Positions 1 to 64,000 of a stretch of 64,000 bases of DNA are shown here, piece after piece. The stretch spans positions 310,001 to 374,000 of the forward strand of contig JALMLS010000353.1 of the NCBI GenBank assembly GCA_038496445.1, written 5' to 3'. How positions within the stretch are numbered: position 1 is the stretch's first letter; every line of letters starts with the position of its first letter. This DNA is from Trichosphaerium sp. ATCC 40318. Its lineage: Eukaryota; Protista; Tubulinea. Below the pieces are notes generated by a model, which had not been told where the DNA came from, searched no databases, and saw nothing but the letters and a program-made list of their open reading frames with translations. The position numbers were made by a program, and so were the translations under genes.

Positions 1-228
1 TGCCTTGTCCGGTTATAGGACGTTGTATCATGGATGTGCTTAGCAAATAATAGTAATAAACCGTTAAATAGTTAAGCGCAAAGAGTACCAAATTGGATAG
101 CCCTTGTAGATCCCTATGATCTCCCGGCTTGACATCGAGAGTCATTGCTGAGCGTCAGCCGAGTAAAGGTCAACATAATTTCAAATAATACTGAGTGCCA
201 AAAAGTAAAAACAGTACATCACATAAAA

Positions 229-1308
229 ATGGCATCAGGTGGAGGGATCAGAGGCTTGTTTAAATCTATTGCTGACTGGTTTCGTTCTTTGTTTTGGAAG
301 CAGGAGATGGAATTGACGCTTGTCGGGCTACAAAACTCGGGTAAAACAACACTAGTTAATGTCATCGCCGTACGTGCTTTTTACAACTTTATTTACGCGA
401 TCGCGTTCTAAACAAGTTAAATTAACTACAAACGCTGTAAAAAATCAATTGATGAAGGGCACATTAATTTACGACCACTTTTAGTCCGGCCAGTTTAATG
501 AGGACATGATCCCTACAGTTGGCTTTAATATGAAGAAAATAACAAAAGGAAGCGTGACCATCAAGCTATGGGACATCGGTGGCCAACCACGCTTCAGAAG
601 TATGTGGGAGCGTTACTGTCGCGGTGTAAATGCAATAGTGTGCGTGTCGCTGTTTTGGCACTGTGTATTAGTATTCTTTTTAAGAAAGTTAATTTTAAAC
701 ACTATCCTACGCTACAACCATACTCTACAACCTAATGGAGAAATTTCTGACCACTTTTGCAAATGTATTCTCAAAAATCACGAAACGAACCAAAAAAAAC
801 TTTTGTCGGATTTTTGATTTCATTTTCTTTTTGGATGATTTTTTGACTAAATGACTTACTTTTATTTTTTTTTTAGATTCGTTGTTGATGCAGCAGATCA
901 CGAGAAATTTGATCAAGCAAAGAAAGAACTATCAGAGCTACTTACAAAGCAACCTTTAGCTGGTATTCCTCTACTTGTTTTGGGTAACAAGAACGACCTC
1001 CCAGAATCTGTTGGTGCAAAAGAATTAATTGACAAATTGTACGTTGTTCCTACTACTGTAGTATGAAAGCATGGCTTTTAATCCTTTTTTAATTTTTAAA
1101 TCAGCGCGTAGTGTCACTCTACAAAAAACCCAAAACACGCTTTACATGCGCCCTGTACTAGGTTTGATGCTTATACGATTTTTTTAGAGCATTAGAATCA
1201 ATTGATGACGGTCGTGAAGTCTGCTGTTACTCAATTTCGGCCAAAAATAACGTTAACATTGACATTACGTTGGATTGGCTCATTAAGCATGCCAACCAGA
1301 CTAATTAA
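229..1308 (+). CDS. ARL8: ADP-ribosylation factor-like protein 8 (ARL8 small GTPase), 4 exons
   Basis: Spliced product: [97 protein letters not shown]. These are diagnostic ARL8 motifs; GT-AG introns. Confidence 0.97.
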
Positions 1309-1477
1309 TCAAGTTTTTACTTGATTGCAACTTGTTGGTGTAAAAACCTTGTAAAGAAACGTGCTCGAGAGAGTTTTTCCCATTTCTGGGCGTCATTTTG
1401 GTCAATCAATGTCTGACCAGACCCATTTTCGTAAAATTTTTAGTAAACAGGAGGTTATCCTTGATGTTGTTTATAGT

Positions 1478-4023
1478 ATGAATACATTTATGCTCGCTTT
1501 AACGTTTTTGGTCGCTTTTGTATGGATTGGGAGCTGTTGCGCTTATGATCCTTCAATTCAACCCCAATGGAAAATATATGGCCAAGGCATGTACTGCGTG
1601 CGTCGGGTTTTACTTACACATGTTTTTAGGGCCTATTCTGGAACTTGTTAACAAATTCCGCTTATTTAACGTACTTTAACCTAAAAATGATAATTTAGCT
1701 AAATTTAACCTCGTACGCAGGATTCGAAGACATTTGTAGATTTACCCATGACAGGTACATGAGATGGAGCATACTTTCTTTCTTACAAAGAACAAGCGCC
1801 TCCTGCAACTATATTGGAGGCTTTTGAAGCCCTTGGTCCTAATATAACCAAGGTATTAAGCAGAATTGTACCATGAAATGTTAACGAACTTTTTACTAGC
1901 CTCATCTTGAAGCTTTCATAGCTCAATACTTTGGCAATGCTGGATCGGATCTTGTTCCTTGGACACCATCTGATTGGATACAAAATCCCGAATTCCTTGA
2001 TGACGTACATGACGCAAATGTACGCAAAGGCGATTGTTCTTTTTCTGTTAAAGTTGTTTAAAGTGCAAGAAGTTTGGGTCTGATATAAACGAGTTGTGGA
2101 AAGTTCTTGGCAGGAGAGTATCTGATAATGTTATAGAGAACCCTTCTTGGTATAGTTTATTACCTCTAAAGCATCCCTTTATTGTACCAGGTGGTAGGTT
2201 TCGCGAGTTTTACTACGTGCGTGATTTCAACTTAGTACAAAAATTAAAGAAAAAAATTAGTGGGACACATATTGGATTGTTAGAGGTCTCCTTGTATCTG
2301 ATATGACGGATACAGTAAAGTCAATTATCCTCAATTTTATTTCTATGGTAAATAATTATGGCTTTATCCCTAATGGTAGTAGAATCTACTACTTGAATAG
2401 GTACCATCCAACTCTTTATTTTTACGTTTTTTTCATTGACAGGTTTTTACTCTAGGAGTCAGCCTCCTGTATTGTCAATGATTGTAAGAGCATACTTAGA
2501 TGTCAGTGGTGATGAAGATATACTCGATGTAGCAATACCTGCTTTAGAGAGGGAGTATGCCTTTTGGATGTCATCTAAGCGTCTGGTTGAGATGCCGCAA
2601 GGTGGTGCTCTGAATAGGTTTTATGTTGAACTTGATTATCCAAGACCAGAGTCCTTCCGTGAAGATACAGAAATTGGTCAGTTAGAGTGGGTTTTTAACA
2701 CTATTGACTTGATACTTTAGTTGCTAATTTGAAACAAAACCAAAAGATTAAGCTTTGGAGCAATCTCGCAACAGCTGCTGAAACTGGTTGGGTACGCTAT
2801 TTGTTTGATTGTATACACTAAGTTAAACTCACTGCAGGATTTCAGTACAAGGTGGTTTGGTGGCAATGACTTAGCATCAACGAATACAACAAATGTTATT
2901 CAGGTTGACTTAAGTACGTATCCTACAAGATTAGAATATTAATGCTATAAGATGTGTTTATGCACAAGATGGAGCAAAATATAGCGTACTTATACAGTCG
3001 CCAAAACAAACCAGCGAATGAAAAAATCTATCTTGACAAAGCACATCAGCGTTGTGAAGCGATCACACGCTATCTATGGGCACGTGACTATCACGTGATT
3101 TCAAAAAAAAAAACCACCTTCGCACTGCTTGTGTAACAATCATTCTAGAACCCTGAGAAGAAACAATGGTTTGATTGGTTTGTGGGGACAGCTGAAAAGA
3201 GGTAGAGTTCCCAATACCCACTTTGTTTTCTAAACTAATGCGGTTATGTTTGTAGCAACAAAGTTTATCCCTCTAATTTCTTCCCTCTTTGGAGTGGTTG
3301 CTTTAACAAGGCACAAAGCGATGAACTGACAAACGCTCTAATTAAGTCAAATTTACTTCAACCGGGTGGTGTACCTGCATCTCTTGTCGATTCTGGACAG
3401 CAATGGGATAGGTTAGTGTTCAATATATTTTTTTGATCTTCTTTATACTTTTGTTTCGCCTTGTTTCTGTTTGTCTTGTGTTACTGTTTTTGTCAAACTT
3501 ATTGCTTGTAGTCCAAACGCATGGGCACCATTACAGCATATCATAGTAGAAAGTCTTGAAGCTTTAAAAACCGAAACATCCATTCAGCTTGCTAAAGAAC
3601 TAGCACAACGTTGGATAAATTCTAATTATATTGCATTTAAACGTGACGGATACATGCACGAAAAATACAACTCAAAAGAACCTGGCAAAGCAGGCACAGG
3701 TAACTTGTTTTTTTTCTCTTTTTTTTTTTTGTTTGTTTTTCAGCCCTACTCCACATGCTCATGTTTATGTACTTGTTGGTTGTTACCCTCTTTTTTTGTT
3801 ATTATGAACTATCTACAATCTTTATGATATTGAAAGTCTACATACAGACGAGATAGTTCACGTAGAAGTGTAGTCATTTGCAACAAGTTTTCTCATGTTT
3901 TTTTTTCATGTTTGTGTAGGCGGAGAATACACACCACAAGTTGGATTTGGATGGACTAATGGGTTAGCGCTTACATTCTTGAAGGAATACGGATCTCTAT
4001 TGAAGTGTTTTGTGCCACAGTAA
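1478..4023 (+). CDS. Secreted alpha,alpha-trehalase (GH37), multi-exon
   Basis: N-terminal hydrophobic signal peptide. Motifs DSKTFVD, PFIVPGGRFREFYYWD, GFIPNGSRIYYLNRSQPP, PRPESFRED, AAETGWDFSTRW, QQWDSPNAWAPLQ, MHEKYN, GGEYTPQVGFGWTNG. Confidence 0.96.
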
Positions 4024-4599
4024 TAAAATTTGTATGTACCTTTGGGTCCTTGTACGTCATTGCCACGCGTGGACAAATCATTTTAACGCAAGTCATCACA
4101 GCTTCGTTCCAATCTACAGAACAAGCATAAGTTATCTAGTTGCTTACACCGTCATACTCATCTGTTTTTTTTCAAAACGTGCGAAACCTTCATTATTAGC
4201 ATTGGTGCGCGTAGGCGTTTCTCTCTGTCACTAATTTGTTTGTTAATAAAAAGTACTTTCATCTCGATATTTCTAACACTCTTTCATTAGATAGCATTTA
4301 GCGTTTTTTACGCACTCACATAACAACCCAGCAAGATTTTACCAACTTTTCGCTGATGCCAATCAACAGCAATAGCCAATATGTTTGAGACGCTAACTTT
4401 CCTATGTTCCTTGCTAAAACCACAATATTTTTGAGTACCAGAGTAAACTGCTTTTAAGGCAACACCCTGGCTTCAATATCAAGTCCTACAGTGCAGGCGG
4501 GGGAAGTAACGGTTTGCATTAGATAGGCATTAGTTACTAAATAGTAGTAAGTTCTGAGAAAACAGGCACTAGACCATGATCCTGGGCGACAGGCATGGA

Positions 4600-4749
4600 C
4601 AAAGTCCTATTAATGTGTGCAGGATAAAAGAAATCCAGCACAAATAGGCAAAGTCCTATAATGTGCAGGATAAAAGAAATCCAGCACATATAGGCAAAGT
4701 CCTAATAATGCGCAGGATAAAAGAAATCCAGCACATATTGTAGGCAAAG
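4600..4749. repeat. Tandem array of three 46-50 bp hairpin-forming units
   Basis: Unit caaagtccta-x-(g/c)gcaggataaaagaaatccagcaca-x-tagg occurs three times (49, 46 and 50 bp). Each unit is an internal inverted repeat. A partial extra copy (caagtcctacagtgcagg) lies at about 4480. Confidence 0.9.
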
Positions 4750-5433
4750 CTGGTCTTCTACGTAGAAAGGGAACTTCGGGCTAAGCACTAGGCGGCACGA
4801 ACTCCTGGAAGGCCATTATAGCTTTTGGTTTTATTCACAGATAAGGTATTGAACGTAAAAAAGAAACATGCACAGAAAAGAGTTGGACAAGTACATTATT
4901 TTTATGCAAGTCACCATTGTTTGGTTCCAGTTAGTTGGTTATGCAGACAATACTGCCGCGCGAACAGCATACGGCATTGCTCGCCAATTAGTAGAAGCTT
5001 TCACGTGCAGTTAACAATTCACGCGTGCGCTTGTTCTCTTCACTTTATTATTGAGTTCTTGGGCAGTTGAAGGAAAACATCTTTCTCGCTGGCGACGATT
5101 TTTGTCACAATAATACACTTGTACTTAGATTAATAAAGCAGACTTAACTTAAAACTCGTACCTCGCACCTTCTTGTCGTGACAATTTTTATTGTTTTTTT
5201 TGGGTTTGCAGTAATTCGAAAGACTCTTTGTTTTATCTCAAAATAGAATGTCAGGTATTTGTTTTATTGTGTACAAGGAGTATGTATTACGTAGTTTTAA
5301 GCAAATTTAGCACGTGACACATGCTGGTATTTAAAGTGTGCGCTTAACTTCGAAACAAAAGAAAAAAACAACTTCTTCCCAACATTAATAAACCCAACTC
5401 GCGATATCATACGGAGTATCCATACGCATTAAA

Positions 5434-6507
5434 ATGACCTCCTATTATATAAAAGAAGATAATAACGCTCCAAACACAAAAAGACATCCACATGACCCAA
5501 ACGTTTTACCAAACGAAACGAACCTATTCTCTTTACCTTTTGAAGTAATTTGCGTTATACTAAATGTTCTCAATGAAGACCCAGATCGTCTCTCTTCCGC
5601 ACAGAGCTGTAAACTACTTTATAAGGCTATTCATAAAGATGTTGGTTATATAAAAATATTCGTACGAAAACAAGAGGACGCAGAAAAGATTACAGAGCAC
5701 GTGGGTATTTTACGTCATACTGAAATTATAATAGAAAAAAAATGTAATCTACGTCTTTTTAAAGGCGTCAAAGACATCAATGTCAAAAAAATATCAAGTC
5801 ACGTGACAGATGATAGTATTATATCACTTGCCGGCGTAAGATCGATAAATCTAAACAAATGCAAAAGAATCACAAATAGAGGTTTAACGGCGCTAGCTGG
5901 AGTTCATACTATAAAACTACGCGATTGTAAACACGTTGGAGATGACGGTATAAAAGCTCTAGCAGGAGTACATACGATCGACTTGCGATGTACCTACGTG
6001 ACAGACAAGGGTATAATACCATTATCTGGCGTACATCAGATCGATCTATACGGATGCGACAGTATAACAGACAAAGGAGTAAAAGCGCTAAAAGGAGTAC
6101 ATACGATAAATCTAGGGGAATGTAGTCAAGTCACCGATGACGGGATTAAAGCGCTATCAGGCGTTTACAGCATTGATCTTACTTCTAATACTAATGTAAC
6201 GGACTACGGCATTATGGCTCTATCAGGTGTTCATACAATGACGTTGAGCGGTTGCGGAAGAGTTACGGATAGAGGTATAAAAGCATTAAAAGGAGTTCAT
6301 ACTATTTTCTTGTCTGATTCTCAGGTGACCGATGAAGGATTGAAAGCTCTTGCTGGTATTCATACAATATACTTGGATGGGTGTAATCGTATTACCGATG
6401 AAGGAGTAAAAGCATTAAAAGGCGTTCATCAAATCGCTTTGAATGGATGCCGAAATATCACTGAATACGGACTTAAGGCGCTCGTTGGTGCTTATATAAG
6501 TAACTGA
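5434..6507 (+). CDS. Intronless F-box-like + leucine-rich repeat protein
   Basis: F-box-like LFSLPFEVICVILNVL...SCKLLY, followed by about 10 repeats of roughly 22 aa, LxGVHTIxLxxCxxVTDxGxxAL (Cys-containing LRR). Confidence 0.88.
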   Translation: MTSYYIKEDNNAPNTKRHPHDPNVLPNETNLFSLPFEVICVILNVLNEDPDRLSSAQSCKLLYKAIHKDVGYIKIFVRKQEDAEKITEHVGILRHTEIIIEKKCNLRLFKGVKDINVKKISSHVTDDSIISLAGVRSINLNKCKRITNRGLTALAGVHTIKLRDCKHVGDDGIKALAGVHTIDLRCTYVTDKGIIPLSGVHQIDLYGCDSITDKGVKALKGVHTINLGECSQVTDDGIKALSGVYSIDLTSNTNVTDYGIMALSGVHTMTLSGCGRVTDRGIKALKGVHTIFLSDSQVTDEGLKALAGIHTIYLDGCNRITDEGVKALKGVHQIALNGCRNITEYGLKALVGAYISN

Positions 6508-6810
6508 GAGTTGTGTATAACACTTGGGTATGTATATCGGTTGGTACCAAGGAATAATGGGTAGTGTACAAATGATATAATGGTGTTAATGAGCTGAAGA
6601 TAAATAAATGACATATTACTTTTTATTTTCGCGTTTTTTTCTTTCAATCGTTCGGAAAATTTTTGTCTCTTTGGCAACATGAGACCTGTAACTAAATTTA
6701 TGTGTTGAGGTAATAGTACGAATGGTATTTTATTTAGTCATTTGGTTATTATGGGATTTTTCACGGTAGGACTTCAATGCCTTTTTTGTGTTTTTTTATT
6801 GTGAGTGACT

Positions 6811-9307
6811 TTATTCTACCTTTGGGCCAGCCTCTACTATCTCCTTTGATGCAAGAGATTCATACTGAGCAAAATTCTTTGCGAATAAACTGCCAAGATG
6901 CTTTACTTTTTCGTCATACTCTTTCTTATCAGCCCAAGTATCTCTTAAAAAGGACTTGCGTTAGATTTTCTTCAAAACAAAGAAAAAAAAAAGTGATACC
7001 TTGGGTTTAGAATATCACTTGGGACGTTCTTAGCAGCCAATGGGTATTTGAGATTAAATACATCCATCGTAGCATATTTAGCTTCTTTCAAAGAGCCGTC
7101 ATGAATAGCATCAATGATAGCACGTGTATATTTGAGTTTGCATCTACTCCCTACTCCGTAAGCTCCGCCAGTCCAGCCAGTATTGACCTAAGTGTCACAG
7201 TAAGACTTGACAGGCGCCTGTATTTTTATTTGTATTTCTGGAAACGTACCAACCATACAGAGGCGTTATGTTTCTTAACGTTAGCGGCGAGGAGTTCAGC
7301 GTATCTCGTTGGATGCCATACCATAAAAGGAGAACCGAAACATGGTGAGAATGTAGCTTGTGGCTCAACAACACCGTCCTATTAGCTTTAGTTGGCAAGT
7401 GGAAACATTGTCTTCTAAATACCTCAGTTCCCGCAACCTTTGCTGTGTATCCAGCTATAAAATGGTACATCGCTTGTTCTGGCGTCATCTTAGAAACTGG
7501 AGGGAGTACACCGAAGGCATCACATGTGAGCATTATGACGTTGTTTGGGTGTCCACACATTGCAGGAATCTAATTGTTACGTTATTTCGAGAAGTCGCTG
7601 GATGCTGTCTGAATTACTTACCACTGAGTTTGGAATGTGTTCTAGCGGATAGGATACTCTTGTATTTTGTGTGATAGAGCAATCTGTAAAATCAACTTGT
7701 CGTGTCTCTTCCTTGACAACAACATTCTAAATGATTCCTTTAATTTTCTCATTTTTTGGTTGTTTTAAAAACTGCTTTATTCCGAAAAGTACTTACCTCT
7801 AGGCAAGCGCCGAATTTTATAGCATCATATATTTCTGGCTCGTGCTCTCTTTCAAGGTCAATACATTTCGCATAGCATCCACCTAAGTAAGTTTGAGTGC
7901 TAAAAAAAGAAGGATATTCGTTTTGCTTTTGATGCTTACCTTCAACGTTAAATATACCATTTTCAGTCCAGCAATGTTCGTCATCACCAATCAAAGCCCT
8001 ACCAGGATCTGTAGAGAGTGTGGTCTTACCAGTTCCAGATAATCCGAAAAAGATTGAAATCTACAAAAAAACTAATATTAGCTTTGTCATTCGGTGTCTT
8101 TATGAATATTGTACCGATGAAGGATCTATCTTGCTTATATTACAAGAGCTATGCATAGAAAGAATATCTTTTGTCGGCATGAGATAGTTCATTACAGTGA
8201 ATACGCCTTTTTTCATCTCACCAGCATACCTTAGCAAAAGGTTAGCTCACAAATTCAGATGAATGGTCTCGTACTCTGTTCCAAGTATAACAAGTTCTTT
8301 AGATTTAAAGTTTACATCTACACTAGCATCACTGGTCATGCCTTCAGTATATTTATTTGCGGGAAATTGACCTTAAGGGAGGTGTAAGATCATTATATTA
8401 ACAACTAGTGAAGAATGAATTACCTGCGTTAAAAATGACCCAATCTGGAGTTCCAAAGTTCTTTAGCTGCTCAGCATTTGGCCTTATGAGCATATTATTC
8501 ATAAAGAGCGCATGATAAGCCCTTGTAGTAATGACACGAACTAATTTTAAACTCAGTATTAAGCAACAAAAGAAAACCTTCAACTTCAAATAGTTGTAAA
8601 TAAATATCACGTGCGCACCTTTTATCCTATTTTCTTCGTCCCATCCTACGGAAAATAAACGTTTAGTCCATCTGTGTATGGGAATATGTTCTTGGTAGGT
8701 CAGTACGTACCAGCGAATCCATCGAATACAAATAGTCTTTTTTTAATATTCAAATAGTCTATTGCACGTTCCTTGTTTATCAAAAAAGTGTGGGTGTCTA
8801 GTTTGATATTGACTGGTCCCCACCAAATATCCTTTGTTTCTGGCGTCTCAACAATACTAGTGTTAAAGTAAACAAGCAAGTTATAAATAAAAAATAAAAT
8901 CCGCAAAACCAAGTTACGACTGTCACGTGGAGTTGGTTCACTACATGCTTTTTTTTTCTGAAAAACTGAAAAATTAAATACTAAAAGTTGTACCGTTTAT
9001 CACTTGGACTTCTTCCTGTATGTTTCCCTGATCTCGCTACTAAACCACCTAATAAAAAAACCGTTAGTGACCTATAACATCGCGGAAATGCGTCATTTTA
9101 TGCGTACCGGTGTCCGTTATGATGGAACCTTTTTCGTATTTGAGAGCGTACTTTATAAAGTCGTTTAGAAGATAATTCAATCGTTATCACGTGTACCTCA
9201 TACAGTACAGGTACTGGTGCGTTATGTAGAACTAATTTATTCTCACAGGTAATGTCGTATTTACCGAGATCTATTTGAACGAAAGGATGAGCGTGTTTGT
9301 CTGTCAT
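6811..9307 (-). CDS. PCK1: Phosphoenolpyruvate carboxykinase (ATP-dependent), multi-exon
   Basis: Motifs [92 protein letters not shown]; C-terminus [10 protein letters not shown]. Confidence 0.97.
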
Positions 9308-9634
9308 TTGTACTTGTGTTTAACGATTTTGGGATCGTGACTGTGACTTATTAGCCCTAACTTAAACAGATTCCTTGTCTACTACATTCTTAGCATTCAC
9401 AACACCAAGGAAGATAAGAAAGAGTTTTTCCGGAAGTTCAGCGCACAAAGCTAATGGCTTTGATCGCTAATGATATGTCACAAAACTTAACTGCCTGAGT
9501 TGCCTTAAAACCAAGTTTAGTTTTTTTCCGTTTTTAAGCAGAACAGAGATGAGACTTGTTTTAATCGTTTTTATTTACTTTTCATTGGCGCATATTCACC
9601 TTAAAGTCTATACGTCTTATAATAGCACATTCAA

Positions 9635-12586
9635 TCAAATATCAGGAAAATCTAAATCACGAAGAGAGGGTACATGACTCTCATCCGCTACAAAGGAAGT
9701 TCTTCCAGTTACACTTTCTTGATCAAATTTATCAAGTTCGCTCTCGTTTAAATACTCCATATGGCTTGGTACCTCAATAGGAGGGAAGTCTGTTATATCG
9801 GGCATAATAGAAGAACCTGGCATAGGTGAAGAAAGATTTTGTATTTGAGGTAGAGTTAAGTGCGCATGTTGTTGTTCGCCCTCTGTGTTGTATGTGTGTT
9901 CTGACGTGTCTCCAATACGTCTCTTAGAACCACGTTGAGTGGATTCACTAGAATTTAATAATAAAGCTTGTTGAGCTTGTGGTGGCGCTGTTGGTTGTCG
10001 TCCGACTTCAAAAGCTTGCAATAAAGTACCACCAAAAGGAAGAATAACACTGCTTTTAACAACTTTACAATTATCAAGATTAAACCCCATGTGACTTGAC
10101 GCTGAAGAAAAGTCTGTTAATTGTAGGTGGTGGCCATCAGATTGTAGTTTTATAAGCATAACGGCTATCTTCTTTGCTTCCATTATCGCATGTTGAGGCA
10201 GAGCTTGTCTTAGTTCTTGTAGTTTTGGAATAGCTTCAATTCTTTCATTGGTCATGTTGTTTCGGTGTAATTGCATTACACGTTGTAGGACCTTAAAAAA
10301 ACCACCATCAGTAGTGAACTGAAGCTGTAGTATTTTCGGAGTAGCTGCTATGTAAATATGCGAACATACCTTGACTAAAGTAGCAGAGCAATTCCACCTA
10401 TAATAAAAATTAGTACGGAAACGAAGTCGCGTAGGCAGCACAAAAAAATTATTTACCTCCTGCTTAGTCTTTTATTGTACTCCATGCATTGTATAAACTC
10501 ACGTGGGGCATCAATAGCTGCAAATAGCTAAATACAAAATAAGAAAAAAAGTGGTTGTAAAACGTTTTATCTTCAGATAAAATCACGTGTTAGGACGCAA
10601 AAAAAAAACAAAGCGAAAGTAGTGAGTAACTTGAATGATACTCAATGTGTAAGAGAAGAGAGCGTACCTCAAAAAGGACCTTGCAAATATTAGTATCAGT
10701 TAATGAAGTTTTATTGTATTTAAGCATCAGTTCAAGTGTTTCACAAGCTGTCTAAATAGTACACTTATTAGACATATGTATGAACAAACAAATGTACTTT
10801 ATATGCGGCACTCCTGTCTCCACAGATTAAATAAAATTTCGCTTTTGCAGCTATTTTCAATGATTGAACGTGAAAGCTTGTCATTCCTGTTGTCATTGTT
10901 TGTACTTGAGATATTCTAAGCTAGGTTTTTATGTTAATTCTCAAACCGTATCTATCAGGCAGCGACATACTAGAATATTCGTTTTTTGGGATGGTGTCAA
11001 CTCCATCCTTGCGTGTCTTGCGGCATCTACCTTCATAGATGTTGTCAACATTAACAACTCTAGAATTTACATGTCGAACTTGTTTCTTATTTTTTTCGCA
11101 AAATGTCGTTTTGTTGTTACCTTGTGTATAACTTGTGATAGTAAACATTTTGCAAGTATTTCCTTATCAACAAAATCAAGGCTTCTTGCGTCTCCTGTAA
11201 ACAAAAAATATAAAAAATATCAACTACAAGTGTAGTTTTTCACTAAGTACCTGTGCATGACATTAGAATATCACTGCACATCTCCTTTGTAGTATTTATG
11301 AGTGTGTCTCCGCACAGGAACTTTAATTGATGAAAGGTAACGACATGGTGAAGTGACTTTTCACTGCTTGAAGATATACCTACATAAACAAATTAGCAAT
11401 CAAATAATCACGTGTTTGAGTAGGCCTACCATAACTACCTCGACAATTTCTGATTTGTATTCCAGCTAACCTTGTATGATACTGAGACTCTAACAGAGCG
11501 CTGTCACAAAACATCATTAGACCAAGCATTGCATTAGCACCTAAATTTATTATTAGCAAAAACCGTGTTATCGGGGTGTTTTGAGATATGGTTTTAAAGT
11601 GCGCTGCACGACATCCACGCAAAGGTTTTATAAACGAGATTTTTAATCAAAAGGAAGTAACTAGAAGGTTCTACAGAATCGTAACACCCATAGACGTCAT
11701 GTATGGGTACAAGTACTCACCGGCTACGATAGGGTGATTAAGCGTTCGAAGCTGTTCAGCATGCTGTTTTGCAATATTCTCTAATTGTTGTTTATGTACC
11801 GTTTTACCAGATACGTATGCACCAAACGCAGCTGCTGCGTATACTTGAAAGGAATCTGGAGAAACTACAACCAGTTAGTAAATCTGCAAAATACGAAACA
11901 AAAAACAAGAATATAAGATCGTACTTGTACTAAGTGGTGCTCTTGATATATCAGCGGGAATAATTAGTTGTTCCGTGTAGAGCTTATCTACGTAACCGAA
12001 TATAACTGTTGCGTTAATCTACAAAAACAAGTGAGCCATATTTTGCACCGAGTGAGTACGATATCACGATGTGTAAGATTGGTTTTCGAAATGTTTTTTG
12101 TAGTATTGTAGTTTTGTTCCGTAGAGTACCATCTGAACGCCAACGTTCGACCTCGATAATGTGTGCGTTAAAAGAGAGTCATTGGCTTGTGTTCTTTTTA
12201 AAACTTTCAACTCTTCTTCTTGTTGTTTTATCTTTGCTTCAAGCTTTGATATCTTCTCCACGTATTGTGCGCGATAACCTAACAGTTTGTAGGTTGAGGA
12301 AAATTGACGAAAAAGTTTTATTGCTAGGTGAAGTGTGAAGCTGTTTTAAGCTATTATAGTGTTACCTATAGATGGTCCTCGCTTTTTTAGAGCTACGTAT
12401 ATACATTCTGCGTTGTTCTCAGCGCAAGAAAGACAAGGTGACCCTAGAATAGTATTATACAACCTGCAAGGTATATATCAAGCCATTTGACGTACCTCCG
12501 GTACATTTCTCATGGCGTCGTCTACATCTTACACAAGTTTTACTTTTAGCTACCTTACGCTTTTTGGTAGGACGTGCTTCAGTCAT
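9635..12586 (-). CDS. Zn(II)2Cys6 (Gal4-type) binuclear-cluster transcription factor, multi-exon
   Basis: Exons 1-2 splice to MTEARPTKKRKVAKSKTCVRCRRRHEKCTG..SPCLSCAENNAECIYVALKKRGP (six-Cys pattern plus KKRGP linker). A coiled coil (KISKLEAKIKQQEEELKVLKR), a helical middle region and an acidic low-complexity C-terminus follow. Linkage of the middle exons is inferred. Confidence 0.8.
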
Positions 12587-13689
12587 CAACTGCTTTACGT
12601 CGAGTATTGACGAATAAAGAAAGGCAAAATTATGAATAAAAGTTCAATTTACAATTTCAGTGAAAAAAAAGAACGCTCTGAGTTGCCCTGAGATAGCGCC
12701 ATAAATGACAGATTGTTCAAAATTACACTCGAGATACACGAAGAAAAACCATTTTTATAGTTTCTTCGAGTCTGTTTGAAGCGATTTACAGCCTCGTGAA
12801 AAAACGTGAAAAAACGGTTCACCATTAAGAAAAAACAGTCTCATTTGCACTCGAAAAAAGAGGTGAAACAAAAACGAGATATACCGTGTTTATATCGCGA
12901 TACCTAATAAGGATTGTGTTTTTATGAAACCTCAATAGAATTAAACAAGAAGCATGTGCAGTTTCCGTCAAAATCAATAGTCCTATGAGGTTTGCATGGC
13001 ATGTAACGTTCTAATAGTGGTACAAAACAAAGAACGCTACATGCTCATGGAATGATGTTTATTATACGCGTTTGTGCGTATTCACTCTATGCTAGACTCT
13101 GCACTCCGTCTCTTTTTGTCGTGCACAAGAAACGACGTTTTTGATTAGAACCAGATGTTGCTGGCTCGGCACCATGCTTCACAGCACACGACAGCTTTTT
13201 CATGATAATACCACTATCACAAATCAGATTCATCGCAGTCTTTAAAGCTATATATGACAGACACCACTCAGCAACAGGAAACCCCAAGGCAACTCAATGG
13301 CTCGAATATAATAGAAGGTAAAAAATTCACTAGCGTAAAACAACAATGTACGCGGCCTTGTCGCCTTTGCCATTTCATTGGTAGGTGATATTTTTAATAG
13401 CTATGAGTCTCATTGATGTTTATAGAACATAATAGGCAGTGAAGTTCATGAAAGCGAGCACGAACCTATGTAACCCTAAGTTCTACTGATAGTTTTCTGA
13501 TTTAATAATAGAGTGGTAAGCGCAAAGTTGGTTTAATTTGTCCAAGTTCGTTAAATCTAGCAGCAGCAATATAGGTATCCACCCAACTTAGCTGTAAAGA
13601 AAGCGTCATCACATCTACTACAGTAAGAATGAGTTTATAACTTTAACTCGTATACACTGACTCGAAGTCTTGAAGGTGTATGATATGTA

Positions 13690-14150
13690 ACTTGCGCGCT
13701 AAGAGGCGTTTAAAACACATGGATAGTAAGGTCGTTTCGTAGGTTTGTATTAAAAAAACTTGCAGTTCCTAATAATTCTTGCCGTACTGCAAACTGGCTG
13801 ATCCCAGTTATTTTTTAGTACTCATGAGTTTCTTATTTGTTTGGAGCTACATTAGCATCCAATATAGTTAAATCGAATTATCACAAAAGCTCCAAGGAGA
13901 CTCCAGAGAAACTAGAAGGTACTGCACGCCATGGGAGAAACGACTGAGGTAACGTTGTATACAAAATATCGAGTTATAATAGTACGGAGTAGACACTTTT
14001 GGGCTCGGTGCAATTATAGGTGAAGCATTGTCCGCATATTGTACTAACAACCCTTCCCTATTGGGGTTTTTTGAAGCGTACTTGGTGGTTGGCATTGTAC
14101 ATGGTGCACACTTGAAGCGATTAACCGAACGTACTCTACCAACCTAGGTT
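13690..14150 (+). pseudogene. Degenerate protein kinase fragment (subdomains VIa-IX)
   Basis: Fragments in the expected order across frameshifts and stops: ALRG/LKHMDSKVVS*VCIK (VIa-VIb), KLAD (VII), TRRYCTP (VIII), YGVDTFGLGAIIGEAL (IX). Confidence 0.4.
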
Positions 14151-14829
14151 CTTGTTGCCTCCTGCTCCATTAGCATAGTGGTCATACAACTATAAATATT
14201 AATTAAAAGCTAACTAGATGAGGCAACAAATGACGTAAATTCATATGTACGTCTCTACAAAAAACGTTTAAATTCTTCGGGTCACAAGAGCACTATATTA
14301 AGGTTGATTAATGGCGATGAGTTAGGCAGAGTTAGGCAGCTAAATTTGCAGTTACTTCGCTCTATTGCTTAGTTGGTACAACATTGCGGAGATAAGAATA
14401 AAACAATTTGGCATCAATAAATCACCTTTAGTTTTGTTTTCAGCATATTATTTATTGCGTTCCTCAATAAGTTCTAAGCTCTCCTTGTAACCTTACTCCG
14501 AGGAAAAATCAGAATAATATCACAACCTACAAGTAGTTTATTCGCATCAAGCACGTGACCAGCCAAAGTGGCAAAAGAAGCATGCAAAAATAACTATTCA
14601 AAAAAAAAACTGAAAAAGATCACGGTTACCACGGAGTTTGCGTGCAGTTTTGATGTGCGTATTAATAAAATAAGTTTTAAAAAATACCCACAGGTAAACG
14701 TTTCGCGCCTGGAAAATAAAATAACCCGCCACTTGAAGGGATTTGGTAGTCAAATTTTTAACCCAATACTTACTGCAGTACACAACTTAACTTCATTGTT
14801 GGTGAAGCGTTAGTCGGGTCAGGAGTGGA

Positions 14830-16085
14830 ATGAGGCGTAACCCAGGCTCTCAAAGCCCTGTTATATTGAATGTATATACGCTATCCTATTACAAGAAGAT
14901 AAACAGGTTTACAAGTACTTTGGGTCTTGGTGGCGCTTTCCATACAGGTGTAGAAGGTAAGCGCGCTATTTCGGTGGTATTTTACGAAACGCCACGCTTT
15001 TTTCTTCGCGAGTTTTTTAACACACTTGTAGTTTATGGCATAGAATTCGCTTACGCATGTAACAGAGGTTAGTATACGTTTCAGTATTTTTTTGTCGTGG
15101 GAATCCGTAAAACGCTTTTTGTATTTTTTCAGTTAGTTAAAGTATGTAGGCGTACACGCATTAGAACCTAGAACATTTCCAGGGTGTATTTATAAGAAAT
15201 CATTCTACATGGGCGATGTACGAACCTTAAAGAAAAAAAATCTCTGTTACACTCATTTTGTAGTTTGTATACTTACAAAACACGTAGACTACTATTGAAT
15301 GGGAGGACATTGCCTCAGTAATCAGAGATATGAGGTTCGTTTTCTTTTTTAAGTAACTTCAGAACATCAGAACATAAACGAAGGCCTATTATCCTTGAAT
15401 AAGCAAAAAAAAAAACTAAACATAAACAAGTGAACTTTCGGTTCACAAAACCTTTTGGCGCTTGCGCGCAAGAACTGCATTTTTTTTTTTCTCGAGTCGG
15501 TTTATTTTTGTTTGTCGGTTTTTTTTATCGTTGTCTGATTTATTTCCACAGGGAGCAGTTTCGTGGCACTGACTATAATTTACTTACACATAATTGTCAT
15601 TCATTCTGTGAGGCTTTTTGCAGACAACTTGTGAACAGACGCATACCAAAACGGCTTAAAAAATTACCACGTATTATAGCACACTTTAGACATATAATAC
15701 CACGGATTAAAGTTCAACCGGTAAGGAAGAAAGCTACTACAACAAAAAAAAAAAAACAACAAAAAAAAATCCAGAAAAAGAAAAAATATGGCCTTTTTTG
15801 TTGTTTTACTCAATTCGTTGTCTTATAGATTTTAGGAGTTGAAGATAATAGAACCACGCAGTGTAACTAGATGTATAGATGGGGACGCTTACTCAAGTTA
15901 TTCAGAGGACTCTTCTGTACGTTCTTCTTGATCAAACGGTTTTTTTTTCAACAATTTTTGGCTCGTTTTTTCAATTCCGACTTGCAAGAAAACGCACGTA
16001 CTCACTTGAACTTTCTACAACGTGGCCGCAACAACATTCAAACGTATTTTTAAAACCTACTGTGGTCAGACACCCTTCTAAATAG
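14830..16085 (+). CDS. PPPDE/DeSI family (C97) deSUMOylating/deubiquitinating peptidase; 3' end uncertain
   Basis: VILNVYTL, GAFHTGVEVYGIEFAY (catalytic His) and FRGTDYNLLTHNCHSFC (catalytic Cys), joined across GT-AG introns. Confidence 0.9.
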
Positions 16086-16626
16086 CTCAAAAACTATCAC
16101 CCTTTTATCGAATTTTCAGAAAGTTTGATTTTACAAACTACTTTACTACGGACTTTTTCTAATTTTAGATTTATTTTTAGACTGATGGTGATTACGTTGT
16201 TGAGTATGTATACCTATAACACACAAAAGAAGCAAGCCCGTGGAAGTGATGTAAACGCTCGAAAGAGCCTTCATGGCGCTCTACGACCTTTGCTTTCTTA
16301 ATTTTTTTCAAAATCGCGTAACTCTTTGGAGACCGATTACCTCGTACAGACTTATGCGGAATCCTTTGCATTGTATATTACGGATTCACGACCTTTGCTG
16401 TAGTCAATGTATCATAAATATTGTAAATTAGCTTGCCAGTCGTTTGTATTTCGTTCCTTGACTTTTCTTTCGTTCCTTTACTGCACCCAATTTGGAAATA
16501 TATTCGTACCTAACACAAAAAATGTACAACATGTACAAAAATAATAAATTAGGTAGCTACCTACAAAATAACAAGACAACTTTTGTGTGTAGTTTATTGT
16601 TGATACAAATGTCTAATTAGTGTCAT

Positions 16627-17463
16627 TTATTCCCAAGGAGCTTTCCATCCGTTTTTCTTCTTTTCCAGATAGTACGTATTAAAAGGATCAGCGCTACATG
16701 AATGGTCTTCAACAATAAAAACACCAATAACTGCCTTTGATATAGGTGATATACAGTGAATGAGGTAACATTGAATCTCTCCATTATCATACTTTAGACA
16801 CGTGAGGTTTTTCAATCCCCACTTTTTTTTCTTCAAAACTTCTTCGAAACTCTTCAACACCTCAGGTTTTTTCACGTGTTCCGAGAACGTTTTTAAATCA
16901 AATTCGCTGAAGCAATCAATATGTTCTTCATAGTCAAACGTAAATCTCTTGAACAGGCTCATTAGTGCGTGGTCTCCCTCGTCATCTTCTTTTAAGGCTA
17001 TGTAGAATGGAGTGAAAATTGGTACATCTGGGGAATTGTAGTAGGCGAATTCAAAGCCATCTAGGTGAGTAGCGAGCGAGGTAGCTATCTTCTGGTTATC
17101 ACATCTTTCCTTCCAACAGTCTACATCGCCTTCCACAATCCAAACCTCTCCGTAAAGTCCTTCAGCACGTATGTCGTAGTCACCAGTCGCTGCTACTTCG
17201 AGAACTTCTTTGTATCCGAGAATGTCAGAAGCTTTGAAATATTCCCAAATGCCGTTGTTGTGAATGTAACCCTCATCGGTGATTGTGGCGTACAGAGAGA
17301 TGTACTTTTGTCTCCAATACGGTACACGTGATTTGATAAACTTTTCGTAGCACTTCGATACCGTCAAGTACGTATAAAGAGATGCCTTGTCAGTGTTGTA
17401 CTCCATGATCACCATTACAATCTCTTTAGGGAGTTTTTTGTTTAAGGCTGTTGTGTTGTCCAT
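16627..17463 (-). CDS. Intronless protein with F-box-like N-terminus and unknown C-terminal domain
   Basis: 278-aa uninterrupted ORF. KKLPKEIVMVIMEY...YLTVSKCY...YWRQKY resembles an F-box. Confidence 0.72.
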   Translation of the reverse strand: MDNTTALNKKLPKEIVMVIMEYNTDKASLYTYLTVSKCYEKFIKSRVPYWRQKYISLYATITDEGYIHNNGIWEYFKASDILGYKEVLEVAATGDYDIRAEGLYGEVWIVEGDVDCWKERCDNQKIATSLATHLDGFEFAYYNSPDVPIFTPFYIALKEDDEGDHALMSLFKRFTFDYEEHIDCFSEFDLKTFSEHVKKPEVLKSFEEVLKKKKWGLKNLTCLKYDNGEIQCYLIHCISPISKAVIGVFIVEDHSCSADPFNTYYLEKKKNGWKAPWE

Positions 17464-18460
17464 TGATACTCTTTGCTAATTTATGGTTTTAAGTCGTTGT
17501 ATTTATTAAGTTCTAGAGGCACGCGCTCGAAGCGTGCCACTTGGAATTAACAGATAAACTTGAACGAGCGTTTGTGAAGTATAGTTTAGGAACATAGTTT
17601 GTGTAACACAAACGATGTTTTCTTGGCAGTATTTGTACTGGAAAATAAACTATTGGGTTAATAGGCTCACTAGATATGAGGCTTTGTCATAGTTGTTATG
17701 AAAGTTTTTTGTTATGAACAGTTTTAACTTGGACTGGGTCTTGTCACAAAAGATCGTCTCGCTGTTCTTAATTTGATTGAACAAGGACATAGTCTAATGC
17801 GTTTGGTAGGGTTAGAATTACACTTATAACACAGGATGTTGCCATTTTCAGCCACAGCGAACTTTTTATCCCAAACTAATGAAACCCAAGCTAGCCATAT
17901 CAATGACTTACAAAATAATATCTCATAAAGCGTTCCTTTGTGTACGTGTTGATGGGCTTGCTTCAAAACCGCAGGTAAACTAGGTGTTAATATTTGTACA
18001 AGTTGTATTTTACTATGGCATCCTACGGAGACCAATACATTTTTCTCATGATTGTAAAAAAACCTATCAAAAGTAACAAAAAGGTGGAGAACGTTGGACA
18101 TGCTGAGAAATCTGCACAAGGTTGTTTTTTTTCTATCCTTTCTTAAAAAGGTAATTGTCGCCTTATTTGTTTAAATTAAATTCCTTAAACTTTCTGCTTA
18201 GCCAACGATGTTGTTGGTCTTAAAGGTGAAATTAACAATTATACAGTACGCTGGTACTAAACAAGTGACTTATAAGAATCCTTACCGACGGCGTAGATAA
18301 AGGACCTAGAGCAACGTACAAATATAAATCAGTCAATCAATAAAAATAATCAATAAATGATACTGCTTCATTTACATGGAATACCGAGAGCAACTTGTGA
18401 TACTGCAATAACGTATTGAAGGCAAACTTGTACTGTACAATTTATTTTATTCTGGAGCAA

Positions 18461-19290
18461 TCAATTGAGAGGCTTCATAGGTATGAATACAATTTTTTCA
18501 AATGGTTGGCTTCTTTGAACTTCTGGCATGCGCCAAAACTTACTAGCGTTTTGTATCCGTTCCCACGGATTTAATGTTTTGTTTGTATTGCTTTTCATTT
18601 CTCTTCTTCGACTCTTTGATGCCGAAGTATGTATCACTGACCCATACCGAGAAGTAAATTGTTTAAAATCACGTGCCAACAGTGTATTACTATACGTCAT
18701 CAAACGTTTTTTGTGTTGTTGACCTCTTCTTTGTTGTTGCCTTTGTGTTTTTTGCCTCTTTACAATTTTACCGTTCTTATACTCCGGATATTGTTTGTAG
18801 CATACTCCAAGGTCTTTGCTCATAGGTAAGGCTAGTCTTTGAGGAAGCCATAAAGGGTTCGCCTTAATTGGAGGTAGTCTTAAAAAATGAGATTAGAATC
18901 AATTTAAAACTTAAAAAAGTGCTTTTAGTTTTAACCCAAGGCTCTACAAGCGTCGGAAAGGCGTAATACACCTTCCTTACGCGCAATACATTGTTGGGGG
19001 GTATTAATTCTGGCTAGAATAAGCAATAAACGATCCCGAAGGAATGTTTTTACCGATCTCGCTTTCAAAGAGTTAGCTTCGTACCTTTCAGTCATTACAC
19101 AAGGTAATGTATATCTATCTTCTTGAGGATCTTTTTTTGCCATGCGTTGAAGTAGAATAAGAGAATCTGCAGCGACTGTTTGTCTCGTATCAGGTTCGGC
19201 GCAAGCAGAGGTAACATTTGCCCTGTTGCTTAAAATATCACGTGGTAAACGCGGTAAAATACACGTAGTAGTATTTCCGGTGTTTATCAT
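18461..19290 (-). CDS. Orphan family paralog A (2 exons, basic protein of about 220 aa)
   Basis: Exon 1 MINTGN...VAADSLILLQRMAK. Exon 2 LPPIKANPLWLPQRL...QYPEYKNGKIVKRQ...NPWERIQNASKFWRMP. Highly similar to 32567-33428 and related to 28055-29015. Confidence 0.8.
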
Positions 19291-20399
19291 TATTAGATTG
19301 TTTGAGTGTTGTTGCGACGGTGGAGTGATACAGTGTGAATGGCCGCATTGTACGTAATCTCGGAATTTGTTTTTATTTCGTTTTTTTTTTCTTTCGACAA
19401 ACGTTTGTAGCCCTACATTTTACAACAATACGTTTTATTACAGAAAGGTTCTCGGGATAGTTCCCGAGAGTCTATTGAATAAGATTTATCTTCCGACAAA
19501 ACTCGCTAAAACGAAAAAAAAGCGTTTTAATTTAAATCTGCGAGAAATAAAAGTTGAAAAAATAGCCACACAAATACTATTTCCCTTTGGATTCTGTGAC
19601 GTCATCAAAGGATTATATCTGTACCGAGATAGCCGAATTGTAAATCATCAAAACGCCTACGAGCCATTCGTAATATTGTTACGAACATAGTAGGTTTCAG
19701 TCACCCAAGCACGGGATAGTGTTAATCGTGAAAACAGTCAGCGTTCGGGCGGAGTTTTACTTATTACTGCACATTGCCTCATGCTAATCCACACATAAAT
19801 ACAGGATATAGTAATGTACAACAAAATGAATGTATCTAAAACATCAATATGGTTGTAACACGTTTTGTGTTTCACGTGATTGTTTTTAAAAACAAAAATC
19901 CAATTTGTACAAAAAAAAAAGGAAACAAAAATGATCAAATGTACTTTGTTTGTGTGGCCTCACCGTCTAATATTAGCTCCTGGTTTACTAAACATTTTAT
20001 AGTCACCGTGGTATGGTGGCACTGGCAAGAAAGCCTTCATGCAAAAAAAAAAAACCCAAAAAACTTTTTTGCTGTTGTGTATTGCTAACAGGTAACGATA
20101 AATTTCGTTGAGATTAAATGTACAACTATGTTAGCTCCATCTGGTTTCTATTTTAGCGCACGAAGAAGACTTGATACCAAAATAGAAACTGTCATTTTGA
20201 AAAAATGTGCGTAAAAAATCGGAGTTTGAAGAGATTTACCTCTGATATTTTGGGTGTTCTTACACAATATCATCGCAAAAGTCCATACCTATAGGAGCAA
20301 GAAAAAAAATACACTGGTTTATAAAGCGGAGCTTGAGTTATACAAGGTGACATTCTGGTATAATGGCGTTATATTGCTCTGAACGATAGCGCATACATC

Positions 20400-20820
20400 A
20401 AAATCGGCGTAAAACGCTATTGAAAATGACGCTGAGGATTTTCTTAACAAACGAAAACACATGATTTTGTACAATAAAAACAACGCTGTGGCTATCCAAC
20501 ATTCTTGTATTGACCATTCCAACAAGGTGCCAACGTATTCGTGCGCTCTTATAGAACAGCAGCAAGATGCCTAGAAGAAGGAAAGTTAATGCCTAAACTT
20601 ATCACGAATGTCAATAAACAAGGACATGATCTATCAAGAATGGATACATAGTGTGTACCGGTCGCCTACATAGGGAATGGTCAATTCTGTCAATGGTAAC
20701 AAAGAACGAGAGTACAACTATTGGAATTCCAGTGGACTATTGCAAAATCAATTTATGTGCGTCAATGATGAAATAGAAAGAGGGGGAGCTTTAAACAATA
20801 TTATGATAGCCATGTAGATG
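20400..20820 (+). pseudogene. Decayed MORN-variant (YwqK-like) repeat gene
   Basis: VNGNKEREYNYWNSSGLLQNQFMCVNDEIE matches the repeats of 40091-40789 (e.g. HGEFKSWYSHGILREFYHCVNDKIEG), surrounded by stops and frameshifts. Confidence 0.6.
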
Positions 20821-21249
20821 TAAGCCAAATTGTGAATACAATAAAAGGATTTTTATTAAGACAGCATACATTGGCATGTACACCTACCATTGGCTGCGTA
20901 CTACGGACTAGGGTTTTAATCATTACAATAATGAAATGTTAGTGTCCTTATAGGGCGATTTAGCATCAAGTAGGGGTTCACTGCACTGCTTTGTTAATCA
21001 AACAAACATTTGGAATATTGATAAGCTATTGGTTGCACAACTGGGTGCGTCACCACTTCCTGGATGCATAGAAGAGAACTATGGTACTCCCATCTTTATT
21101 GTTGTGTTACAAAGAATGCTGTGCAATAGCTAACCTTGTATTGCAAGTAACCTTGTCAATCTACTTTCTGTGTACAACTTAGTGGGTCTAGCAAGGTGTA
21201 TCGAAGCTGCTTTGACCAAAACTGATTGCCACAGATATTATAGCTTGTG

Positions 21250-21480
21250 CACTTCCTTGAATAATAGAATTGAAATGGTAGCGTTTGCCCTGAGATTTTA
21301 TACTATACTAAATAACAAAGTCAGATCAGCTACACAAAATGTAAGTTATACTTTTCATCATACTTAACAGCACTATTGTCAGGTGTTCATACGATCATTA
21401 CACCCTTTCTTACAATGAAAGGGATTAACTGTATAGCTAAAAACCAACTACTCAGAAAACTGTAGACCTTAAGTTAAATC
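21250..21480 (+). pseudogene. Relic of the F-box/LRR family
   Basis: ttaacagcactattgtcaggtgttcatacgatc reads LTALLSGVHTI and shares 14 identical nt (tcaggtgttcatac) with the LRR gene at about 6222. No intact frame. Confidence 0.4.
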
Positions 21481-21661
21481 AGGCTTCATTCAGTTGTGCT
21501 TTTATTCTGCAAGTCCTAGTGTAAGTTTTTTTACCTACAAGACATCTTAAATTGATTTATTACTTCGTTGTTTTGCATACGTGAAAAAATCACGTGAAAT
21601 ACACGTGTTATTCGTTGACATATTAAATTACTATATGGGAACAGTCAAACGGTTTATTATA

Positions 21662-21971
21662 ATGATTCAATGCTATCCGCACCTTCTCTTGCTTTTACCT
21701 GTGATATCTAAAGCGCTATTAGGTATCTCAACAGGTGAGAACTTGCCATCATTACTGTAGACTTACACATCCCTTACTAGATAGTCTCAATGATACATTT
21801 CCATCGACTAACGGTGAGGCTAATGAAGATTTATTTTGGAGTAGCTTCATCCCTGTTGTTGCTATATTAGCGTTTGTTCTATTTATTGGATGTATATCAA
21901 AAGTGTTACTTTGGTTTAACAGCAAGAAAATAATTGATAGAGCACGCAACACATCTACCTTTGTATTGTAA
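21662..21971 (+). CDS. Small (about 87 aa) single-pass membrane protein, 2 exons
   Basis: MIQCYPHLLLLLPVISKALLG signal-like segment; in-frame GT-AG intron 21735-21780; short ectodomain; TM FIPVVAILAFVLFIGCISKVLLWF; basic tail ending TFVL*. Confidence 0.6.
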
Positions 21972-22359
21972 ACAAACTCATTTGAAATAAAAATGTCAAA
22001 GCCGATAGTTTTACGTGGTGTAATTTTGTTTGTGCTACCCAGTGTTTCTATATTTGTATATCACCTATATGGCACGTGGGATGTGTTAGCTAAGATTCTA
22101 CACGCAAGGGTGCTACTTTGTATTGAGAGTGGATTGTGCCAGCGTTGCATGAACAAACACAATCTAACTTACAGTTTAATTTGTTTCTCTAAGTACAAAA
22201 TACACTATTTAGGCTAGCGGATCAAAACATCTTTAGGTTGGACGTCTTCAGCCATTTAAAGCTCGCCAGTTGACAACAGTTCATTCCTCCGTATTCAAGA
22301 AACAAGGTCTTAATAATTGAGGAAGTCACAATTGTCACCAACAACAACCACAGCCACAC

Positions 22360-24387
22360 ATGGTCGAAACGTCAAAGTATTGTATTTTGGCTGCAATTGT
22401 ATTCATTACACTATGGATATCTCCAATCACTTCTCAACCTCAAACCAAGTGTAGTTATCCCTACAACTACGCTAAAGCAGTACCTGAGATTGATTTAAAG
22501 GTACTACGGCCGGGAAAGGGGGAAAACTAATACAACGGTTTACTAAATCACGTGATGTAAGGCTACAATTATAACAGACGCTGTTTCAAAGGCCGTTGAT
22601 ATCATTAAAACAAGTCTTGTAAAAACAAGAACCAGAAAAGCGGTGAGCGCAGCTATCGTCTACAATCAAACGACGCTTTGGTCAGGAGGATTTGGTACGT
22701 TGAATTTTCTACATTTTTTACACTGTCACTTGACATTTGGGAACACGTGATTTTTTTAAATATTTATTTTTGGGTAACTCTTTTTTTTCACAGGAAGTAT
22801 GGACTATAGAAATCCGAACGCTCCTTCTCCTGATGGAGATTCTTTGTACCGTATTGCTTCTCAAACAAAAGTCTTTACTTCTTTATTGGCTCTTCTTCTA
22901 CATAAACAGAAAAAACTAGACATTGAAGACAGTGTTATGGAGAAGAACCCATCTTTCAAATTAAACTTCGATCCTTTTGGTACCAACAAGTATATCTCCT
23001 TCCGTCATTTAGCTACTCAGTTATCTGGACTCCCTCGGGAGAGTCCTTGTAGCTTCCATGAATGTAACACAACTGAAAGTAACTGGGAACGTATAAGCGA
23101 GCTTGCTATACCAGTTACACCTCCAGATACGCTGGCATCTTACTCAAACCTTGGGTTTGCTGTTCTTGGTCGCTCTATTGAAAGTACGTCTCATAGAACT
23201 AAGCCAAATCATCTGTGAACCTAGTACTAATGTTATTTGCACAAATAGATATGATGGGTATCAGTTACGAAGATCTTGTTAACAGCCTTATTCTATCTCC
23301 TTTGGGAATGAAAAGTTCTGGGTTTAATGTCACGCCTGCTGTAGAAGCTTTAATGCCTGAAGCACCTACTCACCCTAAGGTACTTCAAATTTTGAACCTC
23401 GTGCTTATTGTTCTATTCTTTAGAACCTCAATATGAACTTCTCGAATCCAGGCAAGAAATGAAATGTTTTTTATACTTGTTAAGTCTGTTTTAGCGGGAC
23501 AAATGTATTCATCAGCGAATGACATGGCGAAGTTTCTTAAAGCTTTTTTTAAGGATGGTGATGGTCCTATCCCTAGAAATGTTGCCAACCAAGCCATGAC
23601 TGTATATTTCAGCGATTTCAACGGAGATGGAGGCATAGGTATGCGGCATATTTAAGGTAGTCTTGCACCACTCAGATCTATTTATAGGCGCTCCTTTTGA
23701 GGTGGCGTATGAAGACAACTTGTGGGTAATGACGAAAGGAGGGTCAATACCTGGATGGGATAGTATCAGTATATGGGTTAAAGAATTAAAAGTTGGGATA
23801 ACAATACTTACTGCTGGGACAAACCGTATGTTTTGTAGTTTGATTTGCTTTTTTTACCATTGCGACTTTGAAAGACTTGTTAAACGTTAATGCCTTCTGC
23901 TTACTTTTTTGCAGCCTATGATATAGCTAATGAAATTGGAAAGCCCGTTGCATTTGCACTCTTACCTGCAATACAAGCAGCAATTGCCAAAGCGCAAGCG
24001 CAGATCAAACCTTTCCCTCCTGACCCGGTTGATTATTTGGGTTGCTATCACGGTATGAGCTATGGGGAGCCTGCCAACTATTGCTTGTCAAGAAACCAAG
24101 ATGGTTATATTATACTCTCACGTGGGTTCGGTATTAAGGACTTTACGATGTTGTTTCAATTCAAAAAAGGAAACGACTTGTTTTTTAAACTAGGTACAAA
24201 TTGATACACTTTTTTTTGGTTGTTGATTTTCTCTTTTGTAGATATGAGTACAGAAGGAGGTTGTCTTGACGAAGAAGTTAGTGCTAGTCAACTTCAATAC
24301 ATTATTGTTCATAAAGATGACAACGGTGGTTACTTTGTAAGCGCGCCTGCTTTGATTGGAGGTGTAAATTTGTACCCGAAATCTTAA
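22360..24387 (+). CDS. Secreted beta-lactamase-family (class C-like) serine hydrolase, multi-exon
   Basis: Signal peptide, YRIASQTKVFT (SxxK), HLATQLSGLPRE, YSNLGFAVLG (YxN), PLGMKSS, AGQMYSSANDMAKF, TKGGSIPG. Confidence 0.92.
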
Positions 24388-27300
24388 GAATAAACTTTTC
24401 GAACAAAGCTTGTGGCATTTCCTCAAAATAGATTCAGTAAAAAACTATTAGACTGGCTAAGTAGTTTAACGAGATATTATAGAGGGTATTTATTAATTAA
24501 TTTTCGTTTATCTACACCAACCCAATTTAGGCGGTAACAAAACTACTTTTTTTTTTTTTCAGTTGATTTTGTTTCAAAACACATCGGAGTTTTATCACAG
24601 TTTTCGACCTGAAACGACACCTAGTCCTTCGTTTAGGAAAAGAAAATTGTTTTTGTATTTGAAATATTCTTCACGTGTGATTCAGTACGACTTGGGACAC
24701 GTACTACAAACAAAGCGTAAAGGTTTTATTCTGTATTATTTGGTCGAAAAACGTTCTTTGTCTAAATCTTCTAGCGTAGCACTTTTTTTTTTTTGGGAGC
24801 CTGGCGAACAATACCCCTAAATCGTACAATATCTATTGCACGGTTCAAAAATGATGACTTGATAATTTTTGATAAATCGGAATTGAAAATTGTATGAATC
24901 TTTTGTAGACAGTTTTTTTTTTTGGTTAAGTTTAGGTTTATCTGTACCACATGACCCACTAACCACACCGTATTGTTAACGATCTCTAGTTAATGTTACC
25001 TAGCTATGCTTAATTCTCTAGCGTAATACTTGTGCAGAGTGTAGAAATCACGAAGCAACTTTTGTTTTGATTAAAAATAACTTTTGTAAACAATACGTAC
25101 ATTAATTTTTTAATAGTTTCGTGTCTGTACGTCTCTTACACTGTTCAACACTATTTCATAGGATATTAGGTGTTTAAAAACTAGCACTTCTGATAGAGCC
25201 ACGTAAGACTGTAGAGCACGATGAAGCACAATTACAGGCTAGTATTTAATCCTTTTTATTTCATTCCATTTTTTATCTTCGTAGATGCTGCCTTGATGCC
25301 TGTGCTGAGAGTCGCGGTGATATACATAAATCGTACTATGGTTTTTACTTTCTTTGTTACACCTATTTTTTGTAGGGTATGGCCACCGCAACTTGTCAGC
25401 AGAACAAATTATAAAATATTCGTAACAGTGTTTTGCACTTACGAATTGATTTGAAATGAAACGACGGAAAAAGCCCCACCCCTTATGATTTTATCCCTAG
25501 AAGATAGTCCGCATAATGGATTAATTCGTACGAACTACTATTTAATTTAAAACTTTCACAAGGAAAAACAAAATAGCTAGGTAAGCTGTTGCAAAACTTA
25601 CAAATTTGCTTTTGTTGTCGCCAGTCGACAGCAGACGGTGCGGAGTAACATTAATACCTTTTAACGAGTCCATTGTCTCATGGTTGCCAAATACCTTTGC
25701 CAAGTACGTATTCTTACAACTATTGTCTTAAACACATTTCTATAATCGATTTCTTGCAGTCCATGACTCTTCGCCAAATCGAGAAGCCTAGGATTTTACG
25801 TTACTTAAGTAAAGTTCTAAAGCGTCAAAACAAAGCGAAAAGCATCACTTTATGTACATAATGTACTTTAATACGTATACAAGGTAAAAGAGCCTTGTGG
25901 TTACGAAAACGATTATACAGCCGTTGGTGCTAGAAAACCACTCGCAAACTACTTTACCCCTACGGGGAAACAGTTTACATGTATTTCCGGCCTCTTTTAG
26001 CGGTTTCGAACTACCAAAGCTCTATACCGACCTAAACAATATCATAAACTACTACTAGGCGCCGTCATAGTCGTAATTAAAAAAAATATCGCAGCTTACG
26101 GCGGCCGTCCGGAAAAGGCCGCAGCAAGTTAGTTTCTACGCAACAAAACGAATGGTGATACTTTTGGTACGTTTTACGAAATTTGCTTTATTTTTTGATT
26201 TCGTAAAAAACTTGTTCCATCACGTGCTTCTTATCGACATTTTACACCTTTTCGCAACACTGTTGACACTAACGAACTAACTACAAGCTTTAGATAGGAA
26301 GAATACCTTTTTTTTTATGGCGCACGTGATACATCACGTGCGAAAATGAAAAAGTTGTTTCGCTTCGTAGATCGTTAGGACCGTTCGTATGGTAATGTAA
26401 AAGCTATTGGTAGAAGCTTAAGGACGATAGATACGATGTAAGTGTGTTATTCCTAAAACTTTGTTAAACAAAAAAACATACCAAAAGTAGGCTTTCCTAG
26501 TGTTCGCACTTTGGAGCAAAGGTTTAAAATGGCTCTACTTTAGCTACATATAACGCTGGGTGTATTCAAACGCCCAACAAAAATTCATCAGATTACTGCG
26601 TTGTAAAACTGCGACACGGATTTTTTTCGAAAAAATAAAACGAGGTACGATGGTTTTTAAGGTATTGATCATTTTTCATTTTTTTTCAGTTTATTTTTTG
26701 GTGCGTACTTCTTTTTTTGCGATATCTCAAGCCACACGCTGTATCTATTCAATCTAAATATAACGCGTTATATAGAAGCGGAGTATGCCTAACATCACAA
26801 TGCCATACACAATCTGTTTCAAGGAGAAAAATAGTCATCACGTATTTGTTCATAAGGCTACAGAAAGAGAAATCTAAAGTACGTGCTATACCACAAAAAC
26901 AAAAAAGTTGAAAAAAATGAAAAAATACTATTCTCCGCGTCCACGAGCTCACAAACCTCTCAAGGACACACAATAGTTTTGAGAGGGCTAAGAATCGGTT
27001 ATAATAACAGCACAAACACAAACTGTACTAAAAGACGCGTTCTCAGGTTAATTATGGGTTTTGTAAGCTACTACAAGCGGACTTTTTTTTTATCCTGAAC
27101 TAAGCGAGAAAAACCGAGAAAACAAGACGCTACACATCAGGAATGTCAAAAGATTTAGGGTTTCGAATAAGTTTGGAAACTATGCAAATATTTTTGCGTA
27201 GTACTGCATGTATAATATGCAGTAGTCCTCTGGAATATATAGAGCGATCAATACATTACGAATACTTCTTTAGAAAGGTATTTCTAGAGATAAAAAGTTT

Positions 27301-28054
27301 TGCCATAAACGCAATTGTATGTCGTTAGATAAAAACGAAACAAACTAAGAACTGCGATGATAATAATCGCGCCAGGAATCGTAAAAAGAAACTACGTAAC
27401 ACGTAATGTGAACTGTAAGCAAGTTCGCTTGATGTTATTTCGGCAACGTGATGTTTTGTACGTTGCAGATGTAATGTCAAATAAAAAACGGAGTTAAACC
27501 TGTAAATAATTTGATGTACATAAGCTAACAATGCAACCAACGCGCATTATGATCAATACAATCAAATGGCATACTTTTTGTGGTTGGAATGGTCTTGGCT
27601 TTATAACATGGAGATATTTCGAAAAAACTGTAATGTGCAACCAAAAAAATGTCAGATAAAAAAAAACCCCAAACGTCAAGTATCCTAAAAAAACGTAATG
27701 CTTTTTTTTTTAATATCACAAATACTGCGCTTGCAAACGTGAAAGTAAACCATTTGTGAAAAGGCGATCTTTTTTTGTGTGCGTTTTTTCGCACCTCAAA
27801 AACAAGCCCTACAAATTGCATAAAAAACCATTCTATTACGGCTCGTTTTTTTTTGTTCAGTGTTTGGACTCTATGCTATTTTAATTTTAACCCAAAAAGA
27901 ATTATTATTACGAACCCCTATGCATCTATTTCAATCACAGCAGTTGAGAACAACAGTCCGTTGTTTCTTTGTGTTACAAACGTACTACTTGCCACAACCT
28001 TTTAAATGCCACCAAAATGTGAAAACTTTCAACAAACAGAAATTTCAAAGCATC

Positions 28055-29015
28055 ATGATCACTACAACAGCTCCTAACACTTTCATCGGCACTAAATATA
28101 TAAACGTTATACCGACAAGTAATAGTGCATGGCTTTTTTGTGGAAGTAATGGAGAACAAATTAACCAACAGTCAAGAAATGATAGCAAAAAAGCTGCTGC
28201 TTCTTTGATTTTGTTACAAAAAGGACGACCTAATTTTAACAAAGTCTCAGGCACACCAGATAAAGCATCTACGTACGTTTATTTTTCAACCTTAAAACGA
28301 AACAAACAAAGCGCCAAAACAGATTTAAAGATCAAACGTTTGGTGGTTTTTTTTTTTCCCACAACAAAGCATACTTCGTAGTTTTTTTGTTTCGACCACC
28401 AGCAAAAAAGTAATCATGTCGGAGATTACCCAAAAAAAGTAATGCACCCGTGATTTGTAAAAGCTTTTACGAACATAGTGTTGCGCTATTGTGCACTCAT
28501 CACCAAATCTTTTCTCATTGCGCAAACAAACAAAAGACGTTTCACATAGCTTACGTACCATTAGTTCACTCTCCCCGAAAATACGGGTAAACCCCTCTTG
28601 GATTCCACGGACTCTGAAAGTACCTCATACAGGCGTTAACGCTCGATGTAATCAATATCCAGTATATCAGGATGGCAAGATATACACTTCACCATTACCA
28701 CAGCAATTAAAAACAGACAACTCAACGCCGTTACCATCACGTGGTATAAATAAACGCCGGCGACGCAAGCGAAGATGGTTTTCTCCTGCAGCACAAATTA
28801 AAGCACAACAAAAAGCATCTAAATTACAGACAAAGGTAAACAAAACCAAAACATACAACAAAATTTCTCCTTGGAAGACACTTCACAATGTAAAACGGTT
28901 TTGGCGCCCAGCATCATTACATCAACCACAAACACGTAATTATCATTGTACATACCCTACAAACACGCGTATATTACCTAGGATACCTCTTCTGGATGCA
29001 TATCCACAATTTTAA
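28055..29015 (+). CDS. Orphan family paralog B (2 exons, diverged)
   Basis: AAASLILLQK in exon 1; intron from gtacgt at about 28273 to ttag at 28564; exon 2 has RVNPSWIPRTLKVP, QYPVYQDGKI, SPWKTLHNVKRFWRP. Confidence 0.72.
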
Positions 29016-29420
29016 AGAAAACTAAATAAAACAGTGCTTCGAGGCACGCTTGTACATACGTACTGTCTGAGTTTAGTGGTGTATCTTTTCCTCTTGATAT
29101 TTATTTGTAATTTTGAAGGTCCTGCCGGTGTACCTAACTGCCTAATCGGTCATTTTTCTATTTTACGAGACTGTATAAATATTGGAGGACGTGTGATGAT
29201 TTTTTTTTGTGTGAAAAAAAAAGAAGTTGTAGGCGTGGTTTATGTCATTGACGCCACCAAGCGCAAATCTAAACTGAGTGAATGCAAAAAAACGGTGAAG
29301 AGCTAGCAAAAAAATATGATTATAACAATTACAATAATTATGAATAGCACTAAAGGAGCATCTTGATAGAAGTACATGTAGTTTATTTTAATCTTGTTTT
29401 TTTTTTTTTCCTTTTGGGCT

Positions 29421-32383
29421 TCATTTCCTCGAGCGACTTAAACTCATCCCTCTAGTTCTAGAACGGTGTGTTTTGCGGTGGTCAAGCAAGTCCTTGAATG
29501 TAATAAAGTCCGCTCTAGATGTTTATAATTAGGAACTTCAAAGCGATCTTTTTTTTTTCTTTTCGGGTTTTCTTTAAAGTTGGTTACCTCCCGCATTTAT
29601 AGCAAGTATACGTCTTCAATACAATAGGTTTATGAGTTTCAACTGGTGTTTCTTCTGGATTAGTGCTTATAGCACGCTCTCTTGTAGTCGACGCATCACT
29701 GTATGACATTGACATACTGTCGGAGTACTCTGAAGAAAGCGAATCAACAGCCTCAGGATCAATAACACCAGTTCTGCAATTGAGACATATCCTAACCTTC
29801 TTATCTGAAACATTTGTTACATATCCCTTATATTTAGAGCAGTTTTCGCAAACGACCTAAATATCACGTGATTAATGACAAATTCTATTTTTTTTTCGTT
29901 TTTTTTTTTTTTCCAATAAGTTTTCCTTCAGAAAAACTCGAGTCTCGGCGAAAACTCAGTACCGTGAGAGCACGAACGTTATGTAAGAATAAATGTAATT
30001 GACTATCAATAATTATGTTCAACATACCTTGCCACATGAACGACAATGATGTCTTCGTTTGAGTGTTGTAAATTTTAAGCTACATATCATACAAACTTTA
30101 GCGTCTTTGTCTCTAATCCAAACAGATGCTGTCATATGCGTTAGAGTAGATGCTCTACTTCTTCTTGTACTATTTTTTGTAACAGGCTTTGGATCTATAT
30201 CTTGTTGCCTTGATGGCATTTTCTTCTTTGGTCTTTGACTATCAGCAAGAAGCCATTGTTGTTTTTCTTTTTGTGAAGTTGCATAAACAACAAAAGATTT
30301 TTTACTTGTTTTTATCGTAAATCTGTTTCTTATTTCTAACGTATCCACCATATCCTCAAATGTAGCACCAGTTAAATCAAGGCTCCCATGGAAATGACTG
30401 AAAAAAAAAACACGTGAGCAAGATGAAGAGTAACCAAAAAAAAAAAAAAACGTTCTTCTTTCAAAACGACGCAAAACGACGCAAAACAACGCTTCATAAC
30501 ACGTGCAAAAATTTTTCGAGTAGAGGAATAAATTCGTAAATTGATGAAATGTAGTTTGTGGTTTTATCTCTTATTCATTAAAAAGTAGTCTATGGTCTCG
30601 CCTAGCGTACCCTCCCTTTGAAGTATAAAGTAACATGTCACTGAATAAATAAAAATATCGCGGTTTTACACTCTTCCTGCATATCTTAAATAAATTTCCT
30701 TCATGAAGGAATAATCGTCCTGAAGTTAACAATTCACAATCCTAAAAAGGCGAATATGAGTCTAAACAATTAAGAAGAGCAAGAACGCACATTGGGTAAA
30801 TCCTTAATGTTTTTTTCTATTTCAAAAATCTTTGCCCAACTATTTGTGAGGTGCATGTGGCTCTCTACTTTAGAGTTTACTTCTTTTATACGTTGTAAAG
30901 CTGAAGCTAATGCTTCGTAATCAGAATGTTCTATATTGGTATTTTTCACGAGTTCCTTGATGAGAAGCTTTCGGAAGAAAGTTAATACAACCCAAGAAAA
31001 AAAAGTACTCCAATGTTTTCTACCTCGTATCTCATTATTCTTTGTACAGGCTATGACAATGTCAAAAAAAATTATAATAAAGCGCTTTATAGATTACCAT
31101 AATTAATAGAGACTCTAAACTCTGTTTATCATACCCCTCTGGCATTGTATTTGCGAGATTCTGTTTAAACACAAATTAATTAAAAATTATTAAATCAATA
31201 TAAAATAAAAATCTCGATCTCTTGAGCTGTTTTGGTACCTCCAATAATTTTCTTACTGACTTTGATCTCTCCTTCTTTGTCATTAACATCTTTATAGCAT
31301 TATGGTAATTTGTACAATACGTAGAGTAACTGGGGTTTTTTGTAAGCGATAAAGCACGTGAACTAAAAAAATCGCTAAAAAGTACTAGCTTACACTTGTA
31401 AGAAAGGTCCCTACGCACGATATCAGTATCCTTATTAGTGCGAACAATAGGTGAATTGATTTAAAAATACTGTCAAAAAATTAAACTAAACGCTAGTATA
31501 TCCAACGCTATACGCTACAAGAACGTATAATGCGCAACCGTGTAAAAAAAAAAAAAAAGGAAAGTGGTACTCACCAAATCTGAAAATATGTCGCCTAGTC
31601 GTTGATCCTTTGGATCGAGACCATTCCATGATGTCAAACGATCTTCGAGCTCCTTTAGAAGTATAGTACTGAAAAAATAAATCTCCTACAAATCGAACAA
31701 TCAGTTCGACCTAAACTCGTTGGATAAAATTTAAAAAAATAACAAAATCAACTGTGGTACTGCGTTCAGTGCGTTTTTAATAAAATATGACTATCTAAAA
31801 GTTTTACCTCTATACCACTGAACACGTTTCTCGTTTCTTGTTGCGTAAAGTAATCGCTATAACCAATAGGCTTCTTGAAGAACTAATTAAATAGTTATTA
31901 CAAGTGAAAATCACGTGATTAAATACATCGTGTATTCGGCGACCACTACGTTATTATTACTCTAAATAATCATTCGTACCTCTATTGCTTGGTTCATATA
32001 TTTAACATACGTTTTTTCGGAAACTAACATTTCTTTGGCTAACCCTAGACGCGTCTCTGCCATATCTAAAATATGAGTTATTTTAGTTCCAAGTCTCACC
32101 ATAAAAAAAACGTGATCGGGAACGTTTATCACGTGCGTGAGAGTTTTGAGAGGTCCTTCCATGCGTTATGACGCCTAAATAATGCTTGTATGAACCTAAC
32201 GCCTCTTCTATTGCGCATCATTTTGTTATTTCCTGCCCTGCTTGATTTACTTGGTCTTCTATACCGAGCCGAGTGATGTGAACCCGTGGAGCTTCGTATA
32301 GTACTACTGGAAGAACTGCGTGGCGCATGAAGTGATTTACTAGTGCTACGAGTTCCATGAAGCGATTTACTTGTTTGTCGCAT
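29421..32383 (-). CDS. FGD-like RhoGEF: IQ-like + DH + PH + FYVE + C-terminal C2H2-like finger, multi-exon
   Basis: FIQALFRRH (IQ-like); [16 protein letters not shown] (DH start); [11 protein letters not shown] and [15 protein letters not shown] (PH); [13 protein letters not shown]...[16 protein letters not shown]...RMCLNC (FYVE); [23 protein letters not shown]. Confidence 0.92.
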
Positions 32384-32566
32384 GGTAGTAGATGATGTTA
32401 TTTAGAGCATAAAACGAGGGACGCATGAAATATTTTCACAAAAATTCTTGCGCCTTAAAGTCCTTTCACTTCAACGTTTAATGACGTACTGGTAGTCAAA
32501 AAGAACACGTAATGGAAACCATGTACTACAGCGGTATACAAATTTACATAATATTTATTCGGAGTA

Positions 32567-33428
32567 TCACCCGAGATGTTCCATGGGAACAAATACAATT
32601 TTTTCAAAAATTGGTCCTCTTTGAACCTTTGGCGCCCGCCAATACTTATTTACATTTTGGATCCGTTCCCATGGGTTTAGTGGCTTGTTTTGGGTTGCTT
32701 GATTCGTTTTACAATGTTGCTGTGGCATGGAAGGACGCGCCGACCTGTAAAATTGATTGTATCGTTTAAAATCACGTGGCGGTAGCACTGTGCTATACGT
32801 AGTCAAGTGATGTCTGTGCAGTTGCTGTTTGCGCGTTCTTTGTCTCTTTATTACTCTACCATCTCTATACTGTGGATACTGTGCGTGACATGCGTCTAAC
32901 CCAATGTAAGGTAATTTGAGTGTTTGAGGAAGCCACAAAGGGTTTGCCTTAATCGAAGGTAATCTAAAAAAAGGGTAAGCCAAGATTTATCTTAAATTGA
33001 AAAAAGGTATTGGGTAACAGTTCAAAACTGGATGGTGTATTGAAAACCAAGTTTCTCCGCAAGCGTCGGAAATGCTTAATACGTATTCCATACGCAATGT
33101 AGATAGGTATGGACGCTGTTTTAAAGCTCTTGGGGTGACGGACAGAGCCCGAAGGAATTATTTAATTTTAAACGGATTGCGGATTTTTACCAGATCTCGC
33201 TTTCAAAGTAGTTGTAGCTTCGTACCTTTCAGTCATTACACAAGGTAATGTATATCTATCTTCTCGAGGATCTTTCCGTGCCATGCGTTGAAGTAGAATA
33301 AGAGAATCTGCAGCGACTGTTTGTCTTGTATCGGGCTTGGTGCAAGCGAACTTGGCCATTGTTCTGTCGCTTAAAATATCACGTGACAAACGCGGTAAAA
33401 TGCATACAGTATTTCCTGTGTTTATCAT
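32567..33428 (-). CDS. Orphan family paralog C (2 exons)
   Basis: MINTGNTVCILPRL...VAADSLILLQRMARKDP...; exon 2 LPSIKANPLWLPQTLKLP...NPWERIQNVNKYWRAP. Long nucleotide identities with 18461-19290. An upstream in-frame ATG exists at about 33503. Confidence 0.8.
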
Positions 33429-35499
33429 AATTCTAGTGTTGTTGTGATACAGGTATTGATATAATGTAACTGGAGATGTTCGAGAAATCTCCTGACTATT
33501 CATTTCTACTTTTAGAACACAAATCACGTCTGATATAATTTTTTACAATAATGTTCTGAACCAACTTTGAAGTAGTTTATGGGACTCTTAAACGCGTAAG
33601 GTATATGTATTTTATCTTCGGATAAACTAAAAAGAAAAAAATTATCATAGTGGTATTGGTAACATGCAAATAAAAAAAGGAGAAAAAAAAATGTGTTTGA
33701 CACTTCAATCTCGAACTTGCGCAACATGACGAAAGTAACATAGAATTGTATCTGTTTTGAGATTTAACCTTTTCGTGATTGTTCGTTCGAAGTATGAAAA
33801 CCATTGTTAAAGAAACAAAAACCTTTTTTTAGCCTGAACAAATATTCCGGGTCAAATTATTCAAGTGTCACGGAAACGGAGTTTTAATAGTTCTTACGAA
33901 CTGAAGTTTCTAAAGTGCGTTCCAACCCATAACCCAGCAAGCTACTATACATATCTACTATTTGAAAAAGAATTTAGAGCGGGCAATTGCGTTTAGACTG
34001 CAGTTTTTGCGAAGAGATTCAATTGTTTTTTTTATTTGTTTGAGACTGAATACTTGTGGACGTTTAGTTCTTCCGACGAATGTCTACAGTGCTCATCCAT
34101 TCAAGCGAAACTTTTATCTTAATAGAACGTCGGGTTGAAGTCTAATACTTCAAAACTACAATGTCTTTTTTTAAAAAAAAGTTATGGGTGTTAGGAGTTG
34201 TACTTTAGATCACAAATGATACCGCATATTTAGAATCACTGCAGTTGATTTTATAACTGTAAAATAAGCGATTTATAGCACTTCAGGTGGGCACTGTTTG
34301 GGTTACTTCATAGTACCAGTAGTGCACCCTTGAGACTAGCCATAAAAAAAATAAAGAAAAACAATCACAAACACAAGATCTTTTGACTTTTGGCAATAAT
34401 TTAGCCACAGGACGCCCGCAATTTTAGATCTTTCAACTAAAACCAATTATTTATTTTAGGTTGTAGATGCTCTACTTCAAGCAACAAAAAAAGAAGTGTG
34501 TAGATTGACCCAATAGAGCGTATCTGTGGAGCCTCCTTATTCTAAAGAGACTCATTTCGTAGGCTAAACCGTTTGAGATTAATCACATGATATTCTTCGT
34601 AATAACTATTTATTACGAAAGATACACCAATTTCTGTGTGGGCAAGATTCTAAACAGCTAGTTTCATTAAGTTTTATATTATTTGTTTGGATAGCGCTAC
34701 GGAACACGTGATAAGAAAAAAACCCCAACAAACCCAACAACTAGAAATAAGTGAAACGAAGATAAAGATTATTGTTTCTGAAGCAATATCAAATTGATTT
34801 GTCACTGACACAAACGGACAAAGACAAGATATATTACGCCATCCACTATAATACAGCTGGTATCGTTCTAGATACGTGTAATAACGTATATGTGTGAAAG
34901 TAAGTGATTGAGGAATCCATCACTTTTGTAAATGCTCTATCCAGATTTGACATTATCGATTGCAACAACAAACACTATCCTTTCACACCAACCAACCGAC
35001 CCTTGGATACAGCGTCTTTACTAACCTTTCTTTTGTTATTTTATAGAGCAATAATGGATTATTGTTGCTACTCACGGGTTAGTGTCTCAGGACAAAACAC
35101 AAAAAGTTCGCTAACCTTTTTTTTGTGGCCAACGTTTCTTCTGTGCCAAATACTCTTTACGTTTACTTTATTTCCTGAAGGAGACGGGTTTTTATCCAAA
35201 CAAAATTATATCTGTCAGAATGTACGCTGAGTGGTTTGATACATTACTCAGCTGAGCGAGTTATCAGTTCTATCTGTTGTTTCTTTTTTTAGGATGCCAC
35301 ATGCGATAATCTTCGTTTATAGCTAGATAGTAGGCCTACTAATAGTATCACAGATTAAAACAGTATCTACGCTAATATGCAGTATTAAAAGAGAGAAATA
35401 ACACCAAGACGCTAAGTAATATGGTATACTTGGTTTATTTAACAAATCAAAGTGATAGGTCTTGTGAAGGGACTTCACAACAGTTAGAGGCAAGGAAGA

Positions 35500-36500
35500 A
35501 CCCAGTTTCAGCAAGTTACGTTCTTTTCATGAAGCATTGATTGCTGCTTTTACAGCCACCAAATACAGTATGCAAGTATCATAGGCGGCTCACCTATGGC
35601 TTTTGAACCGAATACACTCTTTAAAAAAAACTCAATCACGTGACTTTCAAGTAGTACGGTATGTAAAAGCAAAAAGTACTCCTGGGTGTTTGTTTTCTGC
35701 ATCAGTAAATTCAATACGCCAGTATTGTGGAATATCATGAAGGTGGTTTGTATTCCCATGTAGAATCACTATTATTAGCTCCTTCAGGTGATATCAAAAC
35801 GTTCTCTTTTGGATGAGGTGTAAGCAAATACACTATTTGTAGTTGGAACTAAATTTTGTTTCATACCTTAAGAAGTATCCAATGGCATATACGAAAGCAC
35901 TTTCAGCCTTTCCAACATCAATCATTGAGTTCAAGGACTTTCCAGAGTCATAGACTAAGTCTGATCTAATTGACATGGTTAAAGACACCAATGTTTCTGA
36001 GGTTGATGTAGAATAACTTACCTGCGTGTAACAGTTTCACCAGTAAGACATCTACTTCTACTTTAGAGACAGCGGCTCCATTGCAAAAGTATTCGGTTTA
36101 GGATGTTCCGCAAACCCCTTTGCCTTCTCTTTGATCCCTAACGCGTACTGAGATGAAAGCAGGTTTATGGTACAAAGTTTCAGTAAGTTGTTCCTTGTAG
36201 AAACGAACACGTTTTTGCAATTTGACGCAAGCCAAACTATTGTTCAGTTAGTTTTGTGGCAATTACATATTTGACGAGTACCTAGCAGCAGCGACGTTTA
36301 TTTCCGAAGCAGATGAAGCTGTTGAACTGGGTGATACCCTTTCTTGCTACTACCAATACCTTCAACAGTAGTTATATTGGTACCCTATACTAGATTAAGT
36401 CTCCGAATGTGCATGTTAACATGTATTCAAAGGCGCATGCCAGCAGCTAGAATAGGCATCAAGCATTATCAGAGTGGTTCACAAAATCACCTAAAATGAA
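35500..36500 (-). pseudogene. Xanthine dehydrogenase/aldehyde oxidase C-terminal (molybdopterin-binding) fragment, decayed
   Basis: VSPSSTASSASEIN, NGAAVSKVEVDVL, SDLVYDSGKSLNSMIDVGKAESAFVYAIG, VFGSKAIGEPPMILA. Frameshifts and stops are present, and a GTAAG..TTAG intron is retained. Confidence 0.8.
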
Positions 36501-36794
36501 AGTCCGTTAGCCAGTTTTCTCAAGCCGTGTATGTATTTAAAATTGTAACATGTCAAAAACACGAGTTTTTTTTTGATTTCTAATGAACGATAAAACTAAT
36601 AGATACACAAAAAAAAAAGCTTATCGCTAACATAAAGCATCGTCATTTCATAGCAAAATACGATCTACACCGCTCCTCATGTATCGATTCTTCTTGGTGT
36701 CTTAACGCAGAAAATCTCTTTAATATGACAGTATTGAATGGGTACCAATGTAAAGTACAAAATGTCTGGGTGTTTTTTTATTTAATTGATTTTG

Positions 36795-37987
36795 TTATTG
36801 TTTGTCGAGTTTAAACCTTTTTGCTTTTCTCATCTCATCAACAACCTTAAAGTCTTGTGATTTTTTTCTTTTTAATTTTTGTGCATCTTCTAAACGTTTC
36901 ATCAATCCAAAAGACTTATAGAATCCATTCCTTGATACACTCTCTAGTTTATCATTATATTTCTTTTCACCCTCAAGTTTAGCCTTCTTTGTTCGTCCAC
37001 TTGGTCCACGCGTAACAAGTGTCCATCCATCATCTTGTGCGTCACGTGCACGCTTCTCTTTTTCTTCTTTTATCTGCCGACTATCATCAGTAACCAAAGC
37101 AATGACGTAGACAAAGAAAATTGGGAAAAAAAAAATTGAAAGAAAGCTGTTTTTTTTCTTAATGAGTTGAGTCGAACCTTTAGAGCTTTGACATCATATG
37201 CATGCATCTTCTTATCTACTGTTATCTTTAATTCGTTTAGATCTCTGTTTGCATTATCATTATAGTTCTCTAGCCAACCTACAAGACGTTAATTCATGAA
37301 ATGTTAAGAAACTCATTAAAAGCCAAAAAACTAATTTACTGACGAGGTGTATTTTAGAACAAAAATACGCTTCAAAACTAGACCTATTGGTGGACGACAT
37401 TTGCGCGCAGGCTCTCATAGAGGCAAAAAAATATATTTGAGGAAAAAAAATTCATTTGATCGCTTGGTGAGTTAAAAGTCGCGTTCTACGCGTTGTTACG
37501 CCATAGATTGCGTTAAAAGCGGTTTTAAACAAAAACGTACTTGACAGTCCAGTTACACCACCTGCTTTTGGTCCTGGTAGACTCTCGCATAAAAATCCAT
37601 CTTCAATGATGTCTTTCATTGCTTTCTTGTCAACTACCTCTACACGAGCCAAACCTTTTGTTAGAGGTCTTGCTCCTGTTACATTGTCGCGTAATAGGAA
37701 CTGTAGAACGCTTTCCATGTCAAACGGACCTATTATTGAGAATTTGTAAATAAACGGCGCTTTAATTAATCGAACCATCTCCAATGTCATTGACCATGAA
37801 CTGAGGTGGTATTTCAGTGTCATTCTAAAGGATTTAGCTACTTTTTACATAAAAAGTGTATAACCTCGAGTTGAGCGTTTTCTATACATTCTTTCATCCA
37901 TAGGTACTTTTGAAAAGGTGATTTGGACGAAAGTGCCACTGGTTGTATTACGAAACCCTTTGTTGGCGTTCCAGACTTTTCCGCCAT
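36795..37987 (-). CDS. RRP7: Ribosomal RNA-processing protein 7 (RRP7-like), multi-exon
   Basis: WLENYNDNANRDLNELKITVDKKMHAYD, DDGWTLVTRG, GFYK, MRKAKRFK follow the RRP7 C-terminal domain pattern. Confidence 0.8.
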
Positions 37988-38098
37988 CTGTAAAAGGACT
38001 TTGTATAGCCTGTACCGAATCTGAGCCCAAAATGACTTAATCCCGTTCGGCAAACGTACTTTAAGCGAATACAAGTTGACAGAGATTGTGGTGACCAA

Positions 38099-39907
38099 AT
38101 GAGTTCGTACAGCGTAGTATTTAGTACCGATACAGGTGGTGTTCCTGGTAAAACAAAAGCAGGTACATTGCAACGGCTTTACAGTTAAAGCGGTTAACAA
38201 TGTCCCAGATAAAGAGAAAGTGCTTGATTATTGGTATGAGTGTAATTTAGACAAGTATTATAGTGCATTGGAGAAGCACACGTTTAAAACAGTTTTCCTT
38301 CCTTTCACACGCGATGACGCGCTGGTGTTTTTAAAATGCTGCCGTAACGGCAAAGACTGGACAAAAGAAGAACAAGAGCGCCTGGAAACGCTAAAAAAGG
38401 TACAAACACGCGTCGGAACGCAACAAAAGCTATCCCAAGAACCTTTTAGCCTAAACCGATTTTCAAAACTCCAAAATCGAAACTGTTTATACAAAAAGAC
38501 GCTCACGTTGCTACAAGGCTTTAGGAGATGCTATTAAAAAAGTAACAGCTTCAGGGAGCAAAGCGTTTGTCAGGTACACATCATTTTCGAGTTAGCTTTT
38601 TTGTAGCAACCAACTAAAATCCTTTGTAGACTTTCCACACGTTCTCCAAAAGGTACAGTAAATCCTCAACAAGTTGAATACCCCTGAAGGTGTTGTATCT
38701 AACCAACTTAATAATAGACGCTGTTGATAAGCTTCCACATAAAATAGTGCCTCTTCTCAAAGAAGAACTAGCACGTGGTGGAAGTGACACAAATAATCAA
38801 AAACTTATCGCAATTCGAAGAGCTTTTATGAGACGTATGGCTGTTACAAATGTTTCAGAAGCATTTGAACTGTTACTATATTCATCTAGGATTATATCAG
38901 ACTTAAAACGCGTACGTAGGAGCCCTACAAACTTTTTTTCTTTGCGTTCAAGTTGTTTTTTCTTAGAATTTTTTTTAAGGCTATTGATCATCCAGCGGAG
39001 AAATGGGATTTGTATTTTGTTGTTAGAGAGTTTACATTTATTCCATTGAAAGGTAAGAAAAGAGATTTGGTGAAATATGGTTTGTAGTAAGAATAATTAT
39101 AGGAGAGTTTAGAGGTTTTGTTAAAGATGGTCATCTTGGTGCTTTATCTCAATATTATCAAAACTGTTACTTCCCAGAGCTTGTTGAAAACAAGCTTAAA
39201 TATGCAAAGTAAGTATTGCAAAATCAAAGCGTATTTCTAGCGTAGTTTGCACGTGCATTTCAAGTTTTTTTCATTCAAGAAAAAAAAAAGGAAAGCGCTT
39301 TTCGACTTTCGTTAGCTTGTACCGTTAAAGTAACTGCTATAGCGATTAATACTTCACATTGAATACACTGTCTTGTGGTTGTTCTTATCCTTTTCTACAG
39401 GCTTATCGAAGCGTTTTATAAGAGTATCAAAGATAAGATTCCACTAAAATCTTTTATTATTGATTTTGCTGTTTTATCTGATGACAATATTAAGATTGTT
39501 GAACTTAACCCTTATGTACGTTTTCTTACTTGTTGTCGTATTAATCAACTCATTTGACAAAACTAAAAGGGTGAGCACACTGGATCTGGTTTGTTCTCGT
39601 GGAAAGAAGACAAAGAGCTGATCGAGAGTAAGGCAGTCCTTTTTATTTTCTTCTTTTTTTCTTGCTTGTTATTAGTCCAACTAGTCTGAGTGGCTTCCAT
39701 TCGCTACAAATTATAATACCCTAATGATGTATAGGTGATTCTCTTGAGATAAGAGTATGTACTGAAGCTATAGAAGATCGCCTTGATGCTATAATTGGTG
39801 TCTGGAAACCACTTATTGCACAAGCTTTGAAAGATGATAACGATACTACCAAAACAAACGAGGGTGTTGTTGACACAGAGCAAGAAAAAAAGTGTATAGT
39901 AATGTAA
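38099..39907 (+). CDS. Cdc123/D123-like ATP-grasp protein with C-terminal CaaX (CIVM), multi-exon
   Basis: AFVRLSTRSPKDA, LLLYSSRIISDL, FVVREF, GEFRGFVKDGHLGALSQYY, IIDFAV..KIVELNPY, TGSGLFSW; last exon ends EKKCIVM*. Confidence 0.85.
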
Positions 39908-40090
39908 CGCTTAAACATGTTAGTATTGAATCAATCTTGACATTTCACAAAACTTAACTGTCCCGTGATACTGAACGCAAAGGGAGCCTTGATCAAACCT
40001 TACATTTATTTGTGACAACATTAAAGTTTACAGTGCTATCGGATGTACTTGGATGATTGATTGATTGCCAACGTTATTTGTAAAGTGTTA

Positions 40091-40789
40091 CTATGACAAA
40101 ATACAGCTACTTTCATTTTTAGTATTCTTTTTGACTCTAATTTCTTGGGTGCAATAACTCCATTGAAGATACTCTTCTTTTTCTTCTCCATGGAAATATG
40201 AATGTAGCTCAAAGGCTTCACCATTCCTAAACCATAACCCAAAATCTCCATGAAGTTTACCTTCTACATAATGGCATTGTTTAGTTAATTGACCATTATC
40301 AAGCCACTCCTTAAAATCGCCTTCACGCTTGCCCTCCTTATATAAACACGTAGAACGAACTTTACCATTTCGGTGGTAGGAAATAGAATTTCCTTCTAGT
40401 TTGTCGTTAATTAAATGGCAATGAATTTCCTTTCGGCCATTATTATACCAGCACTTGAATTCTCCTTCAATTTTATCATTAACACAGTGATAAAACTCAC
40501 GTAATATTCCGTGGCTATACCAGCTTTTGAACTCACCATGACGTTGGCCATGGTTAAAACATTCTTGACATGCAAGTTTTGAACTCCTCTTACCAAAAAC
40601 GTTATATGTTTTTCTTTGCAGCCACGTGCCTTGTTTCTTTAGCTCATCGTCAAACCTTGTTGTGGTAGCAGTCTGTTTTGAAAGTATTGGCCAAATAACA
40701 TACACTTCAGAGTCTAAATCGATAATATCAAGTTGTAGCTCCAACGGAAGGTGTAGTAGAAGGCACCGATCAGCTAGCGGACTATTCAT
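40091..40789 (-). CDS. Intronless F-box-like + MORN-variant (YwqK-like) repeat protein
   Basis: LLHLPLELQLDII N-terminus, then about five 24-aa repeats xGEFKxWYxNGxxxxxCxYxxGKxE. Confidence 0.85.
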   Translation of the reverse strand: MNSPLADRCLLLHLPLELQLDIIDLDSEVYVIWPILSKQTATTTRFDDELKKQGTWLQRKTYNVFGKRSSKLACQECFNHGQRHGEFKSWYSHGILREFYHCVNDKIEGEFKCWYNNGRKEIHCHLINDKLEGNSISYHRNGKVRSTCLYKEGKREGDFKEWLDNGQLTKQCHYVEGKLHGDFGLWFRNGEAFELHSYFHGEEKEEYLQWSYCTQEIRVKKNTKNESSCILS

Positions 40790-41071
40790 TTATTATATAA
40801 GTAACGAGGATCACTATAACTCTTTAATGATAGGTGGTTAAAAAGTGTACACGTGATAAACGTAAATAATCGAAAAGTTGAGAACAAGGTAAACATAGAA
40901 AAACATTGACCAATTTCTCATACTTACCGGAGTAGATACTTATGGCAGGATATATAACGTCTTCTTCACCTAACATTTAGAGAAAACAATGTATTATTTT
41001 TCTTACAAAAGGTTTATTCTTACATAAAGTGTTGTGACACTTGTCATCAACAAAGTTTTCTTTTTGATTTT

Positions 41072-44000
41072 CTATCTGTATCTTTTGCGTTTTCTTGTTG
41101 GTGAACGCGATTTCCTGGTGTTCCTCGTCTGTTTAGAAGGGATATAAGATGCTGTTCTAGCTCGTTTACCGGAGGTTCTTTGTCTCGATAAAGATCCAGG
41201 TGATTCAGGTGAATAAATTGGACGAGCATACCTTGGACTTGGAGAATAACGTGGTGAGGTTGGAGCATATGAAGGTGATGAAGGTGAATACTCCAGACTT
41301 GGAAGAGAATACCTTGTACTTGGAGAATACGCAGGAGATCTTGAAGAAGGAGAATACTTAGGTGATGAAGGAGAATACCTTGGAGATGGGTGAGAATACC
41401 TGGACGAGTAGAAAGGCGATATTGGAGAGTGTGGAGGCGATTCAGGAGAATACCTTGTACTTGGAGAATACTTAGGTGAGGATGGAGCATACAAAGGTGA
41501 TTCAGGTGAATACTTTGGACTTGGACGAGAATATCTTGGACTTGGAGAATAACGAGGTGAGGGTGGAGCATATGAAGGTGCTTCAGGTGAATACTTTGGT
41601 GATGGAGGAGAATACCTTGTACTTGTGCCTGGAAGAGAATAACAAGAATACAAAGATGATCTCGACTCTGTGGTGTGTTGATAGTTTCCTTGCATACCAT
41701 TCTGTTGTGATGAAGGTTTTTGTTTTTTAGTAGGATTAGATGGTTGTTTTTTTGAAGGTGGCAAAGATTTGTTTTTTTTAGCCAATATTCGTTGAGTTTT
41801 TTTGAATGGATTGTGTGGTTGTTGACTCAAATGATCATTCTTGGTAGATACGTTTTTTGCCATTTGTGTATTGTAGGCTCTTTCTTCTTGTACTTGTTGA
41901 GTGTTTGCAAGTACTTCGGTGTGAGTGCTTTGTTGTTTTGATGTTGGGTTTTTTGGCTTATTGACAGTTGTTTTGGGCGCTTTTGCTATCTCTGAAAGCT
42001 TTGGCTTGGTGATTTTATCTGAAGGGGTCTCTTCTGTGGACAAAAGAGTCTTATTTTTTGTACGCTGTGGTCTACTTGTAATTATTGTTTGATTATTATC
42101 AGACCTGAAACGAACAATCTGTTCAAATTTGGGGCTTTCTACTTTTTGGATTTTTTGCTTTTTCTTTTTTTCTTCCGTTTCTGTATCACGTGATCTTTTT
42201 TTACTTGTCTCAACTTTTTTGGTAGTAGTATTCTTACTATTCTTAGTACTGTTTGGAGGAGTGGAAGATTTTTTTGAAGACAAGAGAGATGAAGCATTGA
42301 ATCGAACACTAAACGAGAAAAAAATTAGAAGAGAAAAAAAAAAAAGAAGAAAAAAAAGGGTACGTTTGCTCCATTACTACGACTTCTTCTTGTTGTTGTT
42401 CTTGTTCTTTTCGTTGTTCTTTATCCTGTTCGTGTTTTTGCACTTCACCTTTAGCACTTTCTTCAACTTCAACCAACTTATCCTCCTCCTTGTCAATAAC
42501 TGTTACAGACGTACCTTGAATCTCTTCATTGTCATGTACACTTAATTCATCGTCAAAAATTTCACCTTCCTCAACATCATCAATACTACGTTCAATGTCT
42601 TTAGCAGCTTCAAATCTTTTAATGTGTTGAGCAGTAAAGAAATGTTTCAATTTTGCTTTCTTAGGATCAGGTTCCATTGAAGAAGATGCATCACATAGTG
42701 TACATAAGAACCACATACGACTACGTTTAGCAAATCCAAAATGAACAAAACCATTTTCATAAGAAAAAACAATATCATCATGGATTTCTTTGTCCAAAAG
42801 CTTTAGATACGTTTTAATACGTAGATCAGTCTCCAATACTTGTGTAGAAGGATAACATTCGCTTTTGTTGATTGTATCAATATGCTTACAACCATTAGAG
42901 CTTTGGCAATGTTGATACCACATACTTTCACGAATAGGAAAGTTACAACAAATCTTATCAATGTAAAAATTGTTTTTGGTACAATTGATACGCTCAACCC
43001 ATCCAAGAGCTATAAGCCGTTCAGTCATAATACTAAGCAACTCTTGTTCCTCATCAGGAAAAGAATCAAGTTGTTCTTGACCATTATCTACGACCACATC
43101 TGATTCCAACGCCAAATCCGTTTTGTTTGCATTTGGTTGTTTATCCAAAGGTGTTGTAGTTGGAGCTAGATTTTCTGGCTCTGGTGCGTTACTAGCACTT
43201 GCTACATCATCTGCAATGCCATTTTTATTTACATTAGTATTGCTAGATTCATCATCACTCAAAGTGAGATCCACGAAAATCTCTAAAAACAAACAAACAA
43301 AAAGTCAGAATTTTTTGAGAACAGTAAAAAAAAATCAGAATTAAAACGGTGTGCCTTTCTTCTTTCTAGTATTATTATCATCATCTATATAAGTAGCTTC
43401 ACGTCTGTCTTTTTTTATGAAAGAGTAACTCGCATCAGGTTGTAGTAAGGCCTCCCTGAACTCATTGGACCGTTCTAAAATTTCTAGAAAATAACGATCC
43501 ATTACTATGTCCTTGAAGTATAGTCGCTTGCTACAAATCGGACAGTTCCATTTATTTGATTTTCGACATATTGAAAGCCAAGTAGAGACATCAAAACACT
43601 AATGAAAGGTGTAACAAACGAATAAACAATGAAAGGAAAGTCACGGTCTTTTTCTGTTTGAAAAATGTTTCTACACAGTAACGTACTCTTATATGGGTAC
43701 AAAATCTTCCACGGCACGGCTTAACCACCTTTGTTAGGCTAATGGGATCTATTAATGGTACTTTTCTCTCCACTTCAATGACACCAAGAGCACTAAACGA
43801 ATCGCTAACTAAACAAATAATTATGCTAAATTCCTGCTTAGTAAATCCTGACGTGCCTTTCTGCTTAGCTTGTGGGATGTCTAGTTGTCTCACTTGGCTA
43901 ATAAGATCTGAAGATGATAAATCTTTTAAGCGCTGAATAATAACAAACCAACCCTTTTGAGTAGATCCATAAGTCACGTGCAGCAAAAAAGAATTAAAAA

Positions 44001-44951
44001 AAAAGACCAACAAACATACCGCTCTTGATGCTTGTCGACACTTAACTGTTATTTTATTGTATCCAGCAACACACTCATCTGATAAGTGCCAGGTATCCTT
44101 TCAGCAGGTAAGTATCAATAAATCTTCGAACAACACCAAAGACTTACTTTATCAGAATGAACTGTTCTGCCATTTATCATTATTTTTGATAAACCTCTTG
44201 GTTTCGAGCTGTATTTAACGTTTTTCTCGTTAACATAGCATCGTAATACTACAGGACCCTTATCTTTTCTATGCATGAATCCACATGTATAATTAGCTTT
44301 CTCATTTACTTTGAAACAACCAAGAGGTTCTCCGTTTTCTGGTTCATAAAAAGGATCATGTTCTTCTCCAAAAGCCATCAAAACTCTGACATATCTCGGA
44401 ATGTCGGCAACGTTTATGTGTTTTGCCTTTATAATCTTGCTCTCAGAACTAGAGGGAAGGTGATATACAGGTCTATACCCAGACGCTTCACTGCAAGCAC
44501 TGTTAATCTACAAAATAAGTCGAAACGTTCTCTCGTACCTAACACTGGCAAAAGCGCGGAATATTGAGCGTAGAAATTGTTCTTGAGTGTAAGTTGGTTT
44601 ATCTTTCGCGCAATAATCTTGCATTGCTGCTAGCATGTAATTCTCAATAGCTGATATGGTGCGAGAGCGATTTAAACGACTATACGACGGTAGTTCAAAC
44701 CTACTGCAGAATTCGTTAGTAATGACGTCCTATGCTCGCTTTTTGGCGTTTTAAATTAGTTTAACGTACTCCAAAACACTACGAAGCTCTTTCAAGCGAA
44801 ATACTTTGAGAAGGAGATACTAACAACATTAGACGCTACTCAAGGGCTCCCAAGACGTCACTAGCGCCATATTAATTACCTCAACTTCCGCATAATTATA
44901 CCGCTCCTTCACATCTTGAAGCCGTCGGGCTTGTCGCCGTTGCTCGGTCAT
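41072..44951 (-). CDS. PIAS/SIZ-type SUMO E3 ligase (SAP-like, SP-RING, SIM) with C-terminal Pol II CTD-like heptads, multi-exon
   Basis: [11 protein letters not shown] (SAP-like); [37 protein letters not shown]...WNCPICSK; [13 protein letters not shown]; an in-frame intron (about 42309-42363) links to the basic, heptad-bearing last exon. Confidence 0.88.
41196..41614 (-). repeat. Coding repeat: about 20 YSPxSPx-type hepta/hexapeptides
   Basis: [61 protein letters not shown] ... [20 protein letters not shown] ... YSPESPG. Confidence 0.95.
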
Positions 44952-45288
44952 CAGCGCATAATATTACTTGTACTATTATCTACAATTATGATAACAAGTT
45001 AAGCCATCAGTTTTCTCCGTTTGCTACGCATGTTTGCTTCAGCTGCATTGACGACATTGAACCTGTGTAAAGAGCTCGGAAAGACATTATCAGTTCTATC
45101 ACGTGAGCTCTTTCAAAAATCGTTTCATGTTGACCTGCGTGATCAATAAGAAACATTATATTTTATCACGAATAGTAGCGTTTTTTCGACAAGTTTTTGG
45201 TGCCAAGTATGTTTGACGGCTGCAGTTCAACGAATATTATTTTTGGAAAAGGGTGTAATTCACAACGGAGTAGAATCAAAAGCATCAT

Positions 45289-48200
45289 ATGGACGTCTAT
45301 GTGACTACAGCTGCAGTGGGCGTTATCACCGTAGGTTGTGTAGTTGTATACTACTTTTCGCGTAGTAAAAATCCGTACAGAGGCTTAGGTGGTACGTGAA
45401 CGCCACTTTAAACTCAAGAAAAGCCTATAACATCACTAGCTGTTAGAAAGAATAAGTTGCTTTCAAAATTCGCTGGCGAGGGCAGTCCTACGCAGCTTAG
45501 GCTGTTATTGAGCGTTCCGAAAGGTATTAACGTGAACAGACGGTATTTCAGAGGTAATTTTAACTTGCGATATGTACAATCAGTTTATAACGCGTGAAAA
45601 GGCCCAGCCCTATGCTCTGCGACTAGATTCGGGCATTTCGAATGTGTCAAAATTCTGGTAGATTTTGGAGCAGGTAAGTTGTTACTCCAACGAGCTTAGC
45701 GACCTCAAAGAGCTGTTTAATGCATTATCTTGATATCTAACGGCTCATTTCGTAGATATTGACATGCCGGACATGAGAGGTGATACACCTCTCATATGTG
45801 CTGCCAGAGGAGGACGTGCAGATATTGCAGCTTATATCATTAAAAAAACAGGCCCACAGAAGGTGCACGAGAAAGGTGAGTTATAATTTTGGTAAACCCA
45901 TTTAAAAGTGACTTCTCGGTAGGCTGGAAAGGGTACTGATTTACCATAAGGACTAGTAATAGTGTGTTAATTTTAAAAAGGTTAACGGCTCTTCATTGGG
46001 GTGCTCTAAATGGTAGAGATGAAGTGTGCACGTGTAAGTTGCTACAACAATATTTTTGTATTTTGTTAACGTTTGGTGCTTTAGTACTGTTGAAGCATGG
46101 CGCTCATGTTAATAGCCTGACCAATGCTCTGGAGACACCATTACATTTTGCATCAGGTAGTGGTCACGTTCACGTCATAGAAATATTATTAAAACAACCT
46201 GGTGTCCTACTTAATGAACAAGATAAAAATGGTATTTTTTAGGTTTTGGTTCTCTTCTCTGCTTACGCTGTACAAGGTTTAACGCCTCTCCATTGGTCAG
46301 CTCGGCGATATGGAAATCTTGGTCTTTCACTTATTGATGCTGGAGCTGATGTTTCTATACAATCAAATGAAGGTCTAACAGCTTTTCAAGTTGCTTGTAC
46401 GCTTAATGTTATTTTTGGATGTATTCTTACCTTTGTTAGGCTTGCGTGGAAACACAGAACATGTCACCGCAGTAAAAGATAAAGAAAAGGCAGACTACAT
46501 AAAAACTATAGTCTCTATGATACCAGCACGTGATATTCCAAGTATTTATTGCTAATGAGATGCTTTGTTTTAGGGAAACGAAACGCATGAAATAGAACAT
46601 TTGAGAAGAGTCTTAGAGCATCTTTGCACAAATGACAATGAAGACTGCAACAAAACTTTGAAACTCCTCGCGTCAAATATAGCTACTCTTGGTTGCACAC
46701 TCTTAAAAACGGTACGTGCCAGTTATCACTCTAGTTACCACGTGGTGCTAAGTTTGTATTTTATAGAAAGAAGGAGATGAGTCAAGTGCATTTAAACGAT
46801 TAGTTCATACTTTCGTAAATGTAATACTTACTGTTAGAAGCAAAACAGGTGTTGATATTTTTTACTAGTTTTAGGTTTCTAATATCTTATGTAGAAACTG
46901 CACCTTGTATTGAAAAGTCTATGACTATTATTTCAGACCTATGGGATGCGTTGGAGACTAAACTTGAGACAACCGAAAAAGCATTATCTGAAGAACCGAG
47001 TATGTAACAGAGTCTTTATGTTGGTCTTGTAACTTTCTTTTCAGATGATGAAGCAAAATCTGTGATGCTAGATACCGCGTTCATACATGCGAGGTATATT
47101 ATAGAGGCTTATTCAAGTATAACGAAGGTATCAAGTGGAGAAGATAAACGAAGGTATTCTTATTTTTTTTACCACGTGTTTTATACTCACATTGGTTAGG
47201 TTCTTGAACTTTGTTAAAGATAGAGCATCTTTATTTCAAGCATTAATAAGTGACGATGTTCTATTATTAACAGGTCCTTTTGAGTTCGTTCTACAAGTAA
47301 GTGGAACTGTTAGTTTATTTTGATTGTTTCTGGTTTTTACTAATTGTTATTTTTTCTTGTTAAGACATTAGATGGTGGAGTCCTACCAGACTCGATTGTA
47401 AAGCTTTTAGATTTATTAACATTTGACCAAAAGCGATCTTGGCTGTTACGCAAAGTACACGAAGATGCATCTGAGGTAACACTTACTAAGACAGTAATGT
47501 TTAGTAATTTACTAAAAAAAATTTAAGGGCAAGTACGAAGGAGTTAATATTCTTGTAAATCGATCTGGCGGCATTCTACAAAACAGTTGTGGTTCAATAA
47601 TGTCAAATGATGCTCGAAACTTAAAGGGTAAACTATGGGTTAAGTTTGAAGGAGAAGAAGGAGTAGGTATGGAAAACCGGAGTTACAATATGAACAAACT
47701 GATTTCTTTACAGGCAGAGGAGTGCTTCGTGAATGGTTCTCTTTACTTAGTCAAGAGATGTTCGATCCAAACAATGCTTTATTCAAGCTCTGTCAAGATG
47801 GTGTAACGTTTCAGTTTAACCCTCAGTCTCACGTGAATGCAGACCACCTTTCATACTTTCGGTACAAGGAAACTGTTTACAATTCTGTATGTCTGACCTT
47901 GTTTTTAGGTTTATAGGCCGAGTCATTGGCATGGCTATCTACCACGGAGAGTATTTATCAGTTCACTTTACACGAAGCGTTTATAAGCATATGCTTGGAA
48001 GAAGAGTCCTGTTGGAAGACTTAGAAGTAGTTGACACAACTTATTATACAAATCTATCGTACGTTATTACTGGTTTAGTTTGTTGTGGTTTGTTTTTTGT
48101 TCTTGCTATTTATCACGTGACATTTTGTTGTTCAATATTCTTATGATTCTTTTAGAGGGATGAGAAAATATAATATTGATGATGCTGATTTGGGTCTGAC

Positions 48201-49082
48201 ATTTAGTATACAAGATAATACCTTTGACAAACCTACAAGTGTTCCTCTCAAGAAAAATGGAGAAGAAATTGATGTTACTGAAAAAAATAAGGCACGTGTT
48301 CTTTAAACTTTGTGACTAGTCTATGTGGTTATATGCTAATATTATGTCTTTATTAGGAAGAGTATATGCAGCTTGTTACAGAATACTTGCTTTTTAAAGG
48401 AGTTGAAAAACAACTCGAAGCCTTTTTGAGTGGTTTTTATGATGTTATTCCAATGTACTATGTAAGGCTCTTTAATGAATACGAGTTAGAACTTTTGATA
48501 TCAGGTACGAAACATATTAAACTATTTTATTCGATAGCCATCTGCGTATACTAATAGCTTATAAAGGGCTGCCTAGCATTGATATCGAAGATTGGAAAAA
48601 AAATTCAAAATATGTTGATTGCAAAGAAGATTCAGAAGTTGTACAGGTAAGTGTGATTTTCTGGTTCTGTATGATTAATCATAGCTCTTATTTTTTATTA
48701 TAGTGGTTTTGGAAATATGTGCATTCTTCAAATAAACGAGAGCAAGGTAACTAAGAAATCGTAATTTAATCTTTTATTTCTGAAACTTTTTTTAGCTTCG
48801 TTGCTTCAATTCGTGACTGGAAGTGCGTGTGTACCTCTAGGAGGATTTAAATGCTTGAGCGGTCCCTCTGGGACTTCTAAGTTTACTATCAAATGTACAG
48901 GAAGTCCTGAATCCCTTCCATCCGCTTCAACATGGTACACAAAAAAATTAAAAGTTCCAAAAAAGCTGATAGTTTTCTTTAGTTTTAACCTCGTTCGTAT
49001 ACCTAATTACACAGACGAAAAGACATTAGTTGAAAAGTTTAATATGGCCATTGGTTTAGGTAAATCATTTGCTTTTAACTAA
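45289..49082 (+). CDS. Ankyrin-repeat HECT E3 ubiquitin ligase (HACE1-like architecture), multi-exon
   Basis: N-terminal hydrophobic stretch; ankyrins GDTPLICAA, TALHWGA, ETPLHFAS, LTPLHWSA; HECT LWVKFEGEEGV, LREWFSLLSQEMFDPNNALF, LLQFVTGS, LPSASTCFN (catalytic Cys split by an intron), SFAFN*. Confidence 0.95.
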
Positions 49083-49819
49083 AACGAGCACGTGACGGCA
49101 ATGTAAAAAAATAAAAAGTTGTAGCAGTAGTTTCGAGTACTGAAATGACAAGTCATTACCTTTGATCACGAAGTATGTATGCCATTTCACCTAGTGTTCA
49201 TGGTAAAGTTGTTTCAGGCTCTTTACTGCAAAACAGAGTGTACAAGCAACTCAGGAGCGTTAAGCAAAACTGGTACTGCTCAATTTTTACAAATTCATCC
49301 GCATGTTAGGAGCTCACGTAGATCAAGTGATGCGGTACGGTAATTGTCTGGAAGTCACTTATATACACAAACAGCGTGTGTTGAATTGGTCCTTGCTCTG
49401 AGCACGGCGGTTGACCAGCTGAAGCAACAATACCTTCTGTAGCGTCTCTTATTAACGAAGGGTCTACTACCACGACTTTGCTCACCTACCATTTTTTTCG
49501 CACACTATTAAGCACTTGATGCATTAATGTCACTCATACCCATGCTACTCTACTTTATCCAAGTAAGGAGGAAGAATATGTTGGTTGTCGGAGCGTACCT
49601 TACAACTTGTTTTGTATGAACAGAACTGAACTCGAAATACTCAAGTGGGCAGTAACTCAGGCATATGATTTTACAAACTATGGCTCGAAAAGTTAGTGGA
49701 GAAACTTTACGTATTTTTGACAAAGGCTGCTTTCTCAAATCTTGATTTATACACCTATTTACGCTTTCAAGTAGCTCCTACTTTGCATTGAAGGATAGAT
49801 AATGTTGGTTTAAGATTTA

Positions 49820-51290
49820 CGCCACGTGCACGTTTTGTTAGGCGTATTCAATGTTTGTTACAAATACTGACAGTTGCTAGGTATGTTTGTTCTTGGTAAT
49901 TTAGTTTGATTGCCCTCATCTGTGTAATCAAATTCACTACACATCAACACTCTATAAAACAAGCAAGGTCTTGCGCTACGAGCAAAGAAATTGTACAAGT
50001 GCAAATGTTGGTGGTCAGTTTCTTTTGATTATGCTGTATGCCACCTACAACTCTTTAGTTAATCACGTGTAGATGCAACGCCGTTGGTTTTGAGTTAGTA
50101 TCTCCGCCGCGTTTATTTATATTTACCCGACGCGAACAGAGGGGATGTTATCGGCGCTTATTGCCAATAATCGCTTTCGCCTAATTTCCGACAAGTTTCC
50201 GGCAAAAAGATAGCCCCAATAGTGCCCCCATTGTGTCCGTACCTCATCCGAAAATAAATGTCACTGAAAGGCATTCAAAGCCCACCACACTTCCCAAAAT
50301 ATCTATTGGCAATACGATAATGTAATTGCTCTCGAGATGGTTTACGAATCCAAACTCAATCAGATATTCTGTAGTTTACCAAAAATTAAACGAAGCCATT
50401 TTTATAAACTGCACGTAGATTCACGTGAAACGTGTGAATCGGCACGTGATTTTTATTGCTCTAGAACGATACTAGATGAGTGTTAAAGCCATTACCGAGC
50501 GAATCTGGTTTTTGGTTTAAGAGAAAAAAAGTAAAACACGTTTTTCACTATTTTCTTCGTCCGCTTGTTTTGAACAACGCTCATACCTTTGGGACTACTC
50601 TACCGCGAAACAAAAATACCCAAAAAAACCAAAAGGTACACAGCGAGCGCCTAAAAAAGGTTTTTTGACGACTCCCTTGTGACGTCATCTGAAGCAGTGA
50701 GCAAGGTTCATTTCTAGTTGGGTATATTTAAACCAAAGTGTCCACTATGGTTTCGGGTATTGGCTCGTTGCAGCTAGCGGAAAGTATCTCCTTCCGGAAA
50801 AGTAATAGAAACGCGTGCAGAACATGCTTTCTTCGCGTAGTTATGGGCAAAAACGCAAAAGTTCGCAGTGTGAATCCGGCCGCAAAAAAATTGCCGACAT
50901 TTGCGGGCGGTGCATCCAAATTATAGAAAACGGTGTATTTTTGCGTACAGAGTGCGTCGTTTGGTTCTTAAAAAAACACGTGATGTTGTGGTGTTTTTTC
51001 GTTTTCTTTGTTGTCACGTCACGTGTTTATTATTACGTGTTTGGTTTCTATGGTTTTACCTTGTTGTGGTCGGAGTTATGTTGCTAAAAACGCTGGAAGC
51101 TCAGCCAAGAACTTGTCGCAGGAAAAATATTAAGCAGTTAAATAAATGATAGCGACATTAGTGAAGTTCTTCTGCTTTTAAAGCTTAAGAAGCGAGAGTT
51201 TGCCCAAAAGAGAATGTATACAAAGAACGTGTTGTAGAGATCACATGTCACATTTTTTTCAACACAAGTCTGCCTGCACGTGATTTTGAA
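49820..51290. promoter_or_regulatory. E-box (CACGTG) cluster and CRE-like TGACGTCA upstream of the bHLH gene
   Basis: CACGTG at about 49823, 50064, 50422, 50443, 50977, 51020 and 51276; TGACGTCA at about 50680. Function is inferred. Confidence 0.45.
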
Positions 51291-51358
51291 TTCTTCAAAC
51301 GTTAACAAATATAAAACACCACAAGCAAGAACAAACTTCAGTCGTAGTTGTCTTAAAA

Positions 51359-52412
51359 ATGATGTTATCACCAGAATACACTAAGAGTCATCATATCAAA
51401 CTTCCTGCCTGTGATAGCATCAAACCCCAGTTTGTAGTCCCTGACTTCAGACGTAATCAAATGAACTTACACGTACGTGTTTACAGTAAACAATTATTGT
51501 TCTCAAACATTTTCTCACTGACCTTAGCAACCACAACGTTCTCCGTTATACACTCATGCACGTGTTAAAAGGCAGTTTCAACACACTCCAGCTTATCCCA
51601 CGAAACCGCTCCGTTATCACCACCCAGCACCTGTTCAAATTCAGGTGAAAACGTGTGCAGGCACGTTTTTTTTTAGTTGAACTTATTTTTAGCGAAATTT
51701 ATTTGAACGTATTTTAACCAATAAATAGAAAGTCCACCTGTTCTTTTGCCTAGACGTGTACTTGATAGTGAACCAAAGACTTACAGACCCAAACTAACAC
51801 TTCCACCAATACGAGGCACGTCATCAAAGCGAAAAAAAACCCAAAGAATAAAAGATCTTTTTACCTTTTTTGCAAGAATTAACATTCACTTTAGCACCTT
51901 CGTTCAAGAGGAAGCATGTCAACACTGTGAAGAAAGAGAGACATAGAATAATAGAAAAGAACAGAAGAAATGACATAAACAAGTTGATTGAGCAACTCAG
52001 AGATGCTATTGCAATGAGAGGCCCTGGTACGTATACAACAAAAAAACAAAGAACAATCTGCGCCCTTTTTTTTTCAAATCACGCAATACCTCGTTATGCA
52101 CCGTGAAAAATCGTAAGAAATTCTGTAACCTTTTCGTGTATTTTTGGTATGTATCATCACATAGCACGTGCTCAACAAAAATATTCACGTTTTTTACTTG
52201 AGATTATGTGTTCGTTGTATCTAATCTTTTTTTTCTTGTTAGGTCGTGTAACAAAAGTAGAAGTACTTCAAAAAGCTGTTGAATACGTCGAAAATATAAA
52301 CTCTTTTGCAAGACTTGTTCAAACAAAATACACAAAACCACAGACGCTATCTATTGCAGAGACATCGTTAACAAAGAGGATATACCGTGCCATAGAAACA
52401 GAAGAGGATTAA
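51359..52412 (+). CDS. Class-B (Myc/Max/USF/Cbf1-type) bHLH transcription factor, multi-exon
   Basis: KERHRIIEKNRRNDINKLIEQLRDAI-loop-RVTKVEVLQKAVEYV; the basic region has the H5-E9-R13 signature. Confidence 0.9.
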
Positions 52413-52703
52413 ACAATAATCCAGACGGAAACCGGGGAAATCCATCAAATCCTCGTCAACAACAAAAAAAGAAAAAGTCGCTTAATTTTTTTCCGCGGTT
52501 TTGATCACAAATCTCACGTGAGGCTCACGCTTACTTGCTATAATTATACGTACGGGTATTTTGCAATGTATGCGTTGTATATACGAGTCGTTACGAATTT
52601 TTCAATGTAAATAAATGCTGTAAATAATACATCTTTCATTTATTGCTTATTTCGAGCTCTCCTTAACTCCTACGTTAACATCGTTTATACATATCGTCCA
52701 CAC

Positions 52704-53348
52704 TTATTTCCTTCGCTTTTTACGAGCAAGTTGGGCTTTCGTTTTACCTTTCTCTCTTCTTATTGCTGCCACTGTGAATAAAACAGCAGCCATTACCCAA
52801 CAAAATCCAGCTAACTAGCGCGTAAGTATATGAAGGACATTTCAAAGGCGTTAAAATTGAGAAGCTGAGGAAAAAATATATTATTTGTTCCGCCTTGTAC
52901 AAGCTTTATACTTGTATAATTGGGTTTATATGGCGTACCCAGTAGAGAAGGCGGTAGTCTAAAACAATAAGCGGACAACGCAAGAGTTAAAACCGCGTTA
53001 ACAATCCAACTCTGCACAATCCAGCGAATGCTGCCCAAGAATTCAAAACCCTGACCATTCCAGAAAAACGGGATCATTAGTACAGCAATCGCTCTGTATA
53101 TTGCGTTAGGTATTTAATATAGTATTTTGCACTATTCTGTTGCATGTTTGAAGCACGTACAGATTATATATAGCCAAAGGAAGACCACCATCGTCTCGAT
53201 ACCAAATCAATGGTACAGACGAGGTTGCAGAGCCTGTATTACGTTTTGTTACAAACAACCAAATTAGACTGATAGTGGGGTACGTACAGTAACATGCTGC
53301 ACATACAGACGTTTGCGCCCAGCGATGGAATTCAGCTCTCTTTGACAT
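52704..53348 (-). CDS. Hypothetical small multi-pass membrane protein, 3 exons
   Basis: Hydrophobic segments joined by plausible GT-AG introns, ending AGFCWVMAAVLFTVAAIRREKGKTKAQLARKKRRK*. No family recognised. Confidence 0.55.
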
Positions 53349-53435
53349 GGTTTAGGCAGTTTTTTACGACTTTTGACAAAACTTAAACTAAAGAAACGTT
53401 AAGTTTTTTTTGGAACATTTTTTCAACTGACGCTG

Positions 53436-55077
53436 ATGAACGACGCTCAACAAATCAGTGATGAAGATCAACGTATTAAAGATGACCTAGACAAACTAGA
53501 GCATAATGCAAAAAGGCTTGAAACGCGCGTTAAGAATTTGCGCAAGCATTTTACTCCAGATACATGGTAAAACGCGTCGCGGTGTTGTTTGAATGACGTT
53601 TTGTAGGCCAGATTTTGTGAAGAGTTATTCTCTAATTGCTTCACAGTTCGCGGCTTTAAATGGTCAAATAGAGCAGTACTACGATCCCATGTGCCTTGCA
53701 GCAGAAAATTCAGGTACAGTGACTGATTATTATGCTAATAACCTTAAACAATACTAGATATACAACCACAAGACTACGCTGTATATCCACAGACCCTACA
53801 GCTCCAATTGCCGGAAGGTGTCATGTCTCAGCAATATTGTACGTCAAAACCGTTGCATACGCGTATAAACCAACCATGAAAAATGCTCCGTACGCTTATT
53901 AACCGAAAATAGTTGAAAACCTTCTAAGAACAATGCCTTACAACGATATGATCACTAGTGACATAGATGATGTTAAAAAATATAACGAGGAGTTCGGTTC
54001 AGAACAACTTGATGTTGACAACTTCATTGTACGCAAAGAAAACGAAATGAAACAACTTTTTTTTTTTTTGACATCTTGGCGACTAAGTCTCACTGTAGGA
54101 ACTTCTTGATGAAGGATATAATAAAAATCTATTGGATAATATCTTAGCATCCTTTGATAAAAAACTCGAAGAAAAATCAGCAACTACAGGAGAGCTTGTC
54201 AACAGCACAAAAATTAACGCTGGTTCGTGATGTTTATTTTATTTCTCTTTTTTTTTTGTCCAAATTTCGAAGTCCAAAACGACCTCAAATTCGTCTGTAT
54301 GGTTTCTTTTCGCGTAAGACATATATATTAAGCTATGAGAGATATTTTCAATTTATTTTAACACCTCACATGAACGTTTTTTTTTTCAGAAACAGAAAGT
54401 GTTCTTTGACAACTAATTATTTTTTGTGCTCTTGTAGGCGTTGTTCAGTTTCCTAAAGTTACATTCAATAGTAATCAAAAGGCAGCACAAGATGTATCTA
54501 ATAATACCACAAACATTGCTTCTGTTAATACATCAAACAATACAAGTACAGCTTCGTTCATATCAAGAGGTCGTGTTAGTGTAACTGCTGATAATATTGA
54601 TGGACTTTTGGATGGTATGTTTTTTCGCGTTCAGTTTCTTTCGCTAATCGGTATACCTAACAGGTGGACCAGTATCTGGTAGTGATGTACAGATTATTTC
54701 TTCAAGAAGAAATATTCAGGTATGTTCGCAGCCATTGTTTTTTTGTTTGTTCAGAAAATATTAAGAAACGAACATTTGCTAATGTTGTCTTCTAGCATAC
54801 AGGACAGACTATGGTAAATAACGGAGTTCGCTCTGTTGGTACTAATATTATTGCGAGCGTACCTCCAAGGATGCCTCAAGGTATATAACACTCAAGAAAC
54901 TTCGTACTTTGTTGTATCATTTGTTACCGTTTTTTTATTTGTGTTTCCAAGCAAGCGTTTCTTATTTTGCTTGGAATGAATTTGCTCATAATTTATTCTT
55001 ATGTAGGTTCTCAATATAACATATCAAGCAACACCGGTCAAAATATGACCTTCAACGCTAATAATAGAAGATTTTGA
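53436..55077 (+). CDS. MED8: Probable Mediator subunit 8 (MED8-like), multi-exon
   Basis: Helical N-terminus, TWPDFVKSYSLIASQFAALNGQI, DYAVYP and VENLLRTMP resemble the MED8 W..l..f..is.ql / vyP / LRTk pattern; N/S/Q-rich tail. Confidence 0.6.
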
Positions 55078-55518
55078 ATGCGGTAGCCTTTTAACTTTAA
55101 CAAAAAAGAAAAAACAACCTTGCTCACTTACGTCATTGGTTTGTAGCAGTCTCAAGGCAAACCTTGTTTATGATGTACATATGTCGTGTGGAATAGTAAA
55201 TCACTAATGTATTTAAGTAACACGTGCTTGTGATTCGCGTGGAAAGTGATATTCCAAGGGAGGTTTTTGTACAATAAAATAAAACAAGAATTCTCACTTA
55301 ACCTTGTGCAAAACAATCGCTCTTTCGACATTGTAATAATATCATTCAATGACATGTGCGTTCAACCTAATTATTTACTTATACAGCTTTGCTGGTGTGC
55401 GTACATATTCCTATCCTCAATGTTAAGCTAGACGATAAAGATGTCAATGTCTGGGCAAGTGTAACTTAACTCTTTTATTTTTTTTTAATTTATTGTACAA
55501 GCGTTTATGCTACTCCAA

Positions 55519-56279
55519 TCAATAGTCTGTGAGCTTACCAGACTTGATGTGTTTTACAGTATTCTTTTGCACCTCCTTTCCTGTTTTGAGATGATAATCG
55601 AGAGCAATCATAAAGTCTTTTCCAAGAGATTCAAACAAGTTCTTAATAATCATCCTATCCATAACTTTACCTACAACACCATACTTTGGCTTATACTCGC
55701 ATGACATTACTACCTGAGATGAATTCTCTCCAGTACTGAAAACAAACGTCAGAAGAGCATGTGACAAAGCGTAAAAAGTCTGTTTTTTGCTTACGATGTA
55801 ACGCTCATTTTTGCTATCATTTTACGTATTGGTGCTGTTCCTTCAACAAGTTCAATAGTATAGTATTGTTCCTCGTCGCTCCATTCAATAACTCTTTCGA
55901 TTATCTTACCACCATCGTAAAACTCACAAGAGCGAGTTGCACCGATACCTATTAGTAACATCATGTTAGACAAGAGAGGCTTTTTTTTTGTCAAAAAAAA
56001 GTAATTCTCACCTTCTGTACTATCGCCAACTGCAAGAGATTTGCCGACGTTTGGATGGAATGCTTGAATATTAGGGTAATCTGATATGACTTTCCATATT
56101 ACGTCAGCTGACTTGTTAAACTCCCTTGTTCTATAAATAAAATTAATACATACAACAACAATATGGAGTAAAGACTTCCAGATGAATACGCTAGAGGAAG
56201 CCTAGTACAAATAAAAAATAAAAAAAACAAACAAAATAGAGCTCCTCTCTTTGTGGACTTACGAGGTGATTTTACCCAT
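55519..56279 (-). CDS. SRPBCC/START-fold (Polyketide_cyc2/MxaD-like) ligand-binding protein, multi-exon
   Basis: SADVIWKVISDYPNIQAFHPNV, GIGATRSCEFYDGGKIIERVIEW, YTIELVEG, KYGVVGKVMDRMII, ALDYHLKTG. Confidence 0.85.
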
Positions 56280-57089
56280 GATATTAGTATAATATTGTTT
56301 GTATTTAGTTTAATAAGGTTACTAGTAGTTGAGGAGCCGTTGCTATTGACTTCTGTGTAGTGTAATTATGAATTTTAACTTTCTCCTTTTTTTTTGTGAT
56401 TTTCGAGTTATTCCGCGGAATACAACAGAAACTTTTATCCGGATCGTTATTTCACTTCGGACCTGGTTTAAACTACTTCACTATTATAAGCGCTTTAAAT
56501 AAAGCGTCTTTGACTTTATTTGATGGGTGTACAAAAGAAGAATTTGCATTTTTTTGCAAATTTGACGTCATTTCACGTTGAAGCTTCAAAAGGCGATTTT
56601 AGACATTCTAAGAACTAAGAAATCCTTTTTGCAGTAATTGTTGACAAGAGGTGGTCAAAATGCTAACACCAGTGGCAGAAAATTCGCCTTTTTTTAAAGT
56701 TGTACATGCAAGTTAGTCAGCACCCGCAAGTGATTTGTAGTTGTTTGTTTGCTTTGTTAGATAGTTGTCGGGTATGTCCAATGTCATGGGAACATTAAAA
56801 ACCCAACCTATTACAATGGTATTGCTGTTGATGTTGTCGCTGTAGTGATACGAGGTGGTCTTGCTTACAGCTATGCCAAACAGGTTTCGCGAACACTACC
56901 TTACAGGCTTGTGTCTAACAAAAAGGAAATACTACCAATAAGGCATACCACTGCAAAAGAGATCCAATCAGGTTAGTTCCAACGTTATGCGTACAGTTAA
57001 AAAGTGCATGAGAATGTGAGCTTTACTAGCGGTAAGGTTACATTGAACGAGGGGTTAGAATACAATGAGCTAATAAGCTCTTGATTTTT

Positions 57090-58135
57090 CTGTTTGGTTT
57101 CTTGTACTTCGCTACTACCAAGTGCAGATAGGTAAATGAGCAGTTCTCATCTCTTATTCACTCGTCGCTGTGATTTAAAGTTGTAAAAAGGGAGAGAAAT
57201 AACAACGATCACCACCAAAACAATAAGAACAATCACAATCGCAACAGCAATCAATCCATATTTTAATCCATTGTTATCACCCTCATCTTCACCACCACAA
57301 GGTTTCGAAGTATAGATAACGTATATCTTACGTAGCTCTAAGGTGCTTTAGCTATGTGGTGTGATGAGCGTGATGTACCAGTTTTATCAAGTGATGATTC
57401 AATACATTGATTTTGTTCAAACTCAACACTCAATCCTGTCACATGACTGTGATGAGATATCTGTATTCGAGAGTAACCACCGTTTTGTTTCAATGGTGAT
57501 GTACTTTCAGGAGGTTTTATATTGATGGATGCGTTTGGAAAATCAGCACAACCCAAAACAGTGATGTTTGTAAAGTAGTCAAGCAACAATGCATTCCCAT
57601 TCTCCCAATTTAGATCGCCTTTGACAAAAACTTTTCATACAAATATGACTTTTTGCAGTTACATATGACTCACTTTTAATTGTAGCGGATATGTTACCAA
57701 TAGAATGACGTCCCTATCAACTGTATAATCGCCATGAACCGTACAACTGGTATTATCACTTATAATCGCAGAAGGGTTTATTAAATCAAACGCTTCTTTC
57801 ACTACTCCTGTCCGTTTTCTACAACAACAATTCGTCCTTGTTCATCAAATGTAGTTAGTATAACTGTATCTCTTGAGCTATTGGTACCAAGTTGGCGTAT
57901 GACTGTCTTTAAGCATAATTAAGCAAACTGGTGACTTTTCAACAAATGTCTTTTTACAACAAAAAAGAATTTGTGTTTGCCATTTTTTTTCAACTAAGTA
58001 CGAACTCTCGTAGCTGTCAAGTAAGAAATACTCACTTCGGTGATATGTTTGAAGAGCTAGACCAAAATTAGAAGGTATGCTAGGGATCGTAGTATTGTCA
58101 ATTATTGTATCAAAATCCACTAAATGGTGTTCTGA
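57090..58135 (-). pseudogene. Decayed tandem partial duplicate of the 3' half of 58201-60435
   Basis: Near-identical blocks (LLDYFTNITVLGCAD, VEFEQNQC.ESSLDKTG, EDEGDNNGLKYGLIAVAIVI) with deletions and frameshifts; no 5' exons. Confidence 0.85.
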
Positions 58136-58200
58136 GTGACGTTTTCGTTTTATTTTCTGCTTTTTTTAAGTGTGTATAACAGTAACTGTGACAATCCTTC

Positions 58201-60435
58201 TCATGTTTGGTTTGCTCTTCGCTTTGATTTGAAGTTATGAAAAGGGAAGATGACTTCTGGTTTCCACAGAGAAATAACAACGATCACCACCAAAACAATA
58301 AGAATAATCACAATCGCAACAGCAATCAATCCATATTTTAATCCATTGTTATCACCCTCATCTTCACTTCCACCACAAGGTTTCGAAGTATAGATAACGT
58401 ATATCTTACGTAGCTCTATTAAAAGGATATGAGAACACAGCGTTTTTGTTAATACGGCACAGTGTGCACCTGTTTTGTCGAGTGATGATTCAACACATTG
58501 ATTTTGTTCAAACTCAACATTCAATCCTGTCGAGTTGATATCACATGACTGTGATGAGATAATCTGTATTCGAGAGGGCCCATCGGTTTGTACAGAAGAG
58601 GCAATAGTTTCAGGAGGGTTGATAGTGATTGAAGCGTTTGTTAAATCAGCACAACCCAAAACAGTGATGTTTGTAAAGTAGTCAAGCAACAATACATTCC
58701 CATTCTTCCAATTTAGATTCCCTATTGAATAACAAACTCAAAATGTAGTTTCTTACAAGACTCACCTTCTATTATAACGGATATGTTACCGCCAAAACTA
58801 ACGTCTCTATCAACTGTATAATCTCCGTTAATTATACATACACGATTGTTACACGTGATGACAGAAGGATTAATTTCAGGTAGGGGTGATAAATCTTCGT
58901 TCACTACCTCTACTGTTCTGTTTGCTATAACAACAATACGCCCTTCTTCATCAAACGTTGCTACCACAACTGTGTTGTTTATGATGGGAGAAAGTTGCGT
59001 GTAAGTACCTTAGATAATGGTGCTTAGCAACACAATTGTTTGAGATAAGTACCATTTGTATAAACTATGTATGCAATTTCGTAGCCGTCAAGTAAGAAAT
59101 AGTCATTTCCAGGATAAGTATGAAGACCTTGGCCATATTGATTATATTCACTAGGCAGCGTAGTATTGCCAGTGATCGTATTAAACTCCACTTAAAAGCC
59201 TGTTAGAAAAGAGGTACAACTTGTTGATTGATGATTCTTACTGAAGTCAAAATAGAATAGAGTTTCGCCACCAGCAACTATCACGACATCTGGTCGAAGA
59301 AAAGCAACGCCCTAAGTACATTACAATTTAGGTCATAATTCAAAGCATAAAACTAGTACTTGTGGTGTAGCTTTATTGTAGTCCGCGCCAATATCGTATG
59401 TACCAACATGTGAACCTAACTAAAGTCAGATTTAATCTTTTTAATAAGAAGATGTACTATCAGAAATTTTATATTGAAAGACTCCCTTATTAAACACTGC
59501 CACAAGAATATATGTGTCACTCGGATCTATAACTATTTGCCTTTCTTGAAGCATTGAAGGCTTAAGAGTGAGGGATCGTTTGTATTCAAGAGAAGACGAA
59601 TCAAACACAACCTTTAAAAAAAAGTTACTTTCATGTATAGTAGAGTTTGTAATTAGTTTCAATAATCGGTTTAACACCTCTATAACACCTGCTCTTATAG
59701 TGCACGAGTGTGAGAATTAAACCCCGAAATTCACGTGTAGCAATAAGTGCGGAAGAACAGTATCAATTTTTTTTTTGACTTTCTTACAATTTCTTCTGTA
59801 TTTTGTCCTGCCGTTACGTATACATCAGATTTATTGTTATTTATAGTAAGACCTATAACTCTAAGAAGGAAACAGGATTGAGGAGATGTAAATAACTTAC
59901 CTTGAGGGTGGGAACCTCCAAAAGAACTTTGAGTTATTCCATTACTCCATCCAGATTTTTCCTCAACAATTTTACCTAGCAAAGAAATTGACAATTGCGT
60001 GCTATGTGGAACCAACAGTAAAAAAAAAAAGTACCTTCTAAGTCGAATACAAGAAGTTTGTTTTCTACGGTCACCAAAATAAAATTCTGAGTAACTAATA
60101 CGCTTTGTGTGTCTCCTTCTCCTGACACGTCGAAGCTAGTAGAAGCTACAAAAACAATAAATTAAAGTTCAAGGTACGGATGTTATCCTTGAAGGGAAGA
60201 TACACTAATAAAGAGAGTGACGCTTTGAGCTTACATAATAAATGATCACAAAATAGAATAAAAAGGATATCTGCTTACAAAGAAAGCAGAAGAAGAGCAC
60301 GTGCTGTGTAAGCAAGATGTAGACTTTGTAAGCAAAAAAAAGTTCCGCACGTGATATCTGAGCGTCAATAATAATAACTACGCATTGAATTAAACATAAA
60401 ACTAGCAACATGCCAGGTAGTAGCGTTGTTGCCAT
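58201..60435 (-). CDS. Type-I single-pass membrane protein, possibly with a beta-propeller-like N-terminal ectodomain, multi-exon
   Basis: Signal peptide MLLVLCLIQCVVIIIDAQ; beta-rich repeats (HPQGLTINNNKSDVYVT, IVIDPSDTYILVA); TM YGLIAVAIVIILIVLVVIVVISLW; basic tail. Confidence 0.75.
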
Positions 60436-60549
60436 GGATAGTCCCGTTTTTACAATTGATTTTCAAAAGAAAGCCCAAAAAGCCTGACTTAGCTGAAGTT
60501 TTCCAAAAACCAAAGATAGTTCGCTTTAAATTGCTTGTAGAAGTTGTTT

Positions 60550-62891
60550 ATGATCAATCTTCCGCTAACAGCGCTCGCTGGGATTGTTTTAATCACATTA
60601 TGGGTTGTAGCGGCATATTTACTTATTTACTTCAGTCATCCGCTTGATAGAACGTCTGCTTGGTTTCCTAAGATTGTTGTGGTAAGTTATACGCGAACCG
60701 ACGTCTGAGAATAGAATGTCGGTTCAAAGTGCGTAACAATCAGTTTACTAATGCGTGTAATGCAGCTATGGTCTTTCGTATTGGCGGCAACGACAATATT
60801 ACTTATTCCATTGGATATTGCGAGTACTCGCTCGAGGTAAGTCCAGAAATACTCTGAAACGCGTTGAAACGCGCCATAACCGCGTCTAAACCAAGTATTA
60901 CACCTTTGTTTGATAACTCAAATTGTAGCTCTGGAATTCCTCTTACTTGGCTATGGTATACAGTTTACATTGCAATAATTGTAGTTGGAGTGCGTTAAAT
61001 GATGAAATACGCGTTTTAAAGAAAATCAAGAAAATGTAGACGAAAATTAAATTGTATTTTTTTAGGTGGTTCTAATACCTTTTGCGCTATTCTATTACGA
61101 AGCTCAAGACCCAGACAGCGAGTAGGTGCTTTATTTGAATAAGAGAAAATGACATAATGTTGTACACGTGCTCAGAAGCCTAAGAACGTGATCGGAATCA
61201 TATTTCTGACTTTTTTTTAGGAACGAGGGATCTCCTTTTTGTGAAGGCATCAAAGGACTCTTCATATTCTCAGTTATTTTCTCGGTAATCTGCGCCGCGG
61301 GATACTTCACTCTTGGTACAGCAGAAGTAGATATTCAAGAGCAAATTGGGTGCCTCAATAATGGGGTACAAATAATGACGTGAAAAAGTGTGATTTGATG
61401 GATCTTTTTAGTGCACAACAACAGTGACAGATACAACACAATCATTTCGTGTCTCGTTTCTGTTATTCCTCATCACGACGCTGAGCTTTTTCGGTTGGTT
61501 GTTTTTTCTATTGTTCGGTGGCATAGGGTTCTTTTCCTTGCCATTAGACTTTGTAAATGCCTACAGGTTTCGTCCAGAGCCAATAGGGAAAGCTGAGTGC
61601 GTTTCATGTTTATGAGATATTGAAATGATATCTAACTACTCTGTGAAGGTATAACAGGCGTCAGATTGCTCTTGGAGAAGAGGCAGAGAATCTACTAAAT
61701 ATTGGACAGAAATTAGAATCTAAAAGAGCGAAGAGGAGGGAGCTCAACGAGTTTCAACAAGTATTATCCATAGATATTATTTTTTGTTTTCTTCATGAGA
61801 GAATTGCTTATTGAAGTTTAAGTCGGTGTACTTGCTGGAGTTGCAGTATGAGCGGAATGAAATTGGATACAAACAACATGGTGGTAATATTCTTATTCAC
61901 TTTATGTCTCTTGGTTTTGGAATATGCGGGTACGACTAACCAATTTATTTTCTGAAATTTTGAAAAAAAAAAGGGTAAAGTTTTTGGTACACATCTCTTT
62001 TTTGTGCGTTTCGGTTTTGACTGTTTGAAAATGGTAGGTACCTTCTAACGTTAGCTTGGCTTGTTCACGTTGGTATTAATAATATTGCTAACTACCACCC
62101 GTTCTTGAACACAATGTTCATTGCTATGGATGGAGTTTTTAGTTTCTTTGGAGTTGTCATATTTGGGGTGTTCTCTTTTTGGCTTATGGCATGCGTTGTA
62201 GCTGGTGTATTTAAGTTTGGTGTTCGCGTGCCGTTATTAGTAAAACTATATCCTATGGAGTACGATTTTTTTGCTTCAAACCGTATAAGCGCAATCACGT
62301 GATTTACACATGTTGCTAGCTGTGGAGTAAAGGCTAATATGATTTTTTTTTGTTTAGACCACACAAAACAATGATGTCCGCTTTTCTGTTCAATACGTTT
62401 GTCATCCTACTTGTCTCTGTTGCTGTGACACACTTCATTACAGTGTCTTTTGAAGATTACGCAAGTCTATCTGAAATTAATGGTACGCAGTGACTGTCGA
62501 GGCATTAAAAGCTTGGCGAACCAAAAAAACCTACTTCGGAACAGTACACAAACAATCTGACTGGGGTTCCCCAGCAGGTTCTCCTACGTGTGCTTGGTAT
62601 TATCAGGCATGCGCCTAGTCCATTGTATCACTTTTAGCTGTGTAGAAATATTATGGAATGTCACTGTTTGATTTTTTTTGTTTAGCTCTGTTTGCAATGT
62701 CAGTTTCGAACCTTCGTGGATTAAAATACTTTTGGAAGTATTCTGTATATGCTCTATTCGCAGTTTCTGCAATAACATTTATTTATTTGTTATGGAAACC
62801 TAGAGACGAGTCTCCTATAAAGTCTCATATGTATTCTAAACTAAATACTAAGAAACTAGACAAGAAGAAGATTAAGAAACAAAAGAAGTAA
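60550..62891 (+). CDS. LMBR1-like (LIMR family) multi-pass membrane protein, multi-exon
   Basis: YFSHPLDRTSAWFPKIVV, ILLIPLDIA, PFALFYYEAQD, FGWLFFLLFGGIGFFSLPLDFV, HPFLNTMF, KFGVRVP..LYPM, TMMSAFLFN. Confidence 0.92.
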
Positions 62892-63255
62892 ACACCGAAC
62901 CAAAAAAACAAAAACAAGAAAAAAATAACAATAAATCACGTGTTTGTACATAAACCGCTTGGGGTTTTTTTTTTCAACACAGCGGAAGGTGCAGCTCTTT
63001 ATTTTTTGAGGGTGCCCGCGGTTTTAAAATAAAGTTTAAACAAATACACCACATTTTACATGCACCGGAGTTTAGGGGTTGAAACGTTGTGCAAGGTTCA
63101 GTAAATAACAATGTGATTATTCTTAAAAGATCGTTTCGCCAACATACGTAAAACAAGGCCCCACAAGTGGGTTGTATAACAAAATACGCCAATAAGGCAA
63201 CAAAAAAGCAGTAACAACTACACAAAGCGCGTAACAATACACCTAAACTAAGAAA

Positions 63256-64000
63256 ATGGGTGCGTGCCATGGAGGTAGAACAGCTAATCACGTGGCTATA
63301 TCGAAAGCTATCTCTAAAGCTAAAAGAGAGCAAGCAAAGACTATAAGGATATTATTACTAGGTTAGTAGTATTTATACTGTATATATCAAGGGAAGATAA
63401 GAGATTATTGCCCGCGATAACGTGTTAAAACAGAATTTAGTATTTTAGGAAAAAAACAAAAAAAACAAGGTTACATGAGTTTATTTTAATGTTTCTTCTC
63501 TTTATTCTTATTTATAATGCTTATATACACTATATTATAGGTGCTGGGGATAGTGGTAAATCTACATTTCTTAAACAGATGAAATGCGCTCATGATAGAC
63601 TATCTCTTGCTGATTATCAGACGTATAGGAGGATTATTAGGTACTCTTTTTTTGTTTAAAGCGATCAATTTTTCTTCAAGAAGAACTACCCAAAAAACGT
63701 TGATGCACCAAAAGTCCGGCCGTATTTTGTACTAATGTGATATGTAAGAGACAATTTAATTGCTGCAGCAAAGGGACTATATATTGGTGCAAGCCGAGAA
63801 GGTATTGATGTAACAAGTGAAACAATAGTACGTAAAATAACAAACGTTTTTAAACGCTTTATTTTTTGAAAACTCAGCGCAGTTCGGGGAGGTACCACCA
63901 ATTGTCACGTGATTTCAAAAAAAAAAACGATCGTGGACAGTTGACTAATTTTATGACGTGGGTTTTTTTGTTCGTTCTTTGCGCACGTGACATAATTATA
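63256..64000 (+). CDS. Heterotrimeric G-protein alpha subunit, truncated by the window end
   Basis: MGAC N-terminus (myristoylation/palmitoylation-type), TIRILLLGAGDSGKSTFLKQMK, YRRIIRDNLI. Confidence 0.93.

Follow-up and report, generated by a model that had tools for sequence, protein, structure and literature searches.

Gene content of the window and location of CACGTG sites

The window analyzed here, i.e., the complete stretch of 64 kb of DNA, harbors 78 exact copies of the palindromic hexamer CACGTG between positions 3081 and 63989, corresponding to a density of ~1.22 per kb (1 per 0.8 kb). RNA contigs cover 6 kb of the window, while the rest was interpreted through rough, conservative gene models, which leave 35.6 kb unannotated. 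The first two sites are located in a gene encoding a trehalase, of which an exon (2969 to 3079) corresponds to positions 316 to 352 of the Pfam Trehalase profile and ends at 3079, where the reading frame closes, to reopen at 3149 in the same frame. Profile match and frame together point to a 69-nt GC-AG intron (3080 to 3148, plus strand) whose presumed donor, GCACGTG, coincides with site 3081; 11 nt farther downstream, this intron contains another site, 3092.

Several sites fall within open reading frames (ORFs), as judged from coding analysis. An intronless LRR ORF on the plus strand contains two (5698 and 5800; 5698 to 5805), both of which specify His-Val, an intronless minus-strand ORF (16627 to 17463) contains three sites in three frames (16799 to 17330), and a MORN-repeat ORF on the minus strand contains one (40623 to 40628). 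Two further minus-strand sites (18670 to 19244) have, according to an alignment, counterparts at 32773 and 33380, the homologous positions of a paralogue, and the first of them lies in coding sequence for an xRDFK peptide common to both paralogues.

The plus-strand ankyrin-HECT gene (hereafter the HECT gene) carries eight sites. Site 46029 (46029 to 46034) spans an exon-intron junction (CACGT/GTAAGT, the slash marking the junction), as suggested by the finding that splicing of the intron at 46034 to 46084 restores the ankyrin consensus frame, by a dip of RNA depth in the corresponding bin, and by a contig piece which starts at 46085. Site 46527 forms part of the donor, GCACGTG, of a 48-nt GC-AG intron (46526 to 46573) predicted by the gene model, and both the in-frame stops that arise if it is left unspliced and a depth deficit of ~88 nt in the bin from 46400 to 46599 fit this prediction. 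Sites 46739 and 48114 are interior to introns, the former to one at 46712 to 46766 (gene model and a 46710-to-46767 joint in run X3) and the latter to a 97-nt GT-AG intron at 48059 to 48155, whose RNA joint was detected in four runs. Another site (47173 to 47178) is predicted to lie in a short intron of ~50 nt (roughly 47154 to 47203, both ends being approximate), with which depth deficits in the bins from 47000 to 47399 agree, while a site at 47830 to 47835 supplies His-Val codons in an RNA-supported exon. Finally, site 48293 is embedded in the GCACGTG donor of a 65-nt GC-AG intron (48292 to 48356), the joint of which was recovered in runs X1, X2, and X3 and for which a GT-AG placement is impossible within the alignment ambiguity.

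Seven sites (49823 to 51282, on no particular strand) occupy the 2.2-kb spacer that separates the HECT gene from a small gene at 51359 to 52412 (plus strand); unspliced RNA contigs cover part of this spacer. The small gene possesses three RNA-supported introns, two of them GC-AG, and its predicted product matches the Pfam HLH profile (3.3e-7), with a basic region, ERHRIIEKNRR, which bears the His-Glu-Arg signature of class-B, CACGTG-type bHLH proteins and aligns weakly with Myc (E value of 0.13).

Magnitude and specificity of the CACGTG excess

An earlier note on this DNA had reported at least 70 copies of CACGTG, far above expectation, and the present count bears this out, as all 18 of the coordinates it quoted are present in the exact-match list and the observed number is ~8 times that of dinucleotide-preserving shuffles of the window (mean of 9.96, standard deviation of 2.9, largest value of 17). 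At the window GC content of 36.65%, the order-0 expectation is 7.2, and Markov models of orders 1, 2, 3, and 4 predict 9.8, 12.5, 18.9, and 40.5 copies, respectively. The excess proposed in that note thus persists under third- and fourth-order models, the latter being the maximal-order model (z = 9.0), in which the pentamer counts are themselves dominated by CACGTG. Under order 3, CACGTG is the top outlier of all hexamers (z = 13.6), with only poly-A near it.

The excess is specific for the complete hexamer. Its nine one-mismatch neighbor classes occur at 0.74 to 1.33 of expectation, including CACATG (0.93), CACGTT (0.91), and the barely raised TACGTG (1.24), and ACGT outside CACGTG is present 263 times against 246 expected. 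Other palindromes with an ACGT core, whose equal enrichment would have counted against the earlier note, are raised modestly at most (AACGTT, 45 versus 33.6; TACGTA, 32 versus 17; GACGTC, 10 versus 6.9). Longer extensions are common, as had been claimed, with TCACGTGA found 17 times against 0.8 expected and ATCACGTGAT 6 times against 0.05. Both the excess and its sharp specificity are direct observations. Our literature searches found no report of a comparable hexamer excess in any eukaryote, and we know of no eukaryotic system which explains an excess of this kind.

A compositional artefact, or a hidden dispersed repeat such as a MITE, an Introner, or a transposon footprint, is refuted as the source of these sites, and we assign it practically no weight. 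The single point in its favor is a 24-nt string, TCACGTGATTTCAAAAAAAAAAAC, which was found twice. Against this, the excess withstands shuffling and every Markov background, flank information is close to nil beyond +/-2, a repeat search of the window retrieved no family containing the motif, and sites are found in frame in conserved coding sequence, where footprints cannot be. When metagenome contigs were searched for relatives with the PIAS ORF and a 24-nt string, nothing was found, and contigs bearing LRR homologues (L001 to L004), which derive from unrelated organisms, displayed no CACGTG excess. At the protein level, the best matches were to marine protist transcriptomes, with 42% identity.

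Distribution across coding DNA, introns, and spacers

CACGTG is enriched alike in coding DNA, in introns, and in the remainder of the window, so that its occurrence in every compartment is directly apparent. The 6.8 kb of confident coding sequence contains 8 sites, i.e., the density of the window average, where 0.66 to 0.84 would be expected for the same proteins and codon usage, which calls for a pressure acting on the DNA itself. These coding sites, which agree with the earlier statement that exons are also affected, occur in all three frames. Within the RNA-supported HECT gene, density is 5.4 sites per kb in introns versus ~0.5 in exons. The placement of about 30 sites in introns by the earlier note is plausible and was checked in part, to the extent of the 6 kb of RNA contigs and the rough gene models, and its suggestion of an intronic signal agrees with introns being densest and with several GC-AG donors, although it leaves the tenfold excess in intronless coding sequence unexplained.

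The 100 to 300 bp upstream of 19 predicted start codons contain sites at random expectation, a finding which, together with the enrichment of all compartments, upholds the view that this is not ordinary promoter clustering; a promoter element was consequently rejected. Gaps between sites have a coefficient of variation (CV) of 0.93, indistinguishable from a Poisson process, and reach 3.6 kb at most. Among ~43 strain variants, none falls in a CACGTG site, where only 0.7 would be expected. Runs of A or T are twice as common near the sites and have no polarity, for which reason a polar poly-A/T architecture was rejected; the runs probably just reflect the non-coding preference of the sites.

Features that would suit another dense, orientation-free DNA-level mark with a non-bHLH reader are the even density, the use of synonymous codons to accommodate sites in coding DNA, and the identity of the palindrome on both strands. 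Such a mark could be, for example, a "self" signal distinguishing the genome from viral or transposon DNA (as for bacterial Chi) or a loading site for replication, repair, cohesin, or condensin. We nevertheless consider such a mark unlikely, given that nothing in the window points to a system of this type and that the stretches of low site density (11.4 to 14.5 kb and 52.5 to 58.8 kb) hold ordinary-looking genes and not recognizable mobile elements.

Overlap of CACGTG sites with splice donors

Of the 15 junctions with RNA support, three are GC-AG, each with a donor that reads GCACGT. Three of the eight HECT-gene sites overlap a donor, the trehalase intron appears to begin with GCACGTG, and, in the conservative gene models, 6 predicted GC donors have a site at position +2. 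With a donor consensus of AG/GTACGT, GC-AG donors of the form GCACGTG, and very numerous introns, the hexamer could in principle be common as a by-product of splicing. While overlap with donors is thus observed directly, it concerns at most ~10 to 15 of the 78 sites: site 48293 lies at a donor with an RNA joint, 46527, 46029, and 3081 are assigned by depth, frame, or homology, and about six more are found in the models only. Furthermore, 60 of the 78 sites are flanked by T (at -1) or A (at +1) on one side or both, which is not in itself a donor requirement; the G (at -1) or C (at +1) that a donor requires is present at 34 sites, the two sets overlapping; six sites are located in 2.6 kb of intronless ORFs and seven in the single 2.2-kb spacer; and TACGTG, which would derive from the commoner GT donors, reaches only 1.24 of expectation. 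Splicing as the main cause of the excess is therefore largely refuted and, in our estimation, highly improbable. C at +2 was accompanied by G at +7 in 6 of 9 cases versus 2 of 12 among model-predicted donors, and in 2 of 4 versus 2 of 3 among RNA-supported donors. A decoy for U1 acting at the RNA level was also rejected, since other NACGTG words would pair equally with U1 yet are not enriched.

Flanking sequence, spacing, and a candidate bHLH reader

When the flanks of the 78 sites were folded, A was found at -2 in 52% (chi-square P of 1e-6) and T at -1 in 49% (P of 3e-7), a directly observed preference which is absent from the control words CACGT[A/C/T]; information beyond +/-2 is approximately zero, with a weak extension to ATCACGTGAT. 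Near-copies (at least 5 of 6 matching positions) favor offsets of 11 and 21 nt (6 and 4, respectively, versus 0.66 expected), although this phasing rests on about four independent events, and 13 half-sites lie at most 20 nt from a site versus 4.3 expected (P of 0.001). These offsets approximate one and two helical turns, as would be anticipated from cooperative protein binding. Among the pairs, to which no strand applies, that at 21591 to 21607 has starts 11 nt apart and a 5-nt spacer, that at 26323 to 26340 has starts 12 nt apart, and that at 50422 to 50448 has starts 21 nt apart with an ACGTG half-site in between.

We tentatively favor, at something short of even confidence, the proposal that the CACGTG copies are bound by an abundant bHLH-zipper protein of class B and owe their persistence to selection on the DNA itself; that such a protein reads them, that selection is for binding, and what the effect of binding may be are matters that we infer. 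CACGTG, extended to ATCACGTGAT, would then constitute a dispersed DNA-level signal at ~1.2 sites per kb, maintained by a force on DNA sequence and not on proteins, RNAs, promoters, or mobile repeats. The presumed reader, of the Cbf1/USF/TFE/SREBP type, would dimerize on two ATCAC half-sites, and selection for enough strong sites would place them where constraint is lowest, first in short introns, untranslated regions, and spacers, but also in coding sequence via synonymous codon choice and at splice donors, where GTACGTG would be turned into GCACGTG, giving unusually many GC-AG introns. As to the role of binding, our guess would be general chromatin or transcription organization rather than gene-specific regulation.

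The TFE, USF, and SREBP families bind T-flanked sites, likewise matching the flank result, ATCACGTG. This result also corresponds to the published Cbf1 site, RTCACRTG (PMC10516642). Additional support is provided by the restriction of the enrichment to the complete hexamer, by the 11- and 21-nt offsets, by the coding-DNA excess, and by the conservation of both sites in one paralogue pair, and the predicted protein encoded at 51359 to 52412 is, on the basis of its sequence, a candidate reader. The lattice of chromatin-organizing factor sites envisaged earlier is in consequence retained only in part: class-B bHLH binding is supported by the flanks, while regularity is rejected on account of the Poisson-like gaps. 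Counting against a bHLH reader, we know of no described factor whose sites are evenly spread over exons, introns, and spacers, are spaced in a Poisson manner, and lack any upstream concentration, and the weaker bHLH-bound variants CACATG and CACGTT are not enriched, a sharpness that would rather be expected of a restriction-type or modification enzyme.

Known class-B E-boxes (Cbf1 at CDEI and promoters [PMC10516642], USF, TFE/MITF, SREBP, and Myc/Max) share with the present sites an identical core, the same T/A flanks, and pairs one helical turn apart, and a bHLH gene with the His-Glu-Arg signature is found in the window itself. They differ in being located in promoters, enhancers, and centromeres, at a few hundred to a few thousand per genome, as opposed to evenly at 1 per 0.8 kb, and in that their proteins normally use degenerate variants. 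In the carbohydrate response element, Mondo/ChREBP-Mlx binds two E-boxes that are separated by 5 nt. The near-copy excess at offset 11 and two perfect CACGTG-N5-CACGTG pairs, 3081/3092 (inside the trehalase gene) and 21591/21602, resemble this arrangement, although very few of the 78 sites form pairs.

Comparison with highly iterated palindromes

The closest resemblance of the excess is to the highly iterated palindromes (HIPs) of cyanobacteria. HIP1 and alternate HIPs (PMC4390886) are, like CACGTG, short, GC-containing palindromes present about once per kb and many times above expectation; HIP1 and CACGTG are each found in coding as well as non-coding DNA, do not belong to longer repeats, have weak preferred extensions, and are of debated origin, selection being opposed to a methylation-linked repair ratchet. 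In contrast to HIP1, CACGTG is found in a eukaryote with spliceosomal introns, is a hexamer and not an octamer, and overlaps splice donors.

A doubtful, though possible, alternative is a methyltransferase which marks CACGTG, followed by methyl-dependent or very-short-patch-like repair in which mismatches are preferentially corrected to CACGTG. In the manner of a ratchet, copies would build up irrespective of gene structure, whether or not they also serve as repair signals, and would be lost only where coding or splicing does not tolerate them. Such a ratchet would be consistent with the compartment-blind, Poisson-like distribution, the very sharp specificity, the CpG at the center of the palindrome, the donors apparently turned to GCACGTG against the splicing optimum, and a density of 1 per 0.8 kb, close to the proposed HIP1 saturation of roughly 1 per kb (Elhai 2015, PMC4390886). 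However, no methyltransferase gene is present in the 64-kb window, CpG is not depleted (observed/expected of 0.97), and the deamination product CATGTG/CACATG is neither down nor up (0.93). One-letter deviations of HIP1 are biased to outer positions (PMC4390886), whereas the nine neighbor classes of CACGTG are all around expectation with no such bias, and neither symmetric AT flanks nor the 11/21-nt phasing is predicted by a ratchet. A single-path, Vsr-type conversion of CATGTG was rejected because CATGTG is not depleted, which by an equilibrium argument is weak evidence only.

Over-represented words linked to repair or recombination are familiar from bacteria, e.g., CCWGG with Dcm/Vsr, Chi, and uptake sequences. 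Such words share with CACGTG a genome-wide rise, regardless of genes, through a process acting on DNA, but the Dcm/Vsr words are raised less than twofold, and Chi and uptake sequences are asymmetric and strand skewed. To our knowledge, words of this type have no counterpart in a eukaryotic nucleus, nor do we know of any eukaryote with a sequence-specific repair drive. It would be unlikely, albeit conceivable, that this is the first eukaryotic HIP, in which a methylation and mismatch-repair drive, perhaps via a horizontally acquired pair of a C5-methyltransferase and a Vsr-like nuclease, pushes near-motifs to CACGTG genome-wide. Such a drive would rewrite synonymous sites and convert GTACGTG donors to GCACGTG, thereby accounting for the share of GC-AG introns, about one in five.

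Implications

A single hexamer present at ~1.2 per kb in exons, introns, donors, and spacers signifies a strong sequence-specific force on a eukaryotic genome, one which prevails over codon choice and apparently also over the optimum for splice donors. Should the sites be read by a protein, they would represent a new kind of architectural role, on a genome-wide scale, for an E-box factor. Should they instead be written by repair or methylation, they would reveal a sequence-specific mutational drive, the first in any eukaryote, and offer a direct test bed for the dispute over how the HIP sequences of cyanobacteria arose. In both cases, there are consequences for gene prediction (through GC-AG donors), codon-bias tests, and motif-based regulatory inference in this genome.

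Abundance and specificity of the CACGTG palindrome

A search of the whole window returned 78 exact matches to the palindrome CACGTG, spanning positions 3081 to 63989. An earlier note had claimed at least 70 copies, at about 10 times expectation, and every position named in it recurs among the 78. The window has a GC content of 36.65% and a CpG observed/expected ratio of 0.97, and its dinucleotide-preserving shuffles contained a mean of 9.96 copies (standard deviation, 2.9; maximum, 17). Markov models of orders 0, 1, 2, 3, and 4 predicted 7.2, 9.8, 12.5, 18.9, and 40.5 copies, respectively, and under the maximal-order model a z score of 9.0 was retained, although the hexamer dominates the very pentamer counts on which that model relies. 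When all hexamers were ranked under order 3, CACGTG was the strongest outlier (z, 13.6), with poly-A alone near it.

The enrichment is particular to this word. Its nine classes of one-mismatch neighbors occur at 0.74 to 1.33 of expectation, CACGT with A, C, or T as the next base is found 79 times in total on both strands (approximately 79 expected), and ACGT outside CACGTG is found 263 times (246 expected). Because the excess persists under orders 3 and 4, and because other palindromes with an ACGT core exceed expectation only modestly, it is attributable neither to higher-order composition nor to a general abundance of such palindromes. In the literature searched, no eukaryote was described with an excess of this kind. 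The organism is an intron-rich microbial eukaryote; the genes of the window include those for an ATP-dependent PEP carboxykinase, a trehalase, and bHLH proteins, and the nearest protein matches (42% identity) derive from marine protist transcriptomes.

Distribution across genes and spacers

The lattice of sites envisaged in the earlier note is absent, as the gaps between sites (coefficient of variation, 0.93; largest, 3.6 kb) are not distinguishable from those of a Poisson process, with 1 to 11 sites per 4 kb. Its view that this is not promoter clustering was borne out, since the sites did not cluster ahead of 19 predicted start codons. A conservative gene finder built for this analysis, trained on RNA-supported introns and long open reading frames, placed 18 sites in 19.2 kb of predicted exons (2.4 expected), 18 in 9.2 kb of predicted introns (1.2 expected), and 39 in the 35.6-kb unannotated remainder (6.2 expected), which still includes genes, such as that of the trehalase with sites 3081 and 3092; the remaining three span predicted boundaries between exon and intron. 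A run of at least seven A or T residues within 30 nt is twice as likely at the sites as at random positions, and no polarity of these runs relative to the sites was found.

Five intronless open reading frames (three with Pfam support) and the RNA-supported exons of the ankyrin-HECT gene constitute a confident coding set of 6.8 kb. This set harbors eight sites, representing all three reading frames, at a density of 1.2 per kb, which equals the window average. When synonymous codons were resampled or permuted with the proteins fixed, means of 0.66 to 0.84 sites were obtained, and none of 3,000 runs exceeded 5; the pressure must hence be on the DNA itself, and it overrides codon choice.

RNA support covers the 6 kb from 46000 to 51999, to which RNA-derived contigs from three runs were aligned; the introns there are very short (43 to 97 nt; 15 junctions listed). 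The ankyrin-HECT gene (plus strand) contains 17 RNA-supported or depth-supported introns between 46034 and 49082, totaling 930 nt. Five sites are wholly intronic (46527, 46739, 47173, 48114, and 48293; 5.4 per kb), one straddles a donor (46029, plus strand, CACGT/GTAAGT), one is exonic (47830; approximately 0.5 per kb), and one follows the stop codon (49089), while seven more lie in the 2.2-kb spacer that precedes the bHLH gene. The introns of this gene between 46397 and 48982 are tiny (43 to 97 nt; median, approximately 50), with about one per 180 bp. Within the spacer, 49294 to 50542 is represented by unspliced RNA contigs from two runs, lacks a long open reading frame, and may correspond to either a long untranslated region or a non-coding transcript; the strains diverge most in this part (approximately 1.6%, with many indels).

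Elsewhere in the window, 41072 to 42283 (minus strand) encodes an extended array of heptads resembling the RNA polymerase II CTD (YSPxSPx; DNA period, 21 nt) in an exon downstream of a PIAS/SIZ-like gene, and the spacer upstream of an LRR gene holds three tandem units of 43 to 47 nt (4616 to 4751), each with a short inverted repeat, TGTGCAGGA...TCCAGCACA.

Overlap with splice donors

The donor consensus is AG/GTACGT, which is unusual in taking the place of GTAAGT or GTATGT. Introns of the GC-AG kind are notably common. Three of the 15 listed junctions (48292 to 48356, 51661 to 51728, and 51816 to 51894) are GC-AG introns for which a GT-AG placement is impossible, and all three donors read GCACGT. 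In-frame stops and a depth deficit indicate a fourth at 46526 to 46573 (donor GCACGTG). In the trehalase gene, the Pfam profile match runs through the final residue of exon 2969 to 3079, and the frame closes and then reopens in phase at 3149; a 69-nt GC-AG intron (3080 to 3148) is, therefore, proposed, which starts with GCACGTG and carries a second site 11 nt downstream of that at the donor. Gene models predict approximately six further GCACGTG donors. Among RNA-supported donors with an ACGT core, GC (four) is as common as GT (three). It is an attractive idea that pressure for the motif turns GTACGTG donors into GCACGTG; G occupies position +7 in two of the four RNA-supported GC donors and in two of the three GT donors, which does not bear on such conversion. 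Donor overlap is a genuine link that perhaps accounts for 10 to 15 of the 78 sites and is not the main cause of the excess, making splicing a very improbable principal explanation.

Flanking sequence and repeats

Alignment of all 78 sites revealed no information beyond two bases on each side; CACGTG is thus not a dispersed repeat. A repeat search of the window found no family containing it, and an artefact or repeat origin is barely credible. In the folded flanks, A occupies position -2 in 52% of cases (chi-square P, 1e-6) and T position -1 in 49% (P, 3e-7), a preference absent from the control words CACGT[A/C/T]. The extended forms TCACGTGA and ATCACGTGAT occur 17 and 6 times in the window (0.8 and 0.05 expected, respectively). 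A second flank class, with G at -1 or C at +1 (34 of 78 sites), is partly explained by splice donors. The 24-nt string TCACGTGATTTCAAAAAAAAAAAC is present in two exact copies (3091 to 3114 and 63905 to 63928) in unrelated surroundings, and no match was found among metagenome contigs.

Paired sites and paralogues

Three pairs of full sites are spaced 11, 11, and 12 nt apart (0.19 expected, from a Poisson calculation on the observed gaps), and an additional pair is 21 nt apart. Thirteen half-sites have a full site no more than 20 nt away (4.3 expected; P, 0.001), and matches of at least 5/6 peak at offsets 11 (n = 6) and 21 (n = 4), against 0.66 expected. Such phasing would fit cooperative binding on one helix face and is only suggestive, because it derives from approximately four independent events. 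Two of the pairs, 3081 to 3097 (within the trehalase gene intron) and 21591 to 21607, form perfect CACGTG-N5-CACGTG double E-boxes. Carbohydrate response elements are double E-boxes with a 5-nt spacer, a layout shared by these pairs, one of which lies in a trehalase gene.

Between the paralogues at 18.3 to 19.5 kb and 32.4 to 33.65 kb, both sites are retained, one encoding part of a shared xRDFK peptide. They belong to an unannotated three-gene family (18300 to 19500, 27750 to 29150, and 32400 to 33650) without a Pfam match, two copies of which share approximately 75% DNA identity, with the third far more diverged. In the tandem pair at 57.1 to 59.3 kb, site 58852 stands opposite CTTATA, with four of six letters changed. 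This duplication (57100 to 59300; approximately 1.08 kb) carries an ORF (58201 to 58692, minus strand) for a predicted single-pass membrane protein; the duplicated blocks are 73 to 100% identical, and certain segments differ strongly between the copies. Strain differences in the RNA contigs (approximately 43) include none in CACGTG versus 0.7 expected and are hence uninformative.

Possible origins of the excess

A ratchet driven by methylation or repair, of the kind put forward for the highly iterated palindromes (HIP) of cyanobacteria, would accommodate the even, compartment-blind distribution, the sharp sequence specificity, and the apparent rewriting of donors, and the density observed fits the saturation near one site per kb proposed for HIP (PMC4390886). 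Neither the flanks nor the phasing would be expected from it, and nothing in the window supports it directly; we regard it as doubtful. Some other DNA-level mark appears rather unlikely.

Our tentative explanation is a protein of the class-B bHLH-zipper type that reads the sites. Such a protein would bind CACGTG as symmetric ATCAC half-sites, which also match TFE, USF, and SREBP sites. Retention of both sites in one paralogue pair, the phasing of pairs and half-sites with the helical turn, which fits cooperative binding, and the presence in the window of a bHLH gene (51359 to 52412, plus strand) whose basic region contains His-Glu-Arg all favor this reader. Against it, weaker binding variants are not enriched at all, and the even spread over exons and introns is, to our knowledge, unlike that of any described factor. 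The symmetric ATCAC half-site of the window sites, which matches the consensus of Cbf1, RTCACRTG (PMC10516642), also counts in favor of such a reader. The observations require a force that acts on DNA in a sequence-specific manner and is nearly blind to gene structure.

What the first reader, a model, noticed from the sequence alone, without database searches (positions are those of the whole stretch)
41072..44951. PIAS/SIZ SUMO E3 ligase fused to an RNA polymerase II CTD-like heptad tail
Seen: SAP-like, SP-RING and SIM motifs splice in frame (..EQT|[13 protein letters not shown]..) to an exon with about 20 YSPxSPx repeats. These keep Y1, S2-P3 and S5-P6 and vary positions 4 and 7, with a higher-order unit of about 27 aa (YSPS[TP]R[20 protein letters not shown][RK]). 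Known: YSPTSPS is the RPB1 CTD, a CDK7/9/12 substrate that recruits capping, splicing and 3'-end factors; I know of no characterised PIAS/Siz protein with it. Inference: a CTD mimic could couple SUMOylation to transcription-cycle phosphorylation, for example by recruiting CTD readers as substrates or entering Pol II condensates.
Basis: partly seen in the sequence, partly recalled or inferred. Interest (0 to 1): 0.82.

Follow-up and report, generated by a model that had tools for sequence, protein, structure and literature searches.

The report
SUMO ligase with optional CTD-like tail
A gene for a PIAS-type SUMO-attaching enzyme in an unidentified eukaryote, probably a protist, really does end in about 20 tyrosine-serine-proline units resembling the RNA polymerase II tail, but the resemblance is loose, an alternative splice can leave the tail untranslated, and what it does is untested.

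Summary
RNA contigs from three public runs define a 10-exon minus-strand gene (44951-41072). It reads in frame as 1108 aa. The joined exons give a full zf-MIZ/SP-RING (60.7 bits, cut-off 33.5), a PIAS2-like stretch after it, and a PIAS-type SIM.

The predicted 55-nt intron before the repeat exon is removed in two transcript contigs, shown by length arithmetic. The last exon encodes a Lys-rich linker, a 149-aa array and an Arg/Lys-rich end. The array has 21 Tyr-started units (12 heptads, 4 hexamers, an 81-nt higher-order repeat).

Caveats:
- SAP and PINIT were not detected by the tools.
- Only 6 units are strict YSPxSPx, and the array scores below Pfam's cut-off for the CTD repeat (15.2 against 20.3 bits). 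Its best database matches are still RPB1 CTDs.
- One transcript contig splices an extra 44-nt intron. This stops the protein at residue 767 and leaves the array in the 3'UTR.
- The middle of the protein has no homologue among 1.84 billion representatives, so conservation of the tail cannot be tested.

CTD-like heptads on non-polymerase proteins already exist in databases. The scan's unchecked notes report more in this genome. Verdict: a real PIAS-family variant with an optional, cationic, CTD-like tail. CTD mimicry is unproven.

The parts
41072..44951 (-). Whole CDS of the long isoform. Ten exons: 44951-44880, 44819-44770, 44703-44539, 44490-44147, 44096-44019, 43952-43857, 43808-43687, 43598-43355, 43282-42364, 42308-41072. 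1108 aa.
   Evidence: Joints in RNA contigs of X1, X3 and X4. In-frame translation with no internal stop.
44631..44819 (-). N-terminal 'SAP-like' stretch (aa 25-65), not confirmed
   Evidence: No Pfam family at E<=1 on the joined 55-aa peptide. No PDB match. The resemblance is by eye only.
43857..44490 (-). Region where a PINIT domain is expected (aa about 97-269), not detected by tools
   Evidence: No Pfam or PDB hit for exons searched singly. By eye and from memory of PIAS1, short motifs (ING, NKIT, and a hydrophobic strand followed by RLKDLSS) sit in the expected order.
43527..43746 (-). SP-RING / zf-MIZ zinc finger (aa 290-333), split by intron 43599-43686. Ligands C-x-H ... C-P-x-C are present.
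   Evidence: PF02891 60.7 bits, E 1.1e-16 on the RNA-supported join. The halves singly score 16.3 and 30 bits.
43356..43598 (-). Second half of the SP-RING plus the stretch after it, aligned to PIAS2 and PIAS3
   Evidence: phmmer against PDB: 4fo9_A PIAS2 E 3e-8 (residues 239-307), 4mvt_A PIAS3 E 7.8e-7. Siz1 and Siz2 match weakly.
43242..43355 (-). SUMO-interacting motif with acidic/Ser flank (aa 391-404), spanning GC-AG intron 43283-43354
   Evidence: Read directly from the spliced CDS. The V-D-L-T core followed by S/D/E is the pattern of PIAS SIMs (own knowledge).
42364..43282 (-). Orphan middle region (aa 392-697): acidic stretch, two Cys/His clusters (aa 489-524 and 582-610), E/Q-rich acidic stretch
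   Evidence: No homologue among 1.84e9 representative proteins. No Pfam hit. AF2 single-sequence model has pLDDT 38.6.
42309..42363 (-). 55-nt GT-AG intron joining the ligase part to the tail exon
   Evidence: X1 record 3 and X3 record 10 hold 58 letters between 42308 and 42422, which equals 42364-42421. Donor GTACCCT, acceptor TTTAG.
42072..42115 (-). Optional 44-nt GT-AG intron inside the last exon. When spliced, the frame shifts and a stop follows at residue 767. When retained, the ORF runs on into the array.
   Evidence: Spliced in X3 record 10 (depth 20.3, 193 letters on the shorter side, no shared letters at the joint). Retained in X1 record 3, which has the 55-nt intron removed. The donor GTTCGT lacks the A at +3 that all seven other GT donors have.
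41642..42307 (-). Lys-rich basic linker (aa 698-919, net charge +30)
   Evidence: Charge count. Only 2 of 20000 shuffles of most of this stretch (window 41660-42115) are stop-free. The second allele in X1 differs by two 3-nt indels.
41195..41641 (-). Tyr-phased Ser-Pro array (aa 920-1068): 21 units, 12 heptads, 28 SP sites, net charge +11, 81-nt higher-order repeat
   Evidence: Best hits are RPB1 CTDs, E down to 1.4e-21. PF05001 scores 15.2 bits, below the 20.3 cut-off.
41075..41194 (-). Arg/Lys-rich C-terminal end (aa 1069-1108; 16 basic, 0 acidic residues), NLS-like
   Evidence: Composition. The NLS role is inferred.

Best explanation
This is an expressed gene for a PIAS/Siz-family SUMO E3 ligase with a complete SP-RING, a PIAS-like stretch after it and a SIM.

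Its last exon adds a lineage-specific, disordered, strongly basic tail. The tail has three parts: a Lys-rich linker, a 149-aa array of Tyr-phased S-P units, and an Arg/Lys-rich end. The array grew by duplication of an 81-nt (27-aa) unit.

An optional 44-nt intron in that exon decides which protein is made. Retained, it gives the 1108-aa form with the tail. Spliced, it gives a 767-aa form without it.

Shown here: the gene structure, both transcript forms, the domains, and the sequence likeness of the array to RPB1 CTDs.

Inferred:
- The tail is a multivalent targeting module controlled by phosphorylation. Unphosphorylated it is cationic, suited to nuclear import and to contact with nucleic acid or chromatin.
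- Its 28 Ser-Pro sites could be charged by proline-directed kinases.
- This would move the ligase between nuclear compartments, possibly including Pol II/CTD-type assemblies.
- Recognition by genuine CTD kinases or CTD readers is possible but is the least supported step.
For: - Nine introns are spliced in RNA contigs and the CDS is in frame.
- zf-MIZ scores 60.7 bits. PIAS2 and PIAS3 alignments give E 3e-8 and 8e-7.
- The tail exon is joined to the ligase exons in two independent contigs.
- The long ORF is unlikely to be chance. The linker is stop-free in only 2 of 20000 shuffles. The other two frames have 4 and 27 stops. The second X1 allele has two 3-nt indels. Four of 8 array variants are synonymous.
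- Ser at position 5 is coded by both TCN and AGY codons.
- The array scores 105 bits against RPB1 CTDs, against -45 for shuffles. RPB1 CTDs are its best hits.
- Y1 is kept in 12/12 heptads, P3 in 9/12, S5 in 11/12 and P6 in 11/12, while positions 4 and 7 vary. This matches the essential and dispensable letters in S. pombe (PMC4574753).
- Charge map: linker +30, array +11, end +16.
Against: - The X3 contig shows the 44-nt intron spliced, so in that sample the dominant assembled form does not translate the tail.
- X3 and X4 give no coverage of the array at all.
- One low-depth X2 contig has a 1-nt insertion in an A-run at 41852, which would break the frame if real.
- There are no orthologues, so there is no conservation test.
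- PF05001 is below its cut-off.
- SAP and PINIT are undetected.
- Contigs cannot give isoform ratios.
- Nothing here shows phosphorylation, localisation or ligase activity.
Confidence: 0.6

Rival explanations
1. True CTD mimic. The array is phosphorylated by CDK7/9/12-type CTD kinases and bound by CTD readers, or partitions into Pol II condensates. SUMO ligase activity is thereby coupled to the transcription cycle.
For: - The best database matches are RPB1 CTDs.
- There are seven di-heptad stretches of the form Y[SA]PxSPxY[SA]P.
- The letters that are kept are the essential CTD letters (PMC4574753).
- Short CTD-mimicking motifs that bind a CID are known in Trf4 and Sen1 (PMC4186968, PMC7110113).
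- Unchecked notes of this scan report CTD-like heptads on other non-polymerase proteins of this genome.
Against: - The array is below Pfam's CTD-repeat cut-off.
- Hexamers break the heptad register after every 2-3 heptads.
- T4 is present in 1 of 12 heptads and S7 in 2 of 12, while K/R occupies position 7 in 7 of 12.
- K7 repeats are rare in RPB1 outside animals and Plasmodium (PMC4362643).
- This organism's own RPB1 CTD could not be retrieved for comparison.
- The tail is optional.
Confidence: 0.2
2. The array is mostly untranslated. The 767-aa short form is the working protein, and the open frame over the array is a by-product of a 21/81-nt minisatellite in a long 3'UTR.
For: - The 44-nt intron is spliced in the only X3 contig over that place.
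- The array is also open in a second frame of the same strand (ORF 41047-41700), as repeats often are.
- X2 has a 1-nt insertion.
Against: - X1 holds a contig with the 55-nt intron removed and the 44 nt retained.
- The non-repetitive linker between the optional intron and the array is also open (2 of 20000 shuffles).
- Both indels of the second allele are 3 nt long.
- Array variants lean towards synonymous changes.
- Ser is coded by both TCN and AGY.
- The optional donor is weaker than the constitutive ones.
Confidence: 0.13
3. The tail is made on its own from an internal transcription start. This would be a free basic protein carrying the array, starting at Met 694 just before the 55-nt intron. 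Such a transcript would overlap the ligase gene's 3' part.
For: - An X4 cDNA contig ends at 42602 with the template-switch oligo, which marks an RNA 5' end inside exon 9.
- X1 depth rises 5 to 9-fold from the 5' exons to the array.
Against: - There is a single low-depth contig (2.6). Broken mRNA gives the same signal.
- The depth gradient fits 3' bias of oligo-dT libraries.
- Contigs join exon 9 to exon 10 continuously.
Confidence: 0.05

Closest known systems
PIAS1-4 (animals), Siz1/Siz2 (yeast), SIZ1 (plants): SP-RING SUMO E3 ligases
   Same: Both have an SP-RING with all four zinc ligands. The stretch after it aligns to PIAS2 and PIAS3. A V-D-L-T type SIM with an acidic/Ser flank follows directly. 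The ring sits about 290 aa from the N terminus. Both have a variable, disordered, Ser-rich C terminus.
   Different: SAP and PINIT are not detectable by profile or PDB search. There is a 300-aa orphan middle region with Cys/His clusters. The C terminus is a Tyr-phased S-P array rather than a plain Ser/Thr-rich tail. An optional intron removes the tail from the reading frame.
RPB1 C-terminal domain (YSPTSPS heptads, Pfam PF05001)
   Same: Tyr comes every 7 residues in blocks. S2-P3 and S5-P6 are kept. RPB1 CTDs are the best matches in a 5.8-billion-protein search. K7-type heptads exist in the distal mammalian CTD and in primate Plasmodium CTDs (PMC4362643).
   Different: It is not on a polymerase. 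It has 12 heptads interrupted by hexamers. T4 and S7 are almost absent, K/R sits at position 7, and every 27-aa unit holds a YAP heptad. It scores below the Pfam cut-off. Its net charge is +11, whereas the CTD is near neutral.
CTD-mimicking motifs: Nrd1-interacting motifs of Trf4 and Sen1 (PMC4186968, PMC7110113); PIE-1 of C. elegans (heptad-like motif from own knowledge; role cited in bioRxiv 10.1101/2021.07.12.452040)
   Same: These are non-polymerase nuclear proteins carrying CTD-like sequence that engages CTD-binding or CTD-modifying factors.
   Different: Those are single short motifs with shown binding partners. Here there is a long array with no partner known.
Non-RPB1 proteins with CTD-like heptads found here (P0073 RING-H2, P0016/18/19 Mytilus MATH proteins, P0054 RPB3-like, P0058 helicase-like, P0089)
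   Same: A heptad array is appended to an unrelated domain. P0073 is a RING-type E3-like protein with an acidic stretch followed by seven near-canonical heptads.
   Different: Those arrays are closer to the YSPTSPS consensus. None holds a zf-MIZ domain. None is characterised, as far as the literature searched shows.
SPKK/SPXX minor-groove DNA-binding motifs of sperm histones H1 and H2B (own knowledge)
   Same: Repeated S-P followed by a basic residue, on a basic nuclear tail, regulated by proline-directed phosphorylation.
   Different: Here each unit starts with Tyr and has only one basic residue. DNA binding was not tested.

Membership tests
PIAS/Siz SUMO E3 ligases | SP-RING (zf-MIZ, PF02891) above the gathering score, with C-x-H...C-x-x-C ligands | tested here: met
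   60.7 bits against a cut-off of 33.5, E 1.1e-16, on the RNA-supported exon join. The ligands can be read in the sequence.
PIAS/Siz SUMO E3 ligases | Conserved stretch following the ring (SP-CTD) | tested here: met
   The alignment to PIAS2 4fo9_A 239-307 (E 3e-8) and PIAS3 4mvt_A 256-322 runs about 45 residues past the last zinc ligand.
PIAS/Siz SUMO E3 ligases | SIM after the ring (hydrophobic core plus acidic/Ser flank) | tested here: met
   aa 391-404, read from the spliced CDS. This is a pattern match only; no binding was tested.
PIAS/Siz SUMO E3 ligases | PINIT domain (PF14324) before the ring | tested here: inconclusive
   The exons could only be searched singly. No Pfam or PDB hit was found. 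Motifs in the expected order were seen by eye only.
PIAS/Siz SUMO E3 ligases | N-terminal SAP domain (PF02037) | tested here: not met
   No Pfam family at E<=1 on the joined 55-aa N-terminal peptide. No PDB hit. Some family members, such as the plant PIAL proteins (own knowledge), also lack it.
PIAS/Siz SUMO E3 ligases | Ubc9-dependent SUMO ligase activity | not testable with these tools
   Needs an in vitro SUMOylation assay.
RNA polymerase II CTD (PF05001 repeat) | Pfam RNA_pol_Rpb1_R at or above the gathering score | tested here: not met
   15.2 bits against a cut-off of 20.3, E 0.027, 5 stretches. No hit when the 403-aa tail ORF (41072-42283) was scanned.
RNA polymerase II CTD (PF05001 repeat) | Uninterrupted tandem heptads in one register | tested here: not met
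   12 of 21 units are 7 aa. Hexamers and irregular units break the register after every 2-3 heptads.
RNA polymerase II CTD (PF05001 repeat) | Essential letters Y1, P3, S5 and P6 kept (PMC4574753) | tested here: met
   Within the 12 heptads, Y1 is kept in 12/12, P3 in 9/12, S5 in 11/12 and P6 in 11/12. T4 is kept in 1/12 and S7 in 2/12.
RNA polymerase II CTD (PF05001 repeat) | Attached to the RPB1 catalytic core | tested here: not met
   The array is the last exon of a zf-MIZ gene.
Functional CTD mimic | Phosphorylated by CTD kinases and/or bound by CTD-interaction domains | not testable with these tools
   Needs kinase assays and pull-downs.

The most novel reading that the evidence does not exclude
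The long isoform is a SUMO E3 ligase whose alternatively spliced tail is a working, cationic variant of the Pol II CTD. CTD kinases would write on it and CTD readers or Pol II condensates would take it up, so that SUMOylation is delivered to the transcription machinery. It would be one of a set of CTD-tailed nuclear proteins in this organism, that is, a 'CTD code' used beyond the polymerase.
Probability: 0.15. Interest if true: 0.8.

Novelty: new variant of a known kind. Interest (0 to 1): 0.5.

Why it matters
If the tail is read by CTD kinases or readers, this would be a natural case of the CTD code lent to an enzyme that modifies proteins, with splicing as the on/off switch. It would give a handle on how SUMOylation is targeted to transcription sites.

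If the tail is not read that way, the gene still has value. It is a well-supported example of how a Tyr/Ser-Pro minisatellite can build a phosphorylatable basic tail on a conserved enzyme. It also warns that likeness to the CTD is common outside RPB1: several unrelated proteins in public databases carry such heptads.

Tried and rejected
- **Orthologue search.** I ran no further search on the linker, because a region without any relative there was unlikely to give one.
- **Tail exon against the 5.8e9 set**. It returned only CTD-bearing proteins of 226-719 aa, and none had zf-MIZ. Longer fusions are outside that tool's length range.
- **ESM Atlas with the tail**. It gave only weak SRRM2-like basic low-complexity neighbours (score at most 0.67), which is not evidence.
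- **AlphaFold2 of exon 9 without an alignment**. pLDDT was 38.6, which is unusable, so no fold search was run.
- **PDB and Pfam searches of single small exons for SAP and PINIT**. Nothing was found. The exons are too short singly, and I did not type long joined sequences.
- **Naming the organism.** I used the neighbouring MORN gene. It gave only 40%-identical unnamed or MMETSP proteins, so the organism stays unknown.
- **Looking for this genome's RPB1 in the scan's notes**. None was found.
- **Findings look-up by sequence**. It was blank.
- **Reading rejected:** that the 44-nt joint is a reverse-transcriptase artefact. The joint has GT..AG on the gene's strand and no shared letters at the joint.
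Full report
**What is in the sequence**

The region 41072-44951 holds a multi-exon gene on the minus strand. These are a split zinc-finger region, a V-D-L-T motif followed by acidic residues, and a long terminal ORF. That ORF ends in a run of Tyr-Ser-Pro units. Tandem Repeats Finder reports an 81-nt period over 41446-41625 (2.2 copies, 84% matches) and 21-nt periods beside it.

**Transcript evidence**

One look-up found public runs that hold this DNA. Contigs of four of them were laid on 40900-45300. X1, X3 and X4 are cDNA: introns are missing from their contigs, and X3 and X4 carry template-switch oligo sequence at contig ends.

Nine introns are supported:
- 44820-44879
- 44704-44769
- 44491-44538
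- about 44097-44146
- about 43953-44018
- 43809-43856
- 43599-43686
- 43283-43354
- 42309-42363

Two of them are GC-AG introns with the same AAG|GCAC donor. With these introns removed, the CDS from ATG 44951 to TAG 41072-41074 is 3327 nt. It reads as 1108 aa without a stop.

It lies in a stretch the reads tool masked as repetitive. In X1 record 3 and X3 record 10, exactly 58 contig letters lie between window positions 42308 and 42422. That is the length of 42364-42421, so the 55 nt are absent from both contigs. The repeat exon is therefore joined to the ligase exons in transcripts.

X3 record 10 also skips 42072-42115. This is 44 nt, GT..AG on the gene's strand, with 193 letters on the shorter side and no shared letters at the joint. 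Removing 44 nt shifts the frame, and a stop follows seven codons later. The product is a 767-aa protein, and the whole array lies in the 3'UTR.

X1 record 3 has the 55-nt intron removed but keeps these 44 nt, which gives the long ORF. Both forms therefore exist. Contigs cannot give their ratio.

The optional donor, GTTCGT, lacks the A at +3 that all seven other GT donors of the gene have. At 44 nt it is also the shortest intron. This fits a weak, alternative site.

X3 and X4 have no coverage below 41789. An A-run lies there, so internal oligo-dT priming is the likely cause (inference).

**Is the long ORF real coding sequence?**

Evidence for:
- The non-repetitive linker between the optional intron and the array is stop-free in only 2 of 20000 composition-preserving shuffles. 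The other two frames of the exon hold 4 and 27 stops.
- A second allele in X1 differs in the linker by a 3-nt insertion and a 3-nt deletion.
- Four of the 8 variants in the array are synonymous.
- Ser at heptad position 5 is coded by TCA, TCT, TCG and AGT in different units. This is hard to get by simple repeat copying without selection on the protein.

Evidence against:
- One 151-nt X2 contig at depth 2 has an extra base in an A-run at 41852. If real, it would break the frame.

I take the long form as a genuine coding isoform, with moderate confidence.

**The ligase part**

The two halves of the zinc finger, searched singly, gave 16.3 and 30 bits for zf-MIZ. Joined as the RNA joins them (a 66-aa peptide typed from the translation), they give PF02891 at 60.7 bits against a cut-off of 33.5, E 1.1e-16.

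The exon after the intron aligns to human PIAS2 (4fo9, E 3e-8) and PIAS3 (4mvt, E 7.8e-7). The alignment runs across the second zinc-ligand pair and about 45 residues beyond. Siz1 and Siz2 match weakly. The SIM follows at aa 391-404.

SAP was not found: there was no Pfam family at E<=1 on the joined N-terminal peptide and nothing in the PDB. PINIT was not found either, but its exons could only be searched one at a time. By eye, and from my memory of PIAS1, short motifs stand in the expected order. That is a lead, not a test.

The 305 aa of exon 9 include two Cys/His clusters. They have no relative among 1.84 billion representative proteins, no Pfam hit and no usable model.

**The tail**

The last exon encodes three parts:
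- a 222-aa Lys-rich linker (net charge +30)
- a 149-aa array (aa 920-1068, net charge +11, 28 Ser-Pro sites)
- a 40-aa end with 16 basic and no acidic residues

The array has 21 Tyr-started units: 12 of 7 aa, 4 of 6 aa and 5 irregular. Six units are strict YSPxSPx, nine fit Y[SA]PxSPx, and seven di-heptad stretches fit Y[SA]PxSPxY[SA]P.

Within the heptads:

| Position | Residue kept or found | Count |
|---|---|---|
| 1 | Tyr | 12/12 |
| 2 | Ser (Ala in the other 3) | 9/12 |
| 3 | Pro | 9/12 |
| 4 | Thr | 1/12 |
| 5 | Ser | 11/12 |
| 6 | Pro | 11/12 |
| 7 | Lys or Arg | 7/12 |
| 7 | Ser | 2/12 |

The letters that are kept are the ones that alanine scanning found essential in the fission-yeast CTD (Tyr1, Pro3, Ser5, Pro6). 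The free ones are those found dispensable (PMC4574753).

A search of the 5.8-billion-protein set with the exon returned almost only RPB1 C-terminal fragments, with E down to 1.4e-21. The array scores 105 bits against ten of them, while 100 shuffles of it score -45 +/- 8. The likeness to the CTD is therefore real and lies in the order of residues, not only in composition.

The likeness is also loose. Pfam's CTD-repeat model gives 15.2 bits, under its 20.3 cut-off. Hexamers break the register. The array is cationic. Lys at position 7 is rare in RPB1 outside animals and some Plasmodium species (PMC4362643).

**How unusual is it?**

The same search showed that heptad arrays on non-polymerase proteins are not rare in databases:
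- Mytilus MATH-domain proteins
- an RPB3-like protein
- a helicase-like protein
- a zinc-finger protein
- P0073, a RING-H2 E3-like protein with seven near-canonical heptads after an acidic stretch

None of them carries zf-MIZ.

The scan's own notes list three further CTD-like arrays on non-polymerase proteins in this genome (s1-372744, s1-372808, s1-372479). Those notes are unchecked, I could not reach that DNA, and I give them no weight as evidence.

Four literature searches found no paper on a PIAS/Siz protein with such a tail. They did find the known CTD-mimicking motifs of Trf4 and Sen1 (PMC4186968, PMC7110113). PIE-1, Pgc and Pem-1 are cited as inhibitors of CTD Ser2 phosphorylation in bioRxiv 10.1101/2021.07.12.452040. 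That PIE-1 carries a heptad-like motif is from my own knowledge, and the library holds no paper with it.

**Most likely mechanism**

Shown: a PIAS-family ligase gene with two transcript forms, one of which encodes a basic Tyr/Ser-Pro tail.

Inferred: the tail is a disordered targeting module. Its basic linker and end would serve nuclear import and contact with nucleic acid or chromatin. The 28 proline-directed sites allow a charge switch by phosphorylation. The Tyr-phased multivalent array could let the ligase join assemblies that also take up the Pol II CTD. Splicing of the 44-nt intron would produce a ligase without this address.

I put 0.6 on this general picture. I put 0.2 on the stronger claim that genuine CTD kinases and readers use the tail, 0.13 on the tail being essentially untranslated, and 0.05 on a separate tail-only transcript.

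**Verdict**

This is a new variant of a known kind: a PIAS-family E3 with an optional, cationic, CTD-like array. It is of moderate interest until isoform ratios, translation and orthologues are known.

Noticed in passing
window 42602 (minus strand), inside exon 9: An X4 cDNA contig ends here with the template-switch oligo, which marks an RNA 5' end. The next in-frame Met (aa 694) lies just before the 55-nt intron and would give a tail-only protein. It could equally be a broken mRNA. Depth is only 2.6.
   Followed up: partly
window 43809-43856 and 43283-43354: Two GC-AG introns in one gene, both with the donor context AAG|GCAC. This may be a habit of this genome's spliceosome.
   Followed up: no
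window 45247-45262 (+ strand): X3 and X4 contigs begin here with the template-switch oligo. A divergent neighbour gene starts about 250-300 nt from this gene's 5' end, so the promoter region is probably shared and bidirectional.
   Followed up: no
window 40091-40789 (-): Single-exon MORN-repeat gene just downstream (PF07661, E 6e-12). Its nearest relatives are only 40% identical (one MMETSP transcript, one JGI protein), so the organism has no close annotated relative.
   Followed up: partly
window 41929-42041 and 41360-41630: X1 holds a second haplotype: SNP bubbles plus two 3-nt indels, at about 40% of the depth. The sample is heterozygous or mixed.
   Followed up: partly
L001:3001-3909 (ENA ERZ26869290 ctg304856): P0073 is a RING-H2 protein with seven near-canonical YSPTSPS heptads. 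It sits on a 12.5-kb metagenome contig of tightly packed, apparently intronless genes next to a DCP2/Nudix gene. The layout recalls a giant virus (speculation).
   Followed up: partly
proteins P0054, P0016, P0018, P0019, P0058: Other non-RPB1 carriers of CTD-like heptads: an RPB3-like subunit with YAPTSPA repeats, Mytilus MATH-domain proteins with more than 12 canonical heptads, and a helicase-like protein with an internal array.
   Followed up: no
window 42624-42989 (-), aa 489-524 and 582-610: Two Cys/His clusters in the orphan middle region. The second has C-x2-C ... H-x5-H spacing, as in matrin/U1-type zinc fingers (by eye). No family hit and no homologue anywhere.
   Followed up: partly
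window 5434-6507 (+): Single-exon F-box-like plus LRR_6 protein (LRR_6 E 1e-23).
   Followed up: no
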